NCBI GenBank assembly: GCA_049438185.1
Contig: JBMTJI010000005.1
Span: forward strand, 2,316 to 66,315
Direction of reading: 5' to 3'
Source of the DNA: Candidatus Poseidoniaceae archaeon
GTDB lineage: Archaea > Thermoplasmatota > Poseidoniia > Poseidoniales > Poseidoniaceae
Length of the DNA: 64,000 nucleotides
The translations under genes were made by a program, and so were the position numbers. Under the pieces are notes generated by a model that saw only the letters and a program-made list of their open reading frames with translations, was not told the DNA's origin and ran no database searches. This document shows, in pieces, positions 1 to 64,000 of the stretch. Within the stretch, counting starts at the first letter, position 1. The number at the start of each line of letters is the position of its first letter.

Positions 1-331
1 TTGAGATGTTGACGTTGATGTAGGGCTTTCGATCGTTGCTCGGCATTGCGAGAAGTATAGCGCCTGCACAAGTACCGAGGACTGGGCGATTTGGATGTTC
101 GTTCATCCAATTGTAAATGGAATCAAGAAGGCCTTCTGAACGAGAAGCAATCCGCATTGTTGTCGATTCCCCTCCTGGTAGAATGAGTCCCTGAATTGTG
201 GAGTCAACATCTTCTCCTTTACGCAATTGGACGACTTCAACGTCATGGTTGAGGTCTCTTGCAATCGAAAGAATGGCCTCTTCATGCTCATGTCGGGCAC
301 CTTGCACCATTGCAAGACCCACTCGCATCAT
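1..331 (-). CDS. pdxT: Pyridoxal 5'-phosphate synthase glutaminase subunit PdxT (N-terminal 110 aa; gene continues beyond window start)
   Basis: Minus-strand frame from ATG at 331 reads MMRVGLAMVQGARHEHEEAI...LILPGGESTTM...LGTCAGAILLA with no stop to position 1. The GGESTT and G(T)CAG motifs are typical of the SNO/PdxT glutaminase. The track ORF 103..315 is in a different frame and looks spurious. Confidence 0.7.
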   Translation of the reverse strand, partial: MMRVGLAMVQGARHEHEEAILSIARDLNHDVEVVQLRKGEDVDSTIQGLILPGGESTTMRIASRSEGLLDSIYNWMNEHPNRPVLGTCAGAILLAMPSNDRKPYINVNIS

Positions 332-439
332 GGTTGCTCCTAAACCTCCATGTCTTTAGCACATAGCATCGAGTCAAACGAAGATTTTGAGCATGCTTGA
401 GAGTCGCTATTCAAAAACCGTGCGCGCTACGATTGAATC

Positions 440-1624
440 ATGGCACACGAAGGTGACTGCTTTCTCGTCCCGGGCCCAGTACGAATGAGTGAGGCATGTC
501 TTCAGGCCATGGCAACACCAGTCATGACTGCACGTGGCTCGGAATTTCGAGATGTAATGGCAGACCTCAATGCAGGACTTCGGACTGCATTCAATCTAAC
601 GCCCTCTACCCGAGAACGCGGAACGGAGTCTTGGTCTGGCTCGGATGGCTACAAGGTCGTCGCCGTATCAGGAAGTGGTACTGCGGCTATGGAAATGGTC
701 ATTGCAAACCGATTCAGACCCAATGACCGGGTTCTCGTTCCGACCAACGGAAAATTCGGAGAACGCGTCGCTGATATTTGCAAACAATATTGCCAGGTCA
801 AGCACATCGCATACGAGTGGGGCCGCAGTTTCGATATCATGGAACTTGAGGAACAACTCGGTCGTGGAACCTTCGAAGCACTCCTGATTTGCCACAATGA
901 AACGAGTACAGGAATTACGCAGGATGCTGAAGCACTTGCACAATTGTGCGAAGAACACGGCGTGGCTTTCATTCTTGATGGAATCACATCCGTAGGAGGT
1001 TTACCAGTTCACCCAACAAAATGGAATGCAGAAGCGGTGGTGATGGGGGCACAGAAGTGCACTGCTGGACCAAGTGGGATTGCTGCGATTGCCATCAATG
1101 AACATTTCATTGAACGCGTCCAAACTATTCGTCAGCAGGGAGATTCAAATCCAGTGTATTACCTCGATTTGATCTCTGCCCTCAAGAAAGGAAACGATGA
1201 CCAAACGCCATGGACACCAGCGATCAATCTTGCTATGGGATGGGCAGTCTCACTTCGTGAACTCGAGGAAGAAGGACTCGAGAATCGTTGGGAACGATGC
1301 ACAACACTTGCCGATGGTGTTCGTCGCCTCTTTTCCGACCTCGGATTCATGTTGCTTGCTGATGCTGGTCAACAAAGCGATACAGTAACGGCCATCATGT
1401 ACCCGGAAGGAATCGATGATTCTTGGCGCAGCAAGCTCAAAGAGGATTATCAGACGCAAGTAATCGGAGCACAAGACCACCTCAAAGGAAAGATGTTCAG
1501 AGTCGGAAGCATGGGGACGACAACAATCGATGAGATGATTGAGGGGTGCAACCGCATGATTGCATGTTTCAATGAAATGGGACACACACTTCCAAACGTT
1601 GATGTTGCATCCTACTTTGCGTGA
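440..1624 (+). CDS. Class V pyridoxal-phosphate aminotransferase (serine-glyoxylate/alanine-glyoxylate aminotransferase-like)
   Basis: ATG start. N-terminus CFLVPGPVRMSEACLQAM matches the L(I/V)PGP..V....L..M start of class V aminotransferases. Length 394 aa is consistent with the AGXT/SGAT fold. Confidence 0.75.
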   Translation: MAHEGDCFLVPGPVRMSEACLQAMATPVMTARGSEFRDVMADLNAGLRTAFNLTPSTRERGTESWSGSDGYKVVAVSGSGTAAMEMVIANRFRPNDRVLVPTNGKFGERVADICKQYCQVKHIAYEWGRSFDIMELEEQLGRGTFEALLICHNETSTGITQDAEALAQLCEEHGVAFILDGITSVGGLPVHPTKWNAEAVVMGAQKCTAGPSGIAAIAINEHFIERVQTIRQQGDSNPVYYLDLISALKKGNDDQTPWTPAINLAMGWAVSLRELEEEGLENRWERCTTLADGVRRLFSDLGFMLLADAGQQSDTVTAIMYPEGIDDSWRSKLKEDYQTQVIGAQDHLKGKMFRVGSMGTTTIDEMIEGCNRMIACFNEMGHTLPNVDVASYFA

Positions 1625-1627
1625 ATC

Positions 1628-2176
1628 ATGGGCAAAGGAATCGTATTAGGTCGGTTCCAACCGTTTCACAACGGCCATGCGTACTTGGTTGAACAGGCAC
1701 TCATTCGATTTGAGGAAGTAACCATTGCGATTGGCTCCTCGCAGGACGAATGGACGGTGGACAACCCGTTTTCGTTCGAGGAGCGAAAGGACATGATCCA
1801 GCAATGGATTGGCGCCAGCGAACATCAAAGTAAGGTAAGCATTGTTGGAATTGAAGACATCAATGATCCACCGAATTGGGTCGAACATGCATCGAAGCAT
1901 CACGGGACTGGTACGCTAGTTACATCTGACGAGGCCACGAAAACACTCTACGAAGAATCTGGATTTGATGTGCATTGGGTCGATTTACACGAACGTCAAC
2001 GGTTCGAAGGCTGGAGAATTCGCCAAACCTGCATGATGCTCTCAACAGTCTATGACGATGAGGCAACTCGGATGGTTTTGGCTCCAAGCGTTCCAGCCCC
2101 AGTGACCGACTGGCTCATTGAACAAGACGGATTGTATCGCTTTTCACAGATTAACAACAGCCCGCACGCAGGCTAA
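1628..2176 (+). CDS. nadM: Nicotinamide-nucleotide adenylyltransferase, archaeal type
   Basis: MGKGIVLGRFQPFHNGHAYLV carries the archaeal NMNAT GRFQPFH(K/N)GH signature. Length is about 180 aa. Start lies 3 nt after the upstream stop. Confidence 0.85.
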   Translation: MGKGIVLGRFQPFHNGHAYLVEQALIRFEEVTIAIGSSQDEWTVDNPFSFEERKDMIQQWIGASEHQSKVSIVGIEDINDPPNWVEHASKHHGTGTLVTSDEATKTLYEESGFDVHWVDLHERQRFEGWRIRQTCMMLSTVYDDEATRMVLAPSVPAPVTDWLIEQDGLYRFSQINNSPHAG

Positions 2177-2746
2177 TCACTCGGTTGCAACAACAACACG
2201 AGCAGCTCTCAGAACACGTTCCTTGTACATGTAGCCGGGTTCGAGAACGTCAATCACTTGGCCTGCAGGAAATTGTTCAGAGGCTGGAAGTGTCGTGATG
2301 GCTTCCATCGTTGCTGGATTGAACTCCTGTCCTTTCGCCTCGATCGATTTGATACCATCAGCCTCGAGTTCTCTCCATAACTTGTTTCGCAACAATCGCA
2401 AGCCTTGAGCCACAGGTGATTCGTCACCATCCTCAACTTGACTCAATGCTCTGTCAACATCGTTAAGGATTGGAATCATTCTTCGGGCAAGACCCATCCC
2501 CCCATACTGAATCAACGAAGACTTTTCCGCCATCAATCGTTTTCGTACGTTTTGAATTTCAGCGTCCTTGTAGGCGATTTCTTTCTCAGCTTTTTCTGCT
2601 CGCTGAATCGCTTCTTCAAGGGGGTCAACAGGTTCGACGTGTTCCGATAAATCCATCTGTTCGTCGACTTCTTCGAAAACGGGTGTTTCATCATCGTGAG
2701 CGTCTTCGGTTTCGTCCAAAGGGACGTCTTTGTTCTCCTCTGACAT
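2177..2746 (-). CDS. grpE: Nucleotide exchange factor GrpE
   Basis: Acidic N-terminal region, then a coiled coil, then the C-terminal GrpE beta domain (LPAGQVIDVLEPGYMYKERVLRAARVVV). Track start 2776 is TTG. The in-frame ATG at 2746 (MSEENKDV) is preferred. Confidence 0.75.
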   Translation of the reverse strand: MSEENKDVPLDETEDAHDDETPVFEEVDEQMDLSEHVEPVDPLEEAIQRAEKAEKEIAYKDAEIQNVRKRLMAEKSSLIQYGGMGLARRMIPILNDVDRALSQVEDGDESPVAQGLRLLRNKLWRELEADGIKSIEAKGQEFNPATMEAITTLPASEQFPAGQVIDVLEPGYMYKERVLRAARVVVATE

Positions 2747-2772
2747 GATTCCACCGAAACGGATGTGGTCTT

Positions 2773-3519
2773 TCAACCCGACGCTGTTGTTTCATCAGGA
2801 AGTTCATTCGCAAGAATGGTTGAGAGATTCCAAGAAGAAGTTCCCCATTTCCTTGCTTCAAGGTGGTCACGACCGATAATCGCAACCAGATTTTCTTCGT
2901 TCATCCACCGCTTCATGGTATGGACAAGAGCCTTTGCAGCACGGTCATGCGCTTCAAAAGTTGGAACGATTCGTGGATCTTCTTTCTCATCCATCGTCTC
3001 CCCTAACTCTTTGCGACGTTCCATCCAATCCAAGCACACACGCTCGGCGTACTCTTGCTCAGGAATGTTCCATAGAGTTTGACAGACGGCATCCCAGGTC
3101 TCGCCACCGTAGAGTTCTTCTTCGCCTTCGATCGTCTTTGTCAAGGCAACGTCGAGGTACATGTAGGCTCGGCCTTCCCATGCTTCCCATGCTCCAGGAC
3201 TTGCCCATTTCATCGCTAAAAGAAGCCCCTTTTCGCCATCAGCCGAGTCTTGCAAACATGACCAGAAGCTCGCTTCGTCAGATCGTTCACGACGTTGCGT
3301 ATCCATCCAATCGAGCAATTCTGCTTCAGCGTCAATGTCGAAATGTACTTTCAGACGAGAATCTTGCACTGGCCGATTTGAACGCATGGTGCGCTTTTCT
3401 AAGCCAAAATAAAGGTCACACCATTGAGTTGTGACAAGCTGACGCAAACTTGGGACATCAACGAGAAGAACAACGATTTCCAGTCCCATGTGACAATCCA
3501 AACGTGGTCTAGATTTCAT
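2773..3519 (-). CDS. Hypothetical Trp-rich acidic protein
   Basis: Long ORF with no recognisable motifs. Track start at 3546 is TTG. The first ATG is at 3519 (MKSRPRLD). Confidence 0.4.
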   Translation of the reverse strand: MKSRPRLDCHMGLEIVVLLVDVPSLRQLVTTQWCDLYFGLEKRTMRSNRPVQDSRLKVHFDIDAEAELLDWMDTQRRERSDEASFWSCLQDSADGEKGLLLAMKWASPGAWEAWEGRAYMYLDVALTKTIEGEEELYGGETWDAVCQTLWNIPEQEYAERVCLDWMERRKELGETMDEKEDPRIVPTFEAHDRAAKALVHTMKRWMNEENLVAIIGRDHLEARKWGTSSWNLSTILANELPDETTASG

Positions 3520-3573
3520 GGCATCGGCCCAATGAAAAAACAACAAATTGAGTCACAATGCTGTAACTTTATG

Positions 3574-3579
3574 TTTATA
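3574..3579 (+). promoter_or_regulatory. TATA-like box (TTTATA) about 24-29 nt upstream of the ATG of the 3603 gene, consistent with a leaderless archaeal transcript
   Basis: The read sequence is gtttatacaattcaagatgaacggaattct followed by ATG at 3603. Spacing fits archaeal TATA-to-TSS distance. Confidence 0.3.
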
Positions 3580-3602
3580 CAATTCAAGATGAACGGAATT
3601 CT

Positions 3603-6600
3603 ATGCGAATTACCGTACTAACCATCCTACTGCTTGCTGCACTTCACCCAATGATAGGTACAAACAGCCTTGAAGAACTCTCTGTGCCGAGTCTTAGTAG
3701 TTCTGACGGTGTTGAATTGATCATCGAATCAGAGCCGAACGACTCAAACACAACCGGTCAGGAAGTCTACCCCGGTGATGTTGTACGCGGTACTGTTGAC
3801 ATGTGGTCTGACCAACAAGATTGGTATTCTGTCTGGTTGGAGCCAGGTCAAACACTCCTCCTAACGCTCTCACACGCTTCAGGCGATGGCGTCTCCATGT
3901 CCGTTTGGGATGAAGAAAACACCAACTATGGTGCAAGCAACCCTGCAAAGACACGCGATACGTTGTTCCTTGGCGAAGATGAAACTTCAGTTGGAGGCGT
4001 TTACAGCGTAGCCATCAATGCCACGATGACGGAAGCAGGAGGTGGTGCTTACGTCCTTGAAATCGATGCAGGATATGTTGTGAACTGGTATGCTCCTGAG
4101 GTCGGTTGGAATGTGGCTTCTGATATGTACGATGCAAAGGGGAACATCATGTACGCCTCCGTTCTTGATTCCTACCAATTCGCTCAAGCATCGTCCACAG
4201 ATACGCAATCTGCTCCCGTCTGGACCAACGGTGATTTCTGGAACTTTTCCGTTTCAATGCCTTCGATGTTCGGCGTGAGTTACGAAGAGTATCACCAAAT
4301 GACTGTGACAGGAACTGACACAGTTTCGGGTAAAGAGTGTTACACCGTTAGCGTTGTCGGAAAAGCAACATTGGAAATGAGTTTACCAGGCTTGGATACC
4401 AAAACAGTTGATGAAGAAAATGGTGTAGCATGCTATGCCAAGGACACGCTTGCTTTGGTCCACGAAAACATCACATTTACCTCCAAAATTGAAACGGATT
4501 CCAGCTTTGAAATGATGAGCACATCTGGCCGAAGTTGTACGGATGATTGGGGCGATCCTGACGAGGACTGTGACGGCGTATCCGACGATTGGGACGACTG
4601 CCCAGGTACAGCCAACGGTGCTGAAGTGGATGGATTTGGTTGCTCTGATGCGCAAAATAACGGTGGTGGCGGAGGTGGTTCCGAGGATACCGACGGCGAT
4701 GGAATTCCTGATTCGAACGATGCTTGCCCGAACGAATATGCCGATGCCCAAAATGACGCTGATAACGATGGCTGCCCGGATGAAAACGGCGGTGGCAACA
4801 ACGGAGGTGGTACAGGGACATCTGATGCAGATGGTGATGGCGTCGATGACGCTGATGATGAGTGTCCAAACACACCTTCCGGTGAAAGTGTCGATTTCTT
4901 TGGATGCAGTGACAGCCAGAATGGTGGAGGCAACAACGGCGGCGGCAATGGCGACGGAGGCTTCGGTGGAGGCGGTTCAGGAGGCGGAGGATACATCGAT
5001 GAAGGATGCATTCCGAGTGGTTTTGACATGAATGAAGAAACCGTGATTCGCTCTGATTTAACCTATGCAAACGGCTTGGATGCATTCAACTTCCCGCTCA
5101 CAGAAGGCAAGGTCTGGAGTGACGCTGCTGTTGGAACTGGAACGCTCGAACTTTCAATCGAAATCGGAGGATGCATCCTCTTGGACATGGCCCTCGATGC
5201 CTCTGATGCCCTTCCACTCAATTATCGCCACATTGGCACTGAATCGTTCACAGTGGGTTCTTCAACAGTCACTGCAAACGGTGTGCAAGTGTTCGCTGGT
5301 CGAGAAGGAAACAACGACTGGGCTACACCTGATTTCACAATTCTTCCAAGCGTACCCGATGACGTGGCACGAATGGGTCTACCATTCGCTGCTTGGATCA
5401 ATGTCGTTGGATTCAATGAATTTGACGAGACCGTTTCCATTAGTGCAACTGTGAATGCTGAGAATGCACCGCTCATGTACGACAATCAGGAACTCTCCAT
5501 CGATGAATTAGGTGCTGTCGTTGTCGATACCATGAACATGTCAAGCGGGGACTACGTTCTCTCAATTATGGGGACCCACGAAGGCTTTGAGCGGTCTGTT
5601 GATGTTGCTTTCACAGTTGACAACGACCCTGATTTCGAGATCATTGCATTCGATCCATGGCTCGTCGTGCCGGGCGGCGTACCCTGGGAACTTCCAACAC
5701 CAATCTTCATTGAACCACTCAATGGATTTGGAGCGGATGTTACTGTGAGTGTAACCCTGCCGAGTGACACCAACATCTCTGGAACGCTCGACTTTGCCTC
5801 GGGTACGACACCATTCATGCCCGTTTTGACACTCTCCGTGCCTGAAAATCTTCCAGCAGGCGATTATACGATTATCGTCACCGGGACGTCTGGTTCGACC
5901 GTCAAATCCGATGAAATCACCCTTAGCATTACGTCATTGCCAGAATTTACACTCGACATCGATAATCGTGAACAACTTCTCACCACTGAAGAGACCATGG
6001 TGATCAGCGGAGCAATCAATGCACACAACGGTCTTGACTTGACGCTTGGCGGCGCACTCGATATCATCATCGAACCGTACAATCAGAAGTTACTGGATAG
6101 TGCCGTCATCACGTGGGGTGCTATTGATGCAAACGGAGATTTGACTTTTGAAGTGAGCTTCATGCTCGATGAGGAGATTCCACTGCACAATTACAACATC
6201 CAATTGAATGTTGTAACGCTTGATGGTGGTATCGCCCACGCTGCATCTGTGGCGTTCGTAACGGAATCATCAACAATCTCTGGAACTGCGACCGCAGCAG
6301 GCACTTCATCTGTATCTTCAGGCAATACGGAGGAACACGATGGTACCGATTCTTCAGCTCAAAACATTGTCGAGGAAGGTGAAGAACAGAACGACGCAAG
6401 CGGTGATTCTGAAACAAATTCTGAATCTGAGTCCAAATCATCCAACACACTGGTGATTGTGGGCTCCTCCGTCGCTGTGATTGCCATCGCAGCAGTTGTT
6501 GGCTTCCTTGTCATGCGAGGCCGATCAACAGGAATTGAATCGAAGGATTTCAATCAGCAACTTTGGAATCAAGAACCCGCAGCTGCACAGCCTGCACAAC

Positions 6601-6881
6601 CTATGAACACGCAACAAATGGGTGCGATTCCTATGCAATCACAACCAATTCAACAAGCGCCTGTGGTCCAACAACCGGTTGCTCCTGCAATTGCTCCAGC
6701 TCCACCACAGGCGATGGCAACGGCGCCACCACCACCTGCTCAACCAGACCGAGTCGCCGATTACACTGGCCTACCACCCGGTGGACAGTACGATCAATCG
6801 ACTGGGCAGACCATCTACATTGGACCTGACCAGAGCCGATGGCAGATGATGCCAGATGGTAGTTTCAACCGTATCGGATGA
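3603..6881 (+). CDS. Large secreted/cell-surface protein with thrombospondin type-3-like Ca-binding repeats, C-terminal TM anchor and Gln/Pro-rich cytoplasmic tail
   Basis: N-terminal signal-like segment MRITVLTILLLAALHP. Repeated DxDxDGxxDxxDxCP loops are separated by poly-Gly/Asn linkers. A hydrophobic helix LVIVGSSVAVIAIAAVVGFLVMRGR is followed by a roughly 120-aa Q/P/A-rich tail. Confidence 0.7.
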   Translation: MRITVLTILLLAALHPMIGTNSLEELSVPSLSSSDGVELIIESEPNDSNTTGQEVYPGDVVRGTVDMWSDQQDWYSVWLEPGQTLLLTLSHASGDGVSMSVWDEENTNYGASNPAKTRDTLFLGEDETSVGGVYSVAINATMTEAGGGAYVLEIDAGYVVNWYAPEVGWNVASDMYDAKGNIMYASVLDSYQFAQASSTDTQSAPVWTNGDFWNFSVSMPSMFGVSYEEYHQMTVTGTDTVSGKECYTVSVVGKATLEMSLPGLDTKTVDEENGVACYAKDTLALVHENITFTSKIETDSSFEMMSTSGRSCTDDWGDPDEDCDGVSDDWDDCPGTANGAEVDGFGCSDAQNNGGGGGGSEDTDGDGIPDSNDACPNEYADAQNDADNDGCPDENGGGNNGGGTGTSDADGDGVDDADDECPNTPSGESVDFFGCSDSQNGGGNNGGGNGDGGFGGGGSGGGGYIDEGCIPSGFDMNEETVIRSDLTYANGLDAFNFPLTEGKVWSDAAVGTGTLELSIEIGGCILLDMALDASDALPLNYRHIGTESFTVGSSTVTANGVQVFAGREGNNDWATPDFTILPSVPDDVARMGLPFAAWINVVGFNEFDETVSISATVNAENAPLMYDNQELSIDELGAVVVDTMNMSSGDYVLSIMGTHEGFERSVDVAFTVDNDPDFEIIAFDPWLVVPGGVPWELPTPIFIEPLNGFGADVTVSVTLPSDTNISGTLDFASGTTPFMPVLTLSVPENLPAGDYTIIVTGTSGSTVKSDEITLSITSLPEFTLDIDNREQLLTTEETMVISGAINAHNGLDLTLGGALDIIIEPYNQKLLDSAVITWGAIDANGDLTFEVSFMLDEEIPLHNYNIQLNVVTLDGGIAHAASVAFVTESSTISGTATAAGTSSVSSGNTEEHDGTDSSAQNIVEEGEEQNDASGDSETNSESESKSSNTLVIVGSSVAVIAIAAVVGFLVMRGRSTGIESKDFNQQLWNQEPAAAQPAQPMNTQQMGAIPMQSQPIQQAPVVQQPVAPAIAPAPPQAMATAPPPPAQPDRVADYTGLPPGGQYDQSTGQTIYIGPDQSRWQMMPDGSFNRIG
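4536..5020 (+). repeat. Intragenic tandem Ca-binding loop repeats (DxDxDG...CP) with GGN-rich linkers
   Basis: Read directly: CTDDWGDPDEDCDGVSDDWDDCPG / DTDGDGIPDSNDACPN / DADNDGCPDENGGG / DADGDGVDDADDECPN, with GGGGGG/NNGGG linkers between them. Confidence 0.55.
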
Positions 6882-6963
6882 AGATGCAAAGCGATGAATC
6901 CTCCAAGGTTCTTACAACAGCCTTGAAGAACAGGGTCTGTTCCAAAAGGACAGGGGGGTTCGT

Positions 6964-8079
6964 ATGGCGACGATTAAAGAGCAAATCGAAATGATTCGCG
7001 CTGAGATCGACAAAACGCAAAAGAACAAGGCTACCAATGCCCACATTGGGAAGTTGAAGGCCAAGATTGCCCAACTGAAACTCAAGGAAGAGAAAGCTGC
7101 TGCACACTCGAAAGCGAGTGGTGGTGGCAAAGGCTTCGAAGTCAAGAAGTCTGGGGATGCGACAGTTTCGCTGGTCGGATTTCCATCAGTAGGAAAATCA
7201 ACACTCATTTCCAAAGTCACTGATGCTCACTCGGAGGCAGGAGGATATGCGTTTACCACGTTGACATGTATCCCTGGTGTCATGGAACATCGAGGTGCAA
7301 AAATACAGATTCTTGACTTGCCTGGTTTGATCAAGGGTGCTGCTGAAGGAAAAGGCAGAGGAAAAGAAATTCTCAATGTCATCCGCTCTTCGGACATGGT
7401 TCTCTACATCGTTGATCCTTTCCAGGACGGGCATTTTAATGTCCTTCATCGAGAACTGCATAATTCTGGACTCCGATTGAATCAACAAAAGCCTCCCGTC
7501 TTCATCAAGCGTGTCGATAAGGGTGGAATTGATGTTCGAACAACGGTTGAACAAACACATCTTACTCCTGAAGAAATGGGTGATATCATCCGATCGTTCG
7601 GATACACATCCGCCATTGTTACTCTAAGGCAAGATACGACAGCAGAACAAATTGTTGACTGTTTGGCAGGGAACATCGTCTACGAAAAGGCTGTTATCGC
7701 TATCAACAAAATTGACATCGCAACCCCTGAAGACATTGAGAGGGCAAAGTCAGGTCTTCCAAACGATTGGCCAATCATGGAAATTTCTGCGTTCAAAGAC
7801 ATCGGTTTAACCGAATTGAAAGACTTCATCTACGACAACCTTGGTTTTATGCGGGTTTTCCTCAAACCACAAGGCCAAGAAGCTGATTTGGAGGAACCTC
7901 TCATCGTCAAGGATGATTCAACGGTTGAAACAATATGCAACAAATTGCATCGGGACTTCGTACGAAAATTCAGATTCGCTCGAATCAAAGGCCCCTCAGC
8001 AAAATTTGATTGGCAACGTGTCGGATTGGATCACCAACTCAAAGATGGTGACCTCCTTACCATCGTGGTGAAGCGATGA
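6964..8079 (+). CDS. Developmentally regulated GTP-binding protein (DRG/Rbg1-like Obg-family GTPase with TGS domain)
   Basis: N-terminal MATIKEQIEMIRAEIDKTQKNKAT...KLKAKIAQLK. G1 motif GFPSVGKSTL and G3 motif DLPGLI. C-terminal TGS-like domain. Length 371 aa. Confidence 0.8.
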   Translation: MATIKEQIEMIRAEIDKTQKNKATNAHIGKLKAKIAQLKLKEEKAAAHSKASGGGKGFEVKKSGDATVSLVGFPSVGKSTLISKVTDAHSEAGGYAFTTLTCIPGVMEHRGAKIQILDLPGLIKGAAEGKGRGKEILNVIRSSDMVLYIVDPFQDGHFNVLHRELHNSGLRLNQQKPPVFIKRVDKGGIDVRTTVEQTHLTPEEMGDIIRSFGYTSAIVTLRQDTTAEQIVDCLAGNIVYEKAVIAINKIDIATPEDIERAKSGLPNDWPIMEISAFKDIGLTELKDFIYDNLGFMRVFLKPQGQEADLEEPLIVKDDSTVETICNKLHRDFVRKFRFARIKGPSAKFDWQRVGLDHQLKDGDLLTIVVKR

Positions 8080-8489
8080 AGCATTTGTGGCCTTACCACA
8101 AAGATGCACTTGCATTGGGATTGGGTGCTTTTTTCATCTACGTTGGTATTCTTCATTTTACGGATGTTGAATGGTTCACACCGATCGTTCCTGAAGCCCT
8201 TCCACTCAGTGCAGAGTTCTGGGTCATCATCAGCGGCATACCTGAAGTTCTTTGTGGATTAGGGCTCATTCTACGACCTACTCGAGTCGTTGCTGGAAAA
8301 GCAACGGTTGTACTTCTCATCGTTCTTTATTGGGCGAACCTCAACATGTGGATCAACGATATTCCACTGAATGGAAACACGTTCCCATTGTGGGCACACA
8401 TTCTTCGAGCCTTTGCACAACTCGGTATGATCGCTGTAGCAGCGTATCTCAGTGATTGGATTCCAGAACTGAAATTGGGGGATGACTAA
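8076..8489 (+). CDS. Small integral membrane protein (about 4 TM, DoxX-like topology), function unknown
   Basis: ATGA overlap with the DRG stop codon. Four hydrophobic segments. Confidence 0.5.
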   Translation: MKHLWPYHKDALALGLGAFFIYVGILHFTDVEWFTPIVPEALPLSAEFWVIISGIPEVLCGLGLILRPTRVVAGKATVVLLIVLYWANLNMWINDIPLNGNTFPLWAHILRAFAQLGMIAVAAYLSDWIPELKLGDD

Positions 8490-11400
8490 ACCCACTTATC
8501 GTCACCATCTTCTCCATTTCGCACACGGATGAAGGCGATGAGCAAAACCAAGACTGTAATGAGTATTCCAATTTGTACCACACCACCCGATAGCGCTGAC
8601 GACTGTTCTTCCTCATCGATTGTACCTGTGGAATCATTCGGTGAATTCGGACTTGGGTTGTTGTTGTCTATATCCAAATCGATGGTAACTGAGATGCTAC
8701 TCTCATTCAGATTACCTGAAGCATCAGCGCTCTTGACCACGATTGTGTAATCACCATTGGCATATGCTTCTGTAATGATTTCATGATTCTTCTTTGTTGC
8801 GAACGCATCCTCGTGGATGGTCGCCCCACCTATTGAGACAAGTTCTGTAGCACTCTCGGATGTGTACCACGATATTCGCACACGGCCATCATCGAGGACT
8901 TCTGCATCCAAATTCAATAACTCAGGAGCGGTTTCATCGATGACATTGCTGGTGTTGAAGTAAAGAACAACATCGGCTGTATCGTTTGCACGAATGAACA
9001 CCCAATACGAAGTTCCAACCTCAAGATCGGTTAGGGTCACAGCGTGGTCGGTTCCTGAATCCGTTTCAAAAAGATTCGTTGTTTCATCAACTGGTTGTTG
9101 ATCTGCCAATACGTATTGAATCGAAGTCACATCGGAAACAGTGGTCGACCAAGTAAGAACTGCGCTGGAAGAGGTGACGGTTTCAACAGAGGCTCCAAAG
9201 ATTTGTTGTGGAATCTCTGGCATTTCAAAACCGGTTAGGGTCGCATAGATGTGCCCATCTACATCGTAGGATGACAACATTTGTTCTTGTCCTGTTCCCT
9301 CTAGAATCATGTCAATGATGTTTGGATCGTAATCAATTCCATCATCTGCAGCAGGATTTGATCCTCCACCAAGAGTCCATGTTGAAGGTGTCTCATCCAC
9401 ATCTCTCCATTTTCCTGTACCGAAACCATCCTGACTTCCAATCACGATGATGTATCGGTAGTTGGGGATGTCATCACCAATGACGTCTTTGCTGATCGTG
9501 AATGTGATGGTTTTCGCATCAATGTCTCCCGACACATCAATACCGCGAGAGGACGTACTCCCTGTCTCGGATTGGACTGCGAAGACTGCACCAGGTTCCC
9601 CTGTACCACTGATGGCAACTTCCCATGCCCATGCACTATCGATACGGGCATTCGCCCCATCAAGCATCGCTGTTGAGCCATAGGTCGTCTCGCCCTGATC
9701 GACGTAAATTTGGACGATCTGATGGCTAAATCCGTTGCTCAGACCCCAGATATCGGTCATCTCATCCATCTCAATAATGAATTGAGCATTCCAAGCGCTT
9801 TGGCGAATGGTCAGTTTCTTCGCATCCCACAAACCTCCATTGTTGGGCGTGGCGAAATCAGAAGCAAGTGGATAGATGTAATCACCGTCTCCGGTTTCAT
9901 CACCAATCGCATCATCGAGTTCAAGCAAGGTCACCCACTCCTCAAGATCTGGAAGGACGACTTCTGCAGGTGCAGGTGGCGCCATTTCTTTGTCCTCTCC
10001 GTCACCATAAGCGAGCGAGTCTGCGAGGGCTGCAACCACCTTGATTCGTGTCGAATAACGAGGTGCAAGTCCAATCTCCGACCAAGGGATGACAAACTCG
10101 TAGACATCTTGAACAGCACATCCGCCAAGTGCTGAACTACCGCTCAAAACCCATTGCTCCTGGTCTCCAGTCTTCCCTTTTGCAGTGAAAAGATTCCATT
10201 TGGCACGACCATCGTCCCGTAGCGTATCGAAATCGAATGCGACCATGTATTTTGAAGGGAAACTCAGAATCTGATTGCCATAGTAGGTACGGAAATTTGT
10301 TTCTGCTTCATTGAAATTCACAGCATTTGGTTGCATGAAATAGAGTGCTAAGTCAGGGGATTTTCCACCGAGTGACATGTTCTCAAGTTCGGTAATTGTT
10401 GTGGCATCCACTCGCACAAAAACATTCGACGCATCGTAGCCGACATAGAATTCCTCGATGTTAAATGGGGCTCCTTCGACTGGTGCATCATAGCGAGCTG
10501 CACCATCCCATTCACCCGGTAATGCGACACCGTCAACCATCGGTTCAATGATCGAAGAGGCTGCTGGCGAAGGTACTGCAGGGTTTGTCCATAGATCTTG
10601 CAAATATGGAGGAAGATCGAGATTGACCGCTCGATAAATATTGGAGAGATGAACCTTAAAGAGAACGTCCCAGTTCTCGTCGTAACCGCTGTCTTGATCA
10701 AGACCATACCACCAGAACCAATCACTACCCTCGGCAATGTACAACGATTCCCAAGCGGCTTCGAGACCTGGATCGTTTGGATTCTCTTCCTCGAAGGCTA
10801 CGAGTTGTTGTCGTGCCTCTACCAGCCGTTGCCACGCAAGGGATTCCTCTTCTTCACCAGCCCATGTACGAAGTGTTCCATCAATCCATGACCCTGTTCC
10901 AATGGTTTGAATCACTGGCAACGTCGGTTCGGATTCAAGGAATTCAGAAGGCGTCGTTGTTACAATTGTGGGGTGGGTTGCCAAACGACTGTACCACTCC
11001 GCCATGAAGGGGCGAGCGTTATCCTGGTGCTGGAATTCAGACATGAACATCCAATTCTCGCCGTCGAGTGCAACAGTGAGAAGATGCTCCGATGGGTCTT
11101 CGCCCGCATCGAGAAGCTGTTGCCGTATGTTATCGAGATATGCAATAAAATCTGAAACTGCAGCCTCTGGAGTCATCGTTCCGTATTGGAAAGCAATGCG
11201 GTCAGAGATGACACGATCACGGAAAATGACGGCAACTTCACCGCCATCCGCTCCAGTGACCTTCCATGGTGTTGCAAGGTTTGTAACATCCTCAACGTCG
11301 ATGTAGTCTCCGTTTTGATTGGTGGATTGTTTGAGAATCTCTTCATCCGTTACCATCCATTCAATTCCTACATCCGTGACGGGTTGAACCATGGCTGGAG

Positions 11401-12955
11401 AGACGGCTTCTTCACTCGGCCACATTCCTGTTGGCCGGAATCCAAGTTCATCCTCGAACAAATCCATACCGGTAATCAGATGGTTTTGAACATCCTCTGG
11501 CCAAGCTTCCTTGTTCACGCGAATACCGTCTTCCATTGTCCATCCTTCCATCATCAACAACGGCATAATGGGGTGGTAATATGGTGTGGTTGTGAGTTCA
11601 ATTTGTCCGTTTGCAGCAAGTTCACTGTACATAGGCAAAACGTTCCCCATGTGGGCGTGTTGAGCATCAAGCACGTAGTTCAAATCAGCAAGTTCGTAGT
11701 TCCCATTTTGCATGAACAAATCGATGAGCCCTTGATCACGGTGGCTTGAATTGTATGAGCCAAGGACGTAATCTGGTGAGAATTGATAAAGATACCAAAG
11801 AACCTGCAAGTCGAGGAAATCCTGTGGAGGAAGCAAGTCATCGTCCATGATGGTTGCTGGTTTGAGGTTGTGAAGCGTGTTGTCGTAGAGTTCTTTGTAG
11901 CGTGCACTCGAAGGATGGAGCCATCCAAGTTTCGGGTCGTCTACAGACACATTGTAAATCCAGCCACTGTTCCAAAACGACTGGAATTGCATCGTGTGGA
12001 GTTCAAGATCGGTTGCGTTCGGATATCCTCCCGTCGCCCAAGAGCGTTTGGCGATGTCCGTATGCACGTCAAGTGTTTCTTGTTCGTGATAGTCCACGAG
12101 TTGTTCAATAAATGATGGCACAAGGTTGTACGTCACCTTCGTATCCGTATCTGCAAGGATTCCAGGCGAATCCACGTATTCGGTCATTGCATGGACTCGA
12201 ACCCAAGGCATCTCGTACATGCCAGTGAGTTTATTCTTGTAATACGGCTGATGTTGATGGAAAACGATGGCGAGATTGAGAGCATCATCCACTTTACCCG
12301 CTGCCGCTGGTTGAATCACTGGAAGTTGGTTTGGAGAGGTCGCATTGTTGACGTTCTCGATGTGCCATGCATGGGTGAACGTTTCGGCTCCGTTGTTGCT
12401 TGCCGGATTCTGTTGTGGAAACGATGCCCAAACATTCCCTTCGTCTTGCCATTGAGCATACACAACGACGTCCAACGAGGTTGGAGAGCCGAGTTCAGAC
12501 CACGGTAGAGCAAACTCTGTCACCATATTACCTTCCCATCCCGCATAGAGTTCGACAACATGAGCGCTGTCAACCCATGCACTTCCATCATAGGATACGA
12601 GTCGGAAGTAGGTGTCATCCTCGAGAACAAATCCGTAATCTGCAGCGAATGGAAGGGTGTGGGAAAAGCCCCAATCCTTACTCAACACAGAACCTTGTGT
12701 TGAGGTGTTAAAGTAAATGAAGAGATCTGCTCCTTCTGAGGTTGATTTCCAATCGGTACCATCCCAGCCGATGTAAAGGTTGGATGCATCCCACGTCAAG
12801 TGCAAATCAACGTTGGTGCTCGACATCAACTCATCCGGATTCCAATCCGATAAATCACCATCAACAGTGATTGTTGTAGGCGTTTGTGAAAGAGCGAAAC
12901 CACCCATTGTTGATGTAATGAAAAGCAGGGACAATATTACAGCACTTCTCCGCAT
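8486..12955 (-). CDS. Surface-anchored GH57-family alpha-glucan hydrolase (amylopullulanase-like), about 1489 aa, with C-terminal beta-sandwich domains and TM anchor
   Basis: All five GH57 regions are present: HQHQPYY, GQIEL, WPSEE, ALDGENW, GSDWFWWYG. N-terminus MRRSAVILSLLFITSTMGGFALSQ is a signal peptide. C-terminus VVQIGILITVLVLLIAFIRVRNGEDGDD is a TM anchor. Track start 12994 is TTG. ATG at 12955 is preferred. Confidence 0.8.
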   Translation of the reverse strand: MRRSAVILSLLFITSTMGGFALSQTPTTITVDGDLSDWNPDELMSSTNVDLHLTWDASNLYIGWDGTDWKSTSEGADLFIYFNTSTQGSVLSKDWGFSHTLPFAADYGFVLEDDTYFRLVSYDGSAWVDSAHVVELYAGWEGNMVTEFALPWSELGSPTSLDVVVYAQWQDEGNVWASFPQQNPASNNGAETFTHAWHIENVNNATSPNQLPVIQPAAAGKVDDALNLAIVFHQHQPYYKNKLTGMYEMPWVRVHAMTEYVDSPGILADTDTKVTYNLVPSFIEQLVDYHEQETLDVHTDIAKRSWATGGYPNATDLELHTMQFQSFWNSGWIYNVSVDDPKLGWLHPSSARYKELYDNTLHNLKPATIMDDDLLPPQDFLDLQVLWYLYQFSPDYVLGSYNSSHRDQGLIDLFMQNGNYELADLNYVLDAQHAHMGNVLPMYSELAANGQIELTTTPYYHPIMPLLMMEGWTMEDGIRVNKEAWPEDVQNHLITGMDLFEDELGFRPTGMWPSEEAVSPAMVQPVTDVGIEWMVTDEEILKQSTNQNGDYIDVEDVTNLATPWKVTGADGGEVAVIFRDRVISDRIAFQYGTMTPEAAVSDFIAYLDNIRQQLLDAGEDPSEHLLTVALDGENWMFMSEFQHQDNARPFMAEWYSRLATHPTIVTTTPSEFLESEPTLPVIQTIGTGSWIDGTLRTWAGEEEESLAWQRLVEARQQLVAFEEENPNDPGLEAAWESLYIAEGSDWFWWYGLDQDSGYDENWDVLFKVHLSNIYRAVNLDLPPYLQDLWTNPAVPSPAASSIIEPMVDGVALPGEWDGAARYDAPVEGAPFNIEEFYVGYDASNVFVRVDATTITELENMSLGGKSPDLALYFMQPNAVNFNEAETNFRTYYGNQILSFPSKYMVAFDFDTLRDDGRAKWNLFTAKGKTGDQEQWVLSGSSALGGCAVQDVYEFVIPWSEIGLAPRYSTRIKVVAALADSLAYGDGEDKEMAPPAPAEVVLPDLEEWVTLLELDDAIGDETGDGDYIYPLASDFATPNNGGLWDAKKLTIRQSAWNAQFIIEMDEMTDIWGLSNGFSHQIVQIYVDQGETTYGSTAMLDGANARIDSAWAWEVAISGTGEPGAVFAVQSETGSTSSRGIDVSGDIDAKTITFTISKDVIGDDIPNYRYIIVIGSQDGFGTGKWRDVDETPSTWTLGGGSNPAADDGIDYDPNIIDMILEGTGQEQMLSSYDVDGHIYATLTGFEMPEIPQQIFGASVETVTSSSAVLTWSTTVSDVTSIQYVLADQQPVDETTNLFETDSGTDHAVTLTDLEVGTSYWVFIRANDTADVVLYFNTSNVIDETAPELLNLDAEVLDDGRVRISWYTSESATELVSIGGATIHEDAFATKKNHEIITEAYANGDYTIVVKSADASGNLNESSISVTIDLDIDNNNPSPNSPNDSTGTIDEEEQSSALSGGVVQIGILITVLVLLIAFIRVRNGEDGDDKWV

Positions 12956-12965
12956 TGCATAACCG

Positions 12966-12972
12966 TATAAAT
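12966..12972. promoter_or_regulatory. AT-rich TATAAAT element in the 46-nt divergent region between the GH57 and GH77 genes
   Basis: Divergent starts are at 12955 and 13002. TATAAAT lies about 30-36 nt upstream of the + gene ATG. Confidence 0.25.
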
Positions 12973-13001
12973 GATAATTTGAAAGGCTTTGCAAAGGACT
13001 G

Positions 13002-14255
13002 ATGGAGTCTCGACACGAAAGTGGAATCCTCTGTCATCTGACATCATTACCAGAACAAAAGTTATCAGAAGGCTATCGTTTTGTCGACTGGCTTCATCAA
13101 AACGGATTTTCCTATTGGCAAATGCTGCCCCTTACACCTCCTGACAAATATCGTTCGCCATATGCCTCACCATCGGCCTTTGCAGGATGGACGGATCTCA
13201 CGGACTCGAATCAGGAACATCAAATGGAGGAAGATGCGTATTGGTTGAACGATTGGGCGTTGTTTTGCGCCATCAAAGAAGACCAAGATGGCAAGCCTTG
13301 GTACGAGTGGCCAGACCCTCTCAAGAACCGACATCCTGAGGCGTTGGCTGCGTTTGCGGGCTCGATTGAACCCTTCATTGCAAAACAACAAACGTTCACA
13401 GCAGAGTGGACGGCACTAAGATTCTATGCGAACAAGAATGGTATCAAAATGATCGGCGATGTTCCAATCTTTATCGCTCACGACTCAGCTGATGTTTGGG
13501 CGCATCGCGATTTATTCCAACTCGATGAGGAGGGCTACCCCACATACATTGCTGGCGTTCCACCAGATTACTTTAGCGAAACTGGACAAGTCTGGGAAAC
13601 GGTTCTTTACAACTGGGATGCGCATGAACAGGAAGATTGGAGATGGTGGGAAGAACGCATGAAGCGAATGTTTCGCATGTACGATGTCGTACGTATTGAT
13701 CATTTCCGTGGGTTTCATTCCAATTGGGCCATACCTTACCCCGAAGAGACAGCAACGAACGGTCATTGGCAAGATGGCCCTGGAGACATGTTGTTTGACC
13801 ATATCATGTCACTGGTCTCATCTCCAGACCAAATCATCGCGGAAGATCTGGGCATCATTCCAGAAGCGGTCATTGAATTCAGGCAACGTCACAACCTACG
13901 TGGCATGAGTGTTCTTCAATTCGGATTTTCGGACGAAATTGAAACAAACCCACATCACCCACAAAACATCAGAGAAGACCAGATTGTCTACACCGGCACA
14001 CACGACAACAACACTGCGGAGGGATGGTTCGTTTCTGCGACGAATGAGGAGCAGAAAGAGGTACGTTCACTTGCAATTCCGGGCGAAACCGTTTCCCAGA
14101 CTTTGATTCGCTTAGCACAATCAACACAGTCACCAATTTCCATCATTCCTCTCCAAGATTACCTTGGTTTAGGCGCGGAAGCACGAATGAATGTTCCCGG
14201 TCAAAAAGGTAGGAATTGGTCATGGAAATTTACTTGGCAGGAACTTGTCGGCTGA
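13002..14255 (+). CDS. malQ: 4-alpha-glucanotransferase (amylomaltase, GH77)
   Basis: N-terminus SGILCHLTSLPE matches the G(I/V)LLHxTSLP start. Catalytic motif VRIDHFRGF is present. The C-terminal NVPGQKGRNWSWKF motif fits GH77. At 417 aa it is shorter than typical MalQ. Confidence 0.75.
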   Translation: MESRHESGILCHLTSLPEQKLSEGYRFVDWLHQNGFSYWQMLPLTPPDKYRSPYASPSAFAGWTDLTDSNQEHQMEEDAYWLNDWALFCAIKEDQDGKPWYEWPDPLKNRHPEALAAFAGSIEPFIAKQQTFTAEWTALRFYANKNGIKMIGDVPIFIAHDSADVWAHRDLFQLDEEGYPTYIAGVPPDYFSETGQVWETVLYNWDAHEQEDWRWWEERMKRMFRMYDVVRIDHFRGFHSNWAIPYPEETATNGHWQDGPGDMLFDHIMSLVSSPDQIIAEDLGIIPEAVIEFRQRHNLRGMSVLQFGFSDEIETNPHHPQNIREDQIVYTGTHDNNTAEGWFVSATNEEQKEVRSLAIPGETVSQTLIRLAQSTQSPISIIPLQDYLGLGAEARMNVPGQKGRNWSWKFTWQELVG

Positions 14256-14300
14256 GGCAAGTTACAAAGAACTCATAACCTGATTAGACGAGCATACGCC

Positions 14301-15950
14301 ATGTCTGTGGTGGGGTATTTCACAGCCGAGATTGGCCTTTGGTCAGACCTTCACACGTATTCTGGTGGATTAGGGGTTCTCGCTGGAGATCACGTCAAAT
14401 CCGCTGCTGATGCTGGCGTCCCACTTGTCGGAGTTACGCTTCTGTATCATCAAGGCTATGCTCGTCAGCACATTGATGGAGATGGAGTCCAAACAGAGAC
14501 GTTCCCAGAATTTGATCCTGGCCATCACCTAACGAAAACCGACATTACCATCAAACTCCAATTGGATGACCAAACCCTTCTCGCACATGTTTGGAAAACA
14601 GAGATTACTGGTCAGAGCGGCCACATCGTTCCAGTCTATTTTATCGATACACGTCATGAATCAAATTCACCAGAGCATCAACGACTCTCTTCACGACTTT
14701 ACGGAGGTGGGGATGAAGTACGAATCCGCCAAGAATACGTTCTCGGTGTTGGAGGTGTCCAATTGTTCGATTACCTCGATGTGGAACTTCGAGGACTGCA
14801 TCTTAACGAAGGCCACTGCACCTTTGCCATGCTCGAATTGTTGAATCGTGGATGGAGCAGAGAAGAATTGGCACAACGAAGCCTGTTCACAACGCACACC
14901 CCCGTTCCTGCAGGTCATGACCGATTTGAGTGGTCTTTGGTAAGGCAGGTTGTTGGTAAGATTCTGCCAGATGATGCTCAAGACCTGGTCAGGAGCGCTG
15001 GTGATTCTGAACAAGGTGCTCGATGTTCGATGTCACATCTCGCAGTGGCTCTTTCAACATCGGTCAACGCTGTTTCTAAGCTCAATGCTGAGGTTGCGAT
15101 GACCATGTTCGAAGAACAACTGATTCAACCAATCACCAATGGAGTCCATCACATCACTTGGACATCCCCTGTCATGTCATCCCTCTTTGATGAGCATATG
15201 GCTGGATGGAGAATTCAGCCTGAATCCATCTCAAATGCTGATGCATTGCCAACGAAAGATCTCAATGACGCACGTGCAAAGACTCGAAAACAACTCCATG
15301 ATTACGTCAAATCAACAACCGGGGTCGAATTATTCTCAGACCGATTAACCATCGGTTTTGCACGCCGATTTGCAACCTACAAACGAGCAAACTTGGTCTT
15401 CAAAGATTTGCAACGACTTCGGGCAATTGGTGCAGGAAAGATTCAATTCGTTTTCTCTGGAAAAGCACATCCAAGAGACAAAGGTGGCAAACAATTGATT
15501 CGTGACATCTTTGAATCTGCACATCAAATCGCCGACGAAATCCCAGTTGCGTTCATCGAGAATTACGACATGCATACCGGATTGATGATGACCAGTGGCG
15601 TAGACATTTGGCTGAACAATCCGATTCGTCCTATGGAAGCATCGGGTACGTCGGGTATGAAGGCTGCAATGAATGGTGTTCCAAACTGTTCGATCCTCGA
15701 CGGATGGTGGCCTGAGGCTTGCATTCATGGTGTGAATGGATGGGCGATTGGGAATGCGGAAGATGACCGTAATGATGACAGAGATGCAGAAAACATCTAC
15801 AACGTACTGGAACATGATGTTCTCCCTTTGTGGGAACGAGAAGACAATGGTTGGTCGGATATGATGAAAGCAAGCATCGTAGCATCAGCTGGATTTACTG
15901 GTCAGAGAATGATTCAAGATTATCTTGAATTCTACGATCAATTCTCTTGA
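14301..15950 (+). CDS. Alpha-glucan (maltodextrin/glycogen) phosphorylase, GT35, short archaeal/bacterial type
   Basis: SGGLGVLAGDH motif and the pyridoxal-phosphate Lys region EASGTSGMKAAMNGV. Length 549 aa. Confidence 0.85.
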   Translation: MSVVGYFTAEIGLWSDLHTYSGGLGVLAGDHVKSAADAGVPLVGVTLLYHQGYARQHIDGDGVQTETFPEFDPGHHLTKTDITIKLQLDDQTLLAHVWKTEITGQSGHIVPVYFIDTRHESNSPEHQRLSSRLYGGGDEVRIRQEYVLGVGGVQLFDYLDVELRGLHLNEGHCTFAMLELLNRGWSREELAQRSLFTTHTPVPAGHDRFEWSLVRQVVGKILPDDAQDLVRSAGDSEQGARCSMSHLAVALSTSVNAVSKLNAEVAMTMFEEQLIQPITNGVHHITWTSPVMSSLFDEHMAGWRIQPESISNADALPTKDLNDARAKTRKQLHDYVKSTTGVELFSDRLTIGFARRFATYKRANLVFKDLQRLRAIGAGKIQFVFSGKAHPRDKGGKQLIRDIFESAHQIADEIPVAFIENYDMHTGLMMTSGVDIWLNNPIRPMEASGTSGMKAAMNGVPNCSILDGWWPEACIHGVNGWAIGNAEDDRNDDRDAENIYNVLEHDVLPLWEREDNGWSDMMKASIVASAGFTGQRMIQDYLEFYDQFS

Positions 15951-18691
15951 TCGTCCCAATTGATTTCAACCGATTCATCCACTTGCAATCCCTTCTTTCT
16001 TCCAGTTAAACCAAGGAAGAGGGCTGCGAGGATTACGGCTCCAATTAACAAAGATCGTGTTATCGTGTGCGTTGAAGATTTGGAATCAGAGATTCCTTCT
16101 GAGTCACATGGAGCACAATTGACCATTGGACATGGTTCATCAGCTGCAACCTCGAATACATTCCCACAACACCCTTCGCACGTTTTCATTTCATTCGAAG
16201 TCGATGAATGCCCATCCGTCTCATTGCTCGGATTTGGCAATTGAGTTTCATTGGTTGAACTTGTTTGGTTCGTCGATTCATTGGTTTGAGTTGTGGTGTT
16301 TGTTTGGTTGTTTCCGCTCGGCTCCTGACAACTTGGGCAACATTCCCCTTCCTCTGCTGGCACTGTTATCCAACCAGCAGGACACGCATCACAGAGTACA
16401 TCGGCGCATGGGTCAACAGGATCGGTCTCATACTGACAACTTCCATCGTCTTGGGTTGCCTCAACGTCAAAGTTCGTTGCAGTGTTATCCATACAGCCAA
16501 AGATTGGTACAGGAGGGTATTCACATGACCCATCATCTTCAGTAGCGGATGGGTCAAAGTTTGTTGCTGATGAGTCCGTACAGCCGTAATCAGGAATCTC
16601 GACGACATCAGCATCAAGTTCGATTACGGTCACGGAATGTGCCCCTACGGAGAGTGTACCATCGAGCATTGATGAGTCACCAAAACGAACGACATCGTTG
16701 TTGGCAAAACCAGCAACCGTCGTCGGAGCACCACGATTGAGAACGATGGACATGACCTGATCATCGTGCGTCATGTTGTAAACGAGAAGATTCGACATTG
16801 CCAGTCGTGTGCTGTATTCGCCACGTTGTAATGCAATCGATTCTGATCGTAATTTACCAAGTTCTGAGATGTTCTCAAACAATTCAGATTCCATGGTACT
16901 CCACGAACTCTCATTTCGGTACATGTGACGATTATCGGGGTCTGCTCCTCCGTATTCGCCATATTCATCCCCGTAGTAAAGCAGTGGAGCACCCGGCGTG
17001 GTCAAGAGCCATCCATAAGCCTGCAGAGCAGCATTGTAAGCGGACGCATCACCAGGCTGACCAGGAAGACCGTCCTCAACCCATTGATTGAACGCATCAT
17101 TGGTTCCACTATCTGCTCGACTGGTCAATCGAGGCACATCGTGACTACCAACATAGGGCACCATGATGGAACCGTCGAGGTATTGATCTTGACTTCGGTT
17201 AGTCCAATAATCAAGATGCATGTAGTTCTCATTGCCAGAAACGAAGACGTTGTCAACAACTGCATGATAGAGCACAAAGTCAGCTTGTCCATCCAATCCA
17301 TCCGGACCCATGTACGCGTTGATGGTTCCATATTGTTCCTGATTGTCTATGAGTGAGTGACCCGCCCAACCCATGGCTGTCTCGCCTTTGAGATAGTAAT
17401 CGGTTCCAACCGTCTCAAAGCGTTCATTGACTTGAGCAACCAAGTTTCTTGTTGCTAAATCTTCAACATGCTTGACAGCATCAATACGAAGACCATCGAG
17501 ATCGTAGGTTTCCAACCACCACAAAGCATCATCAATGAATTGCTCAGAAGCATCTCGAATCTTCCAATTGACATCGGGCATGTAGGACGTAAATTGGCAA
17601 TCCAAACGGTGCTCGGTCCAGTCGCAGTTGGAAGTCCCACAGATACAACCCGCATTGAACCATTCAGGATTGTCTTGATAGTATGTGTGCTGTTCATGAA
17701 CGTGGTTCACGACAAAATCCATCATGACGCGAATGTCGTGGCCATGGGCTGCTTCAATCAATGCATGAAGTTCTTCTTCGGTACCCAACTTCGGTTCAAT
17801 TCCTCTTGGTTCCGTTGGCCAGTAACCATGGAAGGCAGAAACATCATGGATCCCATCTGCGGCTTTGCCCGTTCCATTCGCTGCCGTATTGAACGGAGAA
17901 AGCCAGAGCGCTCCGACCCCTAACTCATCAAAATAGCCAGATTCAATCATTTGGGTGACGCCTGCAAAGTCGCCACCTTGCCAATCAGCCCCTTGTGCTG
18001 CACCAACCATGGGCCCATCGTTTGATGTATTGCCATTGACGAATCGATCGGTCATGACCATGTAGATGAGCGCGTCTTGCCATTCAAAATCAGCAGATGG
18101 GCCAGTCCAGAACGGGACGAGTAAGTCGTATGCTGGATTACCATCGACATCGAATCCATCGATTTTGAGCGTATGCTTACCATCATCCAATCCACTCACA
18201 TCAAAAGTCCAAGTGAGGAGTTGCGAATCCCAGACAGCACCAGAAAGAGCAGAAGGGGTTCCACTGAAGGCAGCTCCTGAAGAACCGGGATGATACGTTA
18301 CAACGAGGGATTGAGCAACGAGTTCAGCACTGAAATGAGGGCGAGTGTGATCACGAACACGGACAAGTGAATTTTCGATATCGCCACAATACGAACGTTC
18401 TGGATTCATCGGGTCGAAGAGATACTGGCCATCAACAATGAACTTGTAACAATACAGACCTTCTTGCAATTCAATCTCAGCAGTCCAAACACCGTTTTGT
18501 TCAACCATGGGAACAGGATCGCTCCAGTTCCATTCACCAACCACGGCTACTTCTGTTGCAAAAGCCTTGAACGAAAATGAAGTCATGGTTGTCGAAGTAG
18601 GATGGGATGATGCTTGCACATCGTTGGAAGAGAGAGGTGAGAACACGACGAGAACCATCAATAGGATCAAACATCGAGCAATATTTTTCAT
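15938..18691 (-). CDS. Secreted, membrane-anchored GH13 alpha-amylase/pullulanase-family enzyme with N-terminal CBM48-like domain and Cys-rich C-terminal modules
   Basis: Signal peptide MKNIARCLILLMVLVVFSPLS. CBM48-like WNWSD...GLYCYKFIVDGQYLFDP. GH13 regions DFVVNH, GLRIDAVKHV, KGETAMGW, VGSHDVP. C-terminal TM LLIGAVILAALFLGLTGRKKG. Its ATG overlaps the upstream ABC ATPase stop (ATGA). Confidence 0.85.
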   Translation of the reverse strand: MKNIARCLILLMVLVVFSPLSSNDVQASSHPTSTTMTSFSFKAFATEVAVVGEWNWSDPVPMVEQNGVWTAEIELQEGLYCYKFIVDGQYLFDPMNPERSYCGDIENSLVRVRDHTRPHFSAELVAQSLVVTYHPGSSGAAFSGTPSALSGAVWDSQLLTWTFDVSGLDDGKHTLKIDGFDVDGNPAYDLLVPFWTGPSADFEWQDALIYMVMTDRFVNGNTSNDGPMVGAAQGADWQGGDFAGVTQMIESGYFDELGVGALWLSPFNTAANGTGKAADGIHDVSAFHGYWPTEPRGIEPKLGTEEELHALIEAAHGHDIRVMMDFVVNHVHEQHTYYQDNPEWFNAGCICGTSNCDWTEHRLDCQFTSYMPDVNWKIRDASEQFIDDALWWLETYDLDGLRIDAVKHVEDLATRNLVAQVNERFETVGTDYYLKGETAMGWAGHSLIDNQEQYGTINAYMGPDGLDGQADFVLYHAVVDNVFVSGNENYMHLDYWTNRSQDQYLDGSIMVPYVGSHDVPRLTSRADSGTNDAFNQWVEDGLPGQPGDASAYNAALQAYGWLLTTPGAPLLYYGDEYGEYGGADPDNRHMYRNESSWSTMESELFENISELGKLRSESIALQRGEYSTRLAMSNLLVYNMTHDDQVMSIVLNRGAPTTVAGFANNDVVRFGDSSMLDGTLSVGAHSVTVIELDADVVEIPDYGCTDSSATNFDPSATEDDGSCEYPPVPIFGCMDNTATNFDVEATQDDGSCQYETDPVDPCADVLCDACPAGWITVPAEEGECCPSCQEPSGNNQTNTTTQTNESTNQTSSTNETQLPNPSNETDGHSSTSNEMKTCEGCCGNVFEVAADEPCPMVNCAPCDSEGISDSKSSTHTITRSLLIGAVILAALFLGLTGRKKGLQVDESVEINWDDQEN
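16427..16591 (-). repeat. Tandem Cys-containing approximately 25-aa module x2 (DYGCTDSSATNFDPSATEDDGSCEY / IFGCMDNTATNFDVEATQDDGSCQY) inside the GH13 gene
   Basis: Read from the translation at aa 701-755. It is followed by a further Cys-rich stretch and a Thr/Asn/Ser-rich linker, through about 16106. Confidence 0.55.
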
Positions 18692-19482
18692 TCCTCACCC
18701 TCCATATCTTCTGGCTGCTTAAACAATGAATTCGCCGTATCGACCAAATCATCGATGTGTTTGCACAAGAATGAACGTACGAAATCATTGGCAGGGTTGT
18801 GGTAAGCTTCCAACGGCGCACAATGTTGTTGCAATTCACCCTTTTCGAGGATTGCAATTCGATCAGCAAGCGTCATTGCTTCGATTTGATCGTGGGTTAC
18901 ATAGATCGTTGTAGTACCAAGTTCGTCGTGCAGACGTCGAATCTCTTGTCGCATTTGATGCCGTAACTCTGCGTCCAAATTTGAGAGAGGTTCGTCCATG
19001 AGGAGAACCTTCGGTCGTCGTACCAATGCTCGTCCAAGCGCAACTCTCTGACGCTGACCTCCACTGAGTTCCTTCGGTTTCTTCCCAAGATGTTCACTGA
19101 GTTCAAGGAGGGTTGAAATCTCATCGACACGGGACGATATTTCATCCTCAGGCAACTTGTTTTCTCCTTTCATCATCCTTAGCCCGAAGGAGAGATTGTC
19201 GCGAATCGACATGTGAGGATACAATGCATAGGATTGGAACACCATACCCAAACCTCGAGCGCCAGCGGGGAGATGATTGACTTTCATTCCATCGATAAGG
19301 ATACTACCCCCTGTCACTTCTTCCAGGCCTGCAAGCATTCGAAGTGTGGTTGACTTACCACAACCTGATGGTCCCAAGAGAACCAAGAATTCCTTGTCCT
19401 TGATGTCAAGATTCAGATTTCTGACAGCATGAAATCCGTCATCGTATCGCTTGTTTACTTCTTCAAATTGTACGTTCACCAT
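18688..19482 (-). CDS. ABC transporter ATP-binding protein (MalK/UgpC-like, without C-terminal regulatory domain)
   Basis: Walker A GPSGCGKST, signature LSGGQRQR, Walker B LLMDEPLSNLD. Track start 19503 is GTG. ATG at 19482 (MVNVQFEEVNKRY) is preferred. Confidence 0.8.
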   Translation of the reverse strand: MVNVQFEEVNKRYDDGFHAVRNLNLDIKDKEFLVLLGPSGCGKSTTLRMLAGLEEVTGGSILIDGMKVNHLPAGARGLGMVFQSYALYPHMSIRDNLSFGLRMMKGENKLPEDEISSRVDEISTLLELSEHLGKKPKELSGGQRQRVALGRALVRRPKVLLMDEPLSNLDAELRHQMRQEIRRLHDELGTTTIYVTHDQIEAMTLADRIAILEKGELQQHCAPLEAYHNPANDFVRSFLCKHIDDLVDTANSLFKQPEDMEGEE

Positions 19483-19486
19483 GTTC

Positions 19487-20734
19487 TCACCCTTTGACGC
19501 CACCTGCGGATAATCCGTCGATCAAAAATTTCTGGAAGAAGAGGAAGAGCAAGGCCACTGGCAGACTGACCAACAGACTTGCGGCCGCAAAATCACCCCA
19601 CGCTTGTCCTGTTGAAGAGATAAGTGAAGCCAATCCAACTGGGAGCGTGTACATGTCGTTTGATGTGTTGAAGGTTAGCGCCAATAAGAATTCATTCCAA
19701 GCAGCCAAGAAACTGAACAGTGCCGTCACAGCGATTGCGGGCGTGGACAACGGTAGGACGACTCTGGTGAACACTTGGAATTGGTTGCATCCATCAAGAG
19801 CAGCAGCCTCTTCAAGTTCTCGTGGTATAGTGTCGAAGAATCCTTTCAACATCCAAACACAGAGAGGTAATGCTGTAACACAATAGGCTAGAATGAGCCC
19901 TAAATGTGAGTTGAGCAAACCGAGGGTCTTCATCACCAAGAAATATGGAACGAGAATAATCACGCCAGGGAACATCTGCACGAGAAGGAACGAGAACATC
20001 GAAACATCACGTCCAGTAAACTTGTAGCGACTAAATGCATATCCAGCAGGAATAGCGATAAACAATCCAAGCAGGGCCGTTCCGATACTCACAATCAGGG
20101 AATTCGTTAACCATGTCCAGAACGAATCACCGTTGAGAATTTTTGAGAAGTGTTCTGTGGTGAATGAATCACCGATTTGTCCGCCGAGAGCATTTCCTTC
20201 CGAGAAGGCAATATCAACAATCCAGATCAAAGGAATGACGGTAATGGCAACAAAGTGAAGGAGCGTAAGGTGAGTGGATGTAGCATGGAATATCTTGCTT
20301 AGATTTGCATTTCGCATCAAACCGTATTCGATCGCAGAATCCGATAGTTTCCTTGACGTCCATACCGTAACAGGCCGCCCCGATAACCAATACAAGGTCA
20401 AGCCTGACGGCAGGATGCTCCAACAATGGATCCAGATGTTGAAAACCGTCACTTCAATGCGTAAGAGTCGATAAACGCCAATTCCAAGCAACATTGCACT
20501 CAGCACCAAGCAACTGTTTCGACGCAGGTGATCGTTGACATTGGGAAGGGATGCGCGAAGCGCTGCAAACAAAGCACAAGTGAGTATTCCAAGGAGAAGC
20601 AGATCGGACTCCGCACGGAGATAATCCACTGTGAGGAGAAGGACGTTGATGAGGAAAGCTGCGACAAGCCAACGTCTCAACATGACGATTTCAATAGGCA
20701 CATACCACCAACGCATGTCCTCTGAATTGGTCAT
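19487..20734 (-). CDS. Carbohydrate ABC transporter permease (MalG-like) with N-terminal extension
   Basis: Contains the permease EAA-loop region EEAAALDGCNQFQVFTRVVLP. An ATG at 20734 gives an ATGA overlap with the upstream fusion gene stop. The track start 20815 would overlap it by 85 nt. Confidence 0.7.
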   Translation of the reverse strand: MTNSEDMRWWYVPIEIVMLRRWLVAAFLINVLLLTVDYLRAESDLLLLGILTCALFAALRASLPNVNDHLRRNSCLVLSAMLLGIGVYRLLRIEVTVFNIWIHCWSILPSGLTLYWLSGRPVTVWTSRKLSDSAIEYGLMRNANLSKIFHATSTHLTLLHFVAITVIPLIWIVDIAFSEGNALGGQIGDSFTTEHFSKILNGDSFWTWLTNSLIVSIGTALLGLFIAIPAGYAFSRYKFTGRDVSMFSFLLVQMFPGVIILVPYFLVMKTLGLLNSHLGLILAYCVTALPLCVWMLKGFFDTIPRELEEAAALDGCNQFQVFTRVVLPLSTPAIAVTALFSFLAAWNEFLLALTFNTSNDMYTLPVGLASLISSTGQAWGDFAAASLLVSLPVALLFLFFQKFLIDGLSAGGVKG

Positions 20735-23352
20735 CGCACCGCCTCCGTAGCATTGGTTTGTTTCATGTATCGCCAAGAGAAGGCAAACAACATCATGAAG
20801 ATGATGACCGACCAAGCGGCAGCCACTCCGTAAGCGCCTTCTCTAAAGGCTACATCATACACATATGTGATCAAAATATCCGTTTGACCAGGCTCACCAA
20901 AGTAGAGATTTGGGCCTCCATCGGTCATCAAATAAATCACGTTGAACATGTTGAACGTCCAAATGAAACCGAGAAGCGTCAGAGGAATCAATGCACTGCG
21001 TAAATTTGGAAGTGTAAGATGCCGGAATGCAGTCCACCCCATGATTCCATCAATTTCAGCAGCTTCGTACATGTTCTTCGGAAGCGATTGTAATGCACCA
21101 CTAATGGACATCATCATGAAGGGAACGCCAAGCCAAATGTTGACAAGAATCACAATAATTTGAGCACCCGTTGGGTCGGAGAGGAAATCGATGTTGGTAC
21201 CCAAGAGATCGTTTACGAATCCATCAGGTTGGAACATCCCTCTCCATACGAGAACCGAGATGTACGAAGGAACAGCCCATGGCAGCAACAACAGTGTGCG
21301 GTACGCCATCTTCCCTTGAATTCGACTGCGATGCAAGAGGATCGCTAGGAAGAGTCCGATACCGATGTGCGCGGATACGTTGACGAAAGTCCAAACGAGT
21401 GTAAACAAGGTCACTCGCAGGAACCCATCAGAGGAAAACACCTCCCAGAAATTGTCCAAACCAATGAACGATTGATCCCCAAGTTGTGTCTGATTTGCAT
21501 CCGTAAAGGCAAGCCAGAACCCGTACAAGACGGGATAAAACGTGAGGATGGCTAAGGCAAGTAAAGCAGGTGCGACGTAGAAATGGGCAAGTTTGGAATT
21601 TGTTCGGCCAAGCCTTGTATCATTCCATTTTGCAAAACTCAACAAGGCGATTAAGGAGAGAACAATTGCACCAAGTGCGAACATGACTGGCGATGTATTG
21701 CCTGCTTGTGGTCGTTCATCGGCTACAGCTGTGCTTCCAGTTGTCGAATAGATCAGCACGCTGTCTGCAAAAACTTCGATTCGATGTTCTTGTTCAGGCA
21801 CCATGCCTGTAAGGTCGCATTGAATCAATTCTGTCGTTTGTGAAATGATTCGAACCTGTCCTTGTTGAAGCAACTCATCGAATCCATCAGTGCATGTATC
21901 GTACCCGAGAATTGTGCCATTGTTTGTAGATTCAAGTCGAATCTGGGTGTGCAAGGCTCCATCAACAAGGATGTCGTACAACGTGGCATTGGTCATCTGA
22001 AATTCGAGTGAAATTGTACGATATCCTTCTGTTAGGGGGTACGGTTCAGCACGAGAAATTGAATCCATTTGCTCCTGAAGTTGTTGGTTGGCACCTGACA
22101 ATGCTTCCTCAGTGGTGGCAATCTCCGAGTAAGCCTGTTCAAAGGCAGTTGACAGTGGGTCATAGACCAGCGACATCGCCCGAGTTGTTGGAGCCGGTGT
22201 TCCTTCTTTGGTTTGCTCGAGGAAACCTGAAAGCACCTCGTCTTCAGTGATTTCAGCATCGAACTCCAAAGCAACATGTGTTGGCATTGTGTACGTGTCA
22301 ACAGCGAATTCTTTCTGAACAGCCTCGGAAGAGAGCCATAGTGCAAGTTCGGTCGCTGCAACCTTGTTGGCACTTTGCTTGCTAACAGTCCAACCTTTGT
22401 AGGTTACAAGCGGTGACATTCGTTCTCCTGAGGTTTCAACCAGCGGCAACAAGGTTTGACCGATGTTTAAGCGACTTGCCTCATACGTAGCCCAATTCCA
22501 CGGGCCATCGAAAATCATCGCAGCTTTCGAGGAGATGAATTGGTTTTTCATGCCTTCAATCTGTGTCCCTGTAGCGACGACACCATGCTCCAACTCCAAA
22601 TCAAGCATCCATCGCATGGCTTCACTGGAACCGTTGGAGTTGAGGGTTGGTTCACCGTTTTCATCAAAAAGTGAGCCGCCGAATCCTTCCTGTATTGGGA
22701 ACCACCAATACGCAGTCTTGATTGGAATTGCAAGTCCTTGCACATCTTGGTAGGTCAATGATTCAGCGGCCTGGAGCAAATCTTGTTCCGTCCAAGTTTC
22801 ATCTGGATAAGCAAGACCTTGTGCATCAAACAATGCTTTGTTAAAGATTAACGAAAGACAATCTTGGCTTGCAGGTACGCCATACAACGAATCACCATAC
22901 CGCATGGCTTGCAATGCTCGCTCTTCGAACTGCGCCCTATCTTGTGGTGTAAGATGAGGACGTAGATCCTCCAGGAGTGGGAAGCCATCAACTCGAACCT
23001 CTCCAATTGCACCCAGTTGATCACTCGAGAGACGCATCAAATCAGGAGCTTGTCCCCCTTGAGCAGCCGTCATGAACAGTTGGTCTGCATTTCCAAATGG
23101 AACCATTGTCACATCAACGGTTATGTTTGGATGTGAAGATTCAAACGAATTGATTGCGTTCATGAACACTTCTTCTTCCTTACTTTCAGCCGCAAATGTA
23201 TGCCAAACCTCAAGTTCAATGATTCCATTTGAAGCGTTTTCTTCCAAATCTTGCTGGCTATTACCAAGGCAACCTGATAAGAAAATCATCGAAAAAAGGA
23301 CAATTGCAAGAAGTCGCTTCCGAGTGGAAGAACCCAGCATCATGCCCTTCAT
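20731..23352 (-). CDS. Fusion protein: lipoprotein-type carbohydrate substrate-binding protein (MalE-like) fused to ABC permease (MalF-like), 873 aa
   Basis: Signal/lipobox MKGMMLGSSTRKRLLAIVLFSMIFLSGCLG. The SBP domain runs to about aa 420. A roughly 130-aa middle domain is followed by a TM helix and a six-TM permease core with EAA-like region EAAEIDGIMGWTAFRHLTLP. It is a single uninterrupted ORF. Confidence 0.75.
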   Translation of the reverse strand: MKGMMLGSSTRKRLLAIVLFSMIFLSGCLGNSQQDLEENASNGIIELEVWHTFAAESKEEEVFMNAINSFESSHPNITVDVTMVPFGNADQLFMTAAQGGQAPDLMRLSSDQLGAIGEVRVDGFPLLEDLRPHLTPQDRAQFEERALQAMRYGDSLYGVPASQDCLSLIFNKALFDAQGLAYPDETWTEQDLLQAAESLTYQDVQGLAIPIKTAYWWFPIQEGFGGSLFDENGEPTLNSNGSSEAMRWMLDLELEHGVVATGTQIEGMKNQFISSKAAMIFDGPWNWATYEASRLNIGQTLLPLVETSGERMSPLVTYKGWTVSKQSANKVAATELALWLSSEAVQKEFAVDTYTMPTHVALEFDAEITEDEVLSGFLEQTKEGTPAPTTRAMSLVYDPLSTAFEQAYSEIATTEEALSGANQQLQEQMDSISRAEPYPLTEGYRTISLEFQMTNATLYDILVDGALHTQIRLESTNNGTILGYDTCTDGFDELLQQGQVRIISQTTELIQCDLTGMVPEQEHRIEVFADSVLIYSTTGSTAVADERPQAGNTSPVMFALGAIVLSLIALLSFAKWNDTRLGRTNSKLAHFYVAPALLALAILTFYPVLYGFWLAFTDANQTQLGDQSFIGLDNFWEVFSSDGFLRVTLFTLVWTFVNVSAHIGIGLFLAILLHRSRIQGKMAYRTLLLLPWAVPSYISVLVWRGMFQPDGFVNDLLGTNIDFLSDPTGAQIIVILVNIWLGVPFMMMSISGALQSLPKNMYEAAEIDGIMGWTAFRHLTLPNLRSALIPLTLLGFIWTFNMFNVIYLMTDGGPNLYFGEPGQTDILITYVYDVAFREGAYGVAAAWSVIIFMMLFAFSWRYMKQTNATEAVR

Positions 23353-23375
23353 GTTTCGGCCTTGAATTACGCCAA

Positions 23376-23381
23376 CTTAAA
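23376..23381 (-). promoter_or_regulatory. TATA-like TTTAAG element about 26 nt upstream of the malEF-like ATG (minus strand), in the 53-nt gap after truA
   Basis: Minus-strand reading is gtttaagttggcgtaattcaaggccgaaac followed by ATG. It is the only non-coding space upstream of the four-gene transporter/amylase operon. Confidence 0.25.
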
Positions 23382-23405
23382 CAGCACGGAGATGCATTGA
23401 TGCGT

Positions 23406-24326
23406 TCAACGTGAATTGTGATATGCAACTGGCAAGAGTCCTAATTGCATCCACTCAAGATAAAGCAAAGTCTTCATTTCCATTCGTGCGGCCTGACGCC
23501 ATCGTTTTCGCATGGTTCGTTCAGCCTCGCGACTTGGGATTGGAGCAGGGGAGAATCGACAATTGAGTTCACTGGATTCAGGTATTGGCGAATCCTTCCA
23601 CGCAACACCCCACAAGATCAACCAATCCGGTGGAGCAACTCCGAAATCGACCTCTCTGTCAGGCTCATCGATGGCTCGCTTCACATCCTCGGGAGATATT
23701 TCTCCCAATGCAAGAAGATGGAGCGCCATTGCCGTCCTTCGAACTTGGTTCCAAAGGAAGGCTTCCCCGATGATTTCGAATCCAACCGTTCGTCCGTTAA
23801 CGACCCAAGGTGTGCAGGAGAGGATGGTTCGAATCGGATTCTTTCCAGGCTCCAAACGAGCGAAATTTCTCGCATCGTAGGTTCCTTCAAACAGTTTCAA
23901 CCAATCGACAAAGACCTCACCAGGATCGTTCCAAAATTCAATCCCTTCCAGACGATAACGGTAGATTCGGTGCAAAGCCATTCGGGGGTTCCAATCCATT
24001 TCGACTTCTCGAACATCGAGGAATGAAATCTCATCAGGGAGCAAATCATCCACTGCACGAACAAACTTGCGCGGCGTGATGCTATCCCAAAGTGAACGAG
24101 CAACTCGGACGGTGCCTCCATTGAGCCGAACGTGAACACCTGCATCTGTGCGACTCGAGAGAACGAGGTTGTGTTCTTGTTCCTCTTTCGAGATCCACCC
24201 GAGTTTCTGGAAAGCATGGATGAGTTCACCTTGAACGGTGCGAACATCGGGTTGAATTTGGCTACCATGAAAGGCGTCACCAAGATAGCCAATTCGAAAA
24301 TGCAGACGGGTTTCTGCATCGGACAT
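23406..24326 (-). CDS. truA: tRNA pseudouridine(38-40) synthase TruA/Pus1-like
   Basis: N-terminus RIGYLGDAFHGSQIQ and the catalytic Asp region LSSRTDAGVHV. Confidence 0.8.
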   Translation of the reverse strand: MSDAETRLHFRIGYLGDAFHGSQIQPDVRTVQGELIHAFQKLGWISKEEQEHNLVLSSRTDAGVHVRLNGGTVRVARSLWDSITPRKFVRAVDDLLPDEISFLDVREVEMDWNPRMALHRIYRYRLEGIEFWNDPGEVFVDWLKLFEGTYDARNFARLEPGKNPIRTILSCTPWVVNGRTVGFEIIGEAFLWNQVRRTAMALHLLALGEISPEDVKRAIDEPDREVDFGVAPPDWLILWGVAWKDSPIPESSELNCRFSPAPIPSREAERTMRKRWRQAARMEMKTLLYLEWMQLGLLPVAYHNSR

Positions 24327-24335
24327 ACGTGAGCC

Positions 24336-24908
24336 TCAATCGTCTGAAGTTAGGATTTCTGCAGCTTCCTCAGGAGTGTAACCGAGTCCACCAACAGCCC
24401 AGACAAGTGCTTGCTTGACCCAAGGTTGAACCATTGGGTTTGCCTTTTCGGGGTCAATGACTTCAATCGTATCTACGATGTTTCGAGCAGCCATGTAGAG
24501 AACATCATCCGTTGGAATGTCTGCCATCTCGAGACGGCGGCTGTATCGCTGGAATTCTTTCACGGCTTGTGGGACGCGCCGACATTCGAGTGCAAAAGAA
24601 GCGAAATCGGCGATGTATTCGTCGTTTTCTTCATCGAGTTCCATGGCCTTTTTGTAAGCCATCATGATCTTTGTCCCAGGTACAACATCGTCTTGTTCTT
24701 CCATATTGAGCATGTTTGCAAATTCTGCATACGTGTGCTGAAGGACTGCATTGTCTCGGTTTGAGCGGAGTTTGCCGTCAAGGTTCTCAACCGCTCCTTT
24801 CAAATCACCTGCTCGGAACAATTCCATTGCATCTGCCATTACGTCGTCACTCATGGTTCTCTCACCAGTCCTACCAAAAATATGGGGTTCTTGAACACAA
24901 CGGTTCAT
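24336..24908 (-). CDS. Hypothetical acidic helical protein
   Basis: ORF with a 4-nt overlap to the next gene. No motif recognised. Confidence 0.4.
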   Translation of the reverse strand: MNRCVQEPHIFGRTGERTMSDDVMADAMELFRAGDLKGAVENLDGKLRSNRDNAVLQHTYAEFANMLNMEEQDDVVPGTKIMMAYKKAMELDEENDEYIADFASFALECRRVPQAVKEFQRYSRRLEMADIPTDDVLYMAARNIVDTIEVIDPEKANPMVQPWVKQALVWAVGGLGYTPEEAAEILTSDD

Positions 24909-25945
24909 TCTTGTCCTTGATTTTGTTGGGTTAGAATGTCTGCAAGGTTGTCCAACTTCGTGGATTGGCTGTGCTTTTTGTGCATTTCATTCAGCAGAGT
25001 CTTGGTATCTTCCCAACCTCGGATTTTGTAAAAACAATGTTTTGGATCTGGCCGTACTGTACGGATTGTTCGTTGGTAAAACATCAATGCAAAGAAGGAT
25101 TTGAGAAGACTCTTACCTGCTTTTTCAACGGAAGTATCGTTCTCTTTTTCCGGTAGGTTTGGAGAAATACCAACGCTACCTCCAACAGATTCTTCTACGA
25201 TTCCGACGCCAGAATCTGTAAGGATGGTGAGTGTTGCAAACCCAGTCATTGTTCCAAACGGTGTGCGTTCGACTTGAACTTCTGAAATTCGGTCAAACAA
25301 GATACGACGGTGAGCCCGACTTAGCAAGAAAGCATGCTTGAAGATGACAGCATTGCTTGTGATGGCGTAATCGAAACTTCGCTGATAGTAGAAGACCAAC
25401 GCCCAAAAGGTCAATGTGAGAGCCAATCCGGAAACAAGGAAATTGTACTTCAAACCAAGGAAAGGCTCTACATCTGCATCCGAGAACATATCACGAACAA
25501 GTGCAATGAGACCATCGAGCTGAATGAGAACCGGAAGGAAGGTTGCGAGAAGCAGCCAAACAGTAACCCACTTCCCAGAGGTTGACGTGTTCATCATGCG
25601 GTTTGTCCATGTAATGGTTGCCATGACCAAGACGAACCCAAACGGAAGTTTGGATCCACCCAATTCCATGACCCAAACAAGAAATTTAGCAACGCCTCCA
25701 GATTCGTCGTTGAGAAGTGAGTCTGGCTTCCAAAACAGCATGTGGACGCCGAAAACGATCAAACCAAGAGCATACATTCCCATGAATCCAACTGGACTTG
25801 GTGATTTCGTGAGAAGAACTTCTTCGCCTTCGATGAGCTTAAATCGGTTTTTCATAGCTTCATCATTGGATGCTTCCGCTGTTTTTTCGGCTACTTCAGA
25901 TTCAGTATTTACGACTTCGTCGGCTTGAATTTCTTCGTCACTCAT
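24905..25945 (-). CDS. Membrane protein with bacterial-PH-like (DUF304/YdbS-type) domains, function unknown
   Basis: Several TM hairpins alternate with EGEEVLL-type segments. Track start at 25972 is GTG. ATGs are at 25969 and 25945. Confidence 0.4.
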   Translation of the reverse strand: MSDEEIQADEVVNTESEVAEKTAEASNDEAMKNRFKLIEGEEVLLTKSPSPVGFMGMYALGLIVFGVHMLFWKPDSLLNDESGGVAKFLVWVMELGGSKLPFGFVLVMATITWTNRMMNTSTSGKWVTVWLLLATFLPVLIQLDGLIALVRDMFSDADVEPFLGLKYNFLVSGLALTLTFWALVFYYQRSFDYAITSNAVIFKHAFLLSRAHRRILFDRISEVQVERTPFGTMTGFATLTILTDSGVGIVEESVGGSVGISPNLPEKENDTSVEKAGKSLLKSFFALMFYQRTIRTVRPDPKHCFYKIRGWEDTKTLLNEMHKKHSQSTKLDNLADILTQQNQGQE

Positions 25946-26023
25946 GCCCTTGCACCAAGGGGTTCTCATCACACAAGCACATAAGCCCTTTGCCGTTTCA
26001 GTTCTTGAAACTGTATCATATGG

Positions 26024-27160
26024 CTAGTGCAACAAACCCCAACTGTGCTCTGCGTTACCGCGAATCCAATCGTACATGCCCTCTTTCCTCACGCCATGCT
26101 CATCCGTTATCACCAAGGACTCGACTTCGAGTGGATATTCGTTGTAGGTGAGATGCGACCATACTCCACCGCGTGTAGGTTGGTGAAAATCCCAATACGC
26201 ACGAGCAACCGCTCGGACTGTAAGCCGTATTGATGTTCTGCCATTTTTCAATTCCACGTGAAATCGTGGAAGATTGTTGGCTTGACGATCTTTTTCTACG
26301 CTCACACGCTTGAACCGCTCGCTTCTTCCATGTATCGCATCGTGAAAGAGGCCACCCTGACTTACTGCGATATGGCTAACATCTCTGCGTTTCCATTCTC
26401 GCTGATCTCGACTAAGAATGGTCGTTGAAAGATGCGGCAGAAACCAATCGAGATAGGAACCATCAGAGAAATGAAGAACACCCCAATACCATGGGACACT
26501 TGGAGCTTGCACGCATACTTTCTGAAAGTAGGCTGTTCCATTTACGTCCTCACCATCGATCGTTCCCGCAACCCTTGTCCCATGAAGTCGAAGGATATCG
26601 TAGCCCAATGAACCGAGATAGGTTGCCGTTGCTTCTCTTGCGGTCGACATGGCTGGATTCCAAGGTGTCATCTTTAATCGAACCGATTGAATTGCATCAT
26701 GTTCCAAATCCAAATTGAGCCAGAACTGTGAACGATCAGGAAGCATCCCCATCGAACAATCTCCCTCGAGCATCGGGACGACCGCTCCACCCCCCTGGCC
26801 TTCTCGACCAGGCCATGAGGAATGGTTGGATGGGACAACGACCATGTCACAAACCTTGGCAATGATCTCATCATGCATCATCGAACCATCAAACCACCAA
26901 GCACAGACCATTCCATCGATTTGAATCGCACCCTCCTCGTCAAATCCTGGCGTTCCTTTTGGTTTCCATTCAACATCATTGATGTGAACGATGTCGTTTT
27001 CCTTGGTCGACCAAAGTACCATCAATTGTTTCCCTGCCATGGGGTGTTCGTCGTCATCAAGCATGACGAGCCACCACCACCAATCCCACGTGAGGTGTTC
27101 AATCGGTGGACGTTGGTTTAATGTCCACAACGTTGAGAAGTCTCCGGCAAATGAATCCAT
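26024..27160 (-). CDS. Trp-rich soluble protein of unknown function, last gene of the ABC-2 operon
   Basis: Contains WDWWWWLVMLDDDEHP and many W/H residues. ATG at 27160 lies 8 nt after the upstream stop and is preceded by GAGGG. The track start at 27382 is GTG and runs through the permease gene. Confidence 0.5.
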   Translation of the reverse strand: MDSFAGDFSTLWTLNQRPPIEHLTWDWWWWLVMLDDDEHPMAGKQLMVLWSTKENDIVHINDVEWKPKGTPGFDEEGAIQIDGMVCAWWFDGSMMHDEIIAKVCDMVVVPSNHSSWPGREGQGGGAVVPMLEGDCSMGMLPDRSQFWLNLDLEHDAIQSVRLKMTPWNPAMSTAREATATYLGSLGYDILRLHGTRVAGTIDGEDVNGTAYFQKVCVQAPSVPWYWGVLHFSDGSYLDWFLPHLSTTILSRDQREWKRRDVSHIAVSQGGLFHDAIHGRSERFKRVSVEKDRQANNLPRFHVELKNGRTSIRLTVRAVARAYWDFHQPTRGGVWSHLTYNEYPLEVESLVITDEHGVRKEGMYDWIRGNAEHSWGLLH

Positions 27161-27168
27161 CTCATCCC

Positions 27169-28506
27169 TCACACAATCTCTTTCGATTTGAAAATTAGTT
27201 GACCTATGAACCAAAAGAACAAGGCCTGGAGAAGTAAGACAACGATTGAAACCACGGAGGTCGCATATGGTCCCATGCCGAGGCCAAGGTCGGATTGAGC
27301 CCATTCCAATGCACTGTACCCAGGCAATTCGTTCCCGCCGAATAAGAAGAACGACCCGTCGTTGTTGGAACCACCAGCCCACGAACCTGCTTCGGTAAAC
27401 ATCGCCATATCAGGCCAGACAAGATATGCACCTGAATCAATGATGCTCATCGACCATCCAACAACCGACATTCGAAGAAAACTCGATTCAGGCACAGACA
27501 TTGAGAGAAGAGCCATTCCGAGTTCCCATGCTGCGATTGGGAGCGCGAGGATAATTCCGTATTTCCACAAGACGCCTAAGAAAGCAAACAGCATACCATA
27601 CACAAGCGTTGCGAGTAGTGCCGCTATCAGTATCGAAAACCAAACACCAAGATCTGCAAATCTGAAGAATTGATCTCCCGGCCCCATGAATCCCGAAATC
27701 AGAGCGAGCATGGAACAAACCACAAGGATGTACGGCCAAACGATGGCGAGATATCCAAGCATTCGGTAGAGGAAAATTTCACCTCTGGCGATTGGTTTTG
27801 CAGTCATGTACTGCATGGTACCCGATGTCATCTCGTCTCGAATCAAGCCAGTTGCGAGGAACAGAGGGATGAAGATACTCAAGAGAAAGACAAATCCTAA
27901 TTTTCCGATTCCAAGGATAAACGCTCGATGTTGGGCTTCCTTACCGTATCGTTCCTCATCGGGGTCTTCATCGACGTTTGGATCAGCAGCAACAACATAC
28001 GTACCACTGATTGCATCGTACGACAAGATGATGTTGCACGGAATGCCATCGCCGTTGGCGTCTTGCTGACTCGGCAGCAAGGATGTTCCCGTACAATCTC
28101 CGTCATTATCAAATCCGGTTTTGACTGTTGATGCATCCGAATAATCCCAATCGTAATCGTCTTCGTTGATGTACATTGATGCCGGTTCTGGCTCGATTGG
28201 AGGTGTCAATAAACCGGGATGGGAAAAGGCATCGTAGATGTCAGTACCATACTTGAATTCTTGACCATTGACATATCCATCCCCATCCCAATCGAACGAA
28301 TCACCATCGTTATCGACCGCTTCAATTTCAGTATTCATGGCATCGATATAGAAAAGAAGCACAACGGAGATGGCGAGGAATCCAACACCCAATACAACCC
28401 ATGTTGACAGACGGGTTCGATACTGTCGCATTGTAAATTCAGCGATTGCTGTTGCCTTACGATCGAGAGAAGTCCAAATGGTCTCCCCGCGTTTTTTCTC
28501 CATCAT
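27169..28506 (-). CDS. ABC-2 family permease with a large extracytoplasmic domain carrying DxDxDG Ca-binding loops
   Basis: N-terminal TM, then an extracytoplasmic domain with DNDGDSFDWDGDGYVNGQEF, DNDGDCTG and DANGDGIPCN loops, then 5-6 C-terminal TM helices. 4-nt overlaps on both sides. Confidence 0.65.
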   Translation of the reverse strand: MMEKKRGETIWTSLDRKATAIAEFTMRQYRTRLSTWVVLGVGFLAISVVLLFYIDAMNTEIEAVDNDGDSFDWDGDGYVNGQEFKYGTDIYDAFSHPGLLTPPIEPEPASMYINEDDYDWDYSDASTVKTGFDNDGDCTGTSLLPSQQDANGDGIPCNIILSYDAISGTYVVAADPNVDEDPDEERYGKEAQHRAFILGIGKLGFVFLLSIFIPLFLATGLIRDEMTSGTMQYMTAKPIARGEIFLYRMLGYLAIVWPYILVVCSMLALISGFMGPGDQFFRFADLGVWFSILIAALLATLVYGMLFAFLGVLWKYGIILALPIAAWELGMALLSMSVPESSFLRMSVVGWSMSIIDSGAYLVWPDMAMFTEAGSWAGGSNNDGSFFLFGGNELPGYSALEWAQSDLGLGMGPYATSVVSIVVLLLQALFFWFIGQLIFKSKEIV

Positions 28507-29492
28507 CGGTAACCTCCAGTGAGGTATCCAAGAATCGATTGTAGGTCATCATCAGGGTTGTTGATGACCATGACATCATGCTCATTGTCGACAATAATCC
28601 GTGGTAAACGCTGGTGAAATTCGCCCAAATGGTGCGTGAAAACCTTCAATTTTGTAGGGCTTGGAAATTGTAGACCATGTACAACATCAAGACTCAATAC
28701 GTCTTTTGCCAATGATTTCGCATCGCTGCATTCGATTTCGATGGTATGTGGAATGTTGTCCAATTGTTCCCGAATGGCATGCAGATTTCCAATCGCCAAC
28801 AATCGTCCTTGGTGCAGAATCACAATTTGTTCCGTAATTCGTTCAATTTCGGAAAGAATATGGCTGCTCAGCAATACAGTTCTCCCCATTCGTCCGAGTT
28901 CACGTATGACATTCATAATCGTCGTACGAGCGAGCGGGTCGCAACCCTGAAGCGGTTCATCGAGAATGATCAAATCAGGGTCGTTGACCAGCGCATGGGC
29001 AATTTTCGCACGCTGACGCATACCCTTCGAGTATCTTCCAATTTTCTTGTGCATTACATCGGTTAAGCCAACGAATTCGAGGACGCGTTCTGCCTCTTGT
29101 TTGGCCTCTTCTCTCGAAAGACCATGAAGTCGAGCAAACGTGGATACAAATTCATGCGCAGTCATCCAATCGTACATGTTTTCATTTTCAGGTACGTACC
29201 CAACACGGGCATAAGGTGCAGGGTTTTTCCATGGATTCGTTCCAAACAATCGAACTTCTCCCTGAGTCGGCTGAAGTTTACCCATGAGTAGCTTGAACAA
29301 CGTGGATTTGCCTGCACCATTGAGTCCAAGGATTCCAGTAACTCCTCCACTCAGTGCAAGCGATATGCCGCCGATGGCTTGGTATCTGCCGTAGGTTTTT
29401 CCAACATTGTTGAACATAACAACAGGTGCTTGTGGCTGAGGAGCCCAATGCTTCTCCTGTGCTTTTCCTTCTTGAGCCAAATCTGGAATCAT
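28503..29492 (-). CDS. ABC transporter ATP-binding protein with about 100-aa C-terminal extension
   Basis: Walker [11 protein letters not shown], signature YSKGMRQR, Walker B LIILDEPLQGCD. Confidence 0.8.
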   Translation of the reverse strand: MIPDLAQEGKAQEKHWAPQPQAPVVMFNNVGKTYGRYQAIGGISLALSGGVTGILGLNGAGKSTLFKLLMGKLQPTQGEVRLFGTNPWKNPAPYARVGYVPENENMYDWMTAHEFVSTFARLHGLSREEAKQEAERVLEFVGLTDVMHKKIGRYSKGMRQRAKIAHALVNDPDLIILDEPLQGCDPLARTTIMNVIRELGRMGRTVLLSSHILSEIERITEQIVILHQGRLLAIGNLHAIREQLDNIPHTIEIECSDAKSLAKDVLSLDVVHGLQFPSPTKLKVFTHHLGEFHQRLPRIIVDNEHDVMVINNPDDDLQSILGYLTGGYR

Positions 29493-30493
29493 TCACGCGT
29501 CACCTCCATTGAGGAAACTCGGACGCTCAGAACATACAGTGAGACAGCGTTGATGGCAACGACCGATGCGAGTGACCATATCCACGGGTGATCGTACACA
29601 ACATTTGTGCCGATGAGTGCTTGACCAACGTGTGCGACGGAATCATACGGTGAAATAAGGTAGAGAATGGAACGATCGAACAACCCTTCGACGATCGCAG
29701 CCAGAGTTTTTGTTCCCAAGAGTAAGGCAAGTAAAGCGATACCAGGGAAGAACTTTCCACGCGATACAGAGGAAAGAGCGAGCCCAATGCTTGTGTAGGT
29801 CACAACCAACAGCAATCCACAAAAGACGGTTGTGAGAAACAGAGGGAATGTGTCGAGAATCCACGCCCAACCTCGCCCCATTGCGAGAATGTCTACAAAA
29901 TAGTAGAGAAAGAGTGTTCCAATAATGATGAAGGCTTGAATGGTTGCAACTGCGAGATATTTCATTCCAACATAATCGAAGCGATTGATGGGGCGAGAGA
30001 AATACAGAGCACTGGTTCCGTTGGAACGGTCTTCCGAAATGACACCACCAACAAGCAGAGCTGCAACAAGCGGATAATACAACATGTTTCGAGGGAAGAA
30101 ACCAAGAATATGGCCATAGAGATTGTTTCGACCAACACCCCAAAGTTCGTACAAGCTTGGCTCACCAATAACGGCGAAAAGGAGTGTTAATGCAACATCT
30201 GTCATCGATGCGATCAGCACGAAAATCAGAACCAATTTCGTTGGCACACCCCACGGGCGATGCCCTTTGCGAACTATACCAAGGACATGATGACGGAAGA
30301 TTGCCCAGTTCCGCATCCATCGTGGGTTCAATGAGCCTTCCCATGGAACGTAGACTTGTTCGAAAACCTGTCCTGTCTGAGCAACAGGTTGAGCCACGCT
30401 CGCTTGCTCTGAGGACTCTGATCCCCACGCTGCATCCATCCTACTCTGGCCGGTTACAGGCGTCGAAACATCGATGGTCGCATCTTCTGTCAT
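29489..30493 (-). CDS. ABC-2 family permease (second, different)
   Basis: Six predicted TM helices. 4-nt overlaps with neighbours. Confidence 0.65.
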   Translation of the reverse strand: MTEDATIDVSTPVTGQSRMDAAWGSESSEQASVAQPVAQTGQVFEQVYVPWEGSLNPRWMRNWAIFRHHVLGIVRKGHRPWGVPTKLVLIFVLIASMTDVALTLLFAVIGEPSLYELWGVGRNNLYGHILGFFPRNMLYYPLVAALLVGGVISEDRSNGTSALYFSRPINRFDYVGMKYLAVATIQAFIIIGTLFLYYFVDILAMGRGWAWILDTFPLFLTTVFCGLLLVVTYTSIGLALSSVSRGKFFPGIALLALLLGTKTLAAIVEGLFDRSILYLISPYDSVAHVGQALIGTNVVYDHPWIWSLASVVAINAVSLYVLSVRVSSMEVTRE

Positions 30494-31509
30494 GCACCTG
30501 AACCTCCCATCGATTCTGGGGCGTCGACCTTACGAGCCTCAGCGGGAGAGGCGAGCAAGTCTTCACTCGATTTGACGCCATAACCAAAGCGCTCCATAAT
30601 GACGATAAACAAATCCTCGAGGGAGGCTTCATATTCGTGCATGCGACGAATTTGGGCACCTGTTTCTGCTGCACATTTGAGAATTCGGTGTGTGGTTTTC
30701 TCTCCATCGTGCCGAATCCGCATCATACGTCCTTCTCGCCGAACCTCGAGACCTTCCTTTCCGAGGGCTTGTTCAAGTTCACTGGCCATGCCCCATACAT
30801 GAATTTCAATTTCACGATCGATAGCCTTCAAGTCTTCAATGCGTCCTTGAGCAGCGAGTTTCCCTTTGTGCAACAACACGATGTTTTGACAAACACGCTC
30901 AACATCATCCATCAAATGACTGGCCATGAGAACTGAACGATTCCCGGTATGAACCATGTTTGAAAGTGTCACCAACATGGCCTCACGAGAATCAGCATCG
31001 AGGCCGTTCGAAGGTTCGTCAGCGATAATCAATTGTGGGTCATGAATGATGGAACAAGCCAATTTCGTCGCTTGTTTCATACCCGTTGAGAAAGAGGAAA
31101 TCGGGCGATATCGCAACTCTCCAAGCCCCACATATTCCATTGCAGTATGAGCCCTTGACATTGCTACGACAGGATTCATTCCAAGCAGTTCTCCACTGTA
31201 TCGAACTTGATGAATCGCATCCATCTGTTCGTCCAAAGCATCGTATTCAGGCATATAACCAATCTTTGAACGAATCGCCAATCCATCCGTTCGGATATCA
31301 TGGCCGAGCACTTTGCCTTCGCCAGATGTTGCTTGTATGAGTCCTAGGATGGTTTTGAAAAAGGTGGATTTTCCTGCTCCGTTCGGACCAAGAAGGCCAG
31401 TTGCACCTTGCTCGACTTGAATGCTCAATTTATCGAGAGCAACATGAGGACCATATGATTTGGTCAACTCGTTCGTCTCGATAATGAGGTCATTGGCCAT
31501 TGTTCTCAT
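30490..31509 (-). CDS. ABC transporter ATP-binding protein (second) with C-terminal extension
   Basis: Walker A GPNGAGKSTF, signature FSTGMKQ, Walker B LIIADEPSNGLD. Track start 31545 is GTG. ATGs are at 31509 and 31500. Confidence 0.8.
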   Translation of the reverse strand: MRTMANDLIIETNELTKSYGPHVALDKLSIQVEQGATGLLGPNGAGKSTFFKTILGLIQATSGEGKVLGHDIRTDGLAIRSKIGYMPEYDALDEQMDAIHQVRYSGELLGMNPVVAMSRAHTAMEYVGLGELRYRPISSFSTGMKQATKLACSIIHDPQLIIADEPSNGLDADSREAMLVTLSNMVHTGNRSVLMASHLMDDVERVCQNIVLLHKGKLAAQGRIEDLKAIDREIEIHVWGMASELEQALGKEGLEVRREGRMMRIRHDGEKTTHRILKCAAETGAQIRRMHEYEASLEDLFIVIMERFGYGVKSSEDLLASPAEARKVDAPESMGGSGA

Positions 31510-31551
31510 CAAATACACTGAAAGGAAGTCTTTGAATGCTTTCACATCACG

Positions 31552-33795
31552 TTATTTGAATGTCTTTGAAAAGTCACTGCGCGTTCGAACTGCAATCCCC
31601 TTTCGAAATCGAAGGGCTTCATCTGCATCGCATTGCGATAACCCGTGACCAATCAACGTCCCTTTCTGATCAACGATGAAGCAGGTTTGCCCAGCCTTCA
31701 ACCATGGGTCGCAAGCAAGAATAAATCCATGGAAGACGTTTCTTCCTTTGAGTACAAATTCGACAGCATCCTGTTCAACAACAAGCAAAGGCGGCCCCTG
31801 TCCAATCGCTTTATTCGGCTGAAATTGACCATTTTGTTCAACCGGTAATGTTCGCTGTGCATGAACAATCGTTGAACCCAAATCAGTGATCGAAAGACCA
31901 CCATCCGTGAGTCGAGGGCTCAGGATATGATGACCATCCTTGTCAATGACATTCTTGACTCGGCCTGTCCCGCCGATTACGTACGTACACGATTCGATTA
32001 TTTTCGCTGCGTATTCATAGTTCACGTTCAAGCAGACCACCAATTTGTCGAGGATTTGGCGACGACGAAGTTCATCTCGAAGTTGAGGCAAGTCCGAATC
32101 CTCAACGTGGAGATCATCCTCAAGCATTCCATGTTTCTTCAATAGGTTTGAAGCGTTTTGAATGATTGAGTCGGTGCTGATGTCGAGAATGAGGATACGA
32201 TCGGCTTCGATGTGCAATCGTTGGAGCTCTTGTCGTAACAGAACCGTGTTCAGTCGGCGACTCCAAAGCCAGGATGGACCATCGACTTGAGCGAATGGAT
32301 TGAGATCTTCAAGCGAATAAGGAAGCAAACCAAGCGGTGTTTGCACAAGAATCTCAAGATTGGGGAGTAAGCTGTGAAGTCGGAGGGCGAGCAGATCGCA
32401 TCGTTGACGCCATGGACCAGGTTTGCCATTCAAAATCAACACATCGCTCGAAGCTGTGAATGAGGGTCTCCAGCGTCGTTGCAATTGCTTGCGAGCGACG
32501 AGAACGTGCGGGCGCGTGAGCGTGTCTTCACCACCCCAGCGTTCACCTTTCTTCCGTTGCGTTGCTTGTTTGTTGACGACGTTTGCCCAATCCTGTTCCC
32601 AAATTCCACCGTTCGGGTGATGCTCTCTGGCTGCTGCTCGGTCGTCTTGCACAAGATCTTCGAGTACATCCGAAGACAAACCGAAAGGGAAGGGGCGGGT
32701 TGTTAGCCAAAGGAAGGCTTCACGTAATGCGGGGTGTTGGTGACTTCGTTGCTCAGCAAGTTGCCAAATCGTTCCCTCGTGAATGGCTTGTTTGCATCGT
32801 GAAAGTTCGGCCAATGTCACTTCGAGGTTGTATCGAGCCAACAATGTTGTTCGTTCGTCTTGATTCAGCGCACGTACCTCTTCAGGCGTCCAGGTAACAA
32901 TACACGGTACCAGCTCAGGCCAAGCATGCAAATCCTTCAATCGATAGGTCCCTTGAGGCGAGAGCAAACGATCATCTCGTGCGAACAAGGCATAGGCTGC
33001 TGAATCAAACAAATCTGCACCCAATGCAATCAGCATGGAGAAGAGCATTGGATGGCCACAACCAAACATGTGACGGGGACGTTCTGGAGGGAGTTCACCG
33101 ATGGTCGCAAGCATGATTTTCGCAAGATCTTTGTAACGATGCTTTTCCATGATTGGAACAATTCCACCAATTGGATGGACAGCAAAATCAAATTGACCCA
33201 TTCCTTGAGCGGATTGCTTTCTCAAATCACGATAGATTCCACCTTGAATCGGACCGTTCAGCATCGTTCCCTGAGCCGCTTCAATGGATGCCTCACAACG
33301 TTCGATGGTTGTTAAAACCGCTTGTCGAACTTCTTCTTCGCTCATATCCGGTCGGCTAAAAACGTCGAGCATCGTTGCGATATCCACACCGATGGAACGT
33401 TGAAATTCAACGATTTCTTCAACGCCGACTTCGACATCCCCGTACACATAGGACTGGAAGGTTCCTGAATCGGTCATGATCACCCCGGGGAAATTGATCA
33501 AATCGTGAACACCGTTCTCGACGGCATGTCGTTTAAGATCGTCATGCTTCCAAATGATGTACGAGTTGGTGATTAAGCCCTGAATACCGTATCGGTCCCA
33601 CATTTCTCTAGGCTCGATAGTTCGGATGTTTGGATTTATGACAGGGAGAAGAGCGGGTGTTTCGAGAATACCGTGTGCGGTGTGAATCCTTCCAACTCGC
33701 GCGCAACCATCTCGTGCAGTCACCTCGAACTTTCCCAGATCGCTTTCCTTGCACGGCACAGGGTCGCCTCGAACATCATCTTTCCATGCCGCCAT
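31552..33795 (-). CDS. tgtA: Archaeosine tRNA-guanine transglycosylase (ArcTGT) with C-terminal extension/PUA region
   Basis: Matches along the archaeal TGT catalytic domain. PVINPNIRTI, ITNSYIIWK, MTDSGTFQ, IGVDIATMLD, HMFGCGHPMLFSMLIALGADLFDSAAYALFARDDR, NQDERTTLLARYNL and VKQAIHEGTIWQL align to the Pyrococcus enzyme as recalled from memory. At 747 aa it is longer than the usual 580-650 aa. Confidence 0.85.
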   Translation of the reverse strand: MAAWKDDVRGDPVPCKESDLGKFEVTARDGCARVGRIHTAHGILETPALLPVINPNIRTIEPREMWDRYGIQGLITNSYIIWKHDDLKRHAVENGVHDLINFPGVIMTDSGTFQSYVYGDVEVGVEEIVEFQRSIGVDIATMLDVFSRPDMSEEEVRQAVLTTIERCEASIEAAQGTMLNGPIQGGIYRDLRKQSAQGMGQFDFAVHPIGGIVPIMEKHRYKDLAKIMLATIGELPPERPRHMFGCGHPMLFSMLIALGADLFDSAAYALFARDDRLLSPQGTYRLKDLHAWPELVPCIVTWTPEEVRALNQDERTTLLARYNLEVTLAELSRCKQAIHEGTIWQLAEQRSHQHPALREAFLWLTTRPFPFGLSSDVLEDLVQDDRAAAREHHPNGGIWEQDWANVVNKQATQRKKGERWGGEDTLTRPHVLVARKQLQRRWRPSFTASSDVLILNGKPGPWRQRCDLLALRLHSLLPNLEILVQTPLGLLPYSLEDLNPFAQVDGPSWLWSRRLNTVLLRQELQRLHIEADRILILDISTDSIIQNASNLLKKHGMLEDDLHVEDSDLPQLRDELRRRQILDKLVVCLNVNYEYAAKIIESCTYVIGGTGRVKNVIDKDGHHILSPRLTDGGLSITDLGSTIVHAQRTLPVEQNGQFQPNKAIGQGPPLLVVEQDAVEFVLKGRNVFHGFILACDPWLKAGQTCFIVDQKGTLIGHGLSQCDADEALRFRKGIAVRTRSDFSKTFK

Positions 33796-33821
33796 AGACC
33801 CAGCCCCCGAACCTCATCATT

Positions 33822-34286
33822 TCAATTGCCCGATGAGACATCAACAAATTCGACGTTTCCATGTGCGAGGATAAATTCACGACCTAGTTCATCGAATGTA
33901 TCAAGAAGACTTGTCGAAAACTGAACAAGTTCAATTTCCGTATCCGCTTGCAAATCATTACGAACACCTTCGAGTGTCCCAGGAGCTGCGCCACACGATA
34001 AACAGGCTCCTGTCAAATCAAGAACAAAGTGAAACCCGGATTCTTTTCGCTCCCATTTTGAGACTGCAATTCCCCCACCATGACCATCCAGGGCCGCTCG
34101 AACCATTCCTAGTCTTGAGAGAAGAACGGGCACGAGGTGATCGGTTTCGACAACATCTTCAATACGGGTGTTTCGAAGACGTTCCTCTTCCTCAGCATCG
34201 GTCTGTTCGGCAATTCGGCGATTGGCTTCTTCTTCCATAGCCTTCTGCGCTTCAAGGGCATACGCTCGAACCAAGTCGTCGTCCAT
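33822..34286 (-). CDS. Nfu/NifU-C-terminal-domain Fe-S scaffold/carrier protein
   Basis: CxxC motif in TGACLSCGAAPGTLEGV. Track start 34304 is TTG. ATG at 34286 is preferred. Confidence 0.55.
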   Translation of the reverse strand: MDDDLVRAYALEAQKAMEEEANRRIAEQTDAEEEERLRNTRIEDVVETDHLVPVLLSRLGMVRAALDGHGGGIAVSKWERKESGFHFVLDLTGACLSCGAAPGTLEGVRNDLQADTEIELVQFSTSLLDTFDELGREFILAHGNVEFVDVSSGN

Positions 34287-34392
34287 GCTATAGCCACACT
34301 GCAACGGCGTTTGAAATCTTGCAAAGCCGTGGTATCGTGAGTGATTGCATCCATTGATAAGGGGGTGACGGTACCAAGGAACAGGTGAGAAG

Positions 34393-35136
34393 ATGACTGA
34401 AGTCTTGTTGCGTGTGGAAAACCTTCACGTTTCAGTTGGCGACACGCCAATTATTCAAGGCATCAGCCTCCAAATCAATCGTGGTGAAATCCATGCAATC
34501 ATGGGTCGAAACGGCGCAGGGAAGTCCACTCTTGCCAGCGTTATTATGGGTCATCCCGCTTACGAAATCACCAGTGGCACCATTCACTACAAAGGAAAGA
34601 ACATCGAAGATATGGAAGTGTTCGAGCGTGCGCGTGCTGGCATGTTTCTTTCCTTCCAATACCCCGCTGCCATTCCTGGCGTTCAAGTAGGTACCTTCCT
34701 GCGCAAGTCAGTCGCTTCGGTACGTGGTGAGGCCCCATCTCCACGGGCCTTCCGTCAAGAATTGAACGAGGCCATGAAGCAACTTGACATGGACAAATCG
34801 TTTCTTTCACGCTACGTCAATGATGGATTCAGCGGTGGTGAGAAAAAGCGCCTCGAAATTCTTCAGATGCTCCTCCTTCAACCAGATTTAGCGCTTCTCG
34901 ATGAAACCGATTCGGGGCTTGATATCGACGCTTTGCGAATTGTCGCTGAAGGAATCAACGCTGTCGCCAAGGAGACTGGATGTTTGATTATTACACACTA
35001 TCAGCGCCTTCTCGATCTCGTGAAGCCTGATGTTGTTCACGTTCTCATCAATGGAAAAATCATCCAAAGTGGCGGCCCTGAACTCGCCTTAAAACTCGAA
35101 AAAGAAGGCTACGATTGGGTGGAAGCCCTTGTCTGA
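34393..35136 (+). CDS. sufC: Fe-S cluster assembly ATPase SufC
   Basis: Walker [11 protein letters not shown], signature FSGGEKKR, Walker [13 protein letters not shown]. Length 247 aa. Confidence 0.9.
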
Positions 35137-35145
35137 GGTGATGCA

Positions 35146-36552
35146 ATGACACAAGAAGCTCAGGACGCAGTTGGCGACTATAAGTACGGGTTCCATGACC
35201 CTGAAGCTGCAACCATTCGATTCGATAAGGGTCTCAGCGAAAAAGTCGTACGGGACATCTCTGAACTCAAAGGAGAGCCTGCATGGATGACAGACATCCG
35301 AGTCAAGGCCTATCATCACTTCATGGAACGCGAAATGCCGACTTGGGGCAACTGTGACTCGTTGGCAGGTATTGATTTTGACAACGTCACATACTTCCTC
35401 CGTTCTTCGGACAAAACTGAGAAGGATTGGGACGATGTACCTGATGACATTAAACGCACATTCGATCGCCTCGGGATTCCTGAAGCAGAACAAAAATGGC
35501 TTGGTGGCGTCACTGCTCAGTACGAAAGTGAAGCTGTGTATCACTCAATTCGAGAAGATCTCGAAGAGCAAGGCGTTCTCTTCCTCGACATGGATTCAGG
35601 ACTCAAAGAACATCCTGAGATCATCAAGAAATACTTCGGCACCGTTGTTCCACATACCGACAACAAATTTTCGGCACTGAACACCGCTGTTTGGTCAGGT
35701 GGCTCATTCATCTATGTTCCAAAGGGCGTTCATGTTGAAATGCCTGTTCAGGCGTATTTCCGGATCAATGCGAAGAATATGGGTCAATTTGAGCGAACCC
35801 TCATCATTGCAGATGAAGGTTCATCCATCCACTATGTCGAGGGATGCACTGCACCAACATATTCGACGGATTCTTTGCACTCAGCCGTAGTCGAACTCAT
35901 CGCTATGGAAGGAGCAAAAATCCGCTATTCTACCGTCCAGAATTGGTCTGCCAACGTCTACAATCTCGTCACAAAGCGAGGAGTCGCTTACAAAAATGCG
36001 ACCGTGGAATGGGTTGACGGCAACATTGGGTCGAAGTTGACCATGAAGTATCCTGCTGTTTTACTCAAGGGCGAAGGAGCACATGCAGAGGTCATTTCTG
36101 TAGCCTATGCAGGTGAAGGGCAACACCAAGATGCTGGAGCAAAAGTTCACCACCTTGCTCCAAATACGACCTCGAACATTCTCTCCAAATCCATCTCAAA
36201 GAACGGTGGTCGCTCTTCCTACCGAGGGATGCTTCAGGTGACACCAAAAGCTTCTGGATGCCGTTCAAAGGTTGTCTGTGATGCACTTATGCTCGATGAA
36301 GACAGTCGAAGCGATACATATCCGACCATGGAAATCGGCAACTCAACAGCAGACCTTGAACACGAAGCCAGCGTTTCGAAGGTTTCTGGAGACCAACTGT
36401 TCTACCTCATGAGTCGAGGCCACACCGAAGAGGAAGCCATGGGATTGATCGTCAATGGTTTCTTTGAACCCTTTACACGGGAACTGCCAATGGAATATGC
36501 GGTTGAACTGAACCGACTCCTCGAACTGGAAATGGAGGGCTCGATTGGATGA
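35146..36552 (+). CDS. sufB: Fe-S cluster assembly protein SufB
   Basis: 468 aa with the conserved SufB C-terminal beta-helix region including [13 protein letters not shown]. Confidence 0.9.
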
Positions 36553-37583
36553 CATCGTACCTCGATGCCATAGTTCCAAATCGATCCGAACACCTTTGGC
36601 GCTACACGCCATGGTCAAGGGTTCATCCTGGACGTGTCGATTCCGTTCCTGATGTCGATTCTGCTGTCATCAAGAGTGAAGATTTTGAATTGACAAACAA
36701 GACCTTCGAACCCTTGGCTACAACCGATATCGCACGCATTTTTCTCAATGAAATTCTTCATACAACGACTGTCGTTGCTTGCGAGAACAACGATGGACAC
36801 ATTCACATTCATGCTGGGGGGCATTCTGTTGCAGCCCATCTTCACATCGCTTGCAATTCTGCCTCAAACATCGTCATTCACTTGCATGGCGAGGCCGATT
36901 GGTTTGGTCTGGCACTCACTGGTGACATCCATCCCAACGCCCAATTGAGTGTGGGTATCATCAATGAATTATCAACGGATTCCGTTATGGTTCGTGTTGA
37001 CGATTGGTCGCTTCATCGTGATGCACGATTTGAACTTGCAACACTTTCGATGGGAGGGCATCGAAACAAGTCCGACATTCGCTCAACGCTCAAGGGTTCG
37101 AATGCATCATTGAAGCAATTCATCGCCGTCCACGGGCATGGCACACGACATGATGATCATCACATCGAGATTCATCATCAACAACCGCATACGAACTCAC
37201 ATCTTTTGCTCAATGCTGCATGCGATGACCGGAGTCATTCCATCGGAACTGGTGCGCTAACCATCGATGACGTGGCTCAGCACACCGATGCAGGGCAAGT
37301 CTTCCGAAACCTTTTGCTGTCACCCTCGTCACGTGCAGAAGCAATCCCTGAACTTGAAGTTCTAGCCAACGAAGTCGCAGCTGCACACGGCGCTGCTTCA
37401 GCGCCTATCAATAAAGAGCAACTCCATTACCTCATGAGTCGAGGCTTGTCGAAGGGTGAAGCGACGTCGATGATTGTCGAAGGTTTCCTCGTCGATTCGT
37501 TCACCGGTCTCGATTCAGATCTTGTTCGAGAAGCGATGCAAACTCGACTTACAGTGCATCTTGAATGCCAACTTATTGGGTGA
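36549..37583 (+). CDS. sufD: Fe-S cluster assembly protein SufD
   Basis: SufB paralogue 4 nt downstream of sufB. Shorter at 344 aa. Confidence 0.75.
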
Positions 37584-37587
37584 TACC

Positions 37588-38778
37588 ATGGCCATTCAGG
37601 ATGATTTTCCTATCTTGCAACGTCAAGTCAACGGACACCGTCTCATTTACTTGGACAATGCAGCAACAACGCAGAAACCTGCTGTTGTCATTGATGCCAT
37701 GAACGACTATTACACAAAACACAACGCAAATGTTCACCGTGCAGTCCACACACTTGCCGGTGAAGCAACCGATGGCTACGAAGCGTGTCGAACGTCGCTC
37801 AAAACTTGGTTCAATGCTGAACGTTGTATCCTGACCAGCGGTACAACAGAGGCCATCAATCTCGCAGCACACGCATGGGGGCACCCTCAACTCAAAGGTA
37901 GAGCAATCGTGTTGACAGAAATGGAACATCATAGCGACATTGTTCCATGGCAAATGCTTGCTGAAGCGTATGGAAACGAGTTGCGCTACGTGCCTGTTAA
38001 GGAGGATTTTACGCTCGATATGGAAGCGTACGAAGCCTCGATAGAAGGGGCAGGCCTCGTCTGTGTTGTCCATACATCAAACGTGCTCGGCGTTCGAAAC
38101 CCGATTGAAGACATCATACGAATTGCTCACGAACACGGTGCTCGAGTTCTACTTGACGCTGCACAAGGGGCTCCACACTGTCAAATCAACATGGCTGAAC
38201 TTGGAGCCGACATGATGGCGTTGTCTGCACACAAGATGTGTGGTCCGACAGGCATTGGTTGTCTGTTAGTCAATGAAGAGACCTTCCAAGAGATGGAGCC
38301 GTTCATGGGCGGAGGCGATATGATTGAAACGGTCACGCTTGAGGGATCGACCTACCAAACAAACGAGCATCGTTTCGAAGCAGGAACACCTCGCATTGCT
38401 GAAGCCATTGGGTGGAACGCAGCACTCAACTATCTCGGACAGCTTAATCTCGAAGAACAGCATCAACGCCTCTTGGACATTGCCCGACATGTTGCAAATG
38501 TACTTCGTACATTGGGAATAACCGTTTACGGACGTCACGAAGATGATGATTCAGCGGTCGTTTCGTTCCTCCATCCAACGCTTCACAGTGAAGATTTCGC
38601 CCACCTCCTCGACGCACGAGGCGTCGCAGTTCGGACGGGGCATCATTGTGCTCAACCACTGCTCAACCGCCTGGGCATCAGTGGGACAGTTCGAGCATCG
38701 TTTTACATTTACAATTCGATGACGGATGCTGAAGAATTCTTAGCACATGTTCGAGATATAGTGGAGCGGTTTGCATGA
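37588..38778 (+). CDS. sufS: Cysteine desulfurase SufS (class V aminotransferase, group II)
   Basis: HRLIYLDNAATTQKP at the N-terminus, SAHKMCGPTGIG pyridoxal-phosphate Lys region and RTGHHCAQPL active-site Cys loop. ATG at 37588 is 4 nt after the sufD stop. Track start 37474 overlaps sufD. Confidence 0.85.
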   Translation: MAIQDDFPILQRQVNGHRLIYLDNAATTQKPAVVIDAMNDYYTKHNANVHRAVHTLAGEATDGYEACRTSLKTWFNAERCILTSGTTEAINLAAHAWGHPQLKGRAIVLTEMEHHSDIVPWQMLAEAYGNELRYVPVKEDFTLDMEAYEASIEGAGLVCVVHTSNVLGVRNPIEDIIRIAHEHGARVLLDAAQGAPHCQINMAELGADMMALSAHKMCGPTGIGCLLVNEETFQEMEPFMGGGDMIETVTLEGSTYQTNEHRFEAGTPRIAEAIGWNAALNYLGQLNLEEQHQRLLDIARHVANVLRTLGITVYGRHEDDDSAVVSFLHPTLHSEDFAHLLDARGVAVRTGHHCAQPLLNRLGISGTVRASFYIYNSMTDAEEFLAHVRDIVERFA

Positions 38779-39185
38779 CGTATCCTGAGCAACTCACAGA
38801 GTTGATCGAGGATTTCAAATCGATTGCTGACAGAATGGAGCGATTGGAATACGTGTTTGATCTCGCATCTGAAGTCAACGAATTGCCGGAAACTGAGTGG
38901 AACGATTCCACCCGCATCCAAGGCTGCCAATCTGAGGCTCACGTTCGTGTTAATGTGGAAGACAACACAGTTCACCTCTACGCAGGCGCTGACTCGAAGT
39001 TGGTTCAAGGATTGATGGGCATTCTCACCATTGCAATCGACCAACAACCCGTCGAAACTGCTCGATTGCTAACACCTGATTTTGCAGTTGAAATGGGCAT
39101 CCTCAATTCACTTTCACCATCACGAAGCAATGGATTTCGCAACATGTTTGACAAAGTTATGAAGGAGTTATTGGAGGTTGAATAA
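38775..39185 (+). CDS. sufE: Sulfur acceptor SufE
   Basis: 136 aa with the conserved Cys in IQGCQSEAHV. 4-nt overlap with sufS. Confidence 0.75.
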   Translation: MTYPEQLTELIEDFKSIADRMERLEYVFDLASEVNELPETEWNDSTRIQGCQSEAHVRVNVEDNTVHLYAGADSKLVQGLMGILTIAIDQQPVETARLLTPDFAVEMGILNSLSPSRSNGFRNMFDKVMKELLEVE

Positions 39186-39502
39186 TGGTCGATGAAACAC
39201 AAGTGATGCAATCGCTGCAAGCCGTTGAAGATCCTGAATTGGATATTTCAATCGTCGATCTTGGTCTTGTCTATGCCGTTCGATTTGAACATCGTGATGA
39301 GGGGCTCCATGCTGAAATTGATTTGACACTTACTTCACCAGGATGTCCAGCAGCACCTGAGATCATGGCTGCTGCTCACAGAGCAGCTCTACAAACCGAT
39401 GGACTTGAGAGTGTCCACATCAATTTGGTTTGGTCACCTCGTTGGGATCCTCGCGTCCACGCTACAGAAGATGCTCGAATGGACATGGGCATATGGGACT
39501 AA
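39185..39502 (+). CDS. DUF59/MIP18-family Fe-S assembly protein (SufT-like)
   Basis: EDPELDISIVDLGLVY...TLTSPGCPAA is the DUF59 signature with its conserved Cys. Confidence 0.7.
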   Translation: MVDETQVMQSLQAVEDPELDISIVDLGLVYAVRFEHRDEGLHAEIDLTLTSPGCPAAPEIMAAAHRAALQTDGLESVHINLVWSPRWDPRVHATEDARMDMGIWD

Positions 39503-39973
39503 TTATTCACAAACATGAAGGGTGATTTCGTTCCCATCCTCAACACCGAGACGCTCTCGTAGGAACGGTCCCGAAATCACTTCCACCACATCGACGTGAC
39601 GTGTAAGGTCTGGAATAAGAATCGCACACTCGATCGATTGATCATTGTTTGAAATTTTTGCTCGATACGCTGTTGCCCCACCAAACGAAACACCGTCGCG
39701 CAAAAATCCACGGACTCGGAGTGCTTCAAAGGCATCAACATCCACATGGCTTGCTTGCTCAATTGAGTCCGAGTCCGCATCGAGCGTGTCAATACCGGCT
39801 TTGTTTCTCAAAGCGATGTACTGAATCAAATGGTCTTGCTCGACTTTGATATTGAGTGTTCCTGGCCAAGCAGTGGTTCCAAGGATGGTTCGGAATTGTT
39901 CTTGGTAATGTGGTTGGGACATGAAGACGTGCGCCCGACCTAACCCGCTACTGACAATTCCGTTGAGTTGCAC
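39503..39973 (-). CDS. ribK: Archaeal CTP-dependent riboflavin kinase
   Basis: GIVSSGLGRAHVFMSQPHYQEQFRTILGTTAWPGTLNIK matches the archaeal RibK N-terminal GxVxSGxGxGxxF...LGxxPxPGTLN pattern. The apparent start codon is GTG. Confidence 0.65.
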   Translation of the reverse strand: MQLNGIVSSGLGRAHVFMSQPHYQEQFRTILGTTAWPGTLNIKVEQDHLIQYIALRNKAGIDTLDADSDSIEQASHVDVDAFEALRVRGFLRDGVSFGGATAYRAKISNNDQSIECAILIPDLTRHVDVVEVISGPFLRERLGVEDGNEITLHVCE

Positions 39974-40071
39974 AATGAGACGCTAACTCCTCTCCTTTTT
40001 CATCATGCGTATTGAATCCATATCTCACAAAAACCCTTAATCAACCTCGTCGAGGAGCAATTGGTGAGACC

Positions 40072-41253
40072 ATGCCGGGCGACATGACATGGATGAAACA
40101 ACGCTTTGACGAACTCAATGAGAAGTCCCTTCTTTGGGAGCCACCAACACTCGAAGGACCCAATCAACCTCGCTGTACGATGGAAGGAAAACCAACCATT
40201 ATGCTCTCAGCGAACAACTATCTGAACCTCACCACTCATCCGAAGGTTGTCCAGGCGATGGTCGATGCTACAATGACCTATGGTGCTGGTAGCGGTTCAG
40301 TGCGAGCCATTGCCGGAACCATGGATCTGCATCTCGAAGCCGAGCGTACCGTTGCTGACTTCAAGGGCGTTGAAGCCGCCTTGATTTATTCAGCAGGGTA
40401 CACGGCAAATGTCGGACTCATTCCTACGTTGGTTCAAGGCCAACAAGACGTCATCATTAGCGATGAGCTCAATCATGGCTCGATTATCGATGGTGTTCGA
40501 TTAACGAAGGCTCGACGAGGCGTATATGCACACAATGACATGGGCGAACTTGAGGCCGTCCTACAGGCGCATGAAGATGCTGAACGAAAACTGATTATTA
40601 CCGATGGCGTGTTTTCGATGGATGGCGATTATGCACCCCTTGATGAAGTGAACAAGCTTGCTGAAGAATTCGGTGCTATGGTGTTGGTTGATGATTGCCA
40701 TGGTGAAGGCGTTCTGGGCGAAGGAGGACGAGGTATCGTTGATCATTTCAAACTCCAAGGCAAGGTGGACTTTGAGGTTGGTTCCTTTTCCAAGGCACTC
40801 GGTGTACAGGGAGGCATCCTTGCTGGGACTGAAATGACTCGAACACATGCATTGAATCATTCTCGTTCTTGGCTTCTATCAGGCTCTCAACCTCCTGGAG
40901 TGGCTGCCGCTCAAAAGGCTGCTATCGAAGTGCTCATGGAAGAACCAGAGCACCACGCAAAGTTGTGGGAGAACACCAATTACTTCCGAAAAGAATTGCA
41001 ATCACTTGGTTTTGACACAGGAGTTTCAACCACACCAATTATTCCAATCATGTGTGGTGAATCTTCCACAGCCAAAGCAATGACAACGCATCTTCAAGGC
41101 GAAGGCGTAATGGCAGGAGCCATCGTCTTCCCAATGGTTGCTCGTGACAAAGCCCGTATTCGTACACAAATGTCTGCAGGACTTTCAAAAGATGATTTGG
41201 ACGAAGTCCTCCGACTCTTGGAATCCATTGGCCCGAAAGTTGGTTTGATTTGA
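40072..41253 (+). CDS. Alpha-oxoamine synthase family pyridoxal-phosphate enzyme (2-amino-3-ketobutyrate CoA ligase / 8-amino-7-oxononanoate synthase-like)
   Basis: SANNYLNLTTHP, the AGYTANVG region and FSKALGVQGGIL (pyridoxal-phosphate Lys). Track start 40012 is TTG. The first ATG, at 40072, gives a typical N-terminal length. Confidence 0.75.
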   Translation: MPGDMTWMKQRFDELNEKSLLWEPPTLEGPNQPRCTMEGKPTIMLSANNYLNLTTHPKVVQAMVDATMTYGAGSGSVRAIAGTMDLHLEAERTVADFKGVEAALIYSAGYTANVGLIPTLVQGQQDVIISDELNHGSIIDGVRLTKARRGVYAHNDMGELEAVLQAHEDAERKLIITDGVFSMDGDYAPLDEVNKLAEEFGAMVLVDDCHGEGVLGEGGRGIVDHFKLQGKVDFEVGSFSKALGVQGGILAGTEMTRTHALNHSRSWLLSGSQPPGVAAAQKAAIEVLMEEPEHHAKLWENTNYFRKELQSLGFDTGVSTTPIIPIMCGESSTAKAMTTHLQGEGVMAGAIVFPMVARDKARIRTQMSAGLSKDDLDEVLRLLESIGPKVGLI

Positions 41254-41256
41254 ACC

Positions 41257-41871
41257 CTATTCGGATTCAAAGGCATCGACAACTTCCAGAAGTTCCGTAT
41301 CTTCCCCCGCAAGATTATCCGCTAGTTCTTCAGGCGGATTTACGTATGATTTTACACTCCCAAATGGGTTGATTCCTTCATCGATCATGCATAGAAGACG
41401 CCAACGTGGGGCCCATGAAAGATGAACATAAGCAGGACCAGGTAGCAGGAGAACAAACAAAGAAATTCCACTTGGGATATCAAGTATATTGGAATAATCC
41501 AATCCGAGAAGAGCAATTCCGAGGAAGGGCATTGGATAGAGCACAATCCTTGGGGGTGTCATAGGCATCCTATTTGAAAATGAGACGAGAATCAACGATG
41601 AGAATCCGAGAATCAAACAGGCAGACATGAACAAGGCAGAAAACAAAAGCCAATTGGAAAAGGATTCGTTGAGACTGTCGTACCTCAAGATGTACGGGAA
41701 GATCAATGCGAGACTGATGAGGAAGCCGTAGAACATACCAATATTCGCAGGATGTGACAACCATAAGGGGAGTTGAGAAAATCGTCGAGAAAGCGATGTT
41801 CCGAACAGAAGATCCTCATGTTCTGGATCAAGTTCTGAAAGAACTCCAGACCATCGAACGTGACGTTCCAT
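41257..41871 (-). CDS. Hypothetical multi-TM membrane protein
   Basis: Hydrophobic ORF. Start uncertain: the track uses TTG at 41901 and the first ATG is at 41871. Confidence 0.35.
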   Translation of the reverse strand: MERHVRWSGVLSELDPEHEDLLFGTSLSRRFSQLPLWLSHPANIGMFYGFLISLALIFPYILRYDSLNESFSNWLLFSALFMSACLILGFSSLILVSFSNRMPMTPPRIVLYPMPFLGIALLGLDYSNILDIPSGISLFVLLLPGPAYVHLSWAPRWRLLCMIDEGINPFGSVKSYVNPPEELADNLAGEDTELLEVVDAFESE

Positions 41872-41929
41872 GGGTGCGTGCTGACAGGTTGAGGTTTTCA
41901 ATGCACCCGTTGATGCATCATAGATTCGC

Positions 41930-42568
41930 CTATTCTTGACGCATCAGTTTCTTGGCAATGGGTCCTGCAGCGTCTTCAAGTTCCATTTCTTCAGGCCAGT
42001 CGCGGTCGAGTAAACCGTAATCCATGGATTCTCGATGACGAGCATCCTCAATCTCGTCTTCGACCTCATTTTGCGCATCACGTAGGGCGAGTGATTGATT
42101 CAGAAGAGCCATCGTTCGACGAAGCGTTGCACCAATGGTTTTCTCATCAGTAAAGTAGCCAAGGATGGAATAATCATCATCCATTGCAACCAAATTATAC
42201 CCTGAGAGTAAATCATCTTCGATGAGCCTGTATCGATGACTACCCGCCTTCAGCCAACGCCCATCATGCAATCGTATCATCACTTCCGCTTCTTTGTCGG
42301 AATCCAATTCCATCATTGGATGCGATGGACTTACTGCAAAAGGAGTTCGTTGCCAATCCTGCCACTGTTGCAAACCAAAGGCGAGAATCAAAAGGAACAT
42401 CCCCCCTAGGAATGCACTGACGATGGATGAGCCAAAGACAAGGATACCGAGGACTGGAACAACAAGAAAAACGCTGAACCGTAAAAACAGCGTGCGCGAG
42501 TGTTCCTGTGCTTTCGGCGTTTGTGAGAATACAATGAAATGCGAGGGAAGGCCATCATCAAACTTCAT
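41930..42568 (-). CDS. Hypothetical membrane protein (2 TM plus soluble domain)
   Basis: Track start is TTG. The adjacent ATG at 42568 overlaps the DUF309 gene stop. Confidence 0.4.
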   Translation of the reverse strand: MKFDDGLPSHFIVFSQTPKAQEHSRTLFLRFSVFLVVPVLGILVFGSSIVSAFLGGMFLLILAFGLQQWQDWQRTPFAVSPSHPMMELDSDKEAEVMIRLHDGRWLKAGSHRYRLIEDDLLSGYNLVAMDDDYSILGYFTDEKTIGATLRRTMALLNQSLALRDAQNEVEDEIEDARHRESMDYGLLDRDWPEEMELEDAAGPIAKKLMRQE

Positions 42569-42960
42569 CAATCACTCACCTCGCTGCTAAGAGGAAGTCG
42601 AACGTTTTCATAGCTTTGTTGCCATTGGCCGACATCTTCAACGTAAACAGCGATGTTCAACAGATGTTGTTCAATGTCAAATCCCCATGCTGTTTTCCAA
42701 GATGTCAACTTTGGCACCAATTTTTCCCATTGATTGGTAACACCTCGTTCTTTTTGGCGTTGATGATTGTACAGCAACGCTGCTGTCTGTATGAGGCCTT
42801 GAACAAGCAAGATTTCAGTTTGCAATGCGTTTCGACGTTTGAGTGAATTCCAAAGATCCTCCCAAGCTTCATGGGCATGCCAATACCGACCATTGTCGAA
42901 CTCATGTCGACCTTGCTCAAGCAAAACCGCTTCCTCATCAGAAAGTGGGGATGCCTCCAT
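42568..42960 (-). CDS. DUF309-family protein
   Basis: FDNGRYWHAHEAWEDLW motif. Track start 43017 is GTG. ATG at 42960 gives about 130 aa. Confidence 0.5.
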   Translation of the reverse strand: MEASPLSDEEAVLLEQGRHEFDNGRYWHAHEAWEDLWNSLKRRNALQTEILLVQGLIQTAALLYNHQRQKERGVTNQWEKLVPKLTSWKTAWGFDIEQHLLNIAVYVEDVGQWQQSYENVRLPLSSEVSD

Positions 42961-43063
42961 GTTTGGCCGAAAGCATCGACCATTGAAATGCTTCTCATTT
43001 GGCATCAAGGGACACACAGTTCAAAAGATAAAAGCAAATCTAAGGGTTAGCGGGGTGAGGTAA

Positions 43064-44740
43064 TTGGTCGATTTTATTCCAGGCGATACGTTGGAATCAA
43101 GGCGTGGCGGCGTTGACGTTCTCCGGCATCTCGCTCAAGAATTAGCAACGCTGGAACGTAATGGCTCGATTCAAATCCAACGGCATATTCCGAATGTTGG
43201 CGAACGAATTGGCCACCTGCTTATCGTTGATGGTACACTTGCTGCTGCATTTCATCAGGCCGATGTCCAACGATATGGAATTGAAGCTCTCCTTGAGATT
43301 GAATCGGATGCTTCAGCACTCGATGCATCAATGAGCCTTCACGAAATGCTGGAGTCAACGTACATCAACATCCTCTCGAAATACCCGGAGGCAAGTCTAC
43401 TTGCCGACGAGAAGGAGGAAAAAGATGAGACATGGTGGACGGCCGTTAGGACGCCACGTCGTCGGATTGAACGCGAAGAGCGTTTGCCTGAACTCAAACC
43501 CAGTGTTTCCGTTCCGGAGGCGTTGCGGCGTCGAAGTGAAGCCCGAATGCGAACCCAAGGAGGCCCTGTTCTCCAGCGAGGTCAGGCATGGCTTGAGAAT
43601 TCCATTGAACCTGACGATACCTTTCAACTGGCAAGAATCTTGATTGAAAACAACATCCCAATTCAGATTATTTCAAGACAATCACCTCCACGTATGGAAT
43701 CAACATACAACATCGAGGCCAACCATTATCGATGGCTATCTGAATCAGAACACGAATGCACACTGGAACCATCACTTGAATCGATTCGCCGGACTGTGGA
43801 GACTTTCATTGAGGAGAACACCAAAAGTGTCCTCTTCATTGAAGGCATTGAATATCTCTCTGGCATCCATGGTGAGCAACGTGTCATCGAGATGATTCGC
43901 AGCATCGTTGACCACACGCGAGCGAGTGGAAACATGCTCTTTGTTTCATCAAATCTTGAAGCGTTTACAGTTCAACAACGATCTCGATTGCAACGAGAAT
44001 TCTCCAACCTTGAGAATAATCAACTCCAATCATGGTTATTGGATACTGAACTCCTTGTGGAGCATCCATTCTTCTTGACGGTAGATGAAGATGAGGAGGA
44101 CGTTATGAATCAGCACATTGAATCCAATGTACAAGATCCTGTTTTTGCACCGCTACAAGAAGTCGAACCGCCCGTGCAGCAGGTACCTTTGCCTGTTGAA
44201 CACCAGACCATGAAAATCGATGAAGCCTTGCAATCGAAAATGATGGAATGGGCCATGGATGACGACGAGAATGCGGATGAAGGAACGGCCGTTGAGGAAC
44301 CACGCATGGTAGAGAAGCACGTCGAAATCCAAGTCAAACCCCGAACCCCTCAGCGCATGGTTCGAAAGCGAAGGCCAACCGTCAAACCAAACAAACGGCA
44401 TTCCATTGACGCAGCAGCAAATCGAGAGATTACACTTCCTTCATTACAGGAACCGGATTCTTCCCAAGCCAAACCATTTGTTCCACTCAATGCATCAAAG
44501 GAACACGTATTCCCTCCATCAAAACCTCTCCTTGACCAGCAAGGAATGAAGCAGGCTGCTGCCGTTCCTTCTGGAAAGAAAGTAGCCATTTTCCCACCCA
44601 TCAAAGCAACAGGTCATGTCCCGATTGCCATCACGAAGCCAGGACAAAGACAAGCGTCAGTCAAGAAATCACCTCATGCCCGAGAGCATGCTGCATCTTC
44701 ACAGCGTCTGCCGGATGACGACTCGGAGGGCAATGCATGA
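43064..44740 (+). CDS. Multidomain protein: N-terminal globular domain, DUF835-like central domain (recalled, needs HMM check), long low-complexity Pro/Lys-rich tail
   Basis: TTG start preceded by GGTGAGG. The central VLFIEGIEYLSGIHGEQRVIEMIRSIVDHTRASGNMLFVSS resembles the archaeal DUF835 core. The C-terminal roughly 200 aa are low complexity. Confidence 0.5.
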   Translation: MVDFIPGDTLESRRGGVDVLRHLAQELATLERNGSIQIQRHIPNVGERIGHLLIVDGTLAAAFHQADVQRYGIEALLEIESDASALDASMSLHEMLESTYINILSKYPEASLLADEKEEKDETWWTAVRTPRRRIEREERLPELKPSVSVPEALRRRSEARMRTQGGPVLQRGQAWLENSIEPDDTFQLARILIENNIPIQIISRQSPPRMESTYNIEANHYRWLSESEHECTLEPSLESIRRTVETFIEENTKSVLFIEGIEYLSGIHGEQRVIEMIRSIVDHTRASGNMLFVSSNLEAFTVQQRSRLQREFSNLENNQLQSWLLDTELLVEHPFFLTVDEDEEDVMNQHIESNVQDPVFAPLQEVEPPVQQVPLPVEHQTMKIDEALQSKMMEWAMDDDENADEGTAVEEPRMVEKHVEIQVKPRTPQRMVRKRRPTVKPNKRHSIDAAANREITLPSLQEPDSSQAKPFVPLNASKEHVFPPSKPLLDQQGMKQAAAVPSGKKVAIFPPIKATGHVPIAITKPGQRQASVKKSPHAREHAASSQRLPDDDSEGNA

Positions 44741-46563
44741 GTATTGAGCGAACCAACCGCTTGCGCATTGCTTTGCAAAAGGCCAAAGCAGGCCTATCTG
44801 ATGAACAAAAGACCAAGGCCGATAATCCTTCAAAACTCGGCCAACTCCTCAACAAGCCATCATCGGTTTCAAAGGAGCGACGGTTCATACAGTCACAACC
44901 CATCCATGAGCGCCCACTCATGAAAGCGATCACAAAGGAAATTTTGGGAGACGATGTGGCCTATAACCCGACCATTGAATTTGAACGCCAACATCCTGTT
45001 TCACGATTGAAAAATCTACGAGAACGAAGTTTCGATGATTCAATTCCAGAAGGCAGTTTAGGCGATAAAATCGGCTTTTCTTCAACCGGCCAACCACTCT
45101 GGTCATCCATTCTCGACGAACAACGTCAGATGCCTCTTAACGCCCTCGATTCGAAGTTATCAAGCCCAGTTCAAGGAGAAAGAGTTCATCACTCGACCGT
45201 TCTTTCAAGCCAATTGAATTGGCCTCAACGATTGGAAATGAACCAACGTAAAACTTTCAAGCAGTGGAACGTCAATGCTGAAAACAATCAGGCCACCATG
45301 GTGTGTGAATCAATTATCGACCATTTGGGCGACCGCCATAATCCTCACATCATCATCGGAACCAACGACACCGGCAAAAGCCATCTTTTGCATGCTACAG
45401 GTCAGAGTGGTTTGCGTTATTTTGAAGGTGATGTTCGCATTCTACGGGCAACTGAACTTCTTGATCTGGACGCCTTACCCACGGATTGGCAAGAGGCGAT
45501 TTCTACGACATCACTCCTCTTGATCGATGACGTCCACCTTATTGCAAATCATGAACATCACGCACAGAAGGTTGGTCATATCATAGACCATGCACTCAAT
45601 CTTGGTGTTCACGTATTGTGTACATCAACCTCACATCCAAGTGACTGGCCGTCGTCTCGAAGTTGGGAATTGTTACGATATGCTTCCGTTTCAATCATTC
45701 AACCCGTTTCTGATGCGAGCCTAGCGACGCACATCCGGCATCAAGCATCCCTGTTGGGCATGCTTTTTGAAGACGCACACATCATGGAGATACTCCATCA
45801 TTCAGGAGCGTCTTGGAGAGGTGTTGAAGCATCCATATCCATGCTCAAAGACGCCTATGAGCGAGGAGAGAATATCCTCGATCCCGAAGATGTTGTATTC
45901 ATTCTCAAAGGCCAATCGTCACAACAATCTACCGATGAAGACGCCATCAAGGAACCATCAATTTCTCTTGCAACGGACATCCTCAAGCGGGCAACAGATG
46001 TTGTTTACTCAGAAGTTGATGTAGGTGGCATCGAACTTCATTCTTCTGCCCTCGATGTTGAGGAGGACGATTGGGAACCAACGTTGGTGACCCCAGAAGA
46101 TCTCTCAACTGCCAATGATATGCTCGAGATGCATCTTCGTACAACTTTGGAAGAATTGACCCCAGAAGCCCCAACAGTTCTCGATGTGGATGCAAGAGAT
46201 CGTCATCTAACGCATCAACTCGGAACGATCAATGCTGATGACATTGAACGTACGGCAGATGTTCTCGCAGGAATAGATGCGAACATTGACCAGGTTTTGG
46301 CAGAGCGAGAGAGGCTCATGGTTCGTGACGACCTACGATTGCGTCACCTTGAATTCAAGATGGAAGAACTCCTCGAGCGTACTGCTCATGCAGATGCCAA
46401 TGAATTGATCGATATTGTTGATGAGTTGAGAGAGATTGAGCACGAACTCGGTTTGGTCAGCGAAGATGCGATGGAGGCCTTCGAAATGGAAGATGAGGAA
46501 ATCAAAATTGCTCACCTCTCAACCATCAAACCCGCGACTCGACTTTTGGGTGAACAAGAATGA
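44737..46563 (+). CDS. DnaA-domain-III-like AAA+ ATPase without DNA-binding domain; disordered N-terminus and acidic coiled-coil C-terminus
   Basis: ATGA overlap with the upstream gene. Walker A GTNDTGKSHLLHATG, Walker B LLLIDDVHLI and sensor region ANHEHHAQKVGHIIDHALNLGVHVLCTSTSHP. These parallel the DnaA motifs GxGKTHLLHAIG, LLIDDIQF and ANKER...IILTSDRxP. Confidence 0.55.
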   Translation: MSIERTNRLRIALQKAKAGLSDEQKTKADNPSKLGQLLNKPSSVSKERRFIQSQPIHERPLMKAITKEILGDDVAYNPTIEFERQHPVSRLKNLRERSFDDSIPEGSLGDKIGFSSTGQPLWSSILDEQRQMPLNALDSKLSSPVQGERVHHSTVLSSQLNWPQRLEMNQRKTFKQWNVNAENNQATMVCESIIDHLGDRHNPHIIIGTNDTGKSHLLHATGQSGLRYFEGDVRILRATELLDLDALPTDWQEAISTTSLLLIDDVHLIANHEHHAQKVGHIIDHALNLGVHVLCTSTSHPSDWPSSRSWELLRYASVSIIQPVSDASLATHIRHQASLLGMLFEDAHIMEILHHSGASWRGVEASISMLKDAYERGENILDPEDVVFILKGQSSQQSTDEDAIKEPSISLATDILKRATDVVYSEVDVGGIELHSSALDVEEDDWEPTLVTPEDLSTANDMLEMHLRTTLEELTPEAPTVLDVDARDRHLTHQLGTINADDIERTADVLAGIDANIDQVLAERERLMVRDDLRLRHLEFKMEELLERTAHADANELIDIVDELREIEHELGLVSEDAMEAFEMEDEEIKIAHLSTIKPATRLLGEQE

Positions 46564-47018
46564 GAGGTGCTTGGTGGGCCGATGGAGTTCGGTTCTCTTG
46601 CCAACCTGACTGCGGTCGCTGTTGCGATGAACCTGGCGGAATTGTGTATCTTTCTCGCACCGATGCACAACGGCTCGCAGACCATGCAGGCCTAAGCGTA
46701 CAAGAATATCTCAGAAGGGATTGCACAACCACCTTGGATGGACGTTATGTACTACGCTCAAACCAGTCCGATGGAATTTGTATTTATCTCGATGAGAAGA
46801 AGCAATGCACCATCTACAACGTTCGTCCTCAGCAGTGCAAAGCCTTCCCATGGTGGGCAGAAAATCTCCGCAGTAAGCGCTCATGGAACCAAGTGAAATC
46901 GACGTGCCCAGGATTAACAGCTGAGGATGCGATTCTGATCAGTGGAGATGAAATCAAACTTCATGTCCATGCTGATCGACAATCAACCCAAGGTTTTCGC
47001 GTCTGGCAAGAAACCTAA
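46560..47018 (+). CDS. YkgJ-family Cys-cluster (CxxCxxCC) protein
   Basis: CQPDCGRCCDEPGGIVYL...CIYLDEKKQCTIYNVRPQQCKAFPW. ATGA overlap with the upstream gene. Confidence 0.65.
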   Translation: MRGAWWADGVRFSCQPDCGRCCDEPGGIVYLSRTDAQRLADHAGLSVQEYLRRDCTTTLDGRYVLRSNQSDGICIYLDEKKQCTIYNVRPQQCKAFPWWAENLRSKRSWNQVKSTCPGLTAEDAILISGDEIKLHVHADRQSTQGFRVWQET

Positions 47019-47064
47019 TTCGGTGTAGTTTCGCACACCTTGCGGATTCCTTTTCGTCCTTTCC

Positions 47065-47070
47065 TTTATA
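47065..47070 (+). promoter_or_regulatory. TTTATA box upstream of the citrate synthase gene
   Basis: cctttatacgaATG. It is too close to the ATG at 47074 and well placed for a short-leader transcript starting before the ATG at 47104. Confidence 0.3.
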
Positions 47071-47103
47071 CGAATGACCGAGTTGGCTCACATCGGTGAG
47101 GCC

Positions 47104-48270
47104 ATGACTGAGGAAGCAAACCACTTGCTCAACTTGACTGAAGATCACCTTGACATCGGAATGCGAGGTGTTCCTGTCGGCACCTGTCGAACATCGTTCG
47201 TTACACCAGGTGAGGGCGTCCACTACTGTGGCTATCCAATTGCAGAACTTGCTGAGATGGCTCCTGAAGATGTTGTTTTTCTTCTCCACAACAAGGAATT
47301 GCCAACGCCAGAGCAGTCTTCTGCGTTCCGTGAAGATCTTGCCAGCCGAGCAACTATTCCCGGTGACTTAGGCCCTGTGTTCTCATCACTCCCTCAAGAA
47401 GGGCATCCCATGGATTGGCTCTCAATCGGCATTCAAACACTCGGCATGTGGGATTGCAAGAACGATTGGCGAGAAGACGCTCTCAACCTCGTTGCTCGTA
47501 TGCCTCGTATGATGGGATTGTTGTTCCGATACCGAGAAGGTCGAACCGAAAACATCCCTGAAGATGATACGAGTTTGTCGATGGTGGAGCGATTCACACA
47601 CACACTGCAACTCGATGTCGATCAAGAAAAACTTGCACGCGTTCTATCAGTGTATCTCGTTCTTCACATGGACCATGGCGGCGGAAATCTCTCAACATTT
47701 GTTGGTAAAGCCGTGGCAAGTGGCCATGCTACATTGTATTCTGCAATGGCCAGTTCAATGAATGCATTGAGTGGACCGCTGCACGGACGTGCCAACCAGT
47801 CTTGCTTGGAATTCGTTCTTCGAGTTGGAACCTCAGACTCTGAAGAAGTTGAAAAGTTCGTTCGAGGAGAACTTGAAGCAGGGCGCCCAGTGTTCGGATT
47901 TGGTCATGCTGTACTTCGCGCAGAAGACCCTCGAGCAACCGTTCAGTTCGCCCTAGGAGAGAAGATTTGTCCTGATGATGACAACTTCAAGATTATTCGA
48001 ACCCTTCGTGAAGTCGCACCACGCGTCCTCTCTGAAAACCCGAAAATCTCCAATCCAAACGCAAACGTCGATATTGCATCTGGTGCGCTCCTGCACCATG
48101 TTGGTCTTAAAGATCCAAGTTACTACACGACCTTCTTTGGGTGGGCAAGAGTTGCTGGTATTGGAGCACAAATCTACGACGAGCGGGTTGTTGTTCGGAA
48201 CGGAAAAGGTGTCCCAATCTACCGTCCGAAGTATTTCGCTCGAGACCAAGTCCTTCGACACATCGAATAA
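47104..48270 (+). CDS. Citrate synthase family protein
   Basis: LHMDHGGGNLST (compare LHSDHEGGNVSA), GPLHGRANQ and GFGHAVLRAEDPRA (compare GYGHAVLRKTDPRY). The N-terminus LNLTEDHLDIG fits the archaeal GLEDVxI start when ATG 47104 is used. The alternative start is 47074. Confidence 0.8.
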   Translation: MTEEANHLLNLTEDHLDIGMRGVPVGTCRTSFVTPGEGVHYCGYPIAELAEMAPEDVVFLLHNKELPTPEQSSAFREDLASRATIPGDLGPVFSSLPQEGHPMDWLSIGIQTLGMWDCKNDWREDALNLVARMPRMMGLLFRYREGRTENIPEDDTSLSMVERFTHTLQLDVDQEKLARVLSVYLVLHMDHGGGNLSTFVGKAVASGHATLYSAMASSMNALSGPLHGRANQSCLEFVLRVGTSDSEEVEKFVRGELEAGRPVFGFGHAVLRAEDPRATVQFALGEKICPDDDNFKIIRTLREVAPRVLSENPKISNPNANVDIASGALLHHVGLKDPSYYTTFFGWARVAGIGAQIYDERVVVRNGKGVPIYRPKYFARDQVLRHIE

Positions 48271-48648
48271 TCACGAATTGAGATCAATCTCAACGTATCC
48301 TTCATGCTCGCGAACATCGTACATCTTCAGTGGAGATGGTTTCCGAAGTTTCCCCAACATTCTTCCGTACGCAGGAAAGTACGGAGCAGGTGACCATTCT
48401 TTGATCGAACCATCTTCAGGGTGATAGGTTGTTTGATGCAATGGACATCGAAGACATCCATCCTTGATTTTTCCACCCCAATGCATTGGCCAAGCCATAT
48501 GCCGACAGAGTGCATTGCTCCCAAACAATCCCTCCTCAGTTCGCATAACGAGAACCATCTTTGTTCCAATCGCCTTTCCTTTGACTTTGTTCATTTTCAA
48601 TTTTGAAGATTTGCAAACTCGTTTCCATTTGGGCTGTCCTTCGGTCAT
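48271..48648 (-). CDS. Rieske [2Fe-2S] domain protein
   Basis: CRHMAWPMHWGG ... GCLRCPLHQTTY contains CxH...CxxH. Confidence 0.6.
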   Translation of the reverse strand: MTEGQPKWKRVCKSSKLKMNKVKGKAIGTKMVLVMRTEEGLFGSNALCRHMAWPMHWGGKIKDGCLRCPLHQTTYHPEDGSIKEWSPAPYFPAYGRMLGKLRKPSPLKMYDVREHEGYVEIDLNS

Positions 48649-48724
48649 GGTGGGAATTCATTCCTTCGACTTATCAATAGATGTTCAAATTCACAAGTGA
48701 TTTGTTTCATTTTTTGAACACCCA

Positions 48725-48730
48725 TTTATA
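48725..48730 (+). promoter_or_regulatory. TTTATA box about 24-29 nt upstream of the RND exporter ATG
   Basis: cccatttatacatgacatcgaggactttgtgtcATG. Confidence 0.3.
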
Positions 48731-48753
48731 CATGACATCGAGGACTTTGTGTC

Positions 48754-51522
48754 ATGGAGAACCCATTCAATGCCTTAACTTCAGTATCTGTCACCCGCCC
48801 CAAGGCAACCATTGCATCGATCTTGGTCATTACAATCGCTCTTTCATCAATGGCTCAATTCATCGATTTCGATAACAGCGAAGATGCATTTTATCCTCAA
48901 AACGATACGACGGAACTTCTGTATGAAATTGAGGAGCGTTACCAAGCTTCGTTGGATTTCATACGCATCATCGACGAAATTGAACAAGGGGACATGCAAG
49001 ATTCAGCAGCATGGGTACAATTTGCGGCTATTGAGGCCGACCTTTCCACGAGCGAATACTTTCTCCAGTATCAAGAACCACTCTTTGGTGGAAGCGCAAC
49101 CAGTGGCCCCGCAGGTTCCGCTTTGTTTTGGCTCAACACACAAGATCCAGTTACAACACAGCCTTGGAGAGATACACTTTCTCAACACCTTGCGAATGTC
49201 ACCGTAGTGAGCGAAGAGAATTTCACGTTTGCACTCAGCGATTTGCAAGGAGCCATTGGTGCCATTCCGGCGCCTGTTGCTCCCTCGCCCCAAGCATTGC
49301 GTGATTGGAATCCAGGCATGGTCACCGAATGGCAGCAACGAATGGATTCAAATCTCAACATCAGCGAGGAACTTGGTGCAATGCTTGGTCAGATACAGGC
49401 ACTTCAACAAAGTCGCACAAATCCTGCCGAGATTGGCGCTATTGCAGCAACTACAGGTCCATTGCAAGGCGTCCTTGGAACATACATCGGATTGCAGAAC
49501 ATCGATCATCGCGGGAATATTATCGCTACTATGCCTGCTGAAGACAAACAAGATCCTTGGGCGAGTGATGGCCCTATTCTCATCAGTTTGGTTGTTTCAA
49601 CCGACCCAACCAATTACGAACAGGCGGAAATCATTGGTGACGTTCAAGAGCGCATTGTGGAATGGACGGAAGCGAGCCTTCCAGAGTTAAGAAATGCAAC
49701 AGGTGATGACGAGTTACGCGTCTTCTCATTCTCGGCATTCCAATACGAACAAAGTGCAAACATTGGCAAGGAAATAGGTATCCTTACCTCATTGGCTTTG
49801 GTCTTTCTCACCGTTCTTTTGTACATCAAATTCCGTTCTGTTCGAGATACTGCTTACGTGATTGGCTTGACAATCCTCGCCATTGCAGCAACCTATGGAG
49901 CAGCTGGCATTTTCAGATTGACCTTTAATGCTGCAATGAACAGTATTCCAATTCTCCTCTTGGCGATTGGTGTTGACTACGGCATCCACGTCGTGACAAG
50001 GATACGAGAAGTGATGCAAGAGATGGAACGCGAGAATCCCCAAGGACGAGTGACACTGAAGGATTTTGATCATGAATTACGCATCAAAGCAATCCGTTCA
50101 GGCGCGGTTTTGACTTCAGCAGCCTTGGTAATCGCTATTTTCACAGATATGGTCGGTTTCCTTTCGTTCAGACTCTCTTCACAGATGTTCCTTGTCAACT
50201 TTGGAACTGTAATCGCCCTTGGACTCTTTGCCATCTATGTGTTGAGTATTTCACTCCTACCCGCGCTGATGACAGCCCTACCGTCGAAGGCTTTACCGCT
50301 TCACAAATCGGGTGCGATGAACGAGACGAAACTAACCGTAGGAATCGGAAAAATGGCGGAACATCAGGCTTCAATCGTTTTGCTTGCAGCACTCATTTTG
50401 TCCATGCCAATGGCCTATGGGATGAGTACACTTGAGGTCGGTTTTGATACTGCAGATCAATTTGATGATTCGCTGGAAGTTGTTCAAGATTTCCTCATGA
50501 TTGCTGAAGAATTCCAAAGCAGTCCAACACCTTTGTATGTTGTTCTTGAGGGGGACATCCTTTCTGAACAAGGGATTGAAGCCTACAATACTGCGATAGC
50601 AACATTGAGCAGTACAGAAGGCGTCACAGGTGTTCCAACTGGACTTTGGGATACATTGGAATCCGAACGTGGACGAAATCCAACATTGGATGGTCTGCTC
50701 GAAAATCTGACGACGGCAAATGGATTCGTTGAACTTGAAACGTACCTCCTTGAAAACGCCACTGGAAGAGATTTGGTTGACTCGTTGTTGTACACAGATG
50801 GACGTCAAACCATCATTTCATTCCAAGCCAACACCCTTGATTGGCAAGCAACTGTTGATTTTGAGGAAGCGCTCTCTGCATCGTTGCAAGATGCTTCGAT
50901 GACCAATGAGGGCGATTATACCATGGAACTGAGTGGCCGCGCACTCATTCTTGCACAGATTAGTGCAGATGTTGCTATTTCCGCCATCACTTCCACAGCC
51001 ATCGTCGCCTTCACGATTCTGTTCGTGTTGATTTTGATTCAATTCGTACGAACACAAAGTGTGACACAAGCAGTTCTCCGAGGTGGCGTCATCTGGATTC
51101 CTCTGATCACGGTCGTTTTGTGGGTTTACGGTATCATGGGACTTGCCGGATATCAGCTGAATTCACAGACCGTAACCATCGGCGCTCTCGCATTGGGGTT
51201 AGGCGTTGATTATGCAGTGCATTATGTCATTCGCTTAGAGGAGGAAGTCGAACTTCATCCAGAGAAAACTGTGGCTGAATGGACCTCAAAAACAACCGCC
51301 ACAACGGGGCGTGCAATGCTTGGTGCTGCGATCAGTACGGCTGGTGGTTTCGCTATTCTCAACTTCTCTGGATTGTTGCCATTGCGATTGTTCGGCCAGG
51401 TGTTCATCGTCGCCATTAGCCTTGCAATGGTCTCGAGTGTAACACTCCTACCAACCTTGTACGGGCCATTCCTGCGTCGCGATGCAAAACAACATCTTCC
51501 GGATGGGTATGAGCAAGAGTAA
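48754..51522 (+). CDS. RND-superfamily exporter (MMPL/SecDF-like, two 6-TM bundles with two large extracytoplasmic domains)
   Basis: 922 aa. Two hydrophobic blocks are each preceded by a large soluble domain, with the GxxxDYGxH-like motif (GVDYGIHV / GVDYAVHY) in both halves. Confidence 0.75.
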   Translation: MENPFNALTSVSVTRPKATIASILVITIALSSMAQFIDFDNSEDAFYPQNDTTELLYEIEERYQASLDFIRIIDEIEQGDMQDSAAWVQFAAIEADLSTSEYFLQYQEPLFGGSATSGPAGSALFWLNTQDPVTTQPWRDTLSQHLANVTVVSEENFTFALSDLQGAIGAIPAPVAPSPQALRDWNPGMVTEWQQRMDSNLNISEELGAMLGQIQALQQSRTNPAEIGAIAATTGPLQGVLGTYIGLQNIDHRGNIIATMPAEDKQDPWASDGPILISLVVSTDPTNYEQAEIIGDVQERIVEWTEASLPELRNATGDDELRVFSFSAFQYEQSANIGKEIGILTSLALVFLTVLLYIKFRSVRDTAYVIGLTILAIAATYGAAGIFRLTFNAAMNSIPILLLAIGVDYGIHVVTRIREVMQEMERENPQGRVTLKDFDHELRIKAIRSGAVLTSAALVIAIFTDMVGFLSFRLSSQMFLVNFGTVIALGLFAIYVLSISLLPALMTALPSKALPLHKSGAMNETKLTVGIGKMAEHQASIVLLAALILSMPMAYGMSTLEVGFDTADQFDDSLEVVQDFLMIAEEFQSSPTPLYVVLEGDILSEQGIEAYNTAIATLSSTEGVTGVPTGLWDTLESERGRNPTLDGLLENLTTANGFVELETYLLENATGRDLVDSLLYTDGRQTIISFQANTLDWQATVDFEEALSASLQDASMTNEGDYTMELSGRALILAQISADVAISAITSTAIVAFTILFVLILIQFVRTQSVTQAVLRGGVIWIPLITVVLWVYGIMGLAGYQLNSQTVTIGALALGLGVDYAVHYVIRLEEEVELHPEKTVAEWTSKTTATTGRAMLGAAISTAGGFAILNFSGLLPLRLFGQVFIVAISLAMVSSVTLLPTLYGPFLRRDAKQHLPDGYEQE

Positions 51523-52713
51523 TCATAAGACTGGACGTTTGGTTTTTCCAGATCCTCGATGTCCGATCATGCGTACCATTTCCCAAGGCATACTGCCTCG
51601 TTGTTGCTCGGCAGAAATGAGTTCATCAACGGATTTGGACCAATTCCACTTCTTTCTCCAATAACCGAGAAGTTCTCGTTTACGAGAAGCATCGCATTCT
51701 ATCCATGGAACAACATCGCTTTCCAAGGATTTGAGAAGATCAAGGTGATTTTCCTTGGTAGCCAGGTTCAATTCCTGTTGTTGCGATTCATCCAACGGAG
51801 TCGTTGCCGGTCGAGTCCAACGAGCATGCCCACTCGGCAACCAGGTCGTATCTGGGTCACTCGAATCCGTCAATGCAGAAAGACCAGCATTGAGAACTGA
51901 ATGTTCAATCAAGAGACTGACTGGCCAAAGATACACTGGAAAGCCTTGTTGAATAGCCGTTAATCGCTTCAGTTGATTTCCTTTTAGACCAACTGTTCGA
52001 CCCACTGGAATCAAGTTCGTTGGATTCAAAACGTACTCGACAGCACAAGGCATCATTGGCGAACCGTTTCGCTGGTGCTTACGCATTAATTTTGAAAACG
52101 AAGTGCTGACAAACTCAGGGAAGGCGAGGAGACGGTGCGTTTTCTTTCCCGCAAACGGTCGGATTGTTGGCAACAATGTTGACCAATCACGTTGGAGACC
52201 GCCTACCTTTGCAGTGTTTTTCATGGTTTTATGGAAGGCATAATGCACTGTTGAATGCTTAGGAATGTCGTATTGATCGAGAAGGTTTTCTGCTAATTTC
52301 ATCGTCTTGCCCATGTGCGCGTCGTGTTTTTTTGTCGCAAACCAACCACCACTCTTCTTCACCTTGAGACTTGGTCGTTTTGTTTCAATCACCAACACCT
52401 TGCCTTCTTGTTGAATCGAACGTTGGATTGAAGCGTTTTCGAGCAACGATTCAAAGGAACAAAATCCGAGCTCGAGTAAATCATCCAAATCCCAATTTTC
52501 GACGAATGGAGAACTGTTCTTCCGTCGCGTTGGATCAACGGATACGGTGCGATCATGATGAATTACAAGCTGATCGTCCTTGGTCAAACGAATGTCAAAT
52601 TCAATCCCATCGAACAAGCTCATCGCGTGAACAAGGCTTTCGAGCGTGTTCTCTGGAGCCTGTTGATACATCGCCTTCAAGCCATCCAAATCATTGTAGT
52701 TCTTGAAGTCCAT
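51523..52713 (-). CDS. Glycerophosphodiester phosphodiesterase (GDPD)-like protein with apparent circular permutation
   Basis: N-terminal APENTLESLVHAMSLFDGIEFDIRLTKDDQLVIHHD carries GDPD motifs but lacks the leading HRG. The extreme C-terminus ends MVRMIGHRGSGKT. Track start 52737 is TTG. ATG at 52713 is preferred. A stop lies immediately upstream in frame. Confidence 0.6.
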   Translation of the reverse strand: MDFKNYNDLDGLKAMYQQAPENTLESLVHAMSLFDGIEFDIRLTKDDQLVIHHDRTVSVDPTRRKNSSPFVENWDLDDLLELGFCSFESLLENASIQRSIQQEGKVLVIETKRPSLKVKKSGGWFATKKHDAHMGKTMKLAENLLDQYDIPKHSTVHYAFHKTMKNTAKVGGLQRDWSTLLPTIRPFAGKKTHRLLAFPEFVSTSFSKLMRKHQRNGSPMMPCAVEYVLNPTNLIPVGRTVGLKGNQLKRLTAIQQGFPVYLWPVSLLIEHSVLNAGLSALTDSSDPDTTWLPSGHARWTRPATTPLDESQQQELNLATKENHLDLLKSLESDVVPWIECDASRKRELLGYWRKKWNWSKSVDELISAEQQRGSMPWEMVRMIGHRGSGKTKRPVL

Positions 52714-52770
52714 GACAACGAAATTGTCATGAATCAAGAGGCTGCTGCCTCGTAGGCAGTAAACCTCTAT

Positions 52771-54252
52771 ATGGGCAATCTACGGAGAACGGCTATGAGT
52801 CCATGGACGGTCATGATGAGCATGATCTTGTTCTTGACTCCACTCATATGCTATCTTTTTTCTCTGCATGATAAGGATTCACGCATAAAATATGGAACAT
52901 GGTTCGAAACAATTCGGAAGCATCGTTACTATCTGCATGCGTTGGGATATGTGGTCATCATTCGATGGAAAAATCTCACGGATGGGCTAAATGAACCCAT
53001 CAAAGAACGTGTTGGTCATTGGACGGATGCTGTCCATGGGATTGAAGGGAATGTGGTTCTTTGGATTCAAAATGTCTTCTATAATGATGCACTTACTTCA
53101 TTTCTCAACTTCCATTACCTCTTCGTTTACCTCTTCCTCATCTATGTCACAACCGTCTATTATGCCTACATGGGCGACAGAGATATGACAGACAAAGTTA
53201 CGTTGAATTATCTTCTTATCTATGCCATTGCAGTCCCATATTATCTGTTCTTCAACGTTGAAGTTACATCATCCTGGATACCGGGGATGGATGCTTTGTT
53301 GTATCACGATGGATGGTATTCAACGTTCTATGCAACTCATGACCCACTTGACAATGCCGTACCCTCGCTGCACGTAGCCATTCCATTTGGAATACTGATG
53401 CTCAATTATCTTCATGTCAAGTCCAAAGGCCAGACCCTCAAGGAATGGCGTCACTATCGCTATCATACGTTCATTCTCATCAATACAATCATTTTCATTT
53501 TCGCTATTCTTTATCTCGGGATTCATTGGACCATCGACATACCTCTTGGAATGCTCGTCGGGGGAATCGGTGCTTTGTTCATCCACCATATACAGCCTCG
53601 GTTAAGGAACGACCATGGTTCTATGTTCAAAGGTGTGAATCGAGAGAAGGTTTGGAAACACGTTCTTGTTGAAGGAACCATTCTCTTGATTCTCTTTGCT
53701 GCAATCATGGGTGCCGTGAATCACCAAGATGCAACCAATGAGGAACAACCATCATTTCGCCTCGGACCAGGAGATACCGTTCAAGACATTCTTGCTGAAA
53801 TCGGCTCAGAAGATACGATTACCACAACAATTCGCAACATGGACGATTCTATCGTGCTTGAATATGCGATTATCACGGTCGAACTCGCCGAAGATGGATT
53901 CTCAGATTTTGGTATTGACTGGGAACGTATGCAGGCATTAGCCAACCAACATTGCGAACAACAAGTTACCTGTACAGCAACCCTTCTCCCCAATGAAAGC
54001 ATTGATCTCAACCTTCGATCACCAAACGTCTACACGTTTGTGTTCTTGCATCACACTGGTGACGAAGGTGTCCTCGAAGTCAAAGTCGAATCGACGTATA
54101 AACACGCAGAAAATTCCATGACAAACGCTGTAGCACTTTCGCTTCCGTCGCTTTACATCACTGGATTTGTTGTTTACAGATTGTATCGACTGAACAACAA
54201 TGGTCGCAAATGGTACGATTCACACCCATCCCATACTTGGGAAGAAGAGTGA
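52771..54252 (+). CDS. PAP2-superfamily-like polytopic membrane protein with about 200-aa C-terminal soluble domain
   Basis: Multi-TM N-terminal half with NAVPSLHVAIPFG (PAP2 C2/C3-like SxH motif). Confidence 0.45.
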   Translation: MGNLRRTAMSPWTVMMSMILFLTPLICYLFSLHDKDSRIKYGTWFETIRKHRYYLHALGYVVIIRWKNLTDGLNEPIKERVGHWTDAVHGIEGNVVLWIQNVFYNDALTSFLNFHYLFVYLFLIYVTTVYYAYMGDRDMTDKVTLNYLLIYAIAVPYYLFFNVEVTSSWIPGMDALLYHDGWYSTFYATHDPLDNAVPSLHVAIPFGILMLNYLHVKSKGQTLKEWRHYRYHTFILINTIIFIFAILYLGIHWTIDIPLGMLVGGIGALFIHHIQPRLRNDHGSMFKGVNREKVWKHVLVEGTILLILFAAIMGAVNHQDATNEEQPSFRLGPGDTVQDILAEIGSEDTITTTIRNMDDSIVLEYAIITVELAEDGFSDFGIDWERMQALANQHCEQQVTCTATLLPNESIDLNLRSPNVYTFVFLHHTGDEGVLEVKVESTYKHAENSMTNAVALSLPSLYITGFVVYRLYRLNNNGRKWYDSHPSHTWEEE

Positions 54253-54282
54253 GCATTCACTTATTGGGAACAAACGCTTGGC

Positions 54283-55101
54283 ATGACCATGGCGTCCTCT
54301 TCATCCTTGGAAGACGCTGTCACTGAATTGATGGATTCGCCCGGTGGTCAGCTCCTCAATTCAGTACGGGCTTATCTCCGTCGACGAGCAACAGCACTGA
54401 TTGGACTGTTCCTAACGGGATTGGTTCTTGGCTTTCCAATCGCCAAACGTATCGTGACGTGGTTGATTGAGGAGCAAAGGCTTCCAGATGATGTCAATGT
54501 CATTGTGACATCACCTGTTGAATTCCTTATGCTTCAAATTCAACTCTCTGCGAGTTTTGGTCTCTTCCTCGCATTGCTGTTGGTCATCACAGAAACAACC
54601 CTTCGAGGCGTACGTCATCCACTCGTTCTCGAACGATTCAACGAAGTGAACATTCGACCTCCAAAACCGAGTTTCTCATTTTTCATTGCCATTGGTTCAA
54701 GTCTTCTGTTAGCCATTTGTGGAATTCTATACGCTTGGGAATTGTTGACGCCGATGCTGTTTGAATATCTGAGCAACGATGCTCAACAAGCAGGACTCTC
54801 AACGCAATGGAAGTTAGGAGCCTATGTTGGATTTATCCTGAATCTCTGCATAGCAAGCGCCATCGGTTTCCAAGCACCTGTCTTGACGCTTCTCGCATTA
54901 CGCATTGGATTGGTTGAACCACCTACGTTGGCAGCCTATCGAAAGCATATCTGGTTTGCAGCTTTTGTCATGGGTGCAATCTTCTCGCCACCAGATCCAT
55001 TGTCGCTATTTCTCGTCTCATTACCTGTGATCCTTTTGTTTGAGATAGCATTGCTCGTTCATCGGATCATGCCGATGAAATCAACTTCGGCAAACTCTTG
55101 A
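54283..55101 (+). CDS. tatC: Twin-arginine translocase subunit TatC
   Basis: LNSVRAYLRRRATALIGLFLTGLVLGF start with six TM helices. Confidence 0.7.
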   Translation: MTMASSSSLEDAVTELMDSPGGQLLNSVRAYLRRRATALIGLFLTGLVLGFPIAKRIVTWLIEEQRLPDDVNVIVTSPVEFLMLQIQLSASFGLFLALLLVITETTLRGVRHPLVLERFNEVNIRPPKPSFSFFIAIGSSLLLAICGILYAWELLTPMLFEYLSNDAQQAGLSTQWKLGAYVGFILNLCIASAIGFQAPVLTLLALRIGLVEPPTLAAYRKHIWFAAFVMGAIFSPPDPLSLFLVSLPVILLFEIALLVHRIMPMKSTSANS

Positions 55102-55948
55102 CGATGACAGGCATATGTCCTGGCCGGTGACCACCTCTGAAGGAATGAAAATCAGACCCTACGGTTACGCCTAGATTGTATTGTTCTGCAAGTTTCCAAA
55201 TCCGATAACGTTCCTCATCGGATTGACTACGATGAAAAGCCTCAATCGCATCCACCTTCGATGCCTTGAGATGCTGAATCAACGTTTCATAATCCACACC
55301 GTAGTAGCGTGGGTGAGCCAATGAAGTGATACCCCCGGCGGCATGAACCAGTGCACTTGCTTCTGCAAGTGACGGCTTTGGTCGCTCAACATTGCAAGGA
55401 CGACCATCGCCCAACCATTTCTCAAAGGCTTCATCCATAGACTCAACACAACCAGCATCCACCATTGCCATCGCTAGGTGAGGACGCCCAACGCTCCCTT
55501 TGGCTCGAGAGAGGACATCGTCCGCTTCAATAGCCATCCCAAATGCATTGACCTTGTCGATCATCTCAAGCATACGAGGGACTCGGTCTTCATGCAAAGG
55601 GGAGAGCCATTCCTCGAATTTTTTCAATCCCTCTTCAATCGGTTCGTTTGGAAAATAGGCCAAGAGGTGCCATGAAGAGGGAGGTCGTTGACGTGCATTT
55701 GCTTTGAGGAGTTCATCATTCCATGGAAGTTCAACATCGCAGGTCAATTCAACACCAGGTATGAAAGTAATACCTCGTTGTGATGCCGCAATTCTCGCTT
55801 CATCCCAGCCTGCGATGGTATCGTGATCGGTGAGAGACCAAACGGTCACAGATTGTTCTGACATGGCATCTGCGAGTTCGTCGACCGAGAGTGATCCATC
55901 ACTGTGTGTCGTATGGCAATGCAAATCAAACGATGAACTCCACATCAT
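55067..55948 (-). CDS. PHP-domain metal-dependent phosphoesterase
   Basis: FDLHCHTTHSDGSLS N-terminus (HxH...SDG). Confidence 0.75.
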   Translation of the reverse strand: MMWSSSFDLHCHTTHSDGSLSVDELADAMSEQSVTVWSLTDHDTIAGWDEARIAASQRGITFIPGVELTCDVELPWNDELLKANARQRPPSSWHLLAYFPNEPIEEGLKKFEEWLSPLHEDRVPRMLEMIDKVNAFGMAIEADDVLSRAKGSVGRPHLAMAMVDAGCVESMDEAFEKWLGDGRPCNVERPKPSLAEASALVHAAGGITSLAHPRYYGVDYETLIQHLKASKVDAIEAFHRSQSDEERYRIWKLAEQYNLGVTVGSDFHSFRGGHRPGHMPVIVKSLPKLISSA

Positions 55949-55990
55949 GTCGACCTCCTCTCCAACTGTTTTGAACCTCTCTCTTTGATT

Positions 55991-56815
55991 TCAAAACAAG
56001 TCATCCAGATTCGGCATTTGAGGGACGTCTACAGACGTAGGCATATCGTCCAAAACTGGTATCTCTGGAAGAGGTTCAGGAATTTCATCATCCAACTCTG
56101 GCAGTTCAGGAAGAGGAATGTGAGCAGGACCGTCGGATACGAATTCTGTTGATGCATCTCGAAGGAACTCCATTGGCTCCTTTTGATTCTCTCTCCCAGG
56201 CAGTGGGATGAATGCTGGTCCATCCGTAACAAAATCTCGGTCTTGTACGGTAACCTCTTCTTTCTCCTTCGGTCGAAGTTCGGATTCAAATGTTCTCGAT
56301 TCGATGTCCGTGTTCCGTTCTGAAACAACTGAAGCGGCATAGGCTCCTAACGTTCCACTCGAAAGAAGTGCAGTCGCTGACTGGACTATTTGTGTATCGA
56401 CCGTTGTGGTTTCTCCTATGATTGAGGAAATAATATTCGAAGTGTTCTGTGTTACTGAAGCGGGTTGAACAGAACCAACACTCGTTGAAGTGGACTCAAA
56501 ATCCGCTATTTGTTCTTCAACAGAACGACGCACGGGGAGTTCTGGAATAGGGCGTTCTTGTCGACACCATACGACGATCAAGGCAAGACAAATAGTGATG
56601 ATAAGCCAAACCCATTCTTGTTGCCCCCATCCAGTTGGAGCCCAGTAATCCTTTTCTGTCCCTGAAAGAAATCCAGTAAACAGAGGTTTGAGAAGTACGC
56701 GCTGACCTTCTTGTCCAGGATATTTTCCAAGAAAAGCATTGCAAAGCAATGCAATGAACGACATTGTTGCAATCGTTGAAGCAAACGCAGCGGTTCGTGG
56801 CGCTCGTTGATCCAT
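55991..56815 (-). CDS. Hypothetical membrane protein with acidic C-terminal region
   Basis: Two N-terminal TM helices. ATG at 56815 lies 10 nt after the folD stop. The track start is GTG. Confidence 0.4.
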   Translation of the reverse strand: MDQRAPRTAAFASTIATMSFIALLCNAFLGKYPGQEGQRVLLKPLFTGFLSGTEKDYWAPTGWGQQEWVWLIITICLALIVVWCRQERPIPELPVRRSVEEQIADFESTSTSVGSVQPASVTQNTSNIISSIIGETTTVDTQIVQSATALLSSGTLGAYAASVVSERNTDIESRTFESELRPKEKEEVTVQDRDFVTDGPAFIPLPGRENQKEPMEFLRDASTEFVSDGPAHIPLPELPELDDEIPEPLPEIPVLDDMPTSVDVPQMPNLDDLF

Positions 56816-56825
56816 ATCCCTCACA

Positions 56826-57692
56826 TCATGAACTCAAGTATTCTGCTGCTGTGACTGTATTGGCCATCAGCATGGCAACCGTCATTGGACCAACGCCACC
56901 CGGAACGGGCGAAAGGAGGGATGCATGTGTTGCTGCATCAGGATGCACATCACCAGCAAGCCTCCAACCACGCTCACGGCTTGCATCATCGACTCGATTG
57001 ATGCCAACATCGACAACAACAGCCCCTTCCTTGACCCAATCTGATTGAACCATTTCAGGTCGACCCACTGCAGCAACGATGAGATCGGCTTGTTGACACT
57101 CGAATTTGGCATCCTTCGTTCGAGAATGAACAACAGTCACGGTTGCGTCAGCCCCACGAGCGGCAAGCAACAGTGCTTGAGGCATTCCAACGTTGAACGA
57201 GCGTCCGAGAACAACCGCTTTCTTTCCAGTCAAATCAACTTCAGCCCATCGCAGCATTTCCATCACGCCCGAGGGTGTACACGGCACCATACCATCGCTT
57301 CGTCCTTGAACCAGACGTCCAAGATTCACCGGGTGAAAACCGTCAACATCTTTTCGTGGATCGATTAATTCTGTAAGTGCTTCTTCATCCATATGTTGAG
57401 GAAGAGGTGATTGAATCAGGATACCATGCAAATCATTTTGCTCGTTCATGGAACGAATGTACTCTGCAACAATGGATTGATCCGTATCTTCAGGTAATTC
57501 GACATGTGTTGAGCGAATTCCGAGTCGCTCGCAGGAACGAATTTTGTTGTTGACGTAGACATGGGAAGCTGGATCATCCCCGACAATGATGACTGCGAGA
57601 TGTGGTTGAACAGGGCACGCTGCAATACGCTGCTTGAGACGCTGTTCCAAATCAGCAGCACATGCTTTCCCGTCGAGTCGAGCAGCGCTCAT
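56826..57692 (-). CDS. folD: Bifunctional 5,10-methylene-tetrahydrofolate dehydrogenase/cyclohydrolase FolD
   Basis: GRPEMV, VVDVGINRV and PVPGGVGPMTVAML motifs. ATG at 57692 (MSAARLDG) is preferred. The track ORF to 57797 would overlap the tRNA. Confidence 0.85.
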   Translation of the reverse strand: MSAARLDGKACAADLEQRLKQRIAACPVQPHLAVIIVGDDPASHVYVNNKIRSCERLGIRSTHVELPEDTDQSIVAEYIRSMNEQNDLHGILIQSPLPQHMDEEALTELIDPRKDVDGFHPVNLGRLVQGRSDGMVPCTPSGVMEMLRWAEVDLTGKKAVVLGRSFNVGMPQALLLAARGADATVTVVHSRTKDAKFECQQADLIVAAVGRPEMVQSDWVKEGAVVVDVGINRVDDASRERGWRLAGDVHPDAATHASLLSPVPGGVGPMTVAMLMANTVTAAEYLSS

Positions 57693-57742
57693 GACCCAAC
57701 CAAACGCTTCAACGGTTTGAGCATTCTTGTGTGAGGGTGTAG

Positions 57743-57819
57743 TGGAGCCAACGGAGGGACTCGAACCCCCGACCGTCTGATTACAAATCAGACGCACTAC
57801 CAGACTGTGCTACGTTGGC
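57743..57819 (-). tRNA. tRNA-Thr (anticodon UGU), 77 nt including encoded CCA
   Basis: Folded by hand as 7-bp acceptor GCCAACG/CGTTGGC, D-stem GCAC/GTGC, anticodon stem TCTGA/TCAGA, loop TTTGTAA, 5-nt variable loop, T-stem GGGGG/CCCTC with TTCGAGT loop, discriminator U then CCA. Confidence 0.85.
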
Positions 57820-57904
57820 CTTGAACCGTGGGTCGCGTCACCCCTTGATGAAGGAAACGGTTCAACCTCGGTAAGGTCAAGAGGGTAACCCGCTTGGAGG
57901 GGCT

Positions 57905-59188
57905 ATGGACGAAGCACCCGGCGCATCGCTGGTCAATGCCCTCGCTTCGACTCGGCAAGGGAATGATACCATCTTTGGATGGTATGCCCGATACCTTGCA
58001 GCAAAGGAAGAAGGTCATGATGCAGTGAATGGGACGGCAGGCATCCTGCTCGAAAATGATGGAACATTGGCCATCAATCAGGTTGTCGACAGGATGCTTC
58101 GAGAAGCACCAGCACTGGAGTTTTCATCCTACGCCCCTCTCAAGGGTCTCCCAGATTTTCTTGACTTGAGTATCTCTCTTGCACTCGGGGAACATCGTGA
58201 AGCTCTTCAATCGATGGGATTTGGATTCGTTTCTACAGCATCGCCAGGTGGCTCAGGGGCTTTGTTCCTGGCAGCGAACAATCTCTGTGAACGAGGCGAT
58301 GCCATTCTTCTTCGAGACCGCCATTGGGGGCCATACGCAGGCTTCCTCAAAGGATGCGGACTCGAAATGGCAACATGGCCATTGTTGCCTGAAACAAAGG
58401 GAGATTATCCCTACTTTGCCGATGAAGCCTTTGAAGCCAGCGTCAAACAACTCGCACAGAATCAGAAGACTGTGATGGTGTGGTTGAACGATCCAGCACA
58501 CAATCCCACTGGACTGACCATGACAGCAGAAGGCCGAAGAGCGGCGCTCGACATCATAATGGCAAGTGCATCCAAGTACCCGGACGTTGGTCATACATTG
58601 CTTCTTGACACAGCCTACAGCCTCTATGCGAACGAACCGCATGGTTGGGGTCAGACCATCGTTGATGCCATGGAGGACGGAACGCCTTGGCCTGAAAATT
58701 TCCTTATCACCTATGCCCTCTCATTGTCCAAATCACATACTGCATATGGACTCCGAACTGGAGCTCTGATTGGTATTCATCCCGATCAATCTGTGACAGA
58801 ACGCCTCAGAGATATCTTCGGAACAACTGGAAGACAGACTTGGTCTGCTGCACCTCGGATCCTCCAATACACTTCGGCACAATTGCATGGAAATGAAGAA
58901 TCTGCAGAGGAATGGTCACAAGAACGGGAACGACTGCAAGGATTGCTTACTGAACGCAGGGACAAGTTTGTCAACGCATGCCATGAACACGGCGTGCCCA
59001 TCAACCCGACGCACGATGGATTCTTTGCGTGGCTTGAACATGATGATCCAGAATCCATCACTGAAGCATGCGCCGAACACCACGTCTACCTTGTTCCACT
59101 TCGAGGCGGCATCCGCATCGGCTTATGCGCCATGCCAAGTGATGCAGTCGAACGAGTCGCAAAGACGCTTGCAACCGTCCTCAACTAG
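57905..59188 (+). CDS. Aspartate/aromatic aminotransferase (class I, AspC/TyrB family)
   Basis: The SKSHTAYGLRTGALIG region (compare SKNFGLYGERVGAL) and NPTG motif. Length 427 aa. Confidence 0.8.
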   Translation: MDEAPGASLVNALASTRQGNDTIFGWYARYLAAKEEGHDAVNGTAGILLENDGTLAINQVVDRMLREAPALEFSSYAPLKGLPDFLDLSISLALGEHREALQSMGFGFVSTASPGGSGALFLAANNLCERGDAILLRDRHWGPYAGFLKGCGLEMATWPLLPETKGDYPYFADEAFEASVKQLAQNQKTVMVWLNDPAHNPTGLTMTAEGRRAALDIIMASASKYPDVGHTLLLDTAYSLYANEPHGWGQTIVDAMEDGTPWPENFLITYALSLSKSHTAYGLRTGALIGIHPDQSVTERLRDIFGTTGRQTWSAAPRILQYTSAQLHGNEESAEEWSQERERLQGLLTERRDKFVNACHEHGVPINPTHDGFFAWLEHDDPESITEACAEHHVYLVPLRGGIRIGLCAMPSDAVERVAKTLATVLN

Positions 59189-59197
59189 GTGAGAACA

Positions 59198-59578
59198 ATG
59201 GTTCGCAATGTGCGTGAGAACCTCATTCTTTCAGGAATGATTTGCATCGCTTTTGGTGCTTTTTTGTCCGTAGGAGGTGTTCTTTCAATGGGAGCAGTGA
59301 TTGGTGTTTCAGGCATACTTCTATTCACTATCGGAATGAGTACTCCAAGTCAGCGGACCATGACAGAACAAGACATTGCAGCTTGGAAACCGAGTGCTGA
59401 GCAACTTCCTGATGCGAACCGAATCATGTACAGAGTTGATGTCACGATCGATGAACCGAAAAAGACAACAATCCTTTGCGGACCATGTGGTGTGGTGACT
59501 GAACTGGATGGTGATCGACCATCCTCCTTCACATGTCCTGCGTGCAAGACATTCCTCTATGAGGATGAAGAGGAATGA
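59198..59578 (+). CDS. Small membrane protein with C-terminal zinc-ribbon (CGPCG...CPAC)
   Basis: Two TM helices, then CGPCGVVTELDGDRPSSFTCPACKTF. ATG at 59198 is preceded by AGGTGA. The track start 59189 is GTG. Confidence 0.45.
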   Translation: MVRNVRENLILSGMICIAFGAFLSVGGVLSMGAVIGVSGILLFTIGMSTPSQRTMTEQDIAAWKPSAEQLPDANRIMYRVDVTIDEPKKTTILCGPCGVVTELDGDRPSSFTCPACKTFLYEDEEE

Positions 59579-60457
59579 TCAATTCTTTTCAAATTCAAAC
59601 GGTTCTACAGTTGTATCGCTCGAACCTTCACCACTTACAGCACCATCCGATGAAGGAAACTGATACGGTTCTGCTTTCGTCATCTCTTCCGTAACAACAG
59701 ATGATGTCGTAACTTGCGAGATGTTTTGATTGACACCAACACCAACGGCGTTCGGCGGCATTGAATTCATCATATACATCCCATCAGTCCCAACCATCAT
59801 TTCAACGGGTGCATCATCTTTCAGCGTAAAGATAAGAATGACGCCGATCAGCATAATGACAACACCACAACACAATGCTCCAGAGCCACCGAGAAAGCCG
59901 AGGGCGATCAATCCAATATCCTCACCCAGTTCTTCGAAGAGGATATCATCATACGTGACTGAGACATTTCCATCGGATTCAAAGGAAAAATCACCAGGCG
60001 TACATCCATAACATGCTCGACCAACCTTCACGTATCCTTGTTCGATGCGATCGTAATTTCTGTTCTTCAAATCTGCAGTACAATCCGAGGATTCTAGACC
60101 ATCATAATCGAAGAGAACTTCAGAATAAAAGTCGCCATCGAGTGCAACAGCTTTATCGCCCCAACTTCCATCGATTTCGGGGTGTTCGGTGACTGTAATG
60201 GTTACATTATCACAAACATCCCAAATGCCGTTCTCATCATCATCAAGATACTTACCTTGTACCCAAAAGGTAACACCAAGTTCACCGAAACCATCCCGAT
60301 CCTCGATGTAGATGGTTCCGTCGGTCACTTCTTCAAGCGTGAACTCTCTCGACTCTTCAATTCCAGCGATACCAAATCCACCAATAACGAATCCGATAAT
60401 ACCGACAACAAAGATGCCAAGCCCAACGAGAATGGTAATCGTAGCACGCTTATCCAT
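59579..60457 (-). CDS. Hypothetical membrane protein (N- and C-terminal TM flanking a Cys-containing extracytoplasmic domain)
   Basis: ATG start with hydrophobic segments at both ends. Confidence 0.45.
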   Translation of the reverse strand: MDKRATITILVGLGIFVVGIIGFVIGGFGIAGIEESREFTLEEVTDGTIYIEDRDGFGELGVTFWVQGKYLDDDENGIWDVCDNVTITVTEHPEIDGSWGDKAVALDGDFYSEVLFDYDGLESSDCTADLKNRNYDRIEQGYVKVGRACYGCTPGDFSFESDGNVSVTYDDILFEELGEDIGLIALGFLGGSGALCCGVVIMLIGVILIFTLKDDAPVEMMVGTDGMYMMNSMPPNAVGVGVNQNISQVTTSSVVTEEMTKAEPYQFPSSDGAVSGEGSSDTTVEPFEFEKN

Positions 60458-60498
60458 GCTACGACCACAGTTCAGTCGTATTTGATGCTATGGGGCAT

Positions 60499-63258
60499 TC
60501 ACTCGGTCGTTTCGCCTTCTTCCGAAGCGGCCATGGTGAGGTCGTCGTCTTTCTTACCGGCCATAGCGAAGTGCATGATGACTAGAGCGATACCACCCAC
60601 GTAAAGCAACAATCCAACGTAATCGAAGCCATTGTCAAAGTTCATCCACCAGCCCATGAGTTCTTGGTTCTGGACGATGGCACTTTCCATGTCTTCAGCA
60701 TCGCCGTCTTCAATCTCTGAACCCTGAACAATTTGGAATACAGGTTGGAGGTCAGACATCGCAGGAGTTGATGCGAGATCGGTTCCTGTGCGTGTGTCAA
60801 GGTAGAAGGTTGATGTCGAATCACCAGCGATGATGAGGCCGGAGATTTCTTCAGACTTCATGTTAATTTCGCTACCAAAGTAAACAGGAAGTGCAGGTGT
60901 CATTGCATCAAGGAGCGAGTAACTCTTGATGAGTTTCGCAGTGATTGGGTTTGTTGTTGCATCGACAGATGCAGAGCACACATCGACTGGGATGTCCTTG
61001 ACTTCACCGTCACCGGTGCATGTCACTTCAGTAACAGCGTAGCCACCAGCGTTGACTTTGTCACCGTCACCAGTGAGGAAACCACCAGTTGTTCCATCAA
61101 GTGTTTCAACAGTGATGAGACCGAACGTTGCATTCATCATGTTAGTGTTGCGCCATGAGAGTTCGTTTGATCCGTCCTCAGAGACAGCTTCACCCTTTTC
61201 ACAGTCTGCATTGTGTCCAGTGCACATAACGTAGACAGAAGCAGGTCCAGTGGAGACGCCACCGGATCCGTAGTAGGTTTCGTTGGTTTCCAACGTAGCC
61301 CATCCTGCGGATGGAGCGGTTGGGTCTTCAGCGACCATCATGCTGACTGGGTCAAACCATCCATAGAGCCAATTGTTGAGTGGCATAGTCATGTATGGAC
61401 CTTGGCTACCGAAACTGTCAACGAGGAATCCTGGGACGAAGTCACCATAGATGACACTCATCATCAGGGTTCGGAGTGCGTTTGCAGCGTTTGCATCGAC
61501 TCCATAGAGTGCAGAAACGGTTGTTGCGTTCCATTCCATTGGTGCACCAGGACCCATGGTTGCAAAGTCGATTGGAGGCGTCATACCAGTAAGTTCACCG
61601 TACAGGAAGAGCGTTGCACCTGTTGTGGTAGTAAGTCCAAGATCACCGTAGAGGATGTTTCCTGACACTGCAGCGTCGAGAGCAATCGAAGGCGCACCTT
61701 CCGAGGCAGGTACAAGGGCAGTACCCCAAGCACCACCGAGGTTGAGGCTGTTGTCGAGGTAGCCACCGTTGACTGGATCTTCGTTACCGAATGTTACGTT
61801 GACGAATTGTTCCGCAGTCATGGTACCGGTTCCACCGAGGAGTGCCATTGGAAGAGAGGAGGCGCTGGACAACCAGCCTCCAGCCCATGTTGCGATAGCG
61901 CCGTATTGTGTTGGATCGAGTCCGTAAGCGCTCATTGCATCGGCTGCTTCCATACCCATGAAGTTAGCAAGTCCAAAGGAAGTACCTTCCTCATTGGTTG
62001 CGAAGAGACCCATTGGATCATCTGTGCCTTGTCCTCCAAAGAGAAGGCCCATAGCTAGAGCGTTGTCGATATCGACACCGAGGTAGTTCATGAGTCGAGT
62101 TGAAGCATCAATGGCCATTGCATCAGCGAACCAGTCGTCATCGGCTCCACCGTGAATCATCGAGAAGGTTCCTGCAACACCGAAACAAATTGCAAAGTCC
62201 ATTGCTATTGTAGCGTTGATGTCAGAGGGATTCAAGAATCCCCAAACGCCTGCACGCTGAAGAACACCAGTCGTGAAAGCGGGGCTGTTGGCGAGATCGG
62301 CCGATACAGAAGCATAGTCGTAATCCTCTGTTGGCATTGCATCGCAGTGTCCAGCAAGCAAAAGAACACCTTGCATGTCTGTGAGTGCGGCATTTTCTGT
62401 TCCAAACATAGCAGTGTCGAAAGCCGTCGAAAGGTCACCAATTGAGGCGTTTCCTGCGAAGGTAATTGCAGACTCGTTACCAGGACCGCCTGCTTCAGCA
62501 AGTTGCAATCCTTGAATCGCCGTAGTGTAATTAATCATCTCCCCGTTACCCGTCATGTTGTTCATTTCGGATCCATTGATGAGAGCGAAGTAGTCATTAA
62601 ACGCATCATACCATCCAACACCAATCATCATCGAGGCAGTGGCAGCATCAACTGCTGCACCACCGGTCATAGCACCGGCTTGGATGCCCATGTAAGACAT
62701 CTCAAGGTCATCTGCAGTCTTCTTTGCAGCGGAGAAGGATTCCAATTCAATGGCCATGACACCAGCAGAGAATCCAACCTTGGTCAAATCCATGACCCCT
62801 TCAATAGCCATTCCAGTTGCTCCAACAACTTGTGGTTGGAACGGAATGTTGAGTTGTGTGATTGGTGTGTTACAATCCTCAGGATCGTCCATTGCACACG
62901 TGAATACCTTGGATTCATCGTAGGTGAGTGTACCCGCATCCTTGTCGAATGCGATAATGTTTCGAGTGGTTGTAATCTCGTAATCAAACGGACCCAACTT
63001 CTCGTAGACAGGAGCTTCTCCAGCCATTACAGCATCAGCATTGGTCAAGTTCCAAGCGTAGTAACTGCGGTCAGAGGTGGACGATGCCCAGTCTTCTTCA
63101 GCGGTCGTACAGTCCGAATCAGCACATGCTGAATCGTATGGATAGGTTTCAAAGTTGTCTTCAACTGCGCCTTCAACCATACTTGTTGCAATCGGTGCTA
63201 GTACGACCAAATTCAGTAGAATCATGACTGCGCCAGCGATTAATTTTTCATTTCCCAT
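60499..63258 (-). CDS. Large Gly/Ala/Met/Thr-rich cell-surface protein with signal peptide and C-terminal TM anchor
   Basis: ATG at 63258 (MGNEKLIAGAVMILLNLVVLAPIATS). The track start 63276 is GTG. C-terminus VGLLLYVGGIALVIMHFAMAGKKDDD. No catalytic motifs recognised. Confidence 0.55.
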   Translation of the reverse strand: MGNEKLIAGAVMILLNLVVLAPIATSMVEGAVEDNFETYPYDSACADSDCTTAEEDWASSTSDRSYYAWNLTNADAVMAGEAPVYEKLGPFDYEITTTRNIIAFDKDAGTLTYDESKVFTCAMDDPEDCNTPITQLNIPFQPQVVGATGMAIEGVMDLTKVGFSAGVMAIELESFSAAKKTADDLEMSYMGIQAGAMTGGAAVDAATASMMIGVGWYDAFNDYFALINGSEMNNMTGNGEMINYTTAIQGLQLAEAGGPGNESAITFAGNASIGDLSTAFDTAMFGTENAALTDMQGVLLLAGHCDAMPTEDYDYASVSADLANSPAFTTGVLQRAGVWGFLNPSDINATIAMDFAICFGVAGTFSMIHGGADDDWFADAMAIDASTRLMNYLGVDIDNALAMGLLFGGQGTDDPMGLFATNEEGTSFGLANFMGMEAADAMSAYGLDPTQYGAIATWAGGWLSSASSLPMALLGGTGTMTAEQFVNVTFGNEDPVNGGYLDNSLNLGGAWGTALVPASEGAPSIALDAAVSGNILYGDLGLTTTTGATLFLYGELTGMTPPIDFATMGPGAPMEWNATTVSALYGVDANAANALRTLMMSVIYGDFVPGFLVDSFGSQGPYMTMPLNNWLYGWFDPVSMMVAEDPTAPSAGWATLETNETYYGSGGVSTGPASVYVMCTGHNADCEKGEAVSEDGSNELSWRNTNMMNATFGLITVETLDGTTGGFLTGDGDKVNAGGYAVTEVTCTGDGEVKDIPVDVCSASVDATTNPITAKLIKSYSLLDAMTPALPVYFGSEINMKSEEISGLIIAGDSTSTFYLDTRTGTDLASTPAMSDLQPVFQIVQGSEIEDGDAEDMESAIVQNQELMGWWMNFDNGFDYVGLLLYVGGIALVIMHFAMAGKKDDDLTMAASEEGETTE

Positions 63259-63301
63259 AGGTGTTCCCCAACTCACTTGGTGAACGGTTTACTACTTAAC
63301 T

Positions 63302-63805
63302 TTAGGACCTACTGTACTTGATTGCAGTGCCATATGCAATAAATTCGTAGCCAGCGGTTTTATCATTACCTGTGGCCTTCTTGGTAACCATTGATGTTTC
63401 GACGCGTACATTGATGATTTCATCGAATCCTTGTTGAAGAGCTTGCACTCTCATGTCATGCAAGACTTTGCGACGGCCGTAACTAAGCATCTTATCGTAT
63501 GATTCGATCCTACCGCCAAAGAAATTCTTCCAGCCACCAAGCATCATTTGCCACCATGATGGACCAACTGAAATGCTTGACATTACCAGCGTTGAAGATT
63601 CGACATTTGTTGATTTACTTGGTTTTGAGAGGTTGTTGAGAGGGTGACCAGCTCCCGAATCGTTTAGGGCTTTTTCTTCCGATGCGAGTTGATTGAGGAT
63701 TTTTCCTTGGTGCCAATTCCCGAACATCCAAGAGAGGACAATAGGCAGGAATACGAACAATACTATCGGAAGGACATTCAAGAGAATGATGATCAGGACT
63801 TCCAA
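63302..63805 (-). CDS. YbjQ/UPF0145-family protein with N-terminal TM helix
   Basis: C-terminal GGRIESYDKML...GFDEIINVRVETS...AYGTAIK matches the UPF0145 pattern. TTG start preceded by GAGGCGG. N-terminal hydrophobic helix VLIIILLNVLPIVLFVFLPIVL. Confidence 0.55.
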   Translation of the reverse strand: MEVLIIILLNVLPIVLFVFLPIVLSWMFGNWHQGKILNQLASEEKALNDSGAGHPLNNLSKPSKSTNVESSTLVMSSISVGPSWWQMMLGGWKNFFGGRIESYDKMLSYGRRKVLHDMRVQALQQGFDEIINVRVETSMVTKKATGNDKTAGYEFIAYGTAIKYSRS

Positions 63806-63815
63806 AAAACCGCCT

Positions 63816-64000
63816 CACTGTACAGTCACTGCAGTTCCGTACGCAAACAATTCAGCGGCACCGCCAGAAACGGCTGATGTTGCGAATCGGACGTTGACGA
63901 TGGCGTTTGCTCCACGGGATTGAGCATCCATCATCATGCGTTGAAGGGCTTCATTTCGTGATTCTTGGAGTAGTTCTGTGTATGCTTTCAGCTCTCCCCC
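63816..64000 (-). CDS. YbjQ/UPF0145-family protein (C-terminal part; gene starts beyond window end)
   Basis: The minus-strand frame reads ...ESRNEALQRMMMDAQSRGANAIVNVRFATSAVSGGAAELFAYGTAVTVQ* with its stop at 63816-63818. Confidence 0.6.

What the first reader, a model, noticed from the sequence alone, without database searches (positions are those of the whole stretch)
8486..23352. Complete extracellular-to-cytoplasmic alpha-glucan (starch/glycogen) utilisation locus with membrane-anchored GH57 and GH13 enzymes
Seven adjacent genes make a coherent pathway:
- A 1489-aa GH57 enzyme (HQHQP, GQIEL, WPSEE, ALDGEN, GSDWFWW) with signal peptide and C-terminal TM anchor.
- A GH77 4-alpha-glucanotransferase (DHFRGF).
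- A GT35 phosphorylase (SGGLGVLAGD, EASGTSGMK).
- A four-gene minus-strand operon: SBP::permease fusion, MalG-like permease, MalK-like ATPase and GH13+CBM48 amylase.
The operon genes are joined by ATGA overlaps or 4-nt gaps. Both extracellular hydrolases are tethered by C-terminal TM helices. Tethering implies cell-surface depolymerisation, oligosaccharide import, then intracellular disproportionation and phosphorolysis. This is an archaeal, gene-dense analogue of a bacterial polysaccharide utilisation locus.
Basis: partly seen in the sequence, partly recalled or inferred. Interest (0 to 1): 0.6.

Follow-up and report, generated by a model that had tools for sequence, protein, structure and literature searches.

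The report
Archaeal surface starch/glycogen uptake gene cluster
A marine planktonic archaeon (Marine Group IIa, Poseidoniaceae) carries a seven-gene cluster, kept across its whole order, that most likely cuts starch or glycogen at the cell surface, imports the fragments through an oddly built ABC transporter and breaks them down inside; the enzymes were already known in this group, but the cluster layout and the transporter's build appear undescribed.

Summary
Seven intact genes at 8486-23352 are assigned by HMMs:
- GH57 with a Glucodextran_C module
- GH77
- a short-type GT35 phosphorylase
- GH13 with CBM48
- a MalK-like ATPase
- a MalG-like permease
- a MalE::MalF fusion

All catalytic residues and ABC motifs are present. 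Only GH57 and GH13 carry an N-terminal signal-like segment plus a C-terminal hydrophobic anchor followed by basic residues.

The host is a Poseidoniaceae (MGIIa) archaeon. In 46 of 47 species-level genomes with enough sequence, all seven genes keep the same order and orientation while the flanks differ.

It is not new in kind.
- GH13/GH57/GH77 and a maltose transporter are already reported for MGII.
- The Thermococcales mdxEFG-apu-mdxK operon is a close archaeal precedent.
- C-terminal anchoring of an archaeal GH57 amylase is experimentally known.

I found no description of the transporter's build: binding protein fused to MalF through a beta-domain stalk, MalK lacking its C-terminal regulatory domain (255-266 aa in all 69 loci), and MalG with a roughly four-helix N-terminal extension. 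Function remains inferred. Interest is moderate.

The parts
8486..12955 (-). GH57 amylopullulanase-like surface enzyme, 1489 aa. Layout: signal-like N-terminus, unassigned N-terminal beta domain, GH57 catalytic domain, unassigned middle domain, Glucodextran_C, two fn3/Ig-like domains, C-terminal anchor.
   Evidence: PF03065 at 1.2e-51 and PF09985 at 8e-50. The best solved relative is the Aquifex amylopullulanase AaApu, E 5.6e-49. It is 40% identical end to end to a 1407-aa GH57 of another Thermoplasmatota MAG.
10646..12271 (-). GH57 catalytic domain (about aa 229-770). Nucleophile E515 sits in WPSEE (nt 11411-11413). Acid/base D631 sits in ALDGEN (nt 11063-11065).
   Evidence: E515 and D631 align to AaApu E256 and D352 (residue roles from PMC12106739). 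CSR-5 ends in WW, the amylopullulanase fingerprint (PMC6037648).
9233..9925 (-). Glucodextran_C (SLH-like binding module) of the GH57 protein, aa 1011-1241.
   Evidence: PF09985, 8e-50, covering 227 of 228 profile positions.
8528..8584 (-). C-terminal hydrophobic anchor of GH57 (GVVQIGILITVLVLLIAFI), followed by RVRNGEDGDDKWV.
   Evidence: Kyte-Doolittle mean 2.85 over 19 aa. The same two-part motif (hydrophobic stretch plus charged residues) anchors the S. solfataricus GH57 AmyA (PMC5023256).
12972..12990 (-). Conserved promoter-like element AAAGCCTTTCAAATTATCA in the 46-nt divergent spacer between GH57 and GH77. Its TATA-like core starts 29 nt upstream of the GH57 ATG.
   Evidence: Conserved in position and sequence across related loci. 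The role as a BRE/TATA element driving a leaderless mRNA is inferred.
13002..14255 (+). GH77 4-alpha-glucanotransferase (MalQ/amylomaltase type), 417 aa, cytoplasmic.
   Evidence: PF02446 at 6e-125; TIGR00217 above its cut-off. Best solved relatives are plant DPE1 and the Aquifex and Thermus amylomaltases, E 4e-109 to 5e-95. IDHFRGF, AEDLG and GTHDN are present. No hydrophobic segment.
14301..15950 (+). Short-type GT35 alpha-glucan (maltodextrin) phosphorylase, 549 aa, cytoplasmic.
   Evidence: TIGR02094, 530.7 bits against a cut-off of 191.7. Solved 'alpha-glucan family phosphorylase' hits at E 2e-85. EASGTSGMK at aa 446-454; the view that its Lys binds PLP is my own knowledge. No hydrophobic segment.
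15938..18691 (-). GH13 alpha-amylase with N-terminal CBM48, 917 aa. Carries a signal-like N-terminus, a Cys-rich and Thr/Asn/Gln-rich stalk, and a C-terminal anchor. Last gene of the transporter operon.
   Evidence: PF00128 at 1.6e-38 and PF16561 at 1.4e-11. Best solved relatives are the Geobacillus GTA (4e2o) and Anoxybacillus TASKA (5a2a) alpha-amylases, E 1e-39 and 4e-36. Motifs DFVVNH, GLRID404AVKH, KGE437T and GSHD518 are present and align to GTA; the roles of D404, E437 and D518 as the catalytic triad are my own knowledge of GH13.
18353..18583 (-). CBM48-type glycogen/starch-binding module of the GH13 protein (aa 37-113).
   Evidence: PF16561 AMPK1_CBM, 44.9 bits against a cut-off of 26.8.
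16007..16063 (-). C-terminal hydrophobic anchor of GH13 (ITRSLLIGAVILAALFLGL), followed by TGRKKGLQ...
   Evidence: Kyte-Doolittle mean 2.21. The basic residues lie on the C-terminal side.
18688..19482 (-). MalK-like ATPase reduced to the nucleotide-binding domain, 264 aa. The C-terminal regulatory (OB_MalK/TOBE) domain is absent.
   Evidence: PF00005 at 3.7e-34. It aligns only to residues 1-245 of solved sugar-transporter ATPases of 353-406 aa. Length is 255-266 aa in all 69 related loci. The Thermoplasmatota relative in L081 has 352 aa with OB_MalK and TOBE_2. Walker A, signature and Walker B motifs are present.
19487..20734 (-). MalG-like permease, 415 aa. A 145-aa N-terminal extension precedes the six-helix core, which carries the EAA motif.
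   Evidence: NF008231 MalG at 7.5e-58 covers only the C-terminal 270 aa. EEAAALDG at aa 308-315.
20300..20734 (-). N-terminal extension of MalG (aa 1-145). Three clear hydrophobic segments plus one weaker one, read as four extra helices.
   Evidence: Hydropathy and my reading of the loop charges. No Pfam match. Present in all related loci, at 56% mean identity against 88% for the core. Absent from the 273-aa MalG of L081.
20731..23352 (-). MalE::MalF fusion, 873 aa. Layout: lipobox signal (LSGC, aa 25-28), maltodextrin-type binding domain, beta-domain stalk, one extra helix, six-helix MalF core.
   Evidence: PF01547/PF13416 plus PF00528 on one ORF. Full-length orthologues in 80 species-level genomes. 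L25, G27 and C28 are invariant in the alignment.
22063..23247 (-). Substrate-binding domain of the fusion (aa 36-430).
   Evidence: Every relative in the 60 best rows is a maltose-, maltodextrin-, cyclodextrin- or acarbose-binding protein or an engineered fusion carrying E. coli MalE, E 1e-27 to 1e-18.
21730..22020 (-). All-beta stalk domain between the binding domain and the membrane (aa 445-541).
   Evidence: This is the only well-predicted part of the AF2 model (pLDDT 70-85, 8-9 strands). It has no Pfam hit and no significant fold match. It is the least conserved part, at 44% identity. In split-gene relatives it forms the N-terminal ectodomain of MalF, behind its own signal peptide (P0278).
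21613..21687 (-). Extra transmembrane helix returning the chain from outside to the cytoplasmic N-terminus of the MalF core.
   Evidence: Kyte-Doolittle mean 2.58, followed by KWNDTRLGRTNSK. 71% identity across loci.
20734..21612 (-). MalF-type permease core with the EAA motif (YEAAEIDG, aa 762-769).
   Evidence: NF008232 MalF at 3.8e-57.
23375..23382 (-). Conserved TATA-like box GTTTAAGT, 23-30 nt upstream of the MalEF ATG.
   Evidence: The same box (GTTTAAGT or GTTTAAT) sits at the same distance in related loci, including loci whose upstream gene differs. Promoter function is inferred.

Best explanation
This is the alpha-glucan (starch, glycogen or pullulan-type) acquisition locus of a Poseidoniaceae (MGIIa) archaeon.

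**Step 1, outside the cell.** Two hydrolases are exported through Sec-type signal peptides. Each stays on the cell surface, held by a C-terminal hydrophobic helix with a basic cytoplasmic tail.
- The 1489-aa GH57 enzyme is amylopullulanase-like. It should cut alpha-1,4 and probably alpha-1,6 bonds.
- The GH13 enzyme is an endo-alpha-amylase with a CBM48 glycogen/starch-binding module.

**Step 2, import.** A CUT1-type ABC importer takes up the released maltodextrins. Its maltodextrin-binding domain is covalently tied to the MalF-like permease through a beta-domain stalk and one extra helix. Its partners are a MalG-like permease with a four-helix extension and two copies of a MalK-like ATPase that has no regulatory domain.

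**Step 3, inside the cell.** GH77 disproportionates the maltodextrins, giving longer chains plus glucose. The GT35 phosphorylase then releases glucose-1-phosphate.

**Transcription.** There are three units.
- malEF-malG-malK-GH13, translationally coupled.
- GH77-GT35.
- GH57, divergent from GH77 across a shared 46-nt spacer.
The malEF and GH57 units each have a conserved TATA-like box about 30 nt upstream of the ATG, which points to leaderless mRNAs.

**Shown here:** family membership, intact catalytic and ABC motifs, predicted topology, and order-wide conservation of the block.
**Inferred:** substrate, enzyme activities, tethering rather than release, transcript structure, and regulation.
For: **Families and active sites.**
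- HMM assignments are above the curated cut-offs.
- GH57 E515 and D631 align to the catalytic pair of the characterised AaApu.
- CSR-5 of the GH57 enzyme ends in WW, the amylopullulanase fingerprint.
- The GH13 conserved regions with D404, E437 and D518 are present; their catalytic roles are my own knowledge.
- The GH77 and GT35 motifs align to solved enzymes.

**Binding domain.** Every relative in the 60 best rows is a maltose-, maltodextrin- or cyclodextrin-type binding protein or an engineered MalE fusion.

**Topology.** Only GH57 and GH13 have a signal segment plus a C-terminal anchor. The cytoplasmic enzymes have no hydrophobic segment.

**Precedent for anchoring.** An identical two-part C-terminal motif anchors S. 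solfataricus GH57 AmyA, and its loss halves the growth rate on starch.

**Operon structure.** Junctions are ATGA, 4 nt and ATGA.

**Conservation.**
- All seven genes keep the same order and orientation in 46 of 47 genomes with at least 8.5 kb downstream.
- The upstream neighbour is conserved in only 23 of 62.
- The same gene set occurs in lineages with split malE/malF.
- A more distant Thermoplasmatota MAG has a GH57 - MalE::MalF - MalG - MalK cluster.

**Promoters.** Conserved TATA-like boxes.

**Closest precedent.** The Thermococcales maltodextrin operon with amylopullulanase.
Against: - No experiment exists for any of these proteins; MGII is uncultured.
- Topology comes from hydropathy only. 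SignalP and TMHMM were not available.
- The anchors could be cleaved and the enzymes released. S. solfataricus AmyA is mostly found in the supernatant.
- The binding domain's best NCBIfam hit is GanS, a galacto-oligosaccharide binder (6.5e-33), slightly ahead of MalE (2e-28). JGI annotates the orthologues as 'arabinogalactan oligomer/maltooligosaccharide' transporters.
- An importer whose MalK lacks the C-terminal domain and whose binding protein is fused has, to my knowledge, not been shown to work in the CUT1 family.
- No regulator, glucokinase or phosphoglucomutase lies in the locus.
Confidence: 0.8

Rival explanations
1. The hydrolases are secreted enzymes. The C-terminal hydrophobic segment is a transient or cleaved sorting signal, so depolymerisation happens in free solution as a public good. 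The rest of the pathway is unchanged.
For: In S. solfataricus most AmyA is found in the supernatant and only a minor fraction stays membrane-associated (PMC5023256). No experiment addresses MGII.
Against: Both anchors are long (19 aa or more), strongly hydrophobic and followed by RVR or RKK. Both proteins have long stalk regions (fn3/Ig repeats; a Thr/Asn/Gln-rich linker) in front of the anchor, as expected for surface display. In dilute seawater, released enzymes would give little return; that point is inference. I saw no PGF-CTERM-type sorting motif when reading the two C-termini.
Confidence: 0.12
2. The locus serves turnover of the cell's own glycogen. GH77 and GT35 degrade internal glycogen, and GH57 acts as a branching enzyme or glucanotransferase.
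For: GH77 and GT35 also act in glycogen catabolism elsewhere (own knowledge). GH57 includes branching enzymes, and there are weak NCBIfam hits to them at E 1.6e-4 and 6e-3.
Against: - GH57 and GH13 carry export signals and anchors.
- Solved GH57 branching enzymes are not matched at E 1e-3, whereas amylopullulanase is matched at 5.6e-49.
- The branching-enzyme NCBIfam scores (20 and 15 bits) lie far below the cut-offs of 1000 and 920.
- No glycogen synthase or ADP-glucose pyrophosphorylase is in the window.
- An importer is embedded in the block.
Confidence: 0.04
3. It is a cyclodextrin-type pathway. The GH13 enzyme makes cyclodextrins outside the cell, and a CycB-like binding domain captures them for import.
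For: CGTases are among the GH13 hits at E about 1e-29, and the cyclo/maltodextrin-binding protein 2zyk is among the best binding-domain hits at 1e-26.
Against: Many of the listed CGTase matches cover only the first part of the catalytic region (query about 206-423), though a few run to query 660. The best full-length matches are plain alpha-amylases. No CGTase C-terminal domain or CBM20 was found by Pfam. No cytoplasmic cyclomaltodextrinase is in the locus; the cytoplasmic enzymes are MalQ and MalP types.
Confidence: 0.04
4. The transporter imports a different oligosaccharide, such as galacto- or arabinogalactan oligomers, and sits next to alpha-glucan enzymes only by history.
For: The best NCBIfam hit of the binding domain is GanS. 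JGI annotates the orthologues as 'arabinogalactan oligomer/maltooligosaccharide transport system'.
Against: The GH13 gene is translationally coupled to malK by an ATGA overlap. The four alpha-glucan enzymes stay with the transporter in 46 of 47 genomes and in distant lineages. All solved relatives of the binding domain bind alpha-glucan oligomers. No galactan-active enzyme is present.
Confidence: 0.03

Closest known systems
Thermococcales maltodextrin (MD/mdx, 'Mal-II') operon: mdxE-mdxF-mdxG-pulA(apu)-mdxK of Pyrococcus furiosus, Thermococcus litoralis and T. kodakarensis TK1771-1775
   Same: Both are archaeal. Both place a CUT1 maltodextrin ABC importer in one cluster with a large extracellular GH57 amylopullulanase (PMC4158304; PMC2246101). 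In both, cytoplasmic breakdown runs through a 4-alpha-glucanotransferase and a short-type maltodextrin phosphorylase; the window's GT35 hits the Thermococcales MalP model at 6e-130, below its cut-off.
   Different: - Here the binding protein is fused to MalF.
- MalK lacks the C-terminal domain.
- MalG has a 145-aa membrane extension.
- The hydrolase inside the operon is a GH13 amylase, not the GH57, which is transcribed divergently.
- The glucanotransferase is GH77; Thermococcales use GH57 for this step (PMC9582752 abstract).
- MalQ and MalP lie within the cluster.
- The host is a mesophile.
- No TrmB-family gene was detected in the window by Pfam and no TGM motif is in the locus.
Sulfolobus (Saccharolobus) solfataricus GH57 alpha-amylase AmyA
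   Same: An extracellular archaeal GH57 enzyme with a two-part C-terminal motif (hydrophobic stretch plus charged residues). The motif mediates membrane association and improves growth on starch (PMC5023256).
   Different: AmyA has a lipobox-type signal peptide. The paper does not place it beside the transporter and catabolic genes. The domain composition differs.
Bacteroidota starch utilisation system (Sus) / alpha-glucan PULs
   Same: The logic is the same: surface-tethered amylases, capture of oligomers at the surface, import, internal breakdown, all encoded together (own knowledge of the Sus paradigm).
   Different: There is no outer membrane, no SusC TonB-dependent transporter, no SusD and no hybrid two-component or SusR regulator. 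Import is by an ABC transporter. The resemblance is analogy, not homology.
ABC importers with fused substrate-binding domains (OpuA, GlnPQ)
   Same: A binding domain is covalently tethered to a transmembrane domain of a type I importer (PMC3971661; GlnPQ abstract PMC8025302).
   Different: Those are amino-acid and osmolyte transporters with homodimeric TMDs. In them the binding domains are placed differently (own knowledge). Here the fusion is N-terminal MalE to MalF in a heterodimeric sugar (CUT1) system, with a beta-domain stalk. I found no description of such a CUT1 fusion in the searchable literature.
Geobacillus GTA / Anoxybacillus ASKA-TASKA alpha-amylases (GH13)
   Same: These are the best solved relatives of the GH13 catalytic domain. 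From my own knowledge, they also carry a C-terminal hydrophobic membrane-anchor region in the native proteins.
   Different: They are bacterial and thermophilic, lack CBM48 and lack the Cys-rich and Thr/Asn-rich stalk. The CSR-V motif here reads MPDVN. The CAZy subfamily was not assigned because dbCAN was not available.

Membership tests
GH57 (CAZy), amylopullulanase group | Pfam/CAZy GH57 catalytic domain with the five conserved sequence regions | tested here: met
   PF03065 at 1.2e-51. HQHQP, GQIEL, WPSEE, ALDGEN and AEGSDWFWW are present. The CSR definition comes from PMC6037648.
GH57 (CAZy), amylopullulanase group | Catalytic Glu nucleophile (CSR-3) and Asp proton donor (CSR-4) | tested here: met
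   E515 and D631 align with AaApu E256 and D352.
GH57 (CAZy), amylopullulanase group | Amylopullulanase fingerprint: two Trp at the end of CSR-5; closest to characterised amylopullulanases | tested here: met
   CSR-5 ends in WW. AaApu is matched at 5.6e-49, against 9e-12 for the next distinct GH57 structure and no branching enzyme at 1e-3. The source paper notes that the WW rule is 'not unambiguous'.
GH57 (CAZy), amylopullulanase group | [quoted passage not shown] | not testable with these tools
   Needs enzyme assays on pullulan, starch and glycogen.
GH13 alpha-amylase | Catalytic (beta/alpha)8 domain with conserved regions I-IV and the Asp/Glu/Asp triad | tested here: met
   PF00128 at 1.6e-38. 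DFVVNH, GLRID404AVKH, KGE437T and GSHD518 are present and align to GTA 4e2o. The triad roles are my own knowledge of the family.
GH13 alpha-amylase | CAZy subfamily assignment | not tested
   No dbCAN or CAZy subfamily models were available. The best solved relatives are GTA and TASKA.
CBM48 | Match to the glycogen-binding AMPK-beta/CBM48 module above the gathering score | tested here: met
   PF16561, 44.9 bits against a cut-off of 26.8, aa 37-113.
GH77 4-alpha-glucanotransferase (MalQ) | GH77 domain above the curated cut-off, with the Asp/Glu/Asp catalytic motifs | tested here: met
   PF02446 at 6e-125; TIGR00217 at 212.8 against 205.65. IDHFRGF, AEDLG and GTHDN align with DPE1 and Thermus amylomaltase. 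The protein is about 80 aa shorter than typical, with a deletion between aa 66 and 79 relative to DPE1.
GT35 alpha-glucan phosphorylase (short type, TIGR02094) | Model score above the cut-off; PLP-binding Lys motif | tested here: met
   530.7 bits against 191.7. EASGTSGMK at aa 446-454. Solved alpha-glucan family phosphorylases match at 2e-85. That the Lys binds PLP is my own knowledge.
CUT1-type (maltose/maltodextrin) ABC importer | Cluster-B sugar-binding protein of the MalE family | tested here: met
   PF01547 and PF13416. Every relative in the 60 best rows is a maltose- or maltodextrin-type binding protein or an engineered MalE fusion.
CUT1-type (maltose/maltodextrin) ABC importer | Two different permeases (MalF-like and MalG-like), each with an EAA coupling motif | tested here: met
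   NF008232 MalF at 3.8e-57; NF008231 MalG at 7.5e-58. The EAA motifs are present.
CUT1-type (maltose/maltodextrin) ABC importer | Four separate gene products, with a free or lipid-anchored binding protein | tested here: not met
   The binding domain and MalF form one 873-aa ORF, conserved in 80 species-level genomes. The canonical four-product layout is described in PMC11212667.
CUT1-type (maltose/maltodextrin) ABC importer | MalK-type ATPase with a C-terminal regulatory (OB_MalK/TOBE) domain | tested here: not met
   The protein has 264 aa and aligns only to residues 1-245 of ATPases of 353-406 aa. No TOBE or OB_MalK hit. This holds in all 69 loci. The NBD itself is MalK/UgpC-like, at 1e-97 to 2.5e-105.
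Thermococcales MD (mdx) operon | mdxE, mdxF, mdxG, amylopullulanase and mdxK clustered | tested here: met
   All five functions are clustered, though in a different order and with E-F fused (definition). Orthology to the mdx genes was not tested phylogenetically.
Thermococcales MD (mdx) operon | Control by TrmB/TrmBL1 (TACT half-site or TGM TATCAC-N5-GTGATA) | tested here: not met
   No TGM lies in the locus; the two window matches with 2 mismatches are at chance level. No TrmB-family Pfam hit appears among the window ORFs scanned. A regulator elsewhere in the genome cannot be excluded.
Bacteroidota PUL | Adjacent SusC-like TonB-dependent transporter and SusD-like lipoprotein | tested here: not met
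   No such Pfam families appear among the locus or flanking genes. The host is an archaeon without an outer membrane. The resemblance is functional analogy only.

The most novel reading that the evidence does not exclude
The Poseidoniales importer may be a distinct, so far uncharacterised build of a type I sugar ABC transporter. It has three unusual features:
- The binding domain is permanently tethered to MalF, with a lipobox at one end and a beta-stalk plus helix at the other.
- The ATPase is stripped of its regulatory domain.
- MalG carries a four-helix extension.

Together with the two anchored amylases, it could form a surface 'capture-and-import' assembly that gives a wall-less planktonic archaeon a selfish-like uptake of alpha-glucan, with little loss of hydrolysis products. 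On this reading the extra MalG helices, or the conserved MalK tail FLCKHIDDLVxTANxLF, would replace the lost regulatory or dimerising function, or would dock the enzymes.
Probability: 0.2. Interest if true: 0.65.

Novelty: new variant of a known kind. Interest (0 to 1): 0.4.

Why it matters
MGII (Poseidoniales) are the most abundant archaea in the surface ocean, remain uncultured, and are usually described as protein and lipid consumers with very few carbohydrate-active enzymes. One survey found about 1 CAZyme per Mbp (PMC10710508).

This locus holds four carbohydrate-active enzymes in one block. It is kept as a block across the order. It therefore gives a concrete, testable route by which these archaea could take part in turnover of marine alpha-glucan (algal starch, cyanobacterial and bacterial glycogen).

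It also offers mesophilic GH57 and GH13 enzymes. And it offers a natural single-chain receptor-permease sugar importer without the MalK regulatory domain, which is useful for asking which parts of the maltose-transporter paradigm are dispensable.

Tried and rejected
1. **AF2 model of the full MalE::MalF protein.** I used it only for the beta-stalk domain, not for docking or topology.
2. **AF2 of the stalk alone, then Foldseek against the PDB.** Single-sequence pLDDT was 57. No match reached E 1e-3 or better and all TM-scores were 0.6 or lower. The fold stays unassigned beyond 'beta-sandwich-like'.
3. **Pfam at E up to 1 on the unassigned segments** (GH57 N-terminal and middle domains, GH57 insertion, GH13 C-terminal region, stalk, MalG extension). 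Nothing usable came back.
4. **Homologue search with the distant fused protein P0124.** It returned only 10 proteins, so it could not deepen the alignment. It did unlock the useful context look-up.
5. **Cluster look-ups to name the organisms carrying other MalE::MalF or MalF::MalG fusions.** Most have no names. Taxonomy outside Thermoplasmatota stays open.
6. **Tat export of GH57.** I considered this because of the MRR start. I rejected it because the second Arg is not conserved in other lineages (MRT, MRS, MKR).
7. **A shared operator between the malEF and GH57/GH77 promoters, and the Thermococcales TGM.** Neither was found.
8. **Erra-Pujada 1999 on the T. hydrothermalis Apu domain structure.** The paper is not held. 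Statements about its SLH-like motifs and C-terminal hydrophobic region would rest on my memory, so I did not use them as evidence.
9. **The sigma-70 promoter/terminator scanner.** Not used, because it does not apply to archaea.

Full report
**What is in the sequence**

Seven intact ORFs fill 8486-23352 with almost no non-coding DNA. HMM searches assign them as follows.
- **8486-12955(-), 1489 aa.** GH57 (PF03065, 1.2e-51), followed by Glucodextran_C (PF09985, 8e-50) and weak fn3/Ig-like matches.
- **13002-14255(+).** GH77 (6e-125; TIGR00217 above its cut-off).
- **14301-15950(+).** Short-type alpha-glucan phosphorylase (TIGR02094, 530.7 bits against a cut-off of 191.7).
- **15938-18691(-).** GH13 alpha-amylase domain (1.6e-38) behind a CBM48-type module (PF16561, 1.4e-11).
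- **18688-19482(-).** ABC ATPase closest to UgpC and MalK.
- **19487-20734(-).** MalG-like permease.
- **20731-23352(-).** One ORF carrying both a sugar-binding-protein domain and a MalF-like permease domain.

The junctions are as stated: ATGA overlap, 4-nt gap, ATGA overlap. GT35 and GH13 converge and overlap by 13 nt. GH57 and GH77 diverge across only 46 nt.

**Active sites and closest characterised relatives**

- **GH57.** The best solved relative is the Aquifex aeolicus amylopullulanase AaApu (E 5.6e-49). Solved branching enzymes are not matched at 1e-3. Residues E515 and D631 align with the experimentally defined nucleophile E256 and acid/base D352 of AaApu. Conserved region 5 ends in two tryptophans, the fingerprint reported for GH57 amylopullulanases.
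- **GH13.** The closest solved relatives are the Geobacillus GTA and Anoxybacillus TASKA alpha-amylases. D404, E437 and D518 sit in the conserved regions; their roles as the catalytic triad are my own knowledge of the family.
- **GH77.** Aligns to plant DPE1 and the Thermus and Aquifex amylomaltases, with the catalytic motifs intact. It is shorter than usual.
- **GT35.** Aligns over its full length to solved 'alpha-glucan family phosphorylases' and keeps the EASGTSGMK motif; that its Lys binds PLP is my own knowledge.
- **Binding domain of the fusion.** Every relative in the 60 best rows is a maltose-, maltodextrin-, cyclodextrin- or acarbose-binding protein or an engineered MalE fusion.

**Topology**

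I had no SignalP or TMHMM. Kyte-Doolittle windows and the positive-inside rule give a consistent picture.
- GH57 and GH13 each have a basic N-terminus with a hydrophobic core. Each also has a single C-terminal hydrophobic segment, followed by RVR or RKK.
- GH77, GT35 and the ATPase have no hydrophobic segment.
- The second Arg of the GH57 N-terminus (MRR) is not conserved in other lineages. Export through Sec is therefore more likely than through Tat.
- The same two-part C-terminal motif has been shown to hold the S. solfataricus GH57 amylase at the membrane and to improve growth on starch.

**Host and conservation**

Neighbouring genes point to an archaeon: a DRG-type GTPase, archaeosine TGT with a PUA domain, a GrpE homologue and SufBD. 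Orthologues of the fusion protein are named Poseidoniaceae, Poseidoniales or Thermoplasmatota.

A scan of one genome per GTDB species found 228 stretches encoding a relative. The best 80 loci are almost all titled as Poseidoniales or other archaeal MAGs, with full-length matches at 61-97% identity. Three carry bacterial titles; see the side observations.

I mapped the seven proteins onto these loci with tblastn.
- All seven genes keep the same order and orientation in 46 of the 47 loci that extend at least 8.5 kb downstream.
- The upstream neighbour (TruA) is kept in only 23 of 62.

So the block is maintained independently of its surroundings.

Two context look-ups extend this result. Other Poseidoniales lineages have the same gene set with malE and malF as separate, overlapping genes. 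In L083, GT35 and GH77 are in the opposite order. In L084 they are called as a single 1028-aa product.

A more distant Thermoplasmatota MAG carries a related cluster: a 1407-aa GH57 with Glucodextran_C, then a MalE::MalF fusion, then MalG, then MalK. That GH57 is 40% identical end to end to the window's.

**The transporter is unusual**

1. **The fusion.**
   - Layout: a lipobox signal (LSGC; L, G and C are invariant) leads into the binding domain. Then come an all-beta stalk of about 100 aa, one extra helix and the six-helix MalF core.
   - The stalk: it is the only confidently modelled part of a poor AF2 model. It has no Pfam or fold match and is the least conserved segment, at 44% identity against 78-83% for the flanking domains.
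   - Split-gene relatives: there the stalk is the N-terminal ectodomain of MalF, behind its own signal peptide (P0278).
2. **The ATPase.** It has 264 aa and aligns only to residues 1-245 of solved sugar-transporter ATPases of 353-406 aa. The C-terminal OB/TOBE domain is missing. Length is 255-266 aa in all 69 loci and 257-259 aa in the split lineages. The distant Thermoplasmatota relative keeps a 352-aa MalK with OB_MalK and TOBE_2, 62% identical over the NBD. The loss is therefore a derived trait of Poseidoniales.
3. **MalG.** It has a 145-aa N-terminal extension that I read as four helices. The extension is present in all loci at 56% identity, against 88% for the core. It is absent from the distant relative, whose MalG has 273 aa.

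MalE::MalF fusion itself is not unique to this order. Among the 150 best 50%-identity cluster representatives, about 30 have the binding domain and the MalF domain on one chain, at 31-44% identity. Five are MalF::MalG fusions.

Reviews describe CUT1 systems as four separate products. They cite binding-domain fusions only in general terms. I found no paper describing a CUT1 fusion.

**Transcription (inferred)**

- A GTTTAAGT/GTTTAAT box sits 23-30 nt upstream of the malEF ATG, including in loci with a different upstream gene.
- A conserved AAAGCCTTTCAA(A/T)(T/C)TATCA element sits in the GH57-GH77 spacer. Its TATA-like core starts about 29 nt upstream of the GH57 ATG.
- Both fit archaeal TATA boxes driving leaderless mRNAs.
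- No Thermococcales glycolytic motif is present. No TrmB-type gene was detected in the window.

**Most likely mechanism**

1. Surface-anchored GH57 (amylopullulanase-like) and GH13 (CBM48 amylase) cut external starch or glycogen into maltodextrins.
2. The tethered binding domain hands these to the MalF/MalG channel, which is powered by the domain-less MalK.
3. In the cytoplasm, GH77 disproportionates the maltodextrins and GT35 releases glucose-1-phosphate.

My confidence is about 0.8. The families, motifs, topology prediction and conservation are shown here. Substrate, activities, retention at the surface and regulation are inferred.

The rivals are weaker: released enzymes, internal glycogen turnover, a cyclodextrin route, or another imported glycan. 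Reasons are given with each rival.

**Comparison with what is known, and novelty**

- **Closest system.** The Thermococcales maltodextrin operon mdxE-mdxF-mdxG-pulA-mdxK.
- **Tethering principle.** Known from S. solfataricus AmyA.
- **PUL comparison.** Analogy only, because no SusC or SusD is present.
- **Prior reports for MGII.** Tully 2019 reports starch- and glycogen-type hydrolases in MGIIa and basal MGIIb. Rinke 2019 reports a maltose transporter with an associated glucanotransferase. Orellana 2019 cites GH13, GH57 and GH77 for genus M.

The gene content is therefore known. What I could not find described is the order-wide seven-gene architecture and the particular transporter build. I rate the finding as a new variant of a known kind, with interest 0.4.

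**Side observations**

Three loci with bacterial record titles carry this archaeal block, which suggests mis-binned contigs. Other items are listed under 'noticed in passing'.

Noticed in passing
L002 (CAXQWT010000006.1), L007 (CALDQY010000136.1), L070 (NZEQ01000026.1): Contigs in MAGs titled Salipiger bermudensis, Rhodobiaceae bacterium and Verrucomicrobiales bacterium carry the archaeal seven-gene block, at 66-90% identity for the fusion protein. L002 and L007 also carry the same archaeal flanking genes. They are probably mis-binned Poseidoniales contigs inside bacterial species-representative genomes.
   Followed up: partly
L084:13939-17025 (-): In one Poseidoniales lineage the phosphorylase and the 4-alpha-glucanotransferase are called as a single 1028-aa product (PF00343 plus PF02446). 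In L083 the two genes overlap by 23 nt and stand in the opposite order to the window. This could be a natural MalP::MalQ fusion. It was not checked for frameshift or gene-calling artefacts.
   Followed up: no
L083:8041-8724 and L084:5055-5699: In the lineages with split malE/malF, a HAD-family hydrolase gene sits directly upstream of malE, where the window has TruA. It could be a phosphoglucomutase- or phosphatase-type addition to the pathway.
   Followed up: no
P0137, P0142, P0143, P0145, P0151 (metagenomic proteins, no window coordinates): Relatives of 832-1127 aa fuse an N-terminal beta ectodomain, MalF, a multi-helix spacer and MalG into one chain (MalF::MalG fusions). Their organisms are unnamed.
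   Followed up: partly
window 16436-16582 (-), GH13 aa 704-752: Two tandem copies of a 20-aa Cys-bounded motif, C-x-D-x2-ATNFD-x2-AT-x-DDGSC, occur here and nowhere else in the window. They are followed by Cys-rich stretches and a Thr/Asn/Gln-rich low-complexity stalk in front of the anchor. No meaningful Pfam match; the only hit in this segment is a sub-threshold one to PsaN (16.6 bits against a cut-off of 21).
   Followed up: partly
window 60499-63276 (-): A 925-aa ORF has a Pfam CD36-family match (PF01130, 4.6e-13, aa 62-155). CD36 is, to my knowledge, a eukaryotic lipid scavenger-receptor family, so the match is unexpected in an archaeon reputed to feed on lipids.
   Followed up: no
window 3603-6881 (+): A 1092-aa ORF with a thrombospondin type 3 repeat match lies two genes away from the GH57 gene. 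Thrombospondin genes are discussed as adhesion factors in MGII (PMC6461757).
   Followed up: no
window 57743-57819 (-) and ORF 56826-57797 (-): tRNA-Thr(TGT) overlaps the 5' end of the mechanically listed FolD ORF (GTG start). The true FolD start must lie further downstream.
   Followed up: no
window 43064-46563 (+): A DUF835 protein (558 aa) is followed, with a 4-nt overlap, by a 608-aa protein carrying a DnaA-type ATPase domain. The function of the pair is unknown.
   Followed up: no
window 12245-11594 (-), GH57 aa about 302-408: The GH57 catalytic domain carries about 40 more residues than AaApu in the non-conserved region between the two aligned blocks (query 302-408 against chain 80-145). 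The region is shared with the distant Thermoplasmatota GH57 in L081. Its role is unknown.
   Followed up: no

Follow-up and report, generated by a model that had tools for sequence, protein, structure and literature searches.

The window analysed here is a 64,000-nucleotide stretch of Poseidoniaceae DNA, and its positions are used throughout. A fused gene, the operon to which it belongs and the adjoining genes occupy positions 8486 to 23352 as follows.

8486..12994, minus strand: GH57 enzyme of 1502 aa with a glucodextranase C-terminal module (Pfam)
13002-14255, plus strand: GH77 4-alpha-glucanotransferase (Pfam Glyco_hydro_77, 6.3e-125)
14301-15950, plus strand: alpha-glucan phosphorylase (Pfam Phosphorylase, 6.7e-27)
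15938..18691, minus strand: GH13 alpha-amylase, secreted and anchored at its C-terminus; glycogen-binding (CBM48-like) module at the N-terminus (Pfam, hydropathy)
18688..19482, minus strand: MalK/UgpC-type ATPase, 264 aa from the ATG at 19482 (Pfam ABC_tran, NCBIfam)
19487..20734, minus strand: MalG-type second permease, 415 aa, whose start overlaps the stop of the fusion (ATGA) (NCBIfam, hydropathy, junction sequence)
20731..23352, minus strand: whole fused gene, 873 codons plus stop (ORF list, Pfam, AlphaFold2, 80/80 related loci)
23269..23352, minus strand: signal peptide with lipobox, residues 1-28 (...MIFLSGC) (hydropathy, sequence)
22063..23220, minus strand: MalE/cyclo-maltodextrin-type substrate-binding domain, residues ~45-430 (Pfam, PDB sequence matches, Foldseek)
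22018..22062, minus strand: fusion junction and linker, residues 431-445 (...QMD / SISRAEPYPLTEG) (MAFFT against the split pair; pLDDT 66-76)
21730..22017, minus strand: all-beta, putatively Ig/FN3-like ectodomain, residues 446-541 (invariant C487 and C512)
21610..21693, minus strand: extra TM helix, TM0, residues 554-581, followed by the basic loop KWNDTRLGRTNSK (hydropathy, AF2)
20755..21588, minus strand: MalF-type six-TM permease core, residues 589-866 (Pfam, PDB, NCBIfam, AF2)
21007..21066, minus strand: EAA loop / coupling helix, residues 763-782, EAAEIDGIMGWTAFRHLTLP (motif search; AF2 helix 759-767)

The first-pass annotation had described the gene at 20731..23352 as one uninterrupted frame, and the ORF list indeed gives a single ATG-to-stop frame of 873 aa; by our own arithmetic, a stop-free run of this length has a chance of ~(61/64)^873, or ~1e-18. 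Pfam, hydropathy and the AlphaFold2 model (pLDDT 92, pTM 0.88) agree with the domain order it proposed, from the lipobox signal through the MalE-type domain, the ectodomain and TM0 to the MalF-type core with its six helices and EAA loop. The reading as a single-chain MalE::MalF is likewise supported by the sequence matches to the MalE and MalF types and by the predicted fold. The protein contains four cysteines, at positions 28, 165, 487 and 512, and the ATGA overlap with the next gene is present (GTGCGATGACC).

The signal peptide ends in L-S-G-C, which agrees with the archaeal lipobox motif [L/V/I]-3 [A/S/T/V/I]-2 [G/A/S]-1 C+1 at the end of a signal peptide (PMC12462473), and Cys28 is the predicted lipidation site. 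A conserved GTTTAAGT box lies 29 nt upstream of the ATG, a position that supports the annotated start and thereby the signal peptide. It is nevertheless conceivable, if unlikely, that the N-terminal hydrophobic segment is neither cleaved nor lipidated and is instead the first TM helix of an eight-TM MalF, whose first external loop would carry the whole binding domain plus the ectodomain and whose helix count would equal that of E. coli MalF. In fact, E. coli MalF has two additional N-terminal helices before the core (the core alignment starts at MalF residue 259), the 5 of 78 orthologues without the lipobox Cys still have the hydrophobic segment, and Thermoplasmata show gaps in arCOG02177, the family proposed to carry out lipoprotein lipidation (PMC12462473). 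However, the Cys and its lipobox ([LIV]-x-G-C) are conserved in 73/78 orthologues, and the stand-alone binding-protein orthologue P0126 also has one (ITIPGC), which points to lipoprotein processing inherited from a free binding protein. Under either reading of the N-terminus the binding domain would lie outside and be doubly tethered, so the transport mechanism would be unchanged.

In the binding domain, Pfam finds SBP_bac_1 at residues 61-347 (E 1.3e-25, 91.5 bits against a cut-off of 26) and SBP_bac_8 at residues 66-371 (E 3.3e-21, 76.8 bits against a cut-off of 27), and the PDB sequence matches include Thermotoga MalE2 (1.7e-27) and 6ffl_A (8.3e-26). The predicted structure has the two-lobe MalE fold, with TM-scores of 0.84-0.91 to maltodextrin and cyclodextrin binders (Foldseek; 0.89-0.91 to 2ZYK/2ZYN and 0.88 to 6FFL). 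The best NCBIfam match is GanS, a galactooligosaccharide binder (6.5e-33, 114.1 bits against a cut-off of 700), and MalE comes second (2e-28), its 99.4 bits falling short of the 291-bit cut-off of the MalE equivalog. Since GanS is ahead of MalE and every NCBIfam equivalog cut-off is missed, the substrate specificity rests on the fold and the gene neighbourhood.

This neighbourhood is probably an alpha-glucan uptake island, as MalG, MalK and GH13 genes belong to the operon and GH57, GH77 and phosphorylase genes adjoin it. NCBIfam MalG matches residues 146-415 of the second permease to profile positions 8-296 (E 5.8e-58), preceded by a ~145-aa N-terminal extension with extra hydrophobic segments. 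The ATPase matches UgpC first (2.5e-105) and MalK second (1.4e-97); it consists of the nucleotide-binding domain only, matching positions 1-235 of the 369 of the MalK profile, and is without the C-terminal regulatory domain. The GH13 gene, the last of the operon, is joined to it by another ATGA overlap, and its product shows Alpha-amylase (1.6e-38) and AMPK1_CBM (1.4e-11) matches in Pfam and hydrophobic segments at 1-27 and 874-899. The GH77 and phosphorylase genes (13002..15950) are convergent with the operon, with the same synteny in related loci, and the GH57 protein has in addition weak, sub-threshold Pfam matches to fn3 and Ig-like (Big_13) domains. An alternative substrate in place of alpha-1,4-glucan oligosaccharides, such as galacto- or arabinogalactan-oligosaccharides or else cyclodextrins alone, would fit the GanS match, the JGI family name 'arabinogalactan oligomer/maltooligosaccharide transport system permease' and the fact that the closest structural match is a cyclo/maltodextrin binder. 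It is considered improbable, as the operon ends in an amylase with a glycogen-binding module, the flanking GH57, GH77 and phosphorylase genes form a conserved neighbourhood, and all top structural neighbours bind alpha-glucan-derived ligands.

In the permease half, BPD_transp_1 (PF00528) is found at residues 663-858 (E 5.3e-14, 52.8 bits against a cut-off of 26.4). Hydropathy and AF2 place the six core helices at 589-614, 643-674, 681-706, 727-755, 772-800 and 841-866, with the EAA motif (EAA-x2-DG-x9-12-[ILV]-x-LP) between core TM4 and TM5. The best match is E. coli MalF (2r6g_F), with residues 630-866 aligned to 259-509 (E 8.7e-44). NCBIfam MalF also matches (E 3.8e-57), although its 194.2 bits lie below the 392 bits of the equivalog NF008232 and profile positions 258-516 of 520 are covered, which implies that neither the P2 loop nor the first helices are present; judged by these matches, the permease half is MalF-like and not a MalF equivalog. 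Core TM1 and TM2 are joined by a loop of ~28 residues, with no P2-loop insertion. TM0, with 75% mean identity across orthologues, would run from outside to inside by the positive-inside rule, leaving the basic loop KWNDTRLGRTNSK in the cytoplasm. The N-terminal signal, the one (odd) extra TM and the basic loop (K, R, R, K) after TM0 together predict a binding domain outside and a core in the normal orientation.

Between the two halves, the first-pass annotation had noted a Cys-containing middle domain of roughly 130 aa. The domain exists and contains cysteines, but its folded part comprises ~95 residues (strands 447-539), flanked by two linkers of ~13 residues each. C487 and C512, its sole cysteines, are invariant in 78/78 orthologues, and it carries the motif C-x-LTGM-x-P-x3-H-x-IEV. 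The origin of this domain is indicated by stand-alone relatives, namely the SBP-only P0126 (54% identical) and the MalF-only P0125 (63% identical), to whose N-terminal ectodomain the middle domain is homologous; in P0125 the permease core is preceded by a signal, ~140 aa of ectodomain and a TM. The genes of P0126 and P0125 are adjacent in the Poseidoniales MAG GCA_012965105.1 (L081) and on two metagenome contigs (L082 and L083), followed by MalG (419 aa), MalK (257 aa) and a large protein, with GH77/phosphorylase on the opposite strand. The L081 locus therefore has the synteny of the window, including the long MalG, the short MalK and the large secreted protein, except that GH77 and phosphorylase are fused there and separate in the window. 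BLASTP identity of the L081 pair to the fusion is 52% (SBP) and 54% (MalF), and the split-form ectodomain has the same two cysteines and LTGM motif. The two L081 genes overlap by 4 nt, and the MalF has its own 27-residue signal/anchor.

In a MAFFT global alignment of the fusion with the concatenated L081 pair, the sole gap at the junction (fusion peptides ...QQLQEQMDSISR / AEPYPLTEGYR) is the MalF signal segment of ~27 residues. At the junction, the fusion thus differs from the split pair only by the missing stop codon and this signal/anchor. This means that the middle domain is the N-terminal ectodomain of MalF itself, and that, with the signal/anchor lost, the C-terminus of the binding domain continues directly into it. 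A neighbour-joining tree built from permease cores places the query and P0121 within the split, ectodomain-bearing MalFs, and ~25 other fused clusters are scattered over the tree. This rough tree and the wider distribution of the split forms suggest that the split arrangement is ancestral and the fused one derived.

Based on these features, a mechanism may be proposed. The Sec-type lipobox signal would export the binding domain and the ectodomain, Cys28 would be lipid-modified, and TM0, running inwards, would set the six-TM MalF core in its canonical N-in orientation. The binding domain, tethered at both ends, would consequently be held at the transporter in exactly one copy per MalF-MalG-MalK2 complex, an arrangement that may suit a cell without a periplasm in which to retain a soluble binding protein. 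Alpha-glucans would be cleaved extracellularly by the anchored GH13 amylase and probably also by the GH57 enzyme; the maltooligosaccharides would be captured by the tethered domain, which would dock on MalF/MalG, and imported by the power of a MalK dimer lacking the regulatory domain, with GH77 and phosphorylase predicted to process the imported maltodextrin in the cytoplasm. The ectodomain, in which C487 and C512 probably form a stabilising disulfide, may act as a rigid spacer or help in docking. Beside this proposed role, it is observed that the MalF subunit here has no P2 loop. The topology, lipidation, disulfide and substrate in this scheme are all predictions.

Tethering might also be transient, with the fusion acting as a biogenesis device only: cleavage after insertion, in the 431-446 or the 540-553 linker, would yield a separate, lipid-anchored SBP operating in trans, as is usual in archaea. 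Conservation and model confidence are both lowest in the two linkers, and PMC6906923 reports stimulation of the fused Bdellovibrio transporter by soluble MalE. Nevertheless, such processing is very improbable, since deletion of the MalF signal segment has removed the signal-peptidase-like site, the linkers are invariant in length and free of indels, and reviews describe characterised fused systems as working with the domain fused (PMC3971661, PMC6906923).

The fusion is widely conserved. A species-genome search gave 228 matches, and the best 80, taken for locus comparison, are all titled Poseidoniales or a broader archaeal rank. All 80 loci have the same stop-free frame at 61-97% identity, 77 of them at full length and the remaining 3 interrupted solely by contig ends, so that the orthologous fusions for which the first-pass annotation had proposed a search were found. 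Its opinion that a frameshift was unlikely also holds, since no stop or frameshift occurs at the junction in any of the 80 species genomes and the alignment of 78 orthologues shows no indels there. Nor are orthologues uniformly split: fused ones are widespread, and the split pair occurs in one Poseidoniales lineage. The fused form also occurs in >100 independent clusters of metagenome proteins whose data sources differ, and the best 120 clusters listed, at 79-97% identity, have the length of the query, save a few truncated ones, and both the SBP and the permease Pfam domains. As a rule, separate genes encode binding protein and permease, as they do in the closely related lineage with its 4-nt overlap, but a frameshift or lost stop confined to this assembly is refuted as a practically nil possibility by the shared frame of the 80 independently assembled genomes and >100 clusters, the indel-free junction and the alignment against the split pair, from which the fusion lacks a 27-residue segment that a single-base error cannot delete.

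Taken together, the ORF at 20731-23352 is very probably a genuine gene fusion, maintained by selection in Poseidoniaceae (Marine Group II), that joins the neighbouring genes malE and malF and encodes receptor and TMD as a single subunit of a type I MalEFGK2-like importer for alpha-glucan oligosaccharides. More tentatively, and with doubt prevailing, the ectodomain could be a previously undescribed MalF accessory module that replaces the E. coli P2 loop in receptor positioning, and that in Poseidoniaceae has become the rigid arm of a strictly in-cis, one-receptor importer, doubly tethered by the lipid anchor and TM0. If this is true, the fused and unfused operons would offer a natural experiment on covalent tethering and capture kinetics in an abundant planktonic archaeon of dilute seawater, because the same operon is unfused in a sister lineage.

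SBP-permease fusions have long been known. OpuA and GlnPQ come from different transporter families, for osmoprotectants and polar amino acids respectively, and their TMDs are homodimeric, giving two or four binding domains per complex. Unlike these, MalF/MalG here is heterodimeric and only MalF bears a binding domain, so one per complex is expected. Both are also type I ABC importers with a substrate-binding domain in the membrane subunit, named as fused systems of Lactococcus lactis in PMC3971661 and PMC6906923. Like them and the Bdellovibrio MalE-MalF, the present gene encodes binding domain and TMD in a single reading frame, which here is conserved among orthologues.

Compared to E. coli MalEFGK2 (2R6G among others), the system shares a MalF-closest core, a MalG-closest partner, a MalK-close ATPase, the EAA loop and a MalE-type receptor, and it would be expected to follow the type I alternating-access cycle too, with the liganded receptor as trigger. 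On the other hand, the receptor is covalently attached here, an N-terminal ectodomain stands in place of the large P2 loop with which E. coli MalF grips MalE (alignment from MalF residue 259), MalK is without the regulatory domain, and MalG has the ~145-aa N-terminal extension.

The closest precedent is the MalE-MalF fusion of the maltose/maltodextrin ABC transporter of Bdellovibrio bacteriovorus, characterised by Licht et al. (2019, Res Microbiol 170:1) and summarised in PMC6906923. As far as that review's account goes, a MalE-type domain likewise lies N-terminal to a MalF-type permease in one polypeptide, with one receptor per transporter, and extra soluble MalE still stimulated the fused transporter; a fusion is therefore no proof of strictly in-cis 1:1 operation. 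The MalE-domain structure of the Bdellovibrio fusion, 6FFL, has the same fold as the binding domain here (Foldseek TM-score 0.88, E 8.8e-24; sequence E 8.3e-26), whereas the binding domains are 23-25% identical and the cores 39%. The full-length Bdellovibrio architecture was inferred from its near relative P0147 (E 5.3e-115 to 6ffl_A), which also has a lipobox signal and one extra TM before the core. In P0147, however, this TM (417-450) directly follows the binding domain (aligned to 6FFL up to 412) with no ectodomain, while the query has the ~95-aa, putatively Ig/FN3-like domain plus linkers (~120 residues) in between. The host here is an archaeon without a periplasm, in contrast to the Gram-negative bacterium of the Bdellovibrio system. 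As the two proteins fall in different clades of the permease tree and the nearest relatives of the query are unfused, the fusions arose independently. The novelty implied by the first-pass annotation is thus narrowed: the archaeal fusion is real, but SBP-permease fusion, including MalE-MalF, had already been described (PMC6906923; PDB 6FFL), and the principle is not new; the gene is an archaeal variant that evolved independently and includes a spacer domain.

The fused gene forms one open reading frame, in which the following parts were located.

Caption: The fused gene and its parts
20731..23352, minus strand: fused gene, ATG to stop, 873 aa (ORF list)
N-terminus of the fused protein: signal peptide, with the lipobox L-S-G-C at its end (Cys28)
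Residues 61-347: SBP_bac_1, E 1.3e-25 (Pfam)
Residues 66-371: SBP_bac_8 (Pfam)
Strands 447-539: folded middle domain of about 95 residues, with two flanking linkers of about 13 residues each (AlphaFold2 model)
Residues 554-581: TM0, the extra helix before the six-TM core, followed by the loop KWNDTRLGRTNSK
Residues 663-858: BPD_transp_1, E 5.3e-14 (Pfam)
Residues 763-782: EAA loop, EAAEIDGIMGWTAFRHLTLP
Predicted junction peptides of the fused protein: ...ANQQLQEQMDSISR and AEPYPLTEGYR

The uninterrupted 873-aa frame claimed in the first-pass annotation is thus borne out by a single ORF, and the lipobox signal, the MalE-like binding protein and the permease with its EAA loop are all present (Pfam, motif and sequence). 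The middle domain, described there as a Cys-containing region of roughly 130 aa, does hold two of the four cysteines of the fused protein (C487 and C512), but its folded part is smaller, at about 95 residues. The start of the next gene sits within the stop codon of the fused gene (GCGATGACC), in agreement with the ATGA overlap first reported. The best alignment of the permease half is to E. coli MalF (2r6g_F residues 259-509 against query residues 630-866, E 8.7e-44), and the half matches the NCBIfam MalF model at 3.8e-57; E. coli MalF aligns to the query only past the P2 loop, and the spacing between core TM1 and TM2 in the query is just about 28 residues. The binding half matches Thermotoga MalE2 (1.7e-27), 2zyk, which binds cyclo/maltodextrin, and the MalE domain of the Bdellovibrio fusion, 6ffl_A (8.3e-26). 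The full-length AlphaFold2 model, built from an alignment of 139 diverse homologues, is confident (pLDDT 92, pTM 0.88), and its binding domain superposes on 2ZYK/2ZYN with TM-scores of 0.89-0.91 and on 6FFL with 0.88. The observation of a MalE::MalF fusion is confirmed, and its interpretation is supported.

Orthologous fusions were sought in related genomes. When one genome per species was scanned, 228 genomes had a relative; the best 80 of these loci are 61-97% identical to the query, and nearly all are labelled Poseidoniales or carry a broader archaeal name. A single stop-free frame runs across the fusion in all 80, of which 77 are full length and three are ended only by a contig edge, and the junction (residues 431-445) contains no indels in 78 aligned orthologues. 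Similarly, 5.8 billion proteins were searched, and more than 100 clusters with 79-97% identity were recovered, drawn from ENA, JGI, NCBI, Tara and Logan assemblies, each with both domain types and, save for a few incomplete ones, of the same length. Only a few of these clusters carry a source organism name (Poseidoniaceae, Euryarchaeota or Thermoplasmatota), and the names given to the fused protein in public records are confined to "extracellular solute-binding protein", "MalF" and "hypothetical". A frameshift or assembly artefact, which would have joined two separate genes by error, is rejected on the common frame in 80 of 80 loci, on the more than 100 clusters and on the alignment with a split gene pair described below. 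Across the 78 orthologues, the mean identity to the query is 0.80 in the binding domain, 0.46 in the middle domain, 0.75 in TM0 and 0.85 in the permease. None of the 78 varies at C487 or C512, and 73 retain the lipobox Cys. Four of the best 80 loci bear bacterial bin names. The contigs L002, L007 and L070 encode the archaeal fusion with 66-90% identity, and their MAGs bear the names Salipiger bermudensis, Rhodobiaceae bacterium and Verrucomicrobiales bacterium; most likely, these are Poseidoniales contigs that were mis-binned.

By scanning 1.84 billion cluster representatives with HMMER, stand-alone relatives of both halves were identified: binding proteins of about 420-434 aa, including P0126 at 54% identity, and MalF proteins of about 480-500 aa, including P0125 at 63% identity. 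The stand-alone MalF proteins consist, in order, of a signal/anchor, an ectodomain of about 140 residues, a TM helix and the six-TM core, and the query middle domain aligns with this ectodomain in BLASTP over a stretch that takes in both cysteines and the IQCDLTGM motif. In one Poseidoniales MAG, neighbouring genes with consecutive accessions encode P0126-like and P0125-like proteins, and the two genes overlap by 4 nt in the DNA of three split loci (L081, from that MAG, and the metagenome contigs L082 and L083). In the split loci, next after MalF come MalG (of 419 aa in both L082 and L083), MalK (257 aa) and a large protein, with GH77/phosphorylase on the opposite strand, and the gene order in the window is the same. 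Global alignment of the fusion with the binding protein and MalF of L081 leaves a single junction gap of 27 residues, GMRRGIPLIVVMALVMVLLATPVVQAT, which covers the C-terminal Gly of the binding protein, the stop codon and residues 1-26 of the MalF signal/anchor. Because GMRRGIPLIVVMALVMVLLATPVVQAT is the only junction gap, the fusion is a clean in-frame join of the MalE C-terminus to the mature MalF N-terminus. When permease cores were placed in a neighbour-joining tree, the query grouped with P0121, a fused relative that is 64% identical, within a clade of unfused, ectodomain-bearing MalFs, and this placement suggests that the split malE/malF arrangement is ancestral and the fused one derived.

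The fused gene belongs to an operon within an alpha-glucan island, the other genes of which are as follows.

Caption: Genes of the operon and the alpha-glucan island
19487-20734, minus strand: MalG-like permease, 415 aa, MalG core 146-415
18688-19482, minus strand: MalK/UgpC-like ATPase, 264 aa, covering positions 1-235 of the 369 of the MalK profile
Downstream of the ATPase: GH13 amylase, 917 aa; it has a signal peptide, a module for glycogen binding and an anchor at the C-terminus
14301-15950, plus strand: alpha-glucan phosphorylase, convergent with the operon
13002-14255, plus strand: GH77, convergent with the operon
8486-12994, minus strand: GH57 multidomain protein, 1502 aa, with a glucodextranase C-terminal (SLH-like) binding module

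The stop and start codons of the three genes downstream of the fused gene overlap or almost abut. The MalG-like permease has an N-terminal extension of about 145 residues with several hydrophobic segments, found too in the unfused loci (419 aa). Since the ATPase matches only the first 235 profile positions, it lacks the C-terminal regulatory domain, through which regulation of E. coli MalK acts. The 1502-aa GH57 protein also matches fn3 and Big_13 (Ig-like), weakly and below threshold; it probably serves the island as a second enzyme that degrades alpha-glucan at the cell surface. About 50 of the related loci have GH77 and the phosphorylase alongside the fused gene. In the window they are two same-frame ORFs with one TGA and 45 nt between them; they are likewise separate in about 50 Poseidoniaceae loci and form one fused ORF in the split-malE/malF lineage (L081-L083), so that the two gene pairs are reciprocal in their fusion state. 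In the region before the fused gene (window 23353-23405), orthologues with 78% identity or more share a conserved GTTTAAGT box 29 nt 5' of the ATG, and more distant orthologues have TTTAAT or TTTTAT at a similar distance. The box is probably an archaeal TATA element of a near-leaderless mRNA, and it therefore supports the annotated start.

The following mechanism may be proposed from the sequence and from established knowledge of MalEFGK2. The lipobox signal would direct export of the binding domain and ectodomain, with lipidation of Cys28, and TM0 would bring the chain back inside the cell. As the loop KWNDTRLGRTNSK fits the positive-inside rule, the usual orientation is expected for the MalF core. 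One binding domain would thereby be held at each MalF-MalG-MalK2 complex, and such a fixed receptor would suit an archaeon without an outer membrane to keep a free binding protein. The query lacks a P2 loop, which makes the ectodomain the obvious candidate to position the receptor. Maltooligosaccharides freed by the surface amylases would be captured by the tethered domain, which would then dock; import would be powered by MalK2, and GH77 and the phosphorylase would yield glucose and glucose-1-phosphate. Marine Group II archaea are abundant, uncultured heterotrophs of the surface ocean, and the locus offers a concrete, conserved route by which they may use starch- or glycogen-like alpha-glucans, from surface amylases through a tethered-receptor importer to cytoplasmic GH77 and phosphorylase.

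Other architectures were found among the relatives. In P0140 (692 aa), a MalF-type permease, a MalE-like binding domain (59-439) lies between core TM1 (11-43) and the remaining core (449-683), where E. coli MalF has its P2 loop; this is a different way of building a receptor into a permease, and apparently one not described before. P0137, P0142, P0143, P0145 and P0151 are single-chain MalF-MalG fusions of 832-1127 aa, with a signal and a 170-230-residue N-terminal region before the MalF core, as in ectodomain-bearing stand-alone MalFs, which extends the plasticity of fusion seen in this transporter clade.

No mention of a MalE-MalF fusion in Poseidoniales/MGII was found in the searchable literature. 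The idea itself is already known, since Bdellovibrio bacteriovorus has a MalE-MalF fusion that was expressed and then assayed, also with free binding domain added, and a crystal structure exists for its MalE domain (Licht et al. 2019, summarised in PMC6906923; PDB 6FFL), and standard reviews cover binding domains fused to the TMD (PMC3971661; PMC6906923). A common origin with the Bdellovibrio fusion was weighed with the Bdellovibrio protein represented by its close relative P0147 (E 5.3e-115 to 6ffl_A). P0156 was discarded as a proxy, as it falls in the wrong clade and 6FFL is absent from its best 60 PDB matches. The query and P0147 are only 25% and 39% identical; P0147 has its extra TM directly after the binding domain, whereas in the query the ectodomain lies between; and P0147 falls in a clade distant from the query in the permease-core tree, a neighbour-joining tree of distant sequences. 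On these three grounds common origin is rejected, and the archaeal fusion is judged not to be an orthologue of the Bdellovibrio protein. Among the best 150 representatives, 31 have both domains, and about 25 of the 31 are distinct full-length fused clusters with spacers mostly of 45-60 residues, including one in which the binding protein is inserted within the permease; because these are scattered over the permease tree, binding-protein/permease fusion evidently arose repeatedly. The principle of fusing a binding domain to a TMD and its stoichiometric consequence have been known for years, and the result therefore extends rather than changes understanding: in evolution and annotation the result is tidy, for comparative work it is a useful system, and specialists in ABC transporters would not be surprised by it. 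For transporter biology, it provides an independent origin of MalE-MalF fusion with an exact junction and a living unfused orthologue for comparison. The fused protein evolved independently in archaea as a variant of a known fusion type. It is set apart by the MalF ectodomain retained as a spacer, by an extant unfused orthologue from which the fusion event is exactly defined and, probably, by a double tether of the binding domain.

Follow-up and report, generated by a model that had tools for sequence, protein, structure and literature searches.

Characterised members of the AttH/CrtC superfamily bind isoprenoid or polyketide tails in an inter-barrel cavity, and they catalyse hydration, elimination or cyclisation. 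The superfamily includes CrtC, kievitone hydratase, the archaeal hydroxy-GDGT synthase Hgs, 25-phosphosteroid lyase (25-PSL) and the decalin Diels-Alderases. Isoprene double bonds are the site of action of CrtC, kievitone hydratase and Hgs (bioRxiv 10.1101/2025.10.20.683597; PMC4717167), and 25-PSL acts at the tertiary C25 of the sterol isoprenoid side chain (PMC11061730). In CrtC, W283 and W285 are needed for carbocation stabilisation (PMC12402844). Among ABC exporters, PmtABCD of Staphylococcus exports phenol-soluble modulins, and its NBD-TMD-NBD-TMD operon encodes two homodimeric pumps (PMC7527219). Here, we compare these systems with an archaeal gene string that encodes two ABC exporter modules and an AttH-like protein.

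The window is the whole stretch of 64,000 nucleotides that was analysed. In the original prediction, a five-gene unit was described on the minus strand, in the order ATPase 1, permease 1, ATPase 2, permease 2 and a Trp-rich (W-rich) protein. The ORFs read from the sequence confirmed the five genes and their positions (Table 1), the 4-nt overlaps, the 8-nt gap and the GAGGG element. An ATGA overlap of 4 nt is present at each of the ATPase 1/permease 1, permease 1/ATPase 2 and ATPase 2/permease 2 junctions, and the W-rich ATG at 27160 lies 8 nt past the permease-2 TGA (27169-27171). In this string, which comes from an archaeon of the Poseidoniaceae (Marine Group II), the genes are co-directional and translationally coupled. 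The host is thus a member of the Poseidoniales, not the halophilic archaeon assumed at first. Each gene of the string has conserved homologues in the hundreds, so the pattern did not arise from chance ORFs. We are highly confident of this overall anatomy. The five-gene string is real, but it is not isolated, being part of a syntenic block from TGT to TruA. Downstream of the string in the window, the W-rich/bPH_2 gap is 51-81 nt, the bPH_2/TPR junction is -4 nt and the TPR/TruA junction is 9 nt.

The longest ORF of ATPase 1 starts with the GTG at 31545, which had been taken as the end of the unit. Since the orthologues are 321-339 aa in length, ATPase 1 probably starts at one of two ATG codons (31509 or 31500). 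The longest W-rich ORF begins at 27382, within permease 2. All of the 31 aligned W-rich homologues begin no more than about 7 residues from the Met at 27160, so the start chosen originally is right.

Table 1. Positions of the features in the window
Feature	Position	Strand	Description
ATPase 1 (NBD)	30490..31509	-	DrrA/ABCA-like ABC ATPase with C-terminal DrrA1-3_C domain
Permease 1	29489..30493	-	ABC-2 membrane protein; Pfam ABC2_membrane_2; ATGA overlap at either end
ATPase 2 (NBD)	28503..29492	-	Paralogue of ATPase 1; C-terminal domain of the same type
Permease 2	27169..28506	-	NosY-like ABC-2 membrane protein; large external loop between TM1 and TM2
Permease-2 external loop	27898..28344	-	Residues 55-203; acidic; two invariant Cys
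GAGGG, Shine-Dalgarno-like	27166-27170	-	5 nt ahead of the W-rich ATG; 2 nt shared with the permease-2 stop codon; read from the sequence
W-rich protein, 378 aa	26024..27160	-	Presumably cytoplasmic, all-beta, two-barrel AttH/CrtC superfamily member; uncurated archaeal family
bPH_2-domain membrane protein	24905..25972	-	Pfam bPH_2 2.4e-7; possibly part of an extended unit
TPR-like acidic protein, 190 aa	24336..24908	-	Weak TPR_19 match; 4-nt overlap with the bPH_2 gene; syntenic

Both ATPases match ABC_tran in Pfam (1.7e-25 for ATPase 1 and 1.8e-30 for ATPase 2). The NBD motifs in the translations are GPNGAGKST and GLNGAGKST, FSTGMKQ and YSKGMRQ, IIADEP and IILDEP, and SH; Walker A, Walker B (DE) and the H-loop are intact in both. 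ATPase 1 also matches PF13732 (DrrA1-3_C, 3.8e-6), and its best NCBIfam matches, drrA and GldA, are both under the cut-off. The nearest PDB sequences are ABCA4/7/3/1, TM0544 (4YER), Rv1218c, NosF and PmtC for ATPase 1, with alignments reaching about residue 300, and ABCA7/1/4/3, NosF and Rv1218c for ATPase 2. Residues 25-322 of ATPase 2 are aligned to positions 3-298 of the 301 positions of the GldA model (NCBIfam). Taken together, the ATPases have end-to-end alignments with GldA, NosF, Rv1218c, TM0544 or PmtC, and both NBDs are of the DrrA/ABCA-like kind. The C-terminal extensions of about 100 aa pointed out in the original prediction are real, but they are an ordinary feature of this NBD subfamily, as the PF13732 match in ATPase 1 illustrates.

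Permease 1 matches ABC2_membrane_2 (1.1e-9) and ABC2_membrane_5 in Pfam, with weak matches to GldF (2e-8) and PmtD. It has a cytoplasmic N-terminal stretch of about 85 aa, and its hydropathy segments fit a six-TM ABC-2 permease. Permease 2 matches ABC2_membrane_2 (1.6e-10). When the AF2 model of permease 2 (pLDDT 74.7) was searched with Foldseek, the top match was NosY (7O0Y_D, TM 0.61, target-normalised), followed by ABCG2, ABCG5/G8 and ABCG25; the Foldseek probability against NosY and the ABCG TMDs is 1.00. The two pairs are distinct, as was proposed: the ATPases are 35% identical (BLASTP), and the permeases align at one short motif only. No SBP domain was detected by Pfam in the genes from TGT to TruA. 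Pfam, NCBIfam, PDB and Foldseek agree with the predicted two ABC-2 ATPase/permease pairs of exporter type lacking an SBP. Judging from these matches, each pair is a standard exporter module of type V (ABC-2 fold), NBD then TMD, with a predicted export function, and the pumps are probably ordinary lipid-type exporters. The nearest SBP is part of a separate sugar importer at 20731-23352.

Three DxDxDG loops had been proposed in the external domain of one permease. The large external loop of permease 2 does carry calcium-loop-like motifs, but they comprise two strict DxDxDG-type motifs (DWDGDG and DANGDG) and two DNDGD motifs. The loop contains VDNDGD, DWDGDGYVNGQE (EF-hand-loop-like), DNDGDC, DANGDGIPC (Excalibur-like) and VDEDPDE. 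DWDGDGYVNGQE is compatible with a 12-residue EF-hand loop at a sub-threshold score (EF-hand_1, 16.6 bits vs a cut-off of 25.4). The other Pfam matches of the loop are also sub-threshold (TSP3_bac, 14.7 vs 25; Excalibur, 11 vs 22), and alignments to calmodulin loops have E values of about 0.8. Conservation of the loop, suggested as a check, is observed: no orthologue, even at 34% identity, has lost the core motifs or either Cys residue. The insert of about 45 aa that bears the EF-hand-like loop is missing from three lineages (L001, L088 and L090). We describe this segment as a conserved, acidic, two-Cys and predicted extracellular loop with calcium-loop-like motifs.

The W-rich protein contains 21 Trp in 378 residues (5.6%), 18 of which are invariant in 32 orthologues, and WDWWWWLVMLDDDEHP is located at residues 25-40. 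No sequence match was found in Pfam, NCBIfam or PDB. Its homologues form a small archaeal family of 245 clusters, which is so far named only in archaeal MAGs and is uncatalogued in Pfam and NCBIfam. The PF07143 and PF17186 HMMs gave no match at E <= 10 among 32 close family members, and none at E <= 1 in a 44-sequence set including distant members; for comparison, Agrobacterium AttH matches them at 3.5e-62 and 2.2e-41, respectively. The profile searches proposed originally thus returned the ABC-2 families, but no CrtC/Lipocalin_9 match for the W-rich protein. Four motif correspondences in the same order were observed between the W-rich protein and the AttH, NE1406 and KHS sequences. According to hhalign against AttH/CrtC, the probability is 69.8% (E 4e-5, 93 columns) with a shallow three-sequence profile, and 4.6% with a single sequence. 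At the fold level, the protein has two consecutive lipocalin-like beta-barrels. By fold, the W-rich protein is a two-beta-barrel member of the AttH/CrtC superfamily, from an unrecorded archaeal branch. Its W run, in which no motif had been recognised before, corresponds in this family to the EWWY strand of AttH.

Residues W224, W226, Y339, E341 and E371 are invariant in 44 family sequences of 21-58% identity. In the comparison with CrtC and kievitone hydratase (7A0Q), W224/W226 align with the cation-pi Trp pair W283/W285 of CrtC in 44 of 44 sequences. The column of the CrtC proton-donor Asp (RgCrtC D268) is occupied by Q213, and is Gln in 43 and His in one of the 44 sequences. This column was taken from hhalign and mapped indirectly via AttH, in which the spacing from the Asp of LDREW to the Trp of WDW is 15, the same as that from D268 to W283. 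As the protein has no TM segment and no signal peptide or signal-like N-terminus in its sequence, it is presumably cytoplasmic.

The W-rich gene is located behind the transporter in 87 of 87 Poseidoniales loci. The block of TGT, the four ABC genes and the W-rich, bPH_2, TPR and TruA genes is syntenic across the order, with the flanking tRNA-modification genes (TGT and TruA) equally conserved in position; therefore, the conserved adjacency is weak evidence of shared function. In nearly all Poseidoniales loci that are long enough, the next gene after the W-rich one is bPH_2 (it was not detected in L068), and in the L001, L075 and L080 lineage the W-rich stop and the bPH_2 start overlap. Outside Poseidoniales, the homologue is found among housekeeping genes with no ABC-2 neighbour at any of 14 loci, so the adjacency proposed as a check holds within the order but not beyond it. 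A geranylgeranyl-reductase-family (GGR) gene adjoins the homologue at two of these 14 loci, both distant (38% and 31% identity) and opposite in gene arrangement. GGR, which accords with an isoprenoid link, is the only partner that recurs outside Marine Group II (MGII), where no transporter recurs. At another locus (L103), the homologue is preceded at a distance of 1.4 kb by a gene of the TGT family, and the interval contains no ABC genes; the position of the W-rich gene may thus be inherited rather than functional.

These features are in line with a W-rich protein that acts, as it would in other archaea, as a stand-alone cytoplasmic isoprenoid enzyme or binder beside two unrelated ABC-2 efflux pumps, the tight spacing being a result of genome streamlining; some other junctions of the block are equally tight in this compact genome. 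We consider this explanation a real contender at clearly less than even chances. Against it, the permease-2/W-rich junction stays at -4 to +8 nt in the window, L001, L004, L088 and L090, the five lineages whose genes were called independently. That junction is as tight as the intra-transporter junctions even though the W-rich protein falls to 36% identity, and the flanking junctions vary more (TGT/ATPase 1, 22-60 nt; W-rich/bPH_2, -1 to +68 nt). Hydrophobic isoprenoid ligands also match lipid-type exporters in theme, and attH offers a parallel, being coupled to the gene of an ABC permease. On this evidence, the AttH-like protein is given close to an even chance of being functionally coupled to the pumps, and we tentatively regard the W-rich protein, at similar and slightly unfavourable odds, as a protein of the cytoplasm that binds or modifies isoprenoids and is co-expressed with exporters of the lipid type. 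For the pumps themselves, a single heterotetramer of ATPase 1, ATPase 2, permease 1 and permease 2 would explain why the four genes are always together and linked by overlaps, and the marked difference between the permeases recalls asymmetric type V transporters such as ABCG5/G8. Such a complex is rather unlikely: the one characterised operon with this gene order encodes PmtAB and PmtCD, each a homodimeric complex of its own (PMC7527219), and neither ATPase has a degenerate site that would point to an obligate heterodimer. By analogy with PmtAB and PmtCD, two separate homodimeric pumps are more likely. A NosFY-like mechanotransducer would move no substrate; ATP would drive an extracellular partner docked on the permease-2 loop, with the W-rich protein as a cytoplasmic accessory or regulator. 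NosY is the closest structure to permease 2, JGI names the orthologues 'multi-copper enzyme maturation permease', and the external loop with its two Cys is conserved. Nevertheless, this mechanism is very improbable, given that genes of the NosD, NosL or NosZ type are absent from the block and the syntenic loci, the NosY match is at the fold level only (19% identity, E 1e-2) and the ABCG TMDs score nearly as high.

In the favoured reading, in which the W-rich protein is coupled to two exporters, the AttH-like protein would bind the terminal isoprene unit of a membrane isoprenoid at the cytoplasmic face; a lipid, a polyprenyl carrier, a carotenoid or a quinone is a candidate ligand. The invariant pair W224/W226 and the W27/W28 strand would form its aromatic, cation-stabilising cavity. 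Since the CrtC proton-donor column is Gln, the chemistry would be something other than proton-initiated hydration, or would use other invariant acids (E341, E371 and D91), or the protein would be a non-catalytic carrier. The ABC-2 modules would extract the hydrophobic molecule from the inner leaflet and flip or export it, as ABCA, ABCG and Pmt-type exporters do, and the permease-2 external loop might serve as a calcium-stabilised docking or hand-off surface outside. A full Poseidoniales-specific pathway, in which an isoprenoid membrane or envelope lipid is modified on the cytoplasmic face and then flipped or exported, with chemistry unlike CrtC-type hydration because of the Gln column, is a long shot. 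If true, it would open a first genetic route to the membrane lipids of Marine Group II, which are still unknown.

Compared with known exporters, the string shares with PmtABCD the gene order NBD-TMD-NBD-TMD and a five-gene operon containing one soluble protein, together with the type V fold and a C-terminal domain on the NBDs, which is ACT-like in Pmt (PMC7527219). Weak NCBIfam or PDB matches include PmtA, PmtC and PmtD, with NCBIfam scores far below the cut-offs (PmtA, 106.9 vs 350 bits; PmtC, 87.9/103.2 vs 375; PmtD, 12.9 vs 220). The soluble protein of Pmt is the transcription regulator PmtR (PMC7527219), whereas that of the window is AttH-like and encoded at the 3' end; Pmt exports peptide toxins, and genes for such toxins are absent here. 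The permease-2 TMD fold is nearest to NosY and then to ABCG2, ABCG5/G8 and ABCG25, and the NBD sequences are nearest to ABCA1/3/4/7 and NosF. However, no NosD, NosL or NosZ genes were found in the window block or the syntenic loci, the ABC subunits are separate polypeptides in contrast to the ABCA and ABCG fusions, and the EF-hand/Excalibur-like two-Cys loop has no counterpart among the NosY, ABCG and ABCA matches.

The closest known counterparts of the W-rich protein are AttH (NE1406, PDB 2ICH; Agrobacterium AttH of the attEFGH locus) and the CrtC/Lipocalin_9 families (PF07143 and PF17186). The AttH strands EWWY, GxAW..WDW..DG and YWEG correspond to DWWW, GTAY..WYW..DG and YNEY in the same order, and the conserved Asp of AWLDREW is replaced by Gln. 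Agrobacterium attH is located directly behind an ABC permease gene with an 11-nt overlap on pAtC58, as compared with the 8-nt gap of the W-rich gene. Agrobacterium AttH is an exported lipoprotein starting with MNAKAILLLLCASC, whereas the W-rich protein has neither signal peptide nor lipobox, and the attF and attG permeases are of the FtsX and MacB_PCD type rather than ABC-2. The attH precedent thus differs in compartment and in ABC class. In archaea, the Hgs gene overlaps the rSAM desaturase gene ted (Ted), and no Radical_SAM match is present in the gene calls of the examined Poseidoniales loci. Hgs homologues have been reported from Methanobacteriota and Bathyarchaeota but not from Thermoplasmatota. 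The tetraether synthase Tes was found in 1 of 231 MGII MAGs (PMC8941075); as MGII largely lacks Tes, GDGT is an unlikely substrate of the W-rich protein. Nevertheless, Hgs (JGI gene GBSed_1000338311) sets a precedent in archaea, as an AttH-like enzyme whose substrates are isoprenoid lipids of the membrane (bioRxiv 10.1101/2025.10.20.683597).

The five-gene unit encodes two exporter modules of type V together with a protein, presumably cytoplasmic, that belongs to a new archaeal family of the AttH superfamily. The unit lies in a block that begins with an archaeosine-type TGT and ends with TruA. The four transporter genes had been described as joined by 4-nt overlaps, with a gene for a Trp-rich (W-rich) protein starting 8 nt later behind GAGGG, and this description is correct in the window sequence apart from small details. 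An ATGA overlap is found at each of the three junctions inside the transporter. The permease-2 TGA is followed after 8 nt by the ATG of the W-rich gene, with GAGGG lying across the stop codon. The W-rich start at 27160 is in line with the N-termini of 31 homologues. According to the orthologue lengths, ATPase 1 starts at ATG 31509 or 31500, not at GTG 31545.

Genes of the block from TGT to TruA in the window
Gene	Position	Strand	Remark
Archaeosine-type TGT	31552-33795	minus	first gene of the block
ATPase 1	30490-31545 (longest ORF)	minus	ABC_tran
Permease 1	29489-30493	minus	ABC2_membrane_2
ATPase 2	28503-29492	minus	ABC_tran
Permease 2	27169-28506	minus	ABC2_membrane_2
W-rich gene	26024-27160	minus	start agrees with homologue N-termini
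bPH_2 membrane protein	24905-25972	minus	3' of the W-rich gene
TPR-like protein	24336-24908	minus	after the bPH_2 gene
TruA	23406-24326	minus	last of the block

Between the W-rich and bPH_2 genes, in a gap of 51-81 nt, a small perfect hairpin (GTTTCA AGAAC TGAAAC, 25995-26011) starts 13 nt past the W-rich stop codon; it may mark the end of a transcript or a site of processing. Just downstream of TruA, an alpha-glucan/maltodextrin utilisation island (13002-23352) contains a GH77 4-alpha-glucanotransferase, a glucan phosphorylase, an alpha-amylase with CBM48, an ABC ATPase, a permease and an 873-aa fusion of SBP_bac_1 (LSGCLG lipobox-like N-terminus) to a BPD_transp_1 permease. Riboflavin kinase and aminotransferase genes take the place of this island in more distant Poseidoniales loci. 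Next to TGT (33822-38778), a minus-strand NifU-like gene is followed by plus-strand SufC, SufB, SufD and SufS; the NifU-like gene lies downstream of the divergently transcribed suf genes. In other Poseidoniales loci too, TGT is flanked by genes for a SufC-like ABC ATPase and a NifU-like protein.

The host is a Marine Group II archaeon (MGII, Poseidoniales). MGII are among the commonest archaea of the surface ocean and have never been cultured. A halophilic archaeon had been assumed, and a haloarchaeal origin is ruled out by the GC content (about 48% along the whole window) and by the closest source-named matches, which are Poseidoniales or Euryarchaeota MAGs. Among the matches listed for the W-rich protein and for each of the two permeases, the named sources are Candidatus Poseidoniales/Poseidoniaceae or unclassified 'Euryarchaeota' MAGs. 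One locus (L007, Ca. Poseidoniaceae isolate ME_XS_2301_4_bin25) encodes proteins 95-100% identical to those of the window.

The W-rich protein gave no usable match in Pfam, NCBIfam or the PDB sequences, with a single query, 44 separate members or a profile. Its sole PDB sequence match, an E2 peripheral-subunit-binding domain, was judged to be due to chance. In an exhaustive HMMER search, the family comprised only 245 clusters among 1.84 billion representatives, including full-length members at 21-38% identity. For the few distant members with a named source, the source is a Thermoplasmata, Aenigmarchaeota or Micrarchaeota MAG. Some members are located on very high-GC contigs whose taxon is not known (L094 7737-9167, GC 72%; L095 7017-8990, GC 67%; L106, GC 69%), where the high GC may have given spuriously long ORFs (476 and 657 aa) and so the apparent N-terminal extensions. 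The AlphaFold model is all-beta and confident (pLDDT 85.7, pTM 0.87). AttH (PDB 2ICH) is its top Foldseek match (E 2e-9), in agreement with the AttH/lipocalin-like fold guessed in the original prediction. The protein has no TM segment, and no signal-like hydrophobic stretch can be read at the N-terminus in the alignment; it is presumably cytoplasmic.

The family was compared with the sequences of AttH, NE1406 (the AttH of 2ICH) and kievitone hydratase (KHS). Motifs of these proteins correspond in the same order to motifs of the W-rich protein: FKIEWWYVT to LTWDWWWWL, GEAWLDREW...GWDWFSLHLASG to GTAYFQKVC...PWYWGVLHFSDG, YWEG to YNEY, and GYLEMTGY to GNAEHSWG. Thus a motif can be assigned where none had been recognized, and we read the W run as the family's version of the AttH EWWY strand. 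In hhalign, the 44-sequence family and the shallow three-sequence AttH profile align over 93 central columns with a probability of 69.8% (E 4e-5); the comparison with a single AttH sequence was not significant (4.6%). From the Foldseek ranking, the ordered motifs and the hhalign result, we assign the W-rich protein to the AttH/CrtC superfamily, as a branch that is divergent and uncurated.

The CrtC cavity is located between two barrels; its proton donor is proposed to be D268, and the carbocation is stabilised by W110, W283 and W285 (PMC12402844; PMC4717167). The spacing of 15 from D268 to W283 is the same as that from the Asp of AWLDREW to WDW in AttH. By hhalign, this Asp column corresponds to Q213 of the W-rich protein, the mapping to CrtC D268 being indirect, via AttH. 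Among the 44 family members, the column is occupied by Gln in 43 and by His in one; all 44 have W224, W226, W88, Y339, E341 and E371, and 43 have D91. The Gln at the proton-donor column and the invariant Trp residues suggest a family that retains the aromatic cavity and lacks the known proton donor. The family may use another acid, carry out different chemistry (elimination or pericyclic, as in 25-phosphosteroid lyase or Diels-Alderases), or only bind a ligand.

In the case of the transporter genes, the Pfam search confirmed ABC-2 modules, both permeases matching ABC2_membrane_2 and both ATPases ABC_tran. The two modules are old paralogues: the ATPases are 35% identical, and the permeases have one short motif in common and nothing more. 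The nearest solved relatives of the ATPases among the PDB sequences are ABCA lipid exporters, NosF, Rv1218c, TM0544 and PmtC. The C-terminal ATPase extensions of about 100 aa noted earlier are present but not unusual, since ATPase 1 matches PF13732 (DrrA1-3_C) and several alignments to the solved relatives extend to about residue 300. The extension is the usual C-terminal domain of the DrrA/ABCA-like subfamily, similar to the PmtC ACT-like basket domain and to the ABCA1 R-domain (PMC7527219). The permease-2 model (pLDDT 74.7) is closest by Foldseek to NosY (TM 0.61 normalised to target), followed by ABCG2, ABCG5/G8 and ABCG25, and permease 2 is predicted to have a type V exporter fold. The likeness to NosY is one of fold only. 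Assignment to Nos or Gld was rejected: DrrA and GldA, the top NCBIfam subfamily models of the ATPases, scored under their equivalog cut-offs, and the block contains no Nos or Gld partner genes. It also contains no solute-binding protein, as had been stated.

In permease 2, a loop of 149 residues separates TM1 (residues 36-54) from the next hydrophobic segment (from residue 204) and contains the motifs VDNDGD, DWDGDGYVNGQE, DNDGDC, DANGDGIPC and VDEDPDE and two Cys. Orthologues down to 34% identity retain both Cys and motifs one, three, four and five, the conserved core of the loop; an insert of about 45 residues with the EF-hand-like loop is absent from three lineages (L001, L088, L090). All matches of the loop to EF-hand_1, TSP3_bac and Excalibur in Pfam were below threshold, and 'calcium-binding-like' describes it at the motif level only.

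In a scan of the contigs of GTDB species genomes, the 80 best loci were all from Poseidoniaceae. Distant gene contexts were taken from contigs encoding distant homologues and from one metagenome scan yielding 8 loci. The W-rich protein was found in 87/87 Poseidoniales loci examined (435 matches among GTDB species genomes), in each case flanked by the same block genes. The TGT-to-TruA order was complete wherever the locus was long enough, even in lineages with a W-rich protein at 36-46% identity; the bPH_2 gene was not detected in L068. The complete block is also present on contigs of MAGs titled Salipiger bermudensis (L008), uncultured Rhodobiaceae bacterium (L024) and Verrucomicrobiales bacterium (L068), with W-rich proteins 92, 91 and 62% identical to that of the window, respectively; these are probably archaeal contigs mis-binned into bacterial MAGs.

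According to independent gene calls, the junctions are -4 or -1 nt within the transporter (with one exception of 29 nt), -4 to +8 nt between permease 2 and the W-rich gene, 22-60 nt between TGT and ATPase 1, -1 to +68 nt between the W-rich and bPH_2 genes, and 5-96 nt between TPR and TruA. These distances favour co-translation of the five genes. In one Poseidoniales lineage (L001 9152, L075 9137, L080), the bPH_2 start overlaps the W-rich stop codon, so the unit may extend to six or seven genes there. As evidence for function, however, adjacency inside one order is weak, because the unrelated tRNA-modification genes are equally syntenic. The W-rich gene was expected next to the transporter elsewhere; this is the case throughout the Poseidoniales loci, but an ABC-2 neighbour was found in 0/14 loci outside the order (L087, L092-L097, L099-L101, L103-L106). 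The neighbours there include PolB, TruD, deoxyhypusine synthase, PheRS-beta, GT2, ADH, FtsZ, diphthine-ammonia ligase, and Mo/W-type and branched-chain amino-acid ABC importers. The only recurring neighbour, in 2 of the 14, is a geranylgeranyl reductase (GGR)-family gene directly beside the W-rich member, convergent in L100 (374-2740) and divergent at 65 nt in L104 (4724-7068). These two belong to distant non-MGII lineages, with family members 38% and GGRs 31% identical. In a non-MGII Thermoplasmata contig (L103, 3531-9926), the W-rich member is preceded at 1.4 kb by a TGT-family gene, with no ABC genes between; the proximity to TGT may be ancestral, the ABC genes standing between them only in Poseidoniales. 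A thiolase and DUF35 (ChsH2-like) pair lies 0.7-2.8 kb downstream in the same contig.

From the superfamily chemistry, the invariant Trp cage, the two GGR adjacencies and the archaeal precedent for AttH-like isoprenoid chemistry, the hydroxy-GDGT synthase Hgs (bioRxiv 10.1101/2025.10.20.683597), we infer that the ligand of the W-rich protein would be an isoprenoid tail. GDGT is an unlikely substrate, since MGII largely lack the tetraether synthase Tes (PMC8941075). GDGT plus archaeol amount to < 0.3% of the expected MGII lipid (PMC8473941). More tentatively than this ligand class, the W-rich protein might feed, or be functionally tied to, the exporters; we consider the chances for and against such coupling to be nearly balanced. 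No link of Poseidoniales with ABC-2, NosY or lipocalin was found in the literature searched. If the adjacency reflects inherited gene order only, the result comes down to a pair of ordinary ABC-2 pumps and a newly classified family of proteins. The W-rich protein, whose gene lies directly behind lipid-type exporters, is a concrete candidate for modifying or handling isoprenoid lipids in MGII. The significance would rise if it acts on MGII membrane isoprenoids.

For an archaeal family outside Pfam and NCBIfam, the fold, the signature residues and the probable class of ligand are now assigned. In the Agrobacterium att locus used for comparison, attH, with strong matches to PF07143 and PF17186, follows the ABC ATPase gene attE and two FtsX/MacB ORFs, the second of which it overlaps. 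Agrobacterium AttH starts with a lipoprotein-type signal, whereas the W-rich protein has none. In the homologue searches for both permeases, the matches listed were saturated by Poseidoniales and did not extend past the order. Among characterised systems, PmtABCD alone shares the gene order of the four ABC genes of the window; its PmtAB and PmtCD are separate homodimeric pumps (PMC7527219). The transporters themselves are ordinary ABC-2 pumps. The W-rich protein represents a new family within a known superfamily, and its catalytic column is altered.
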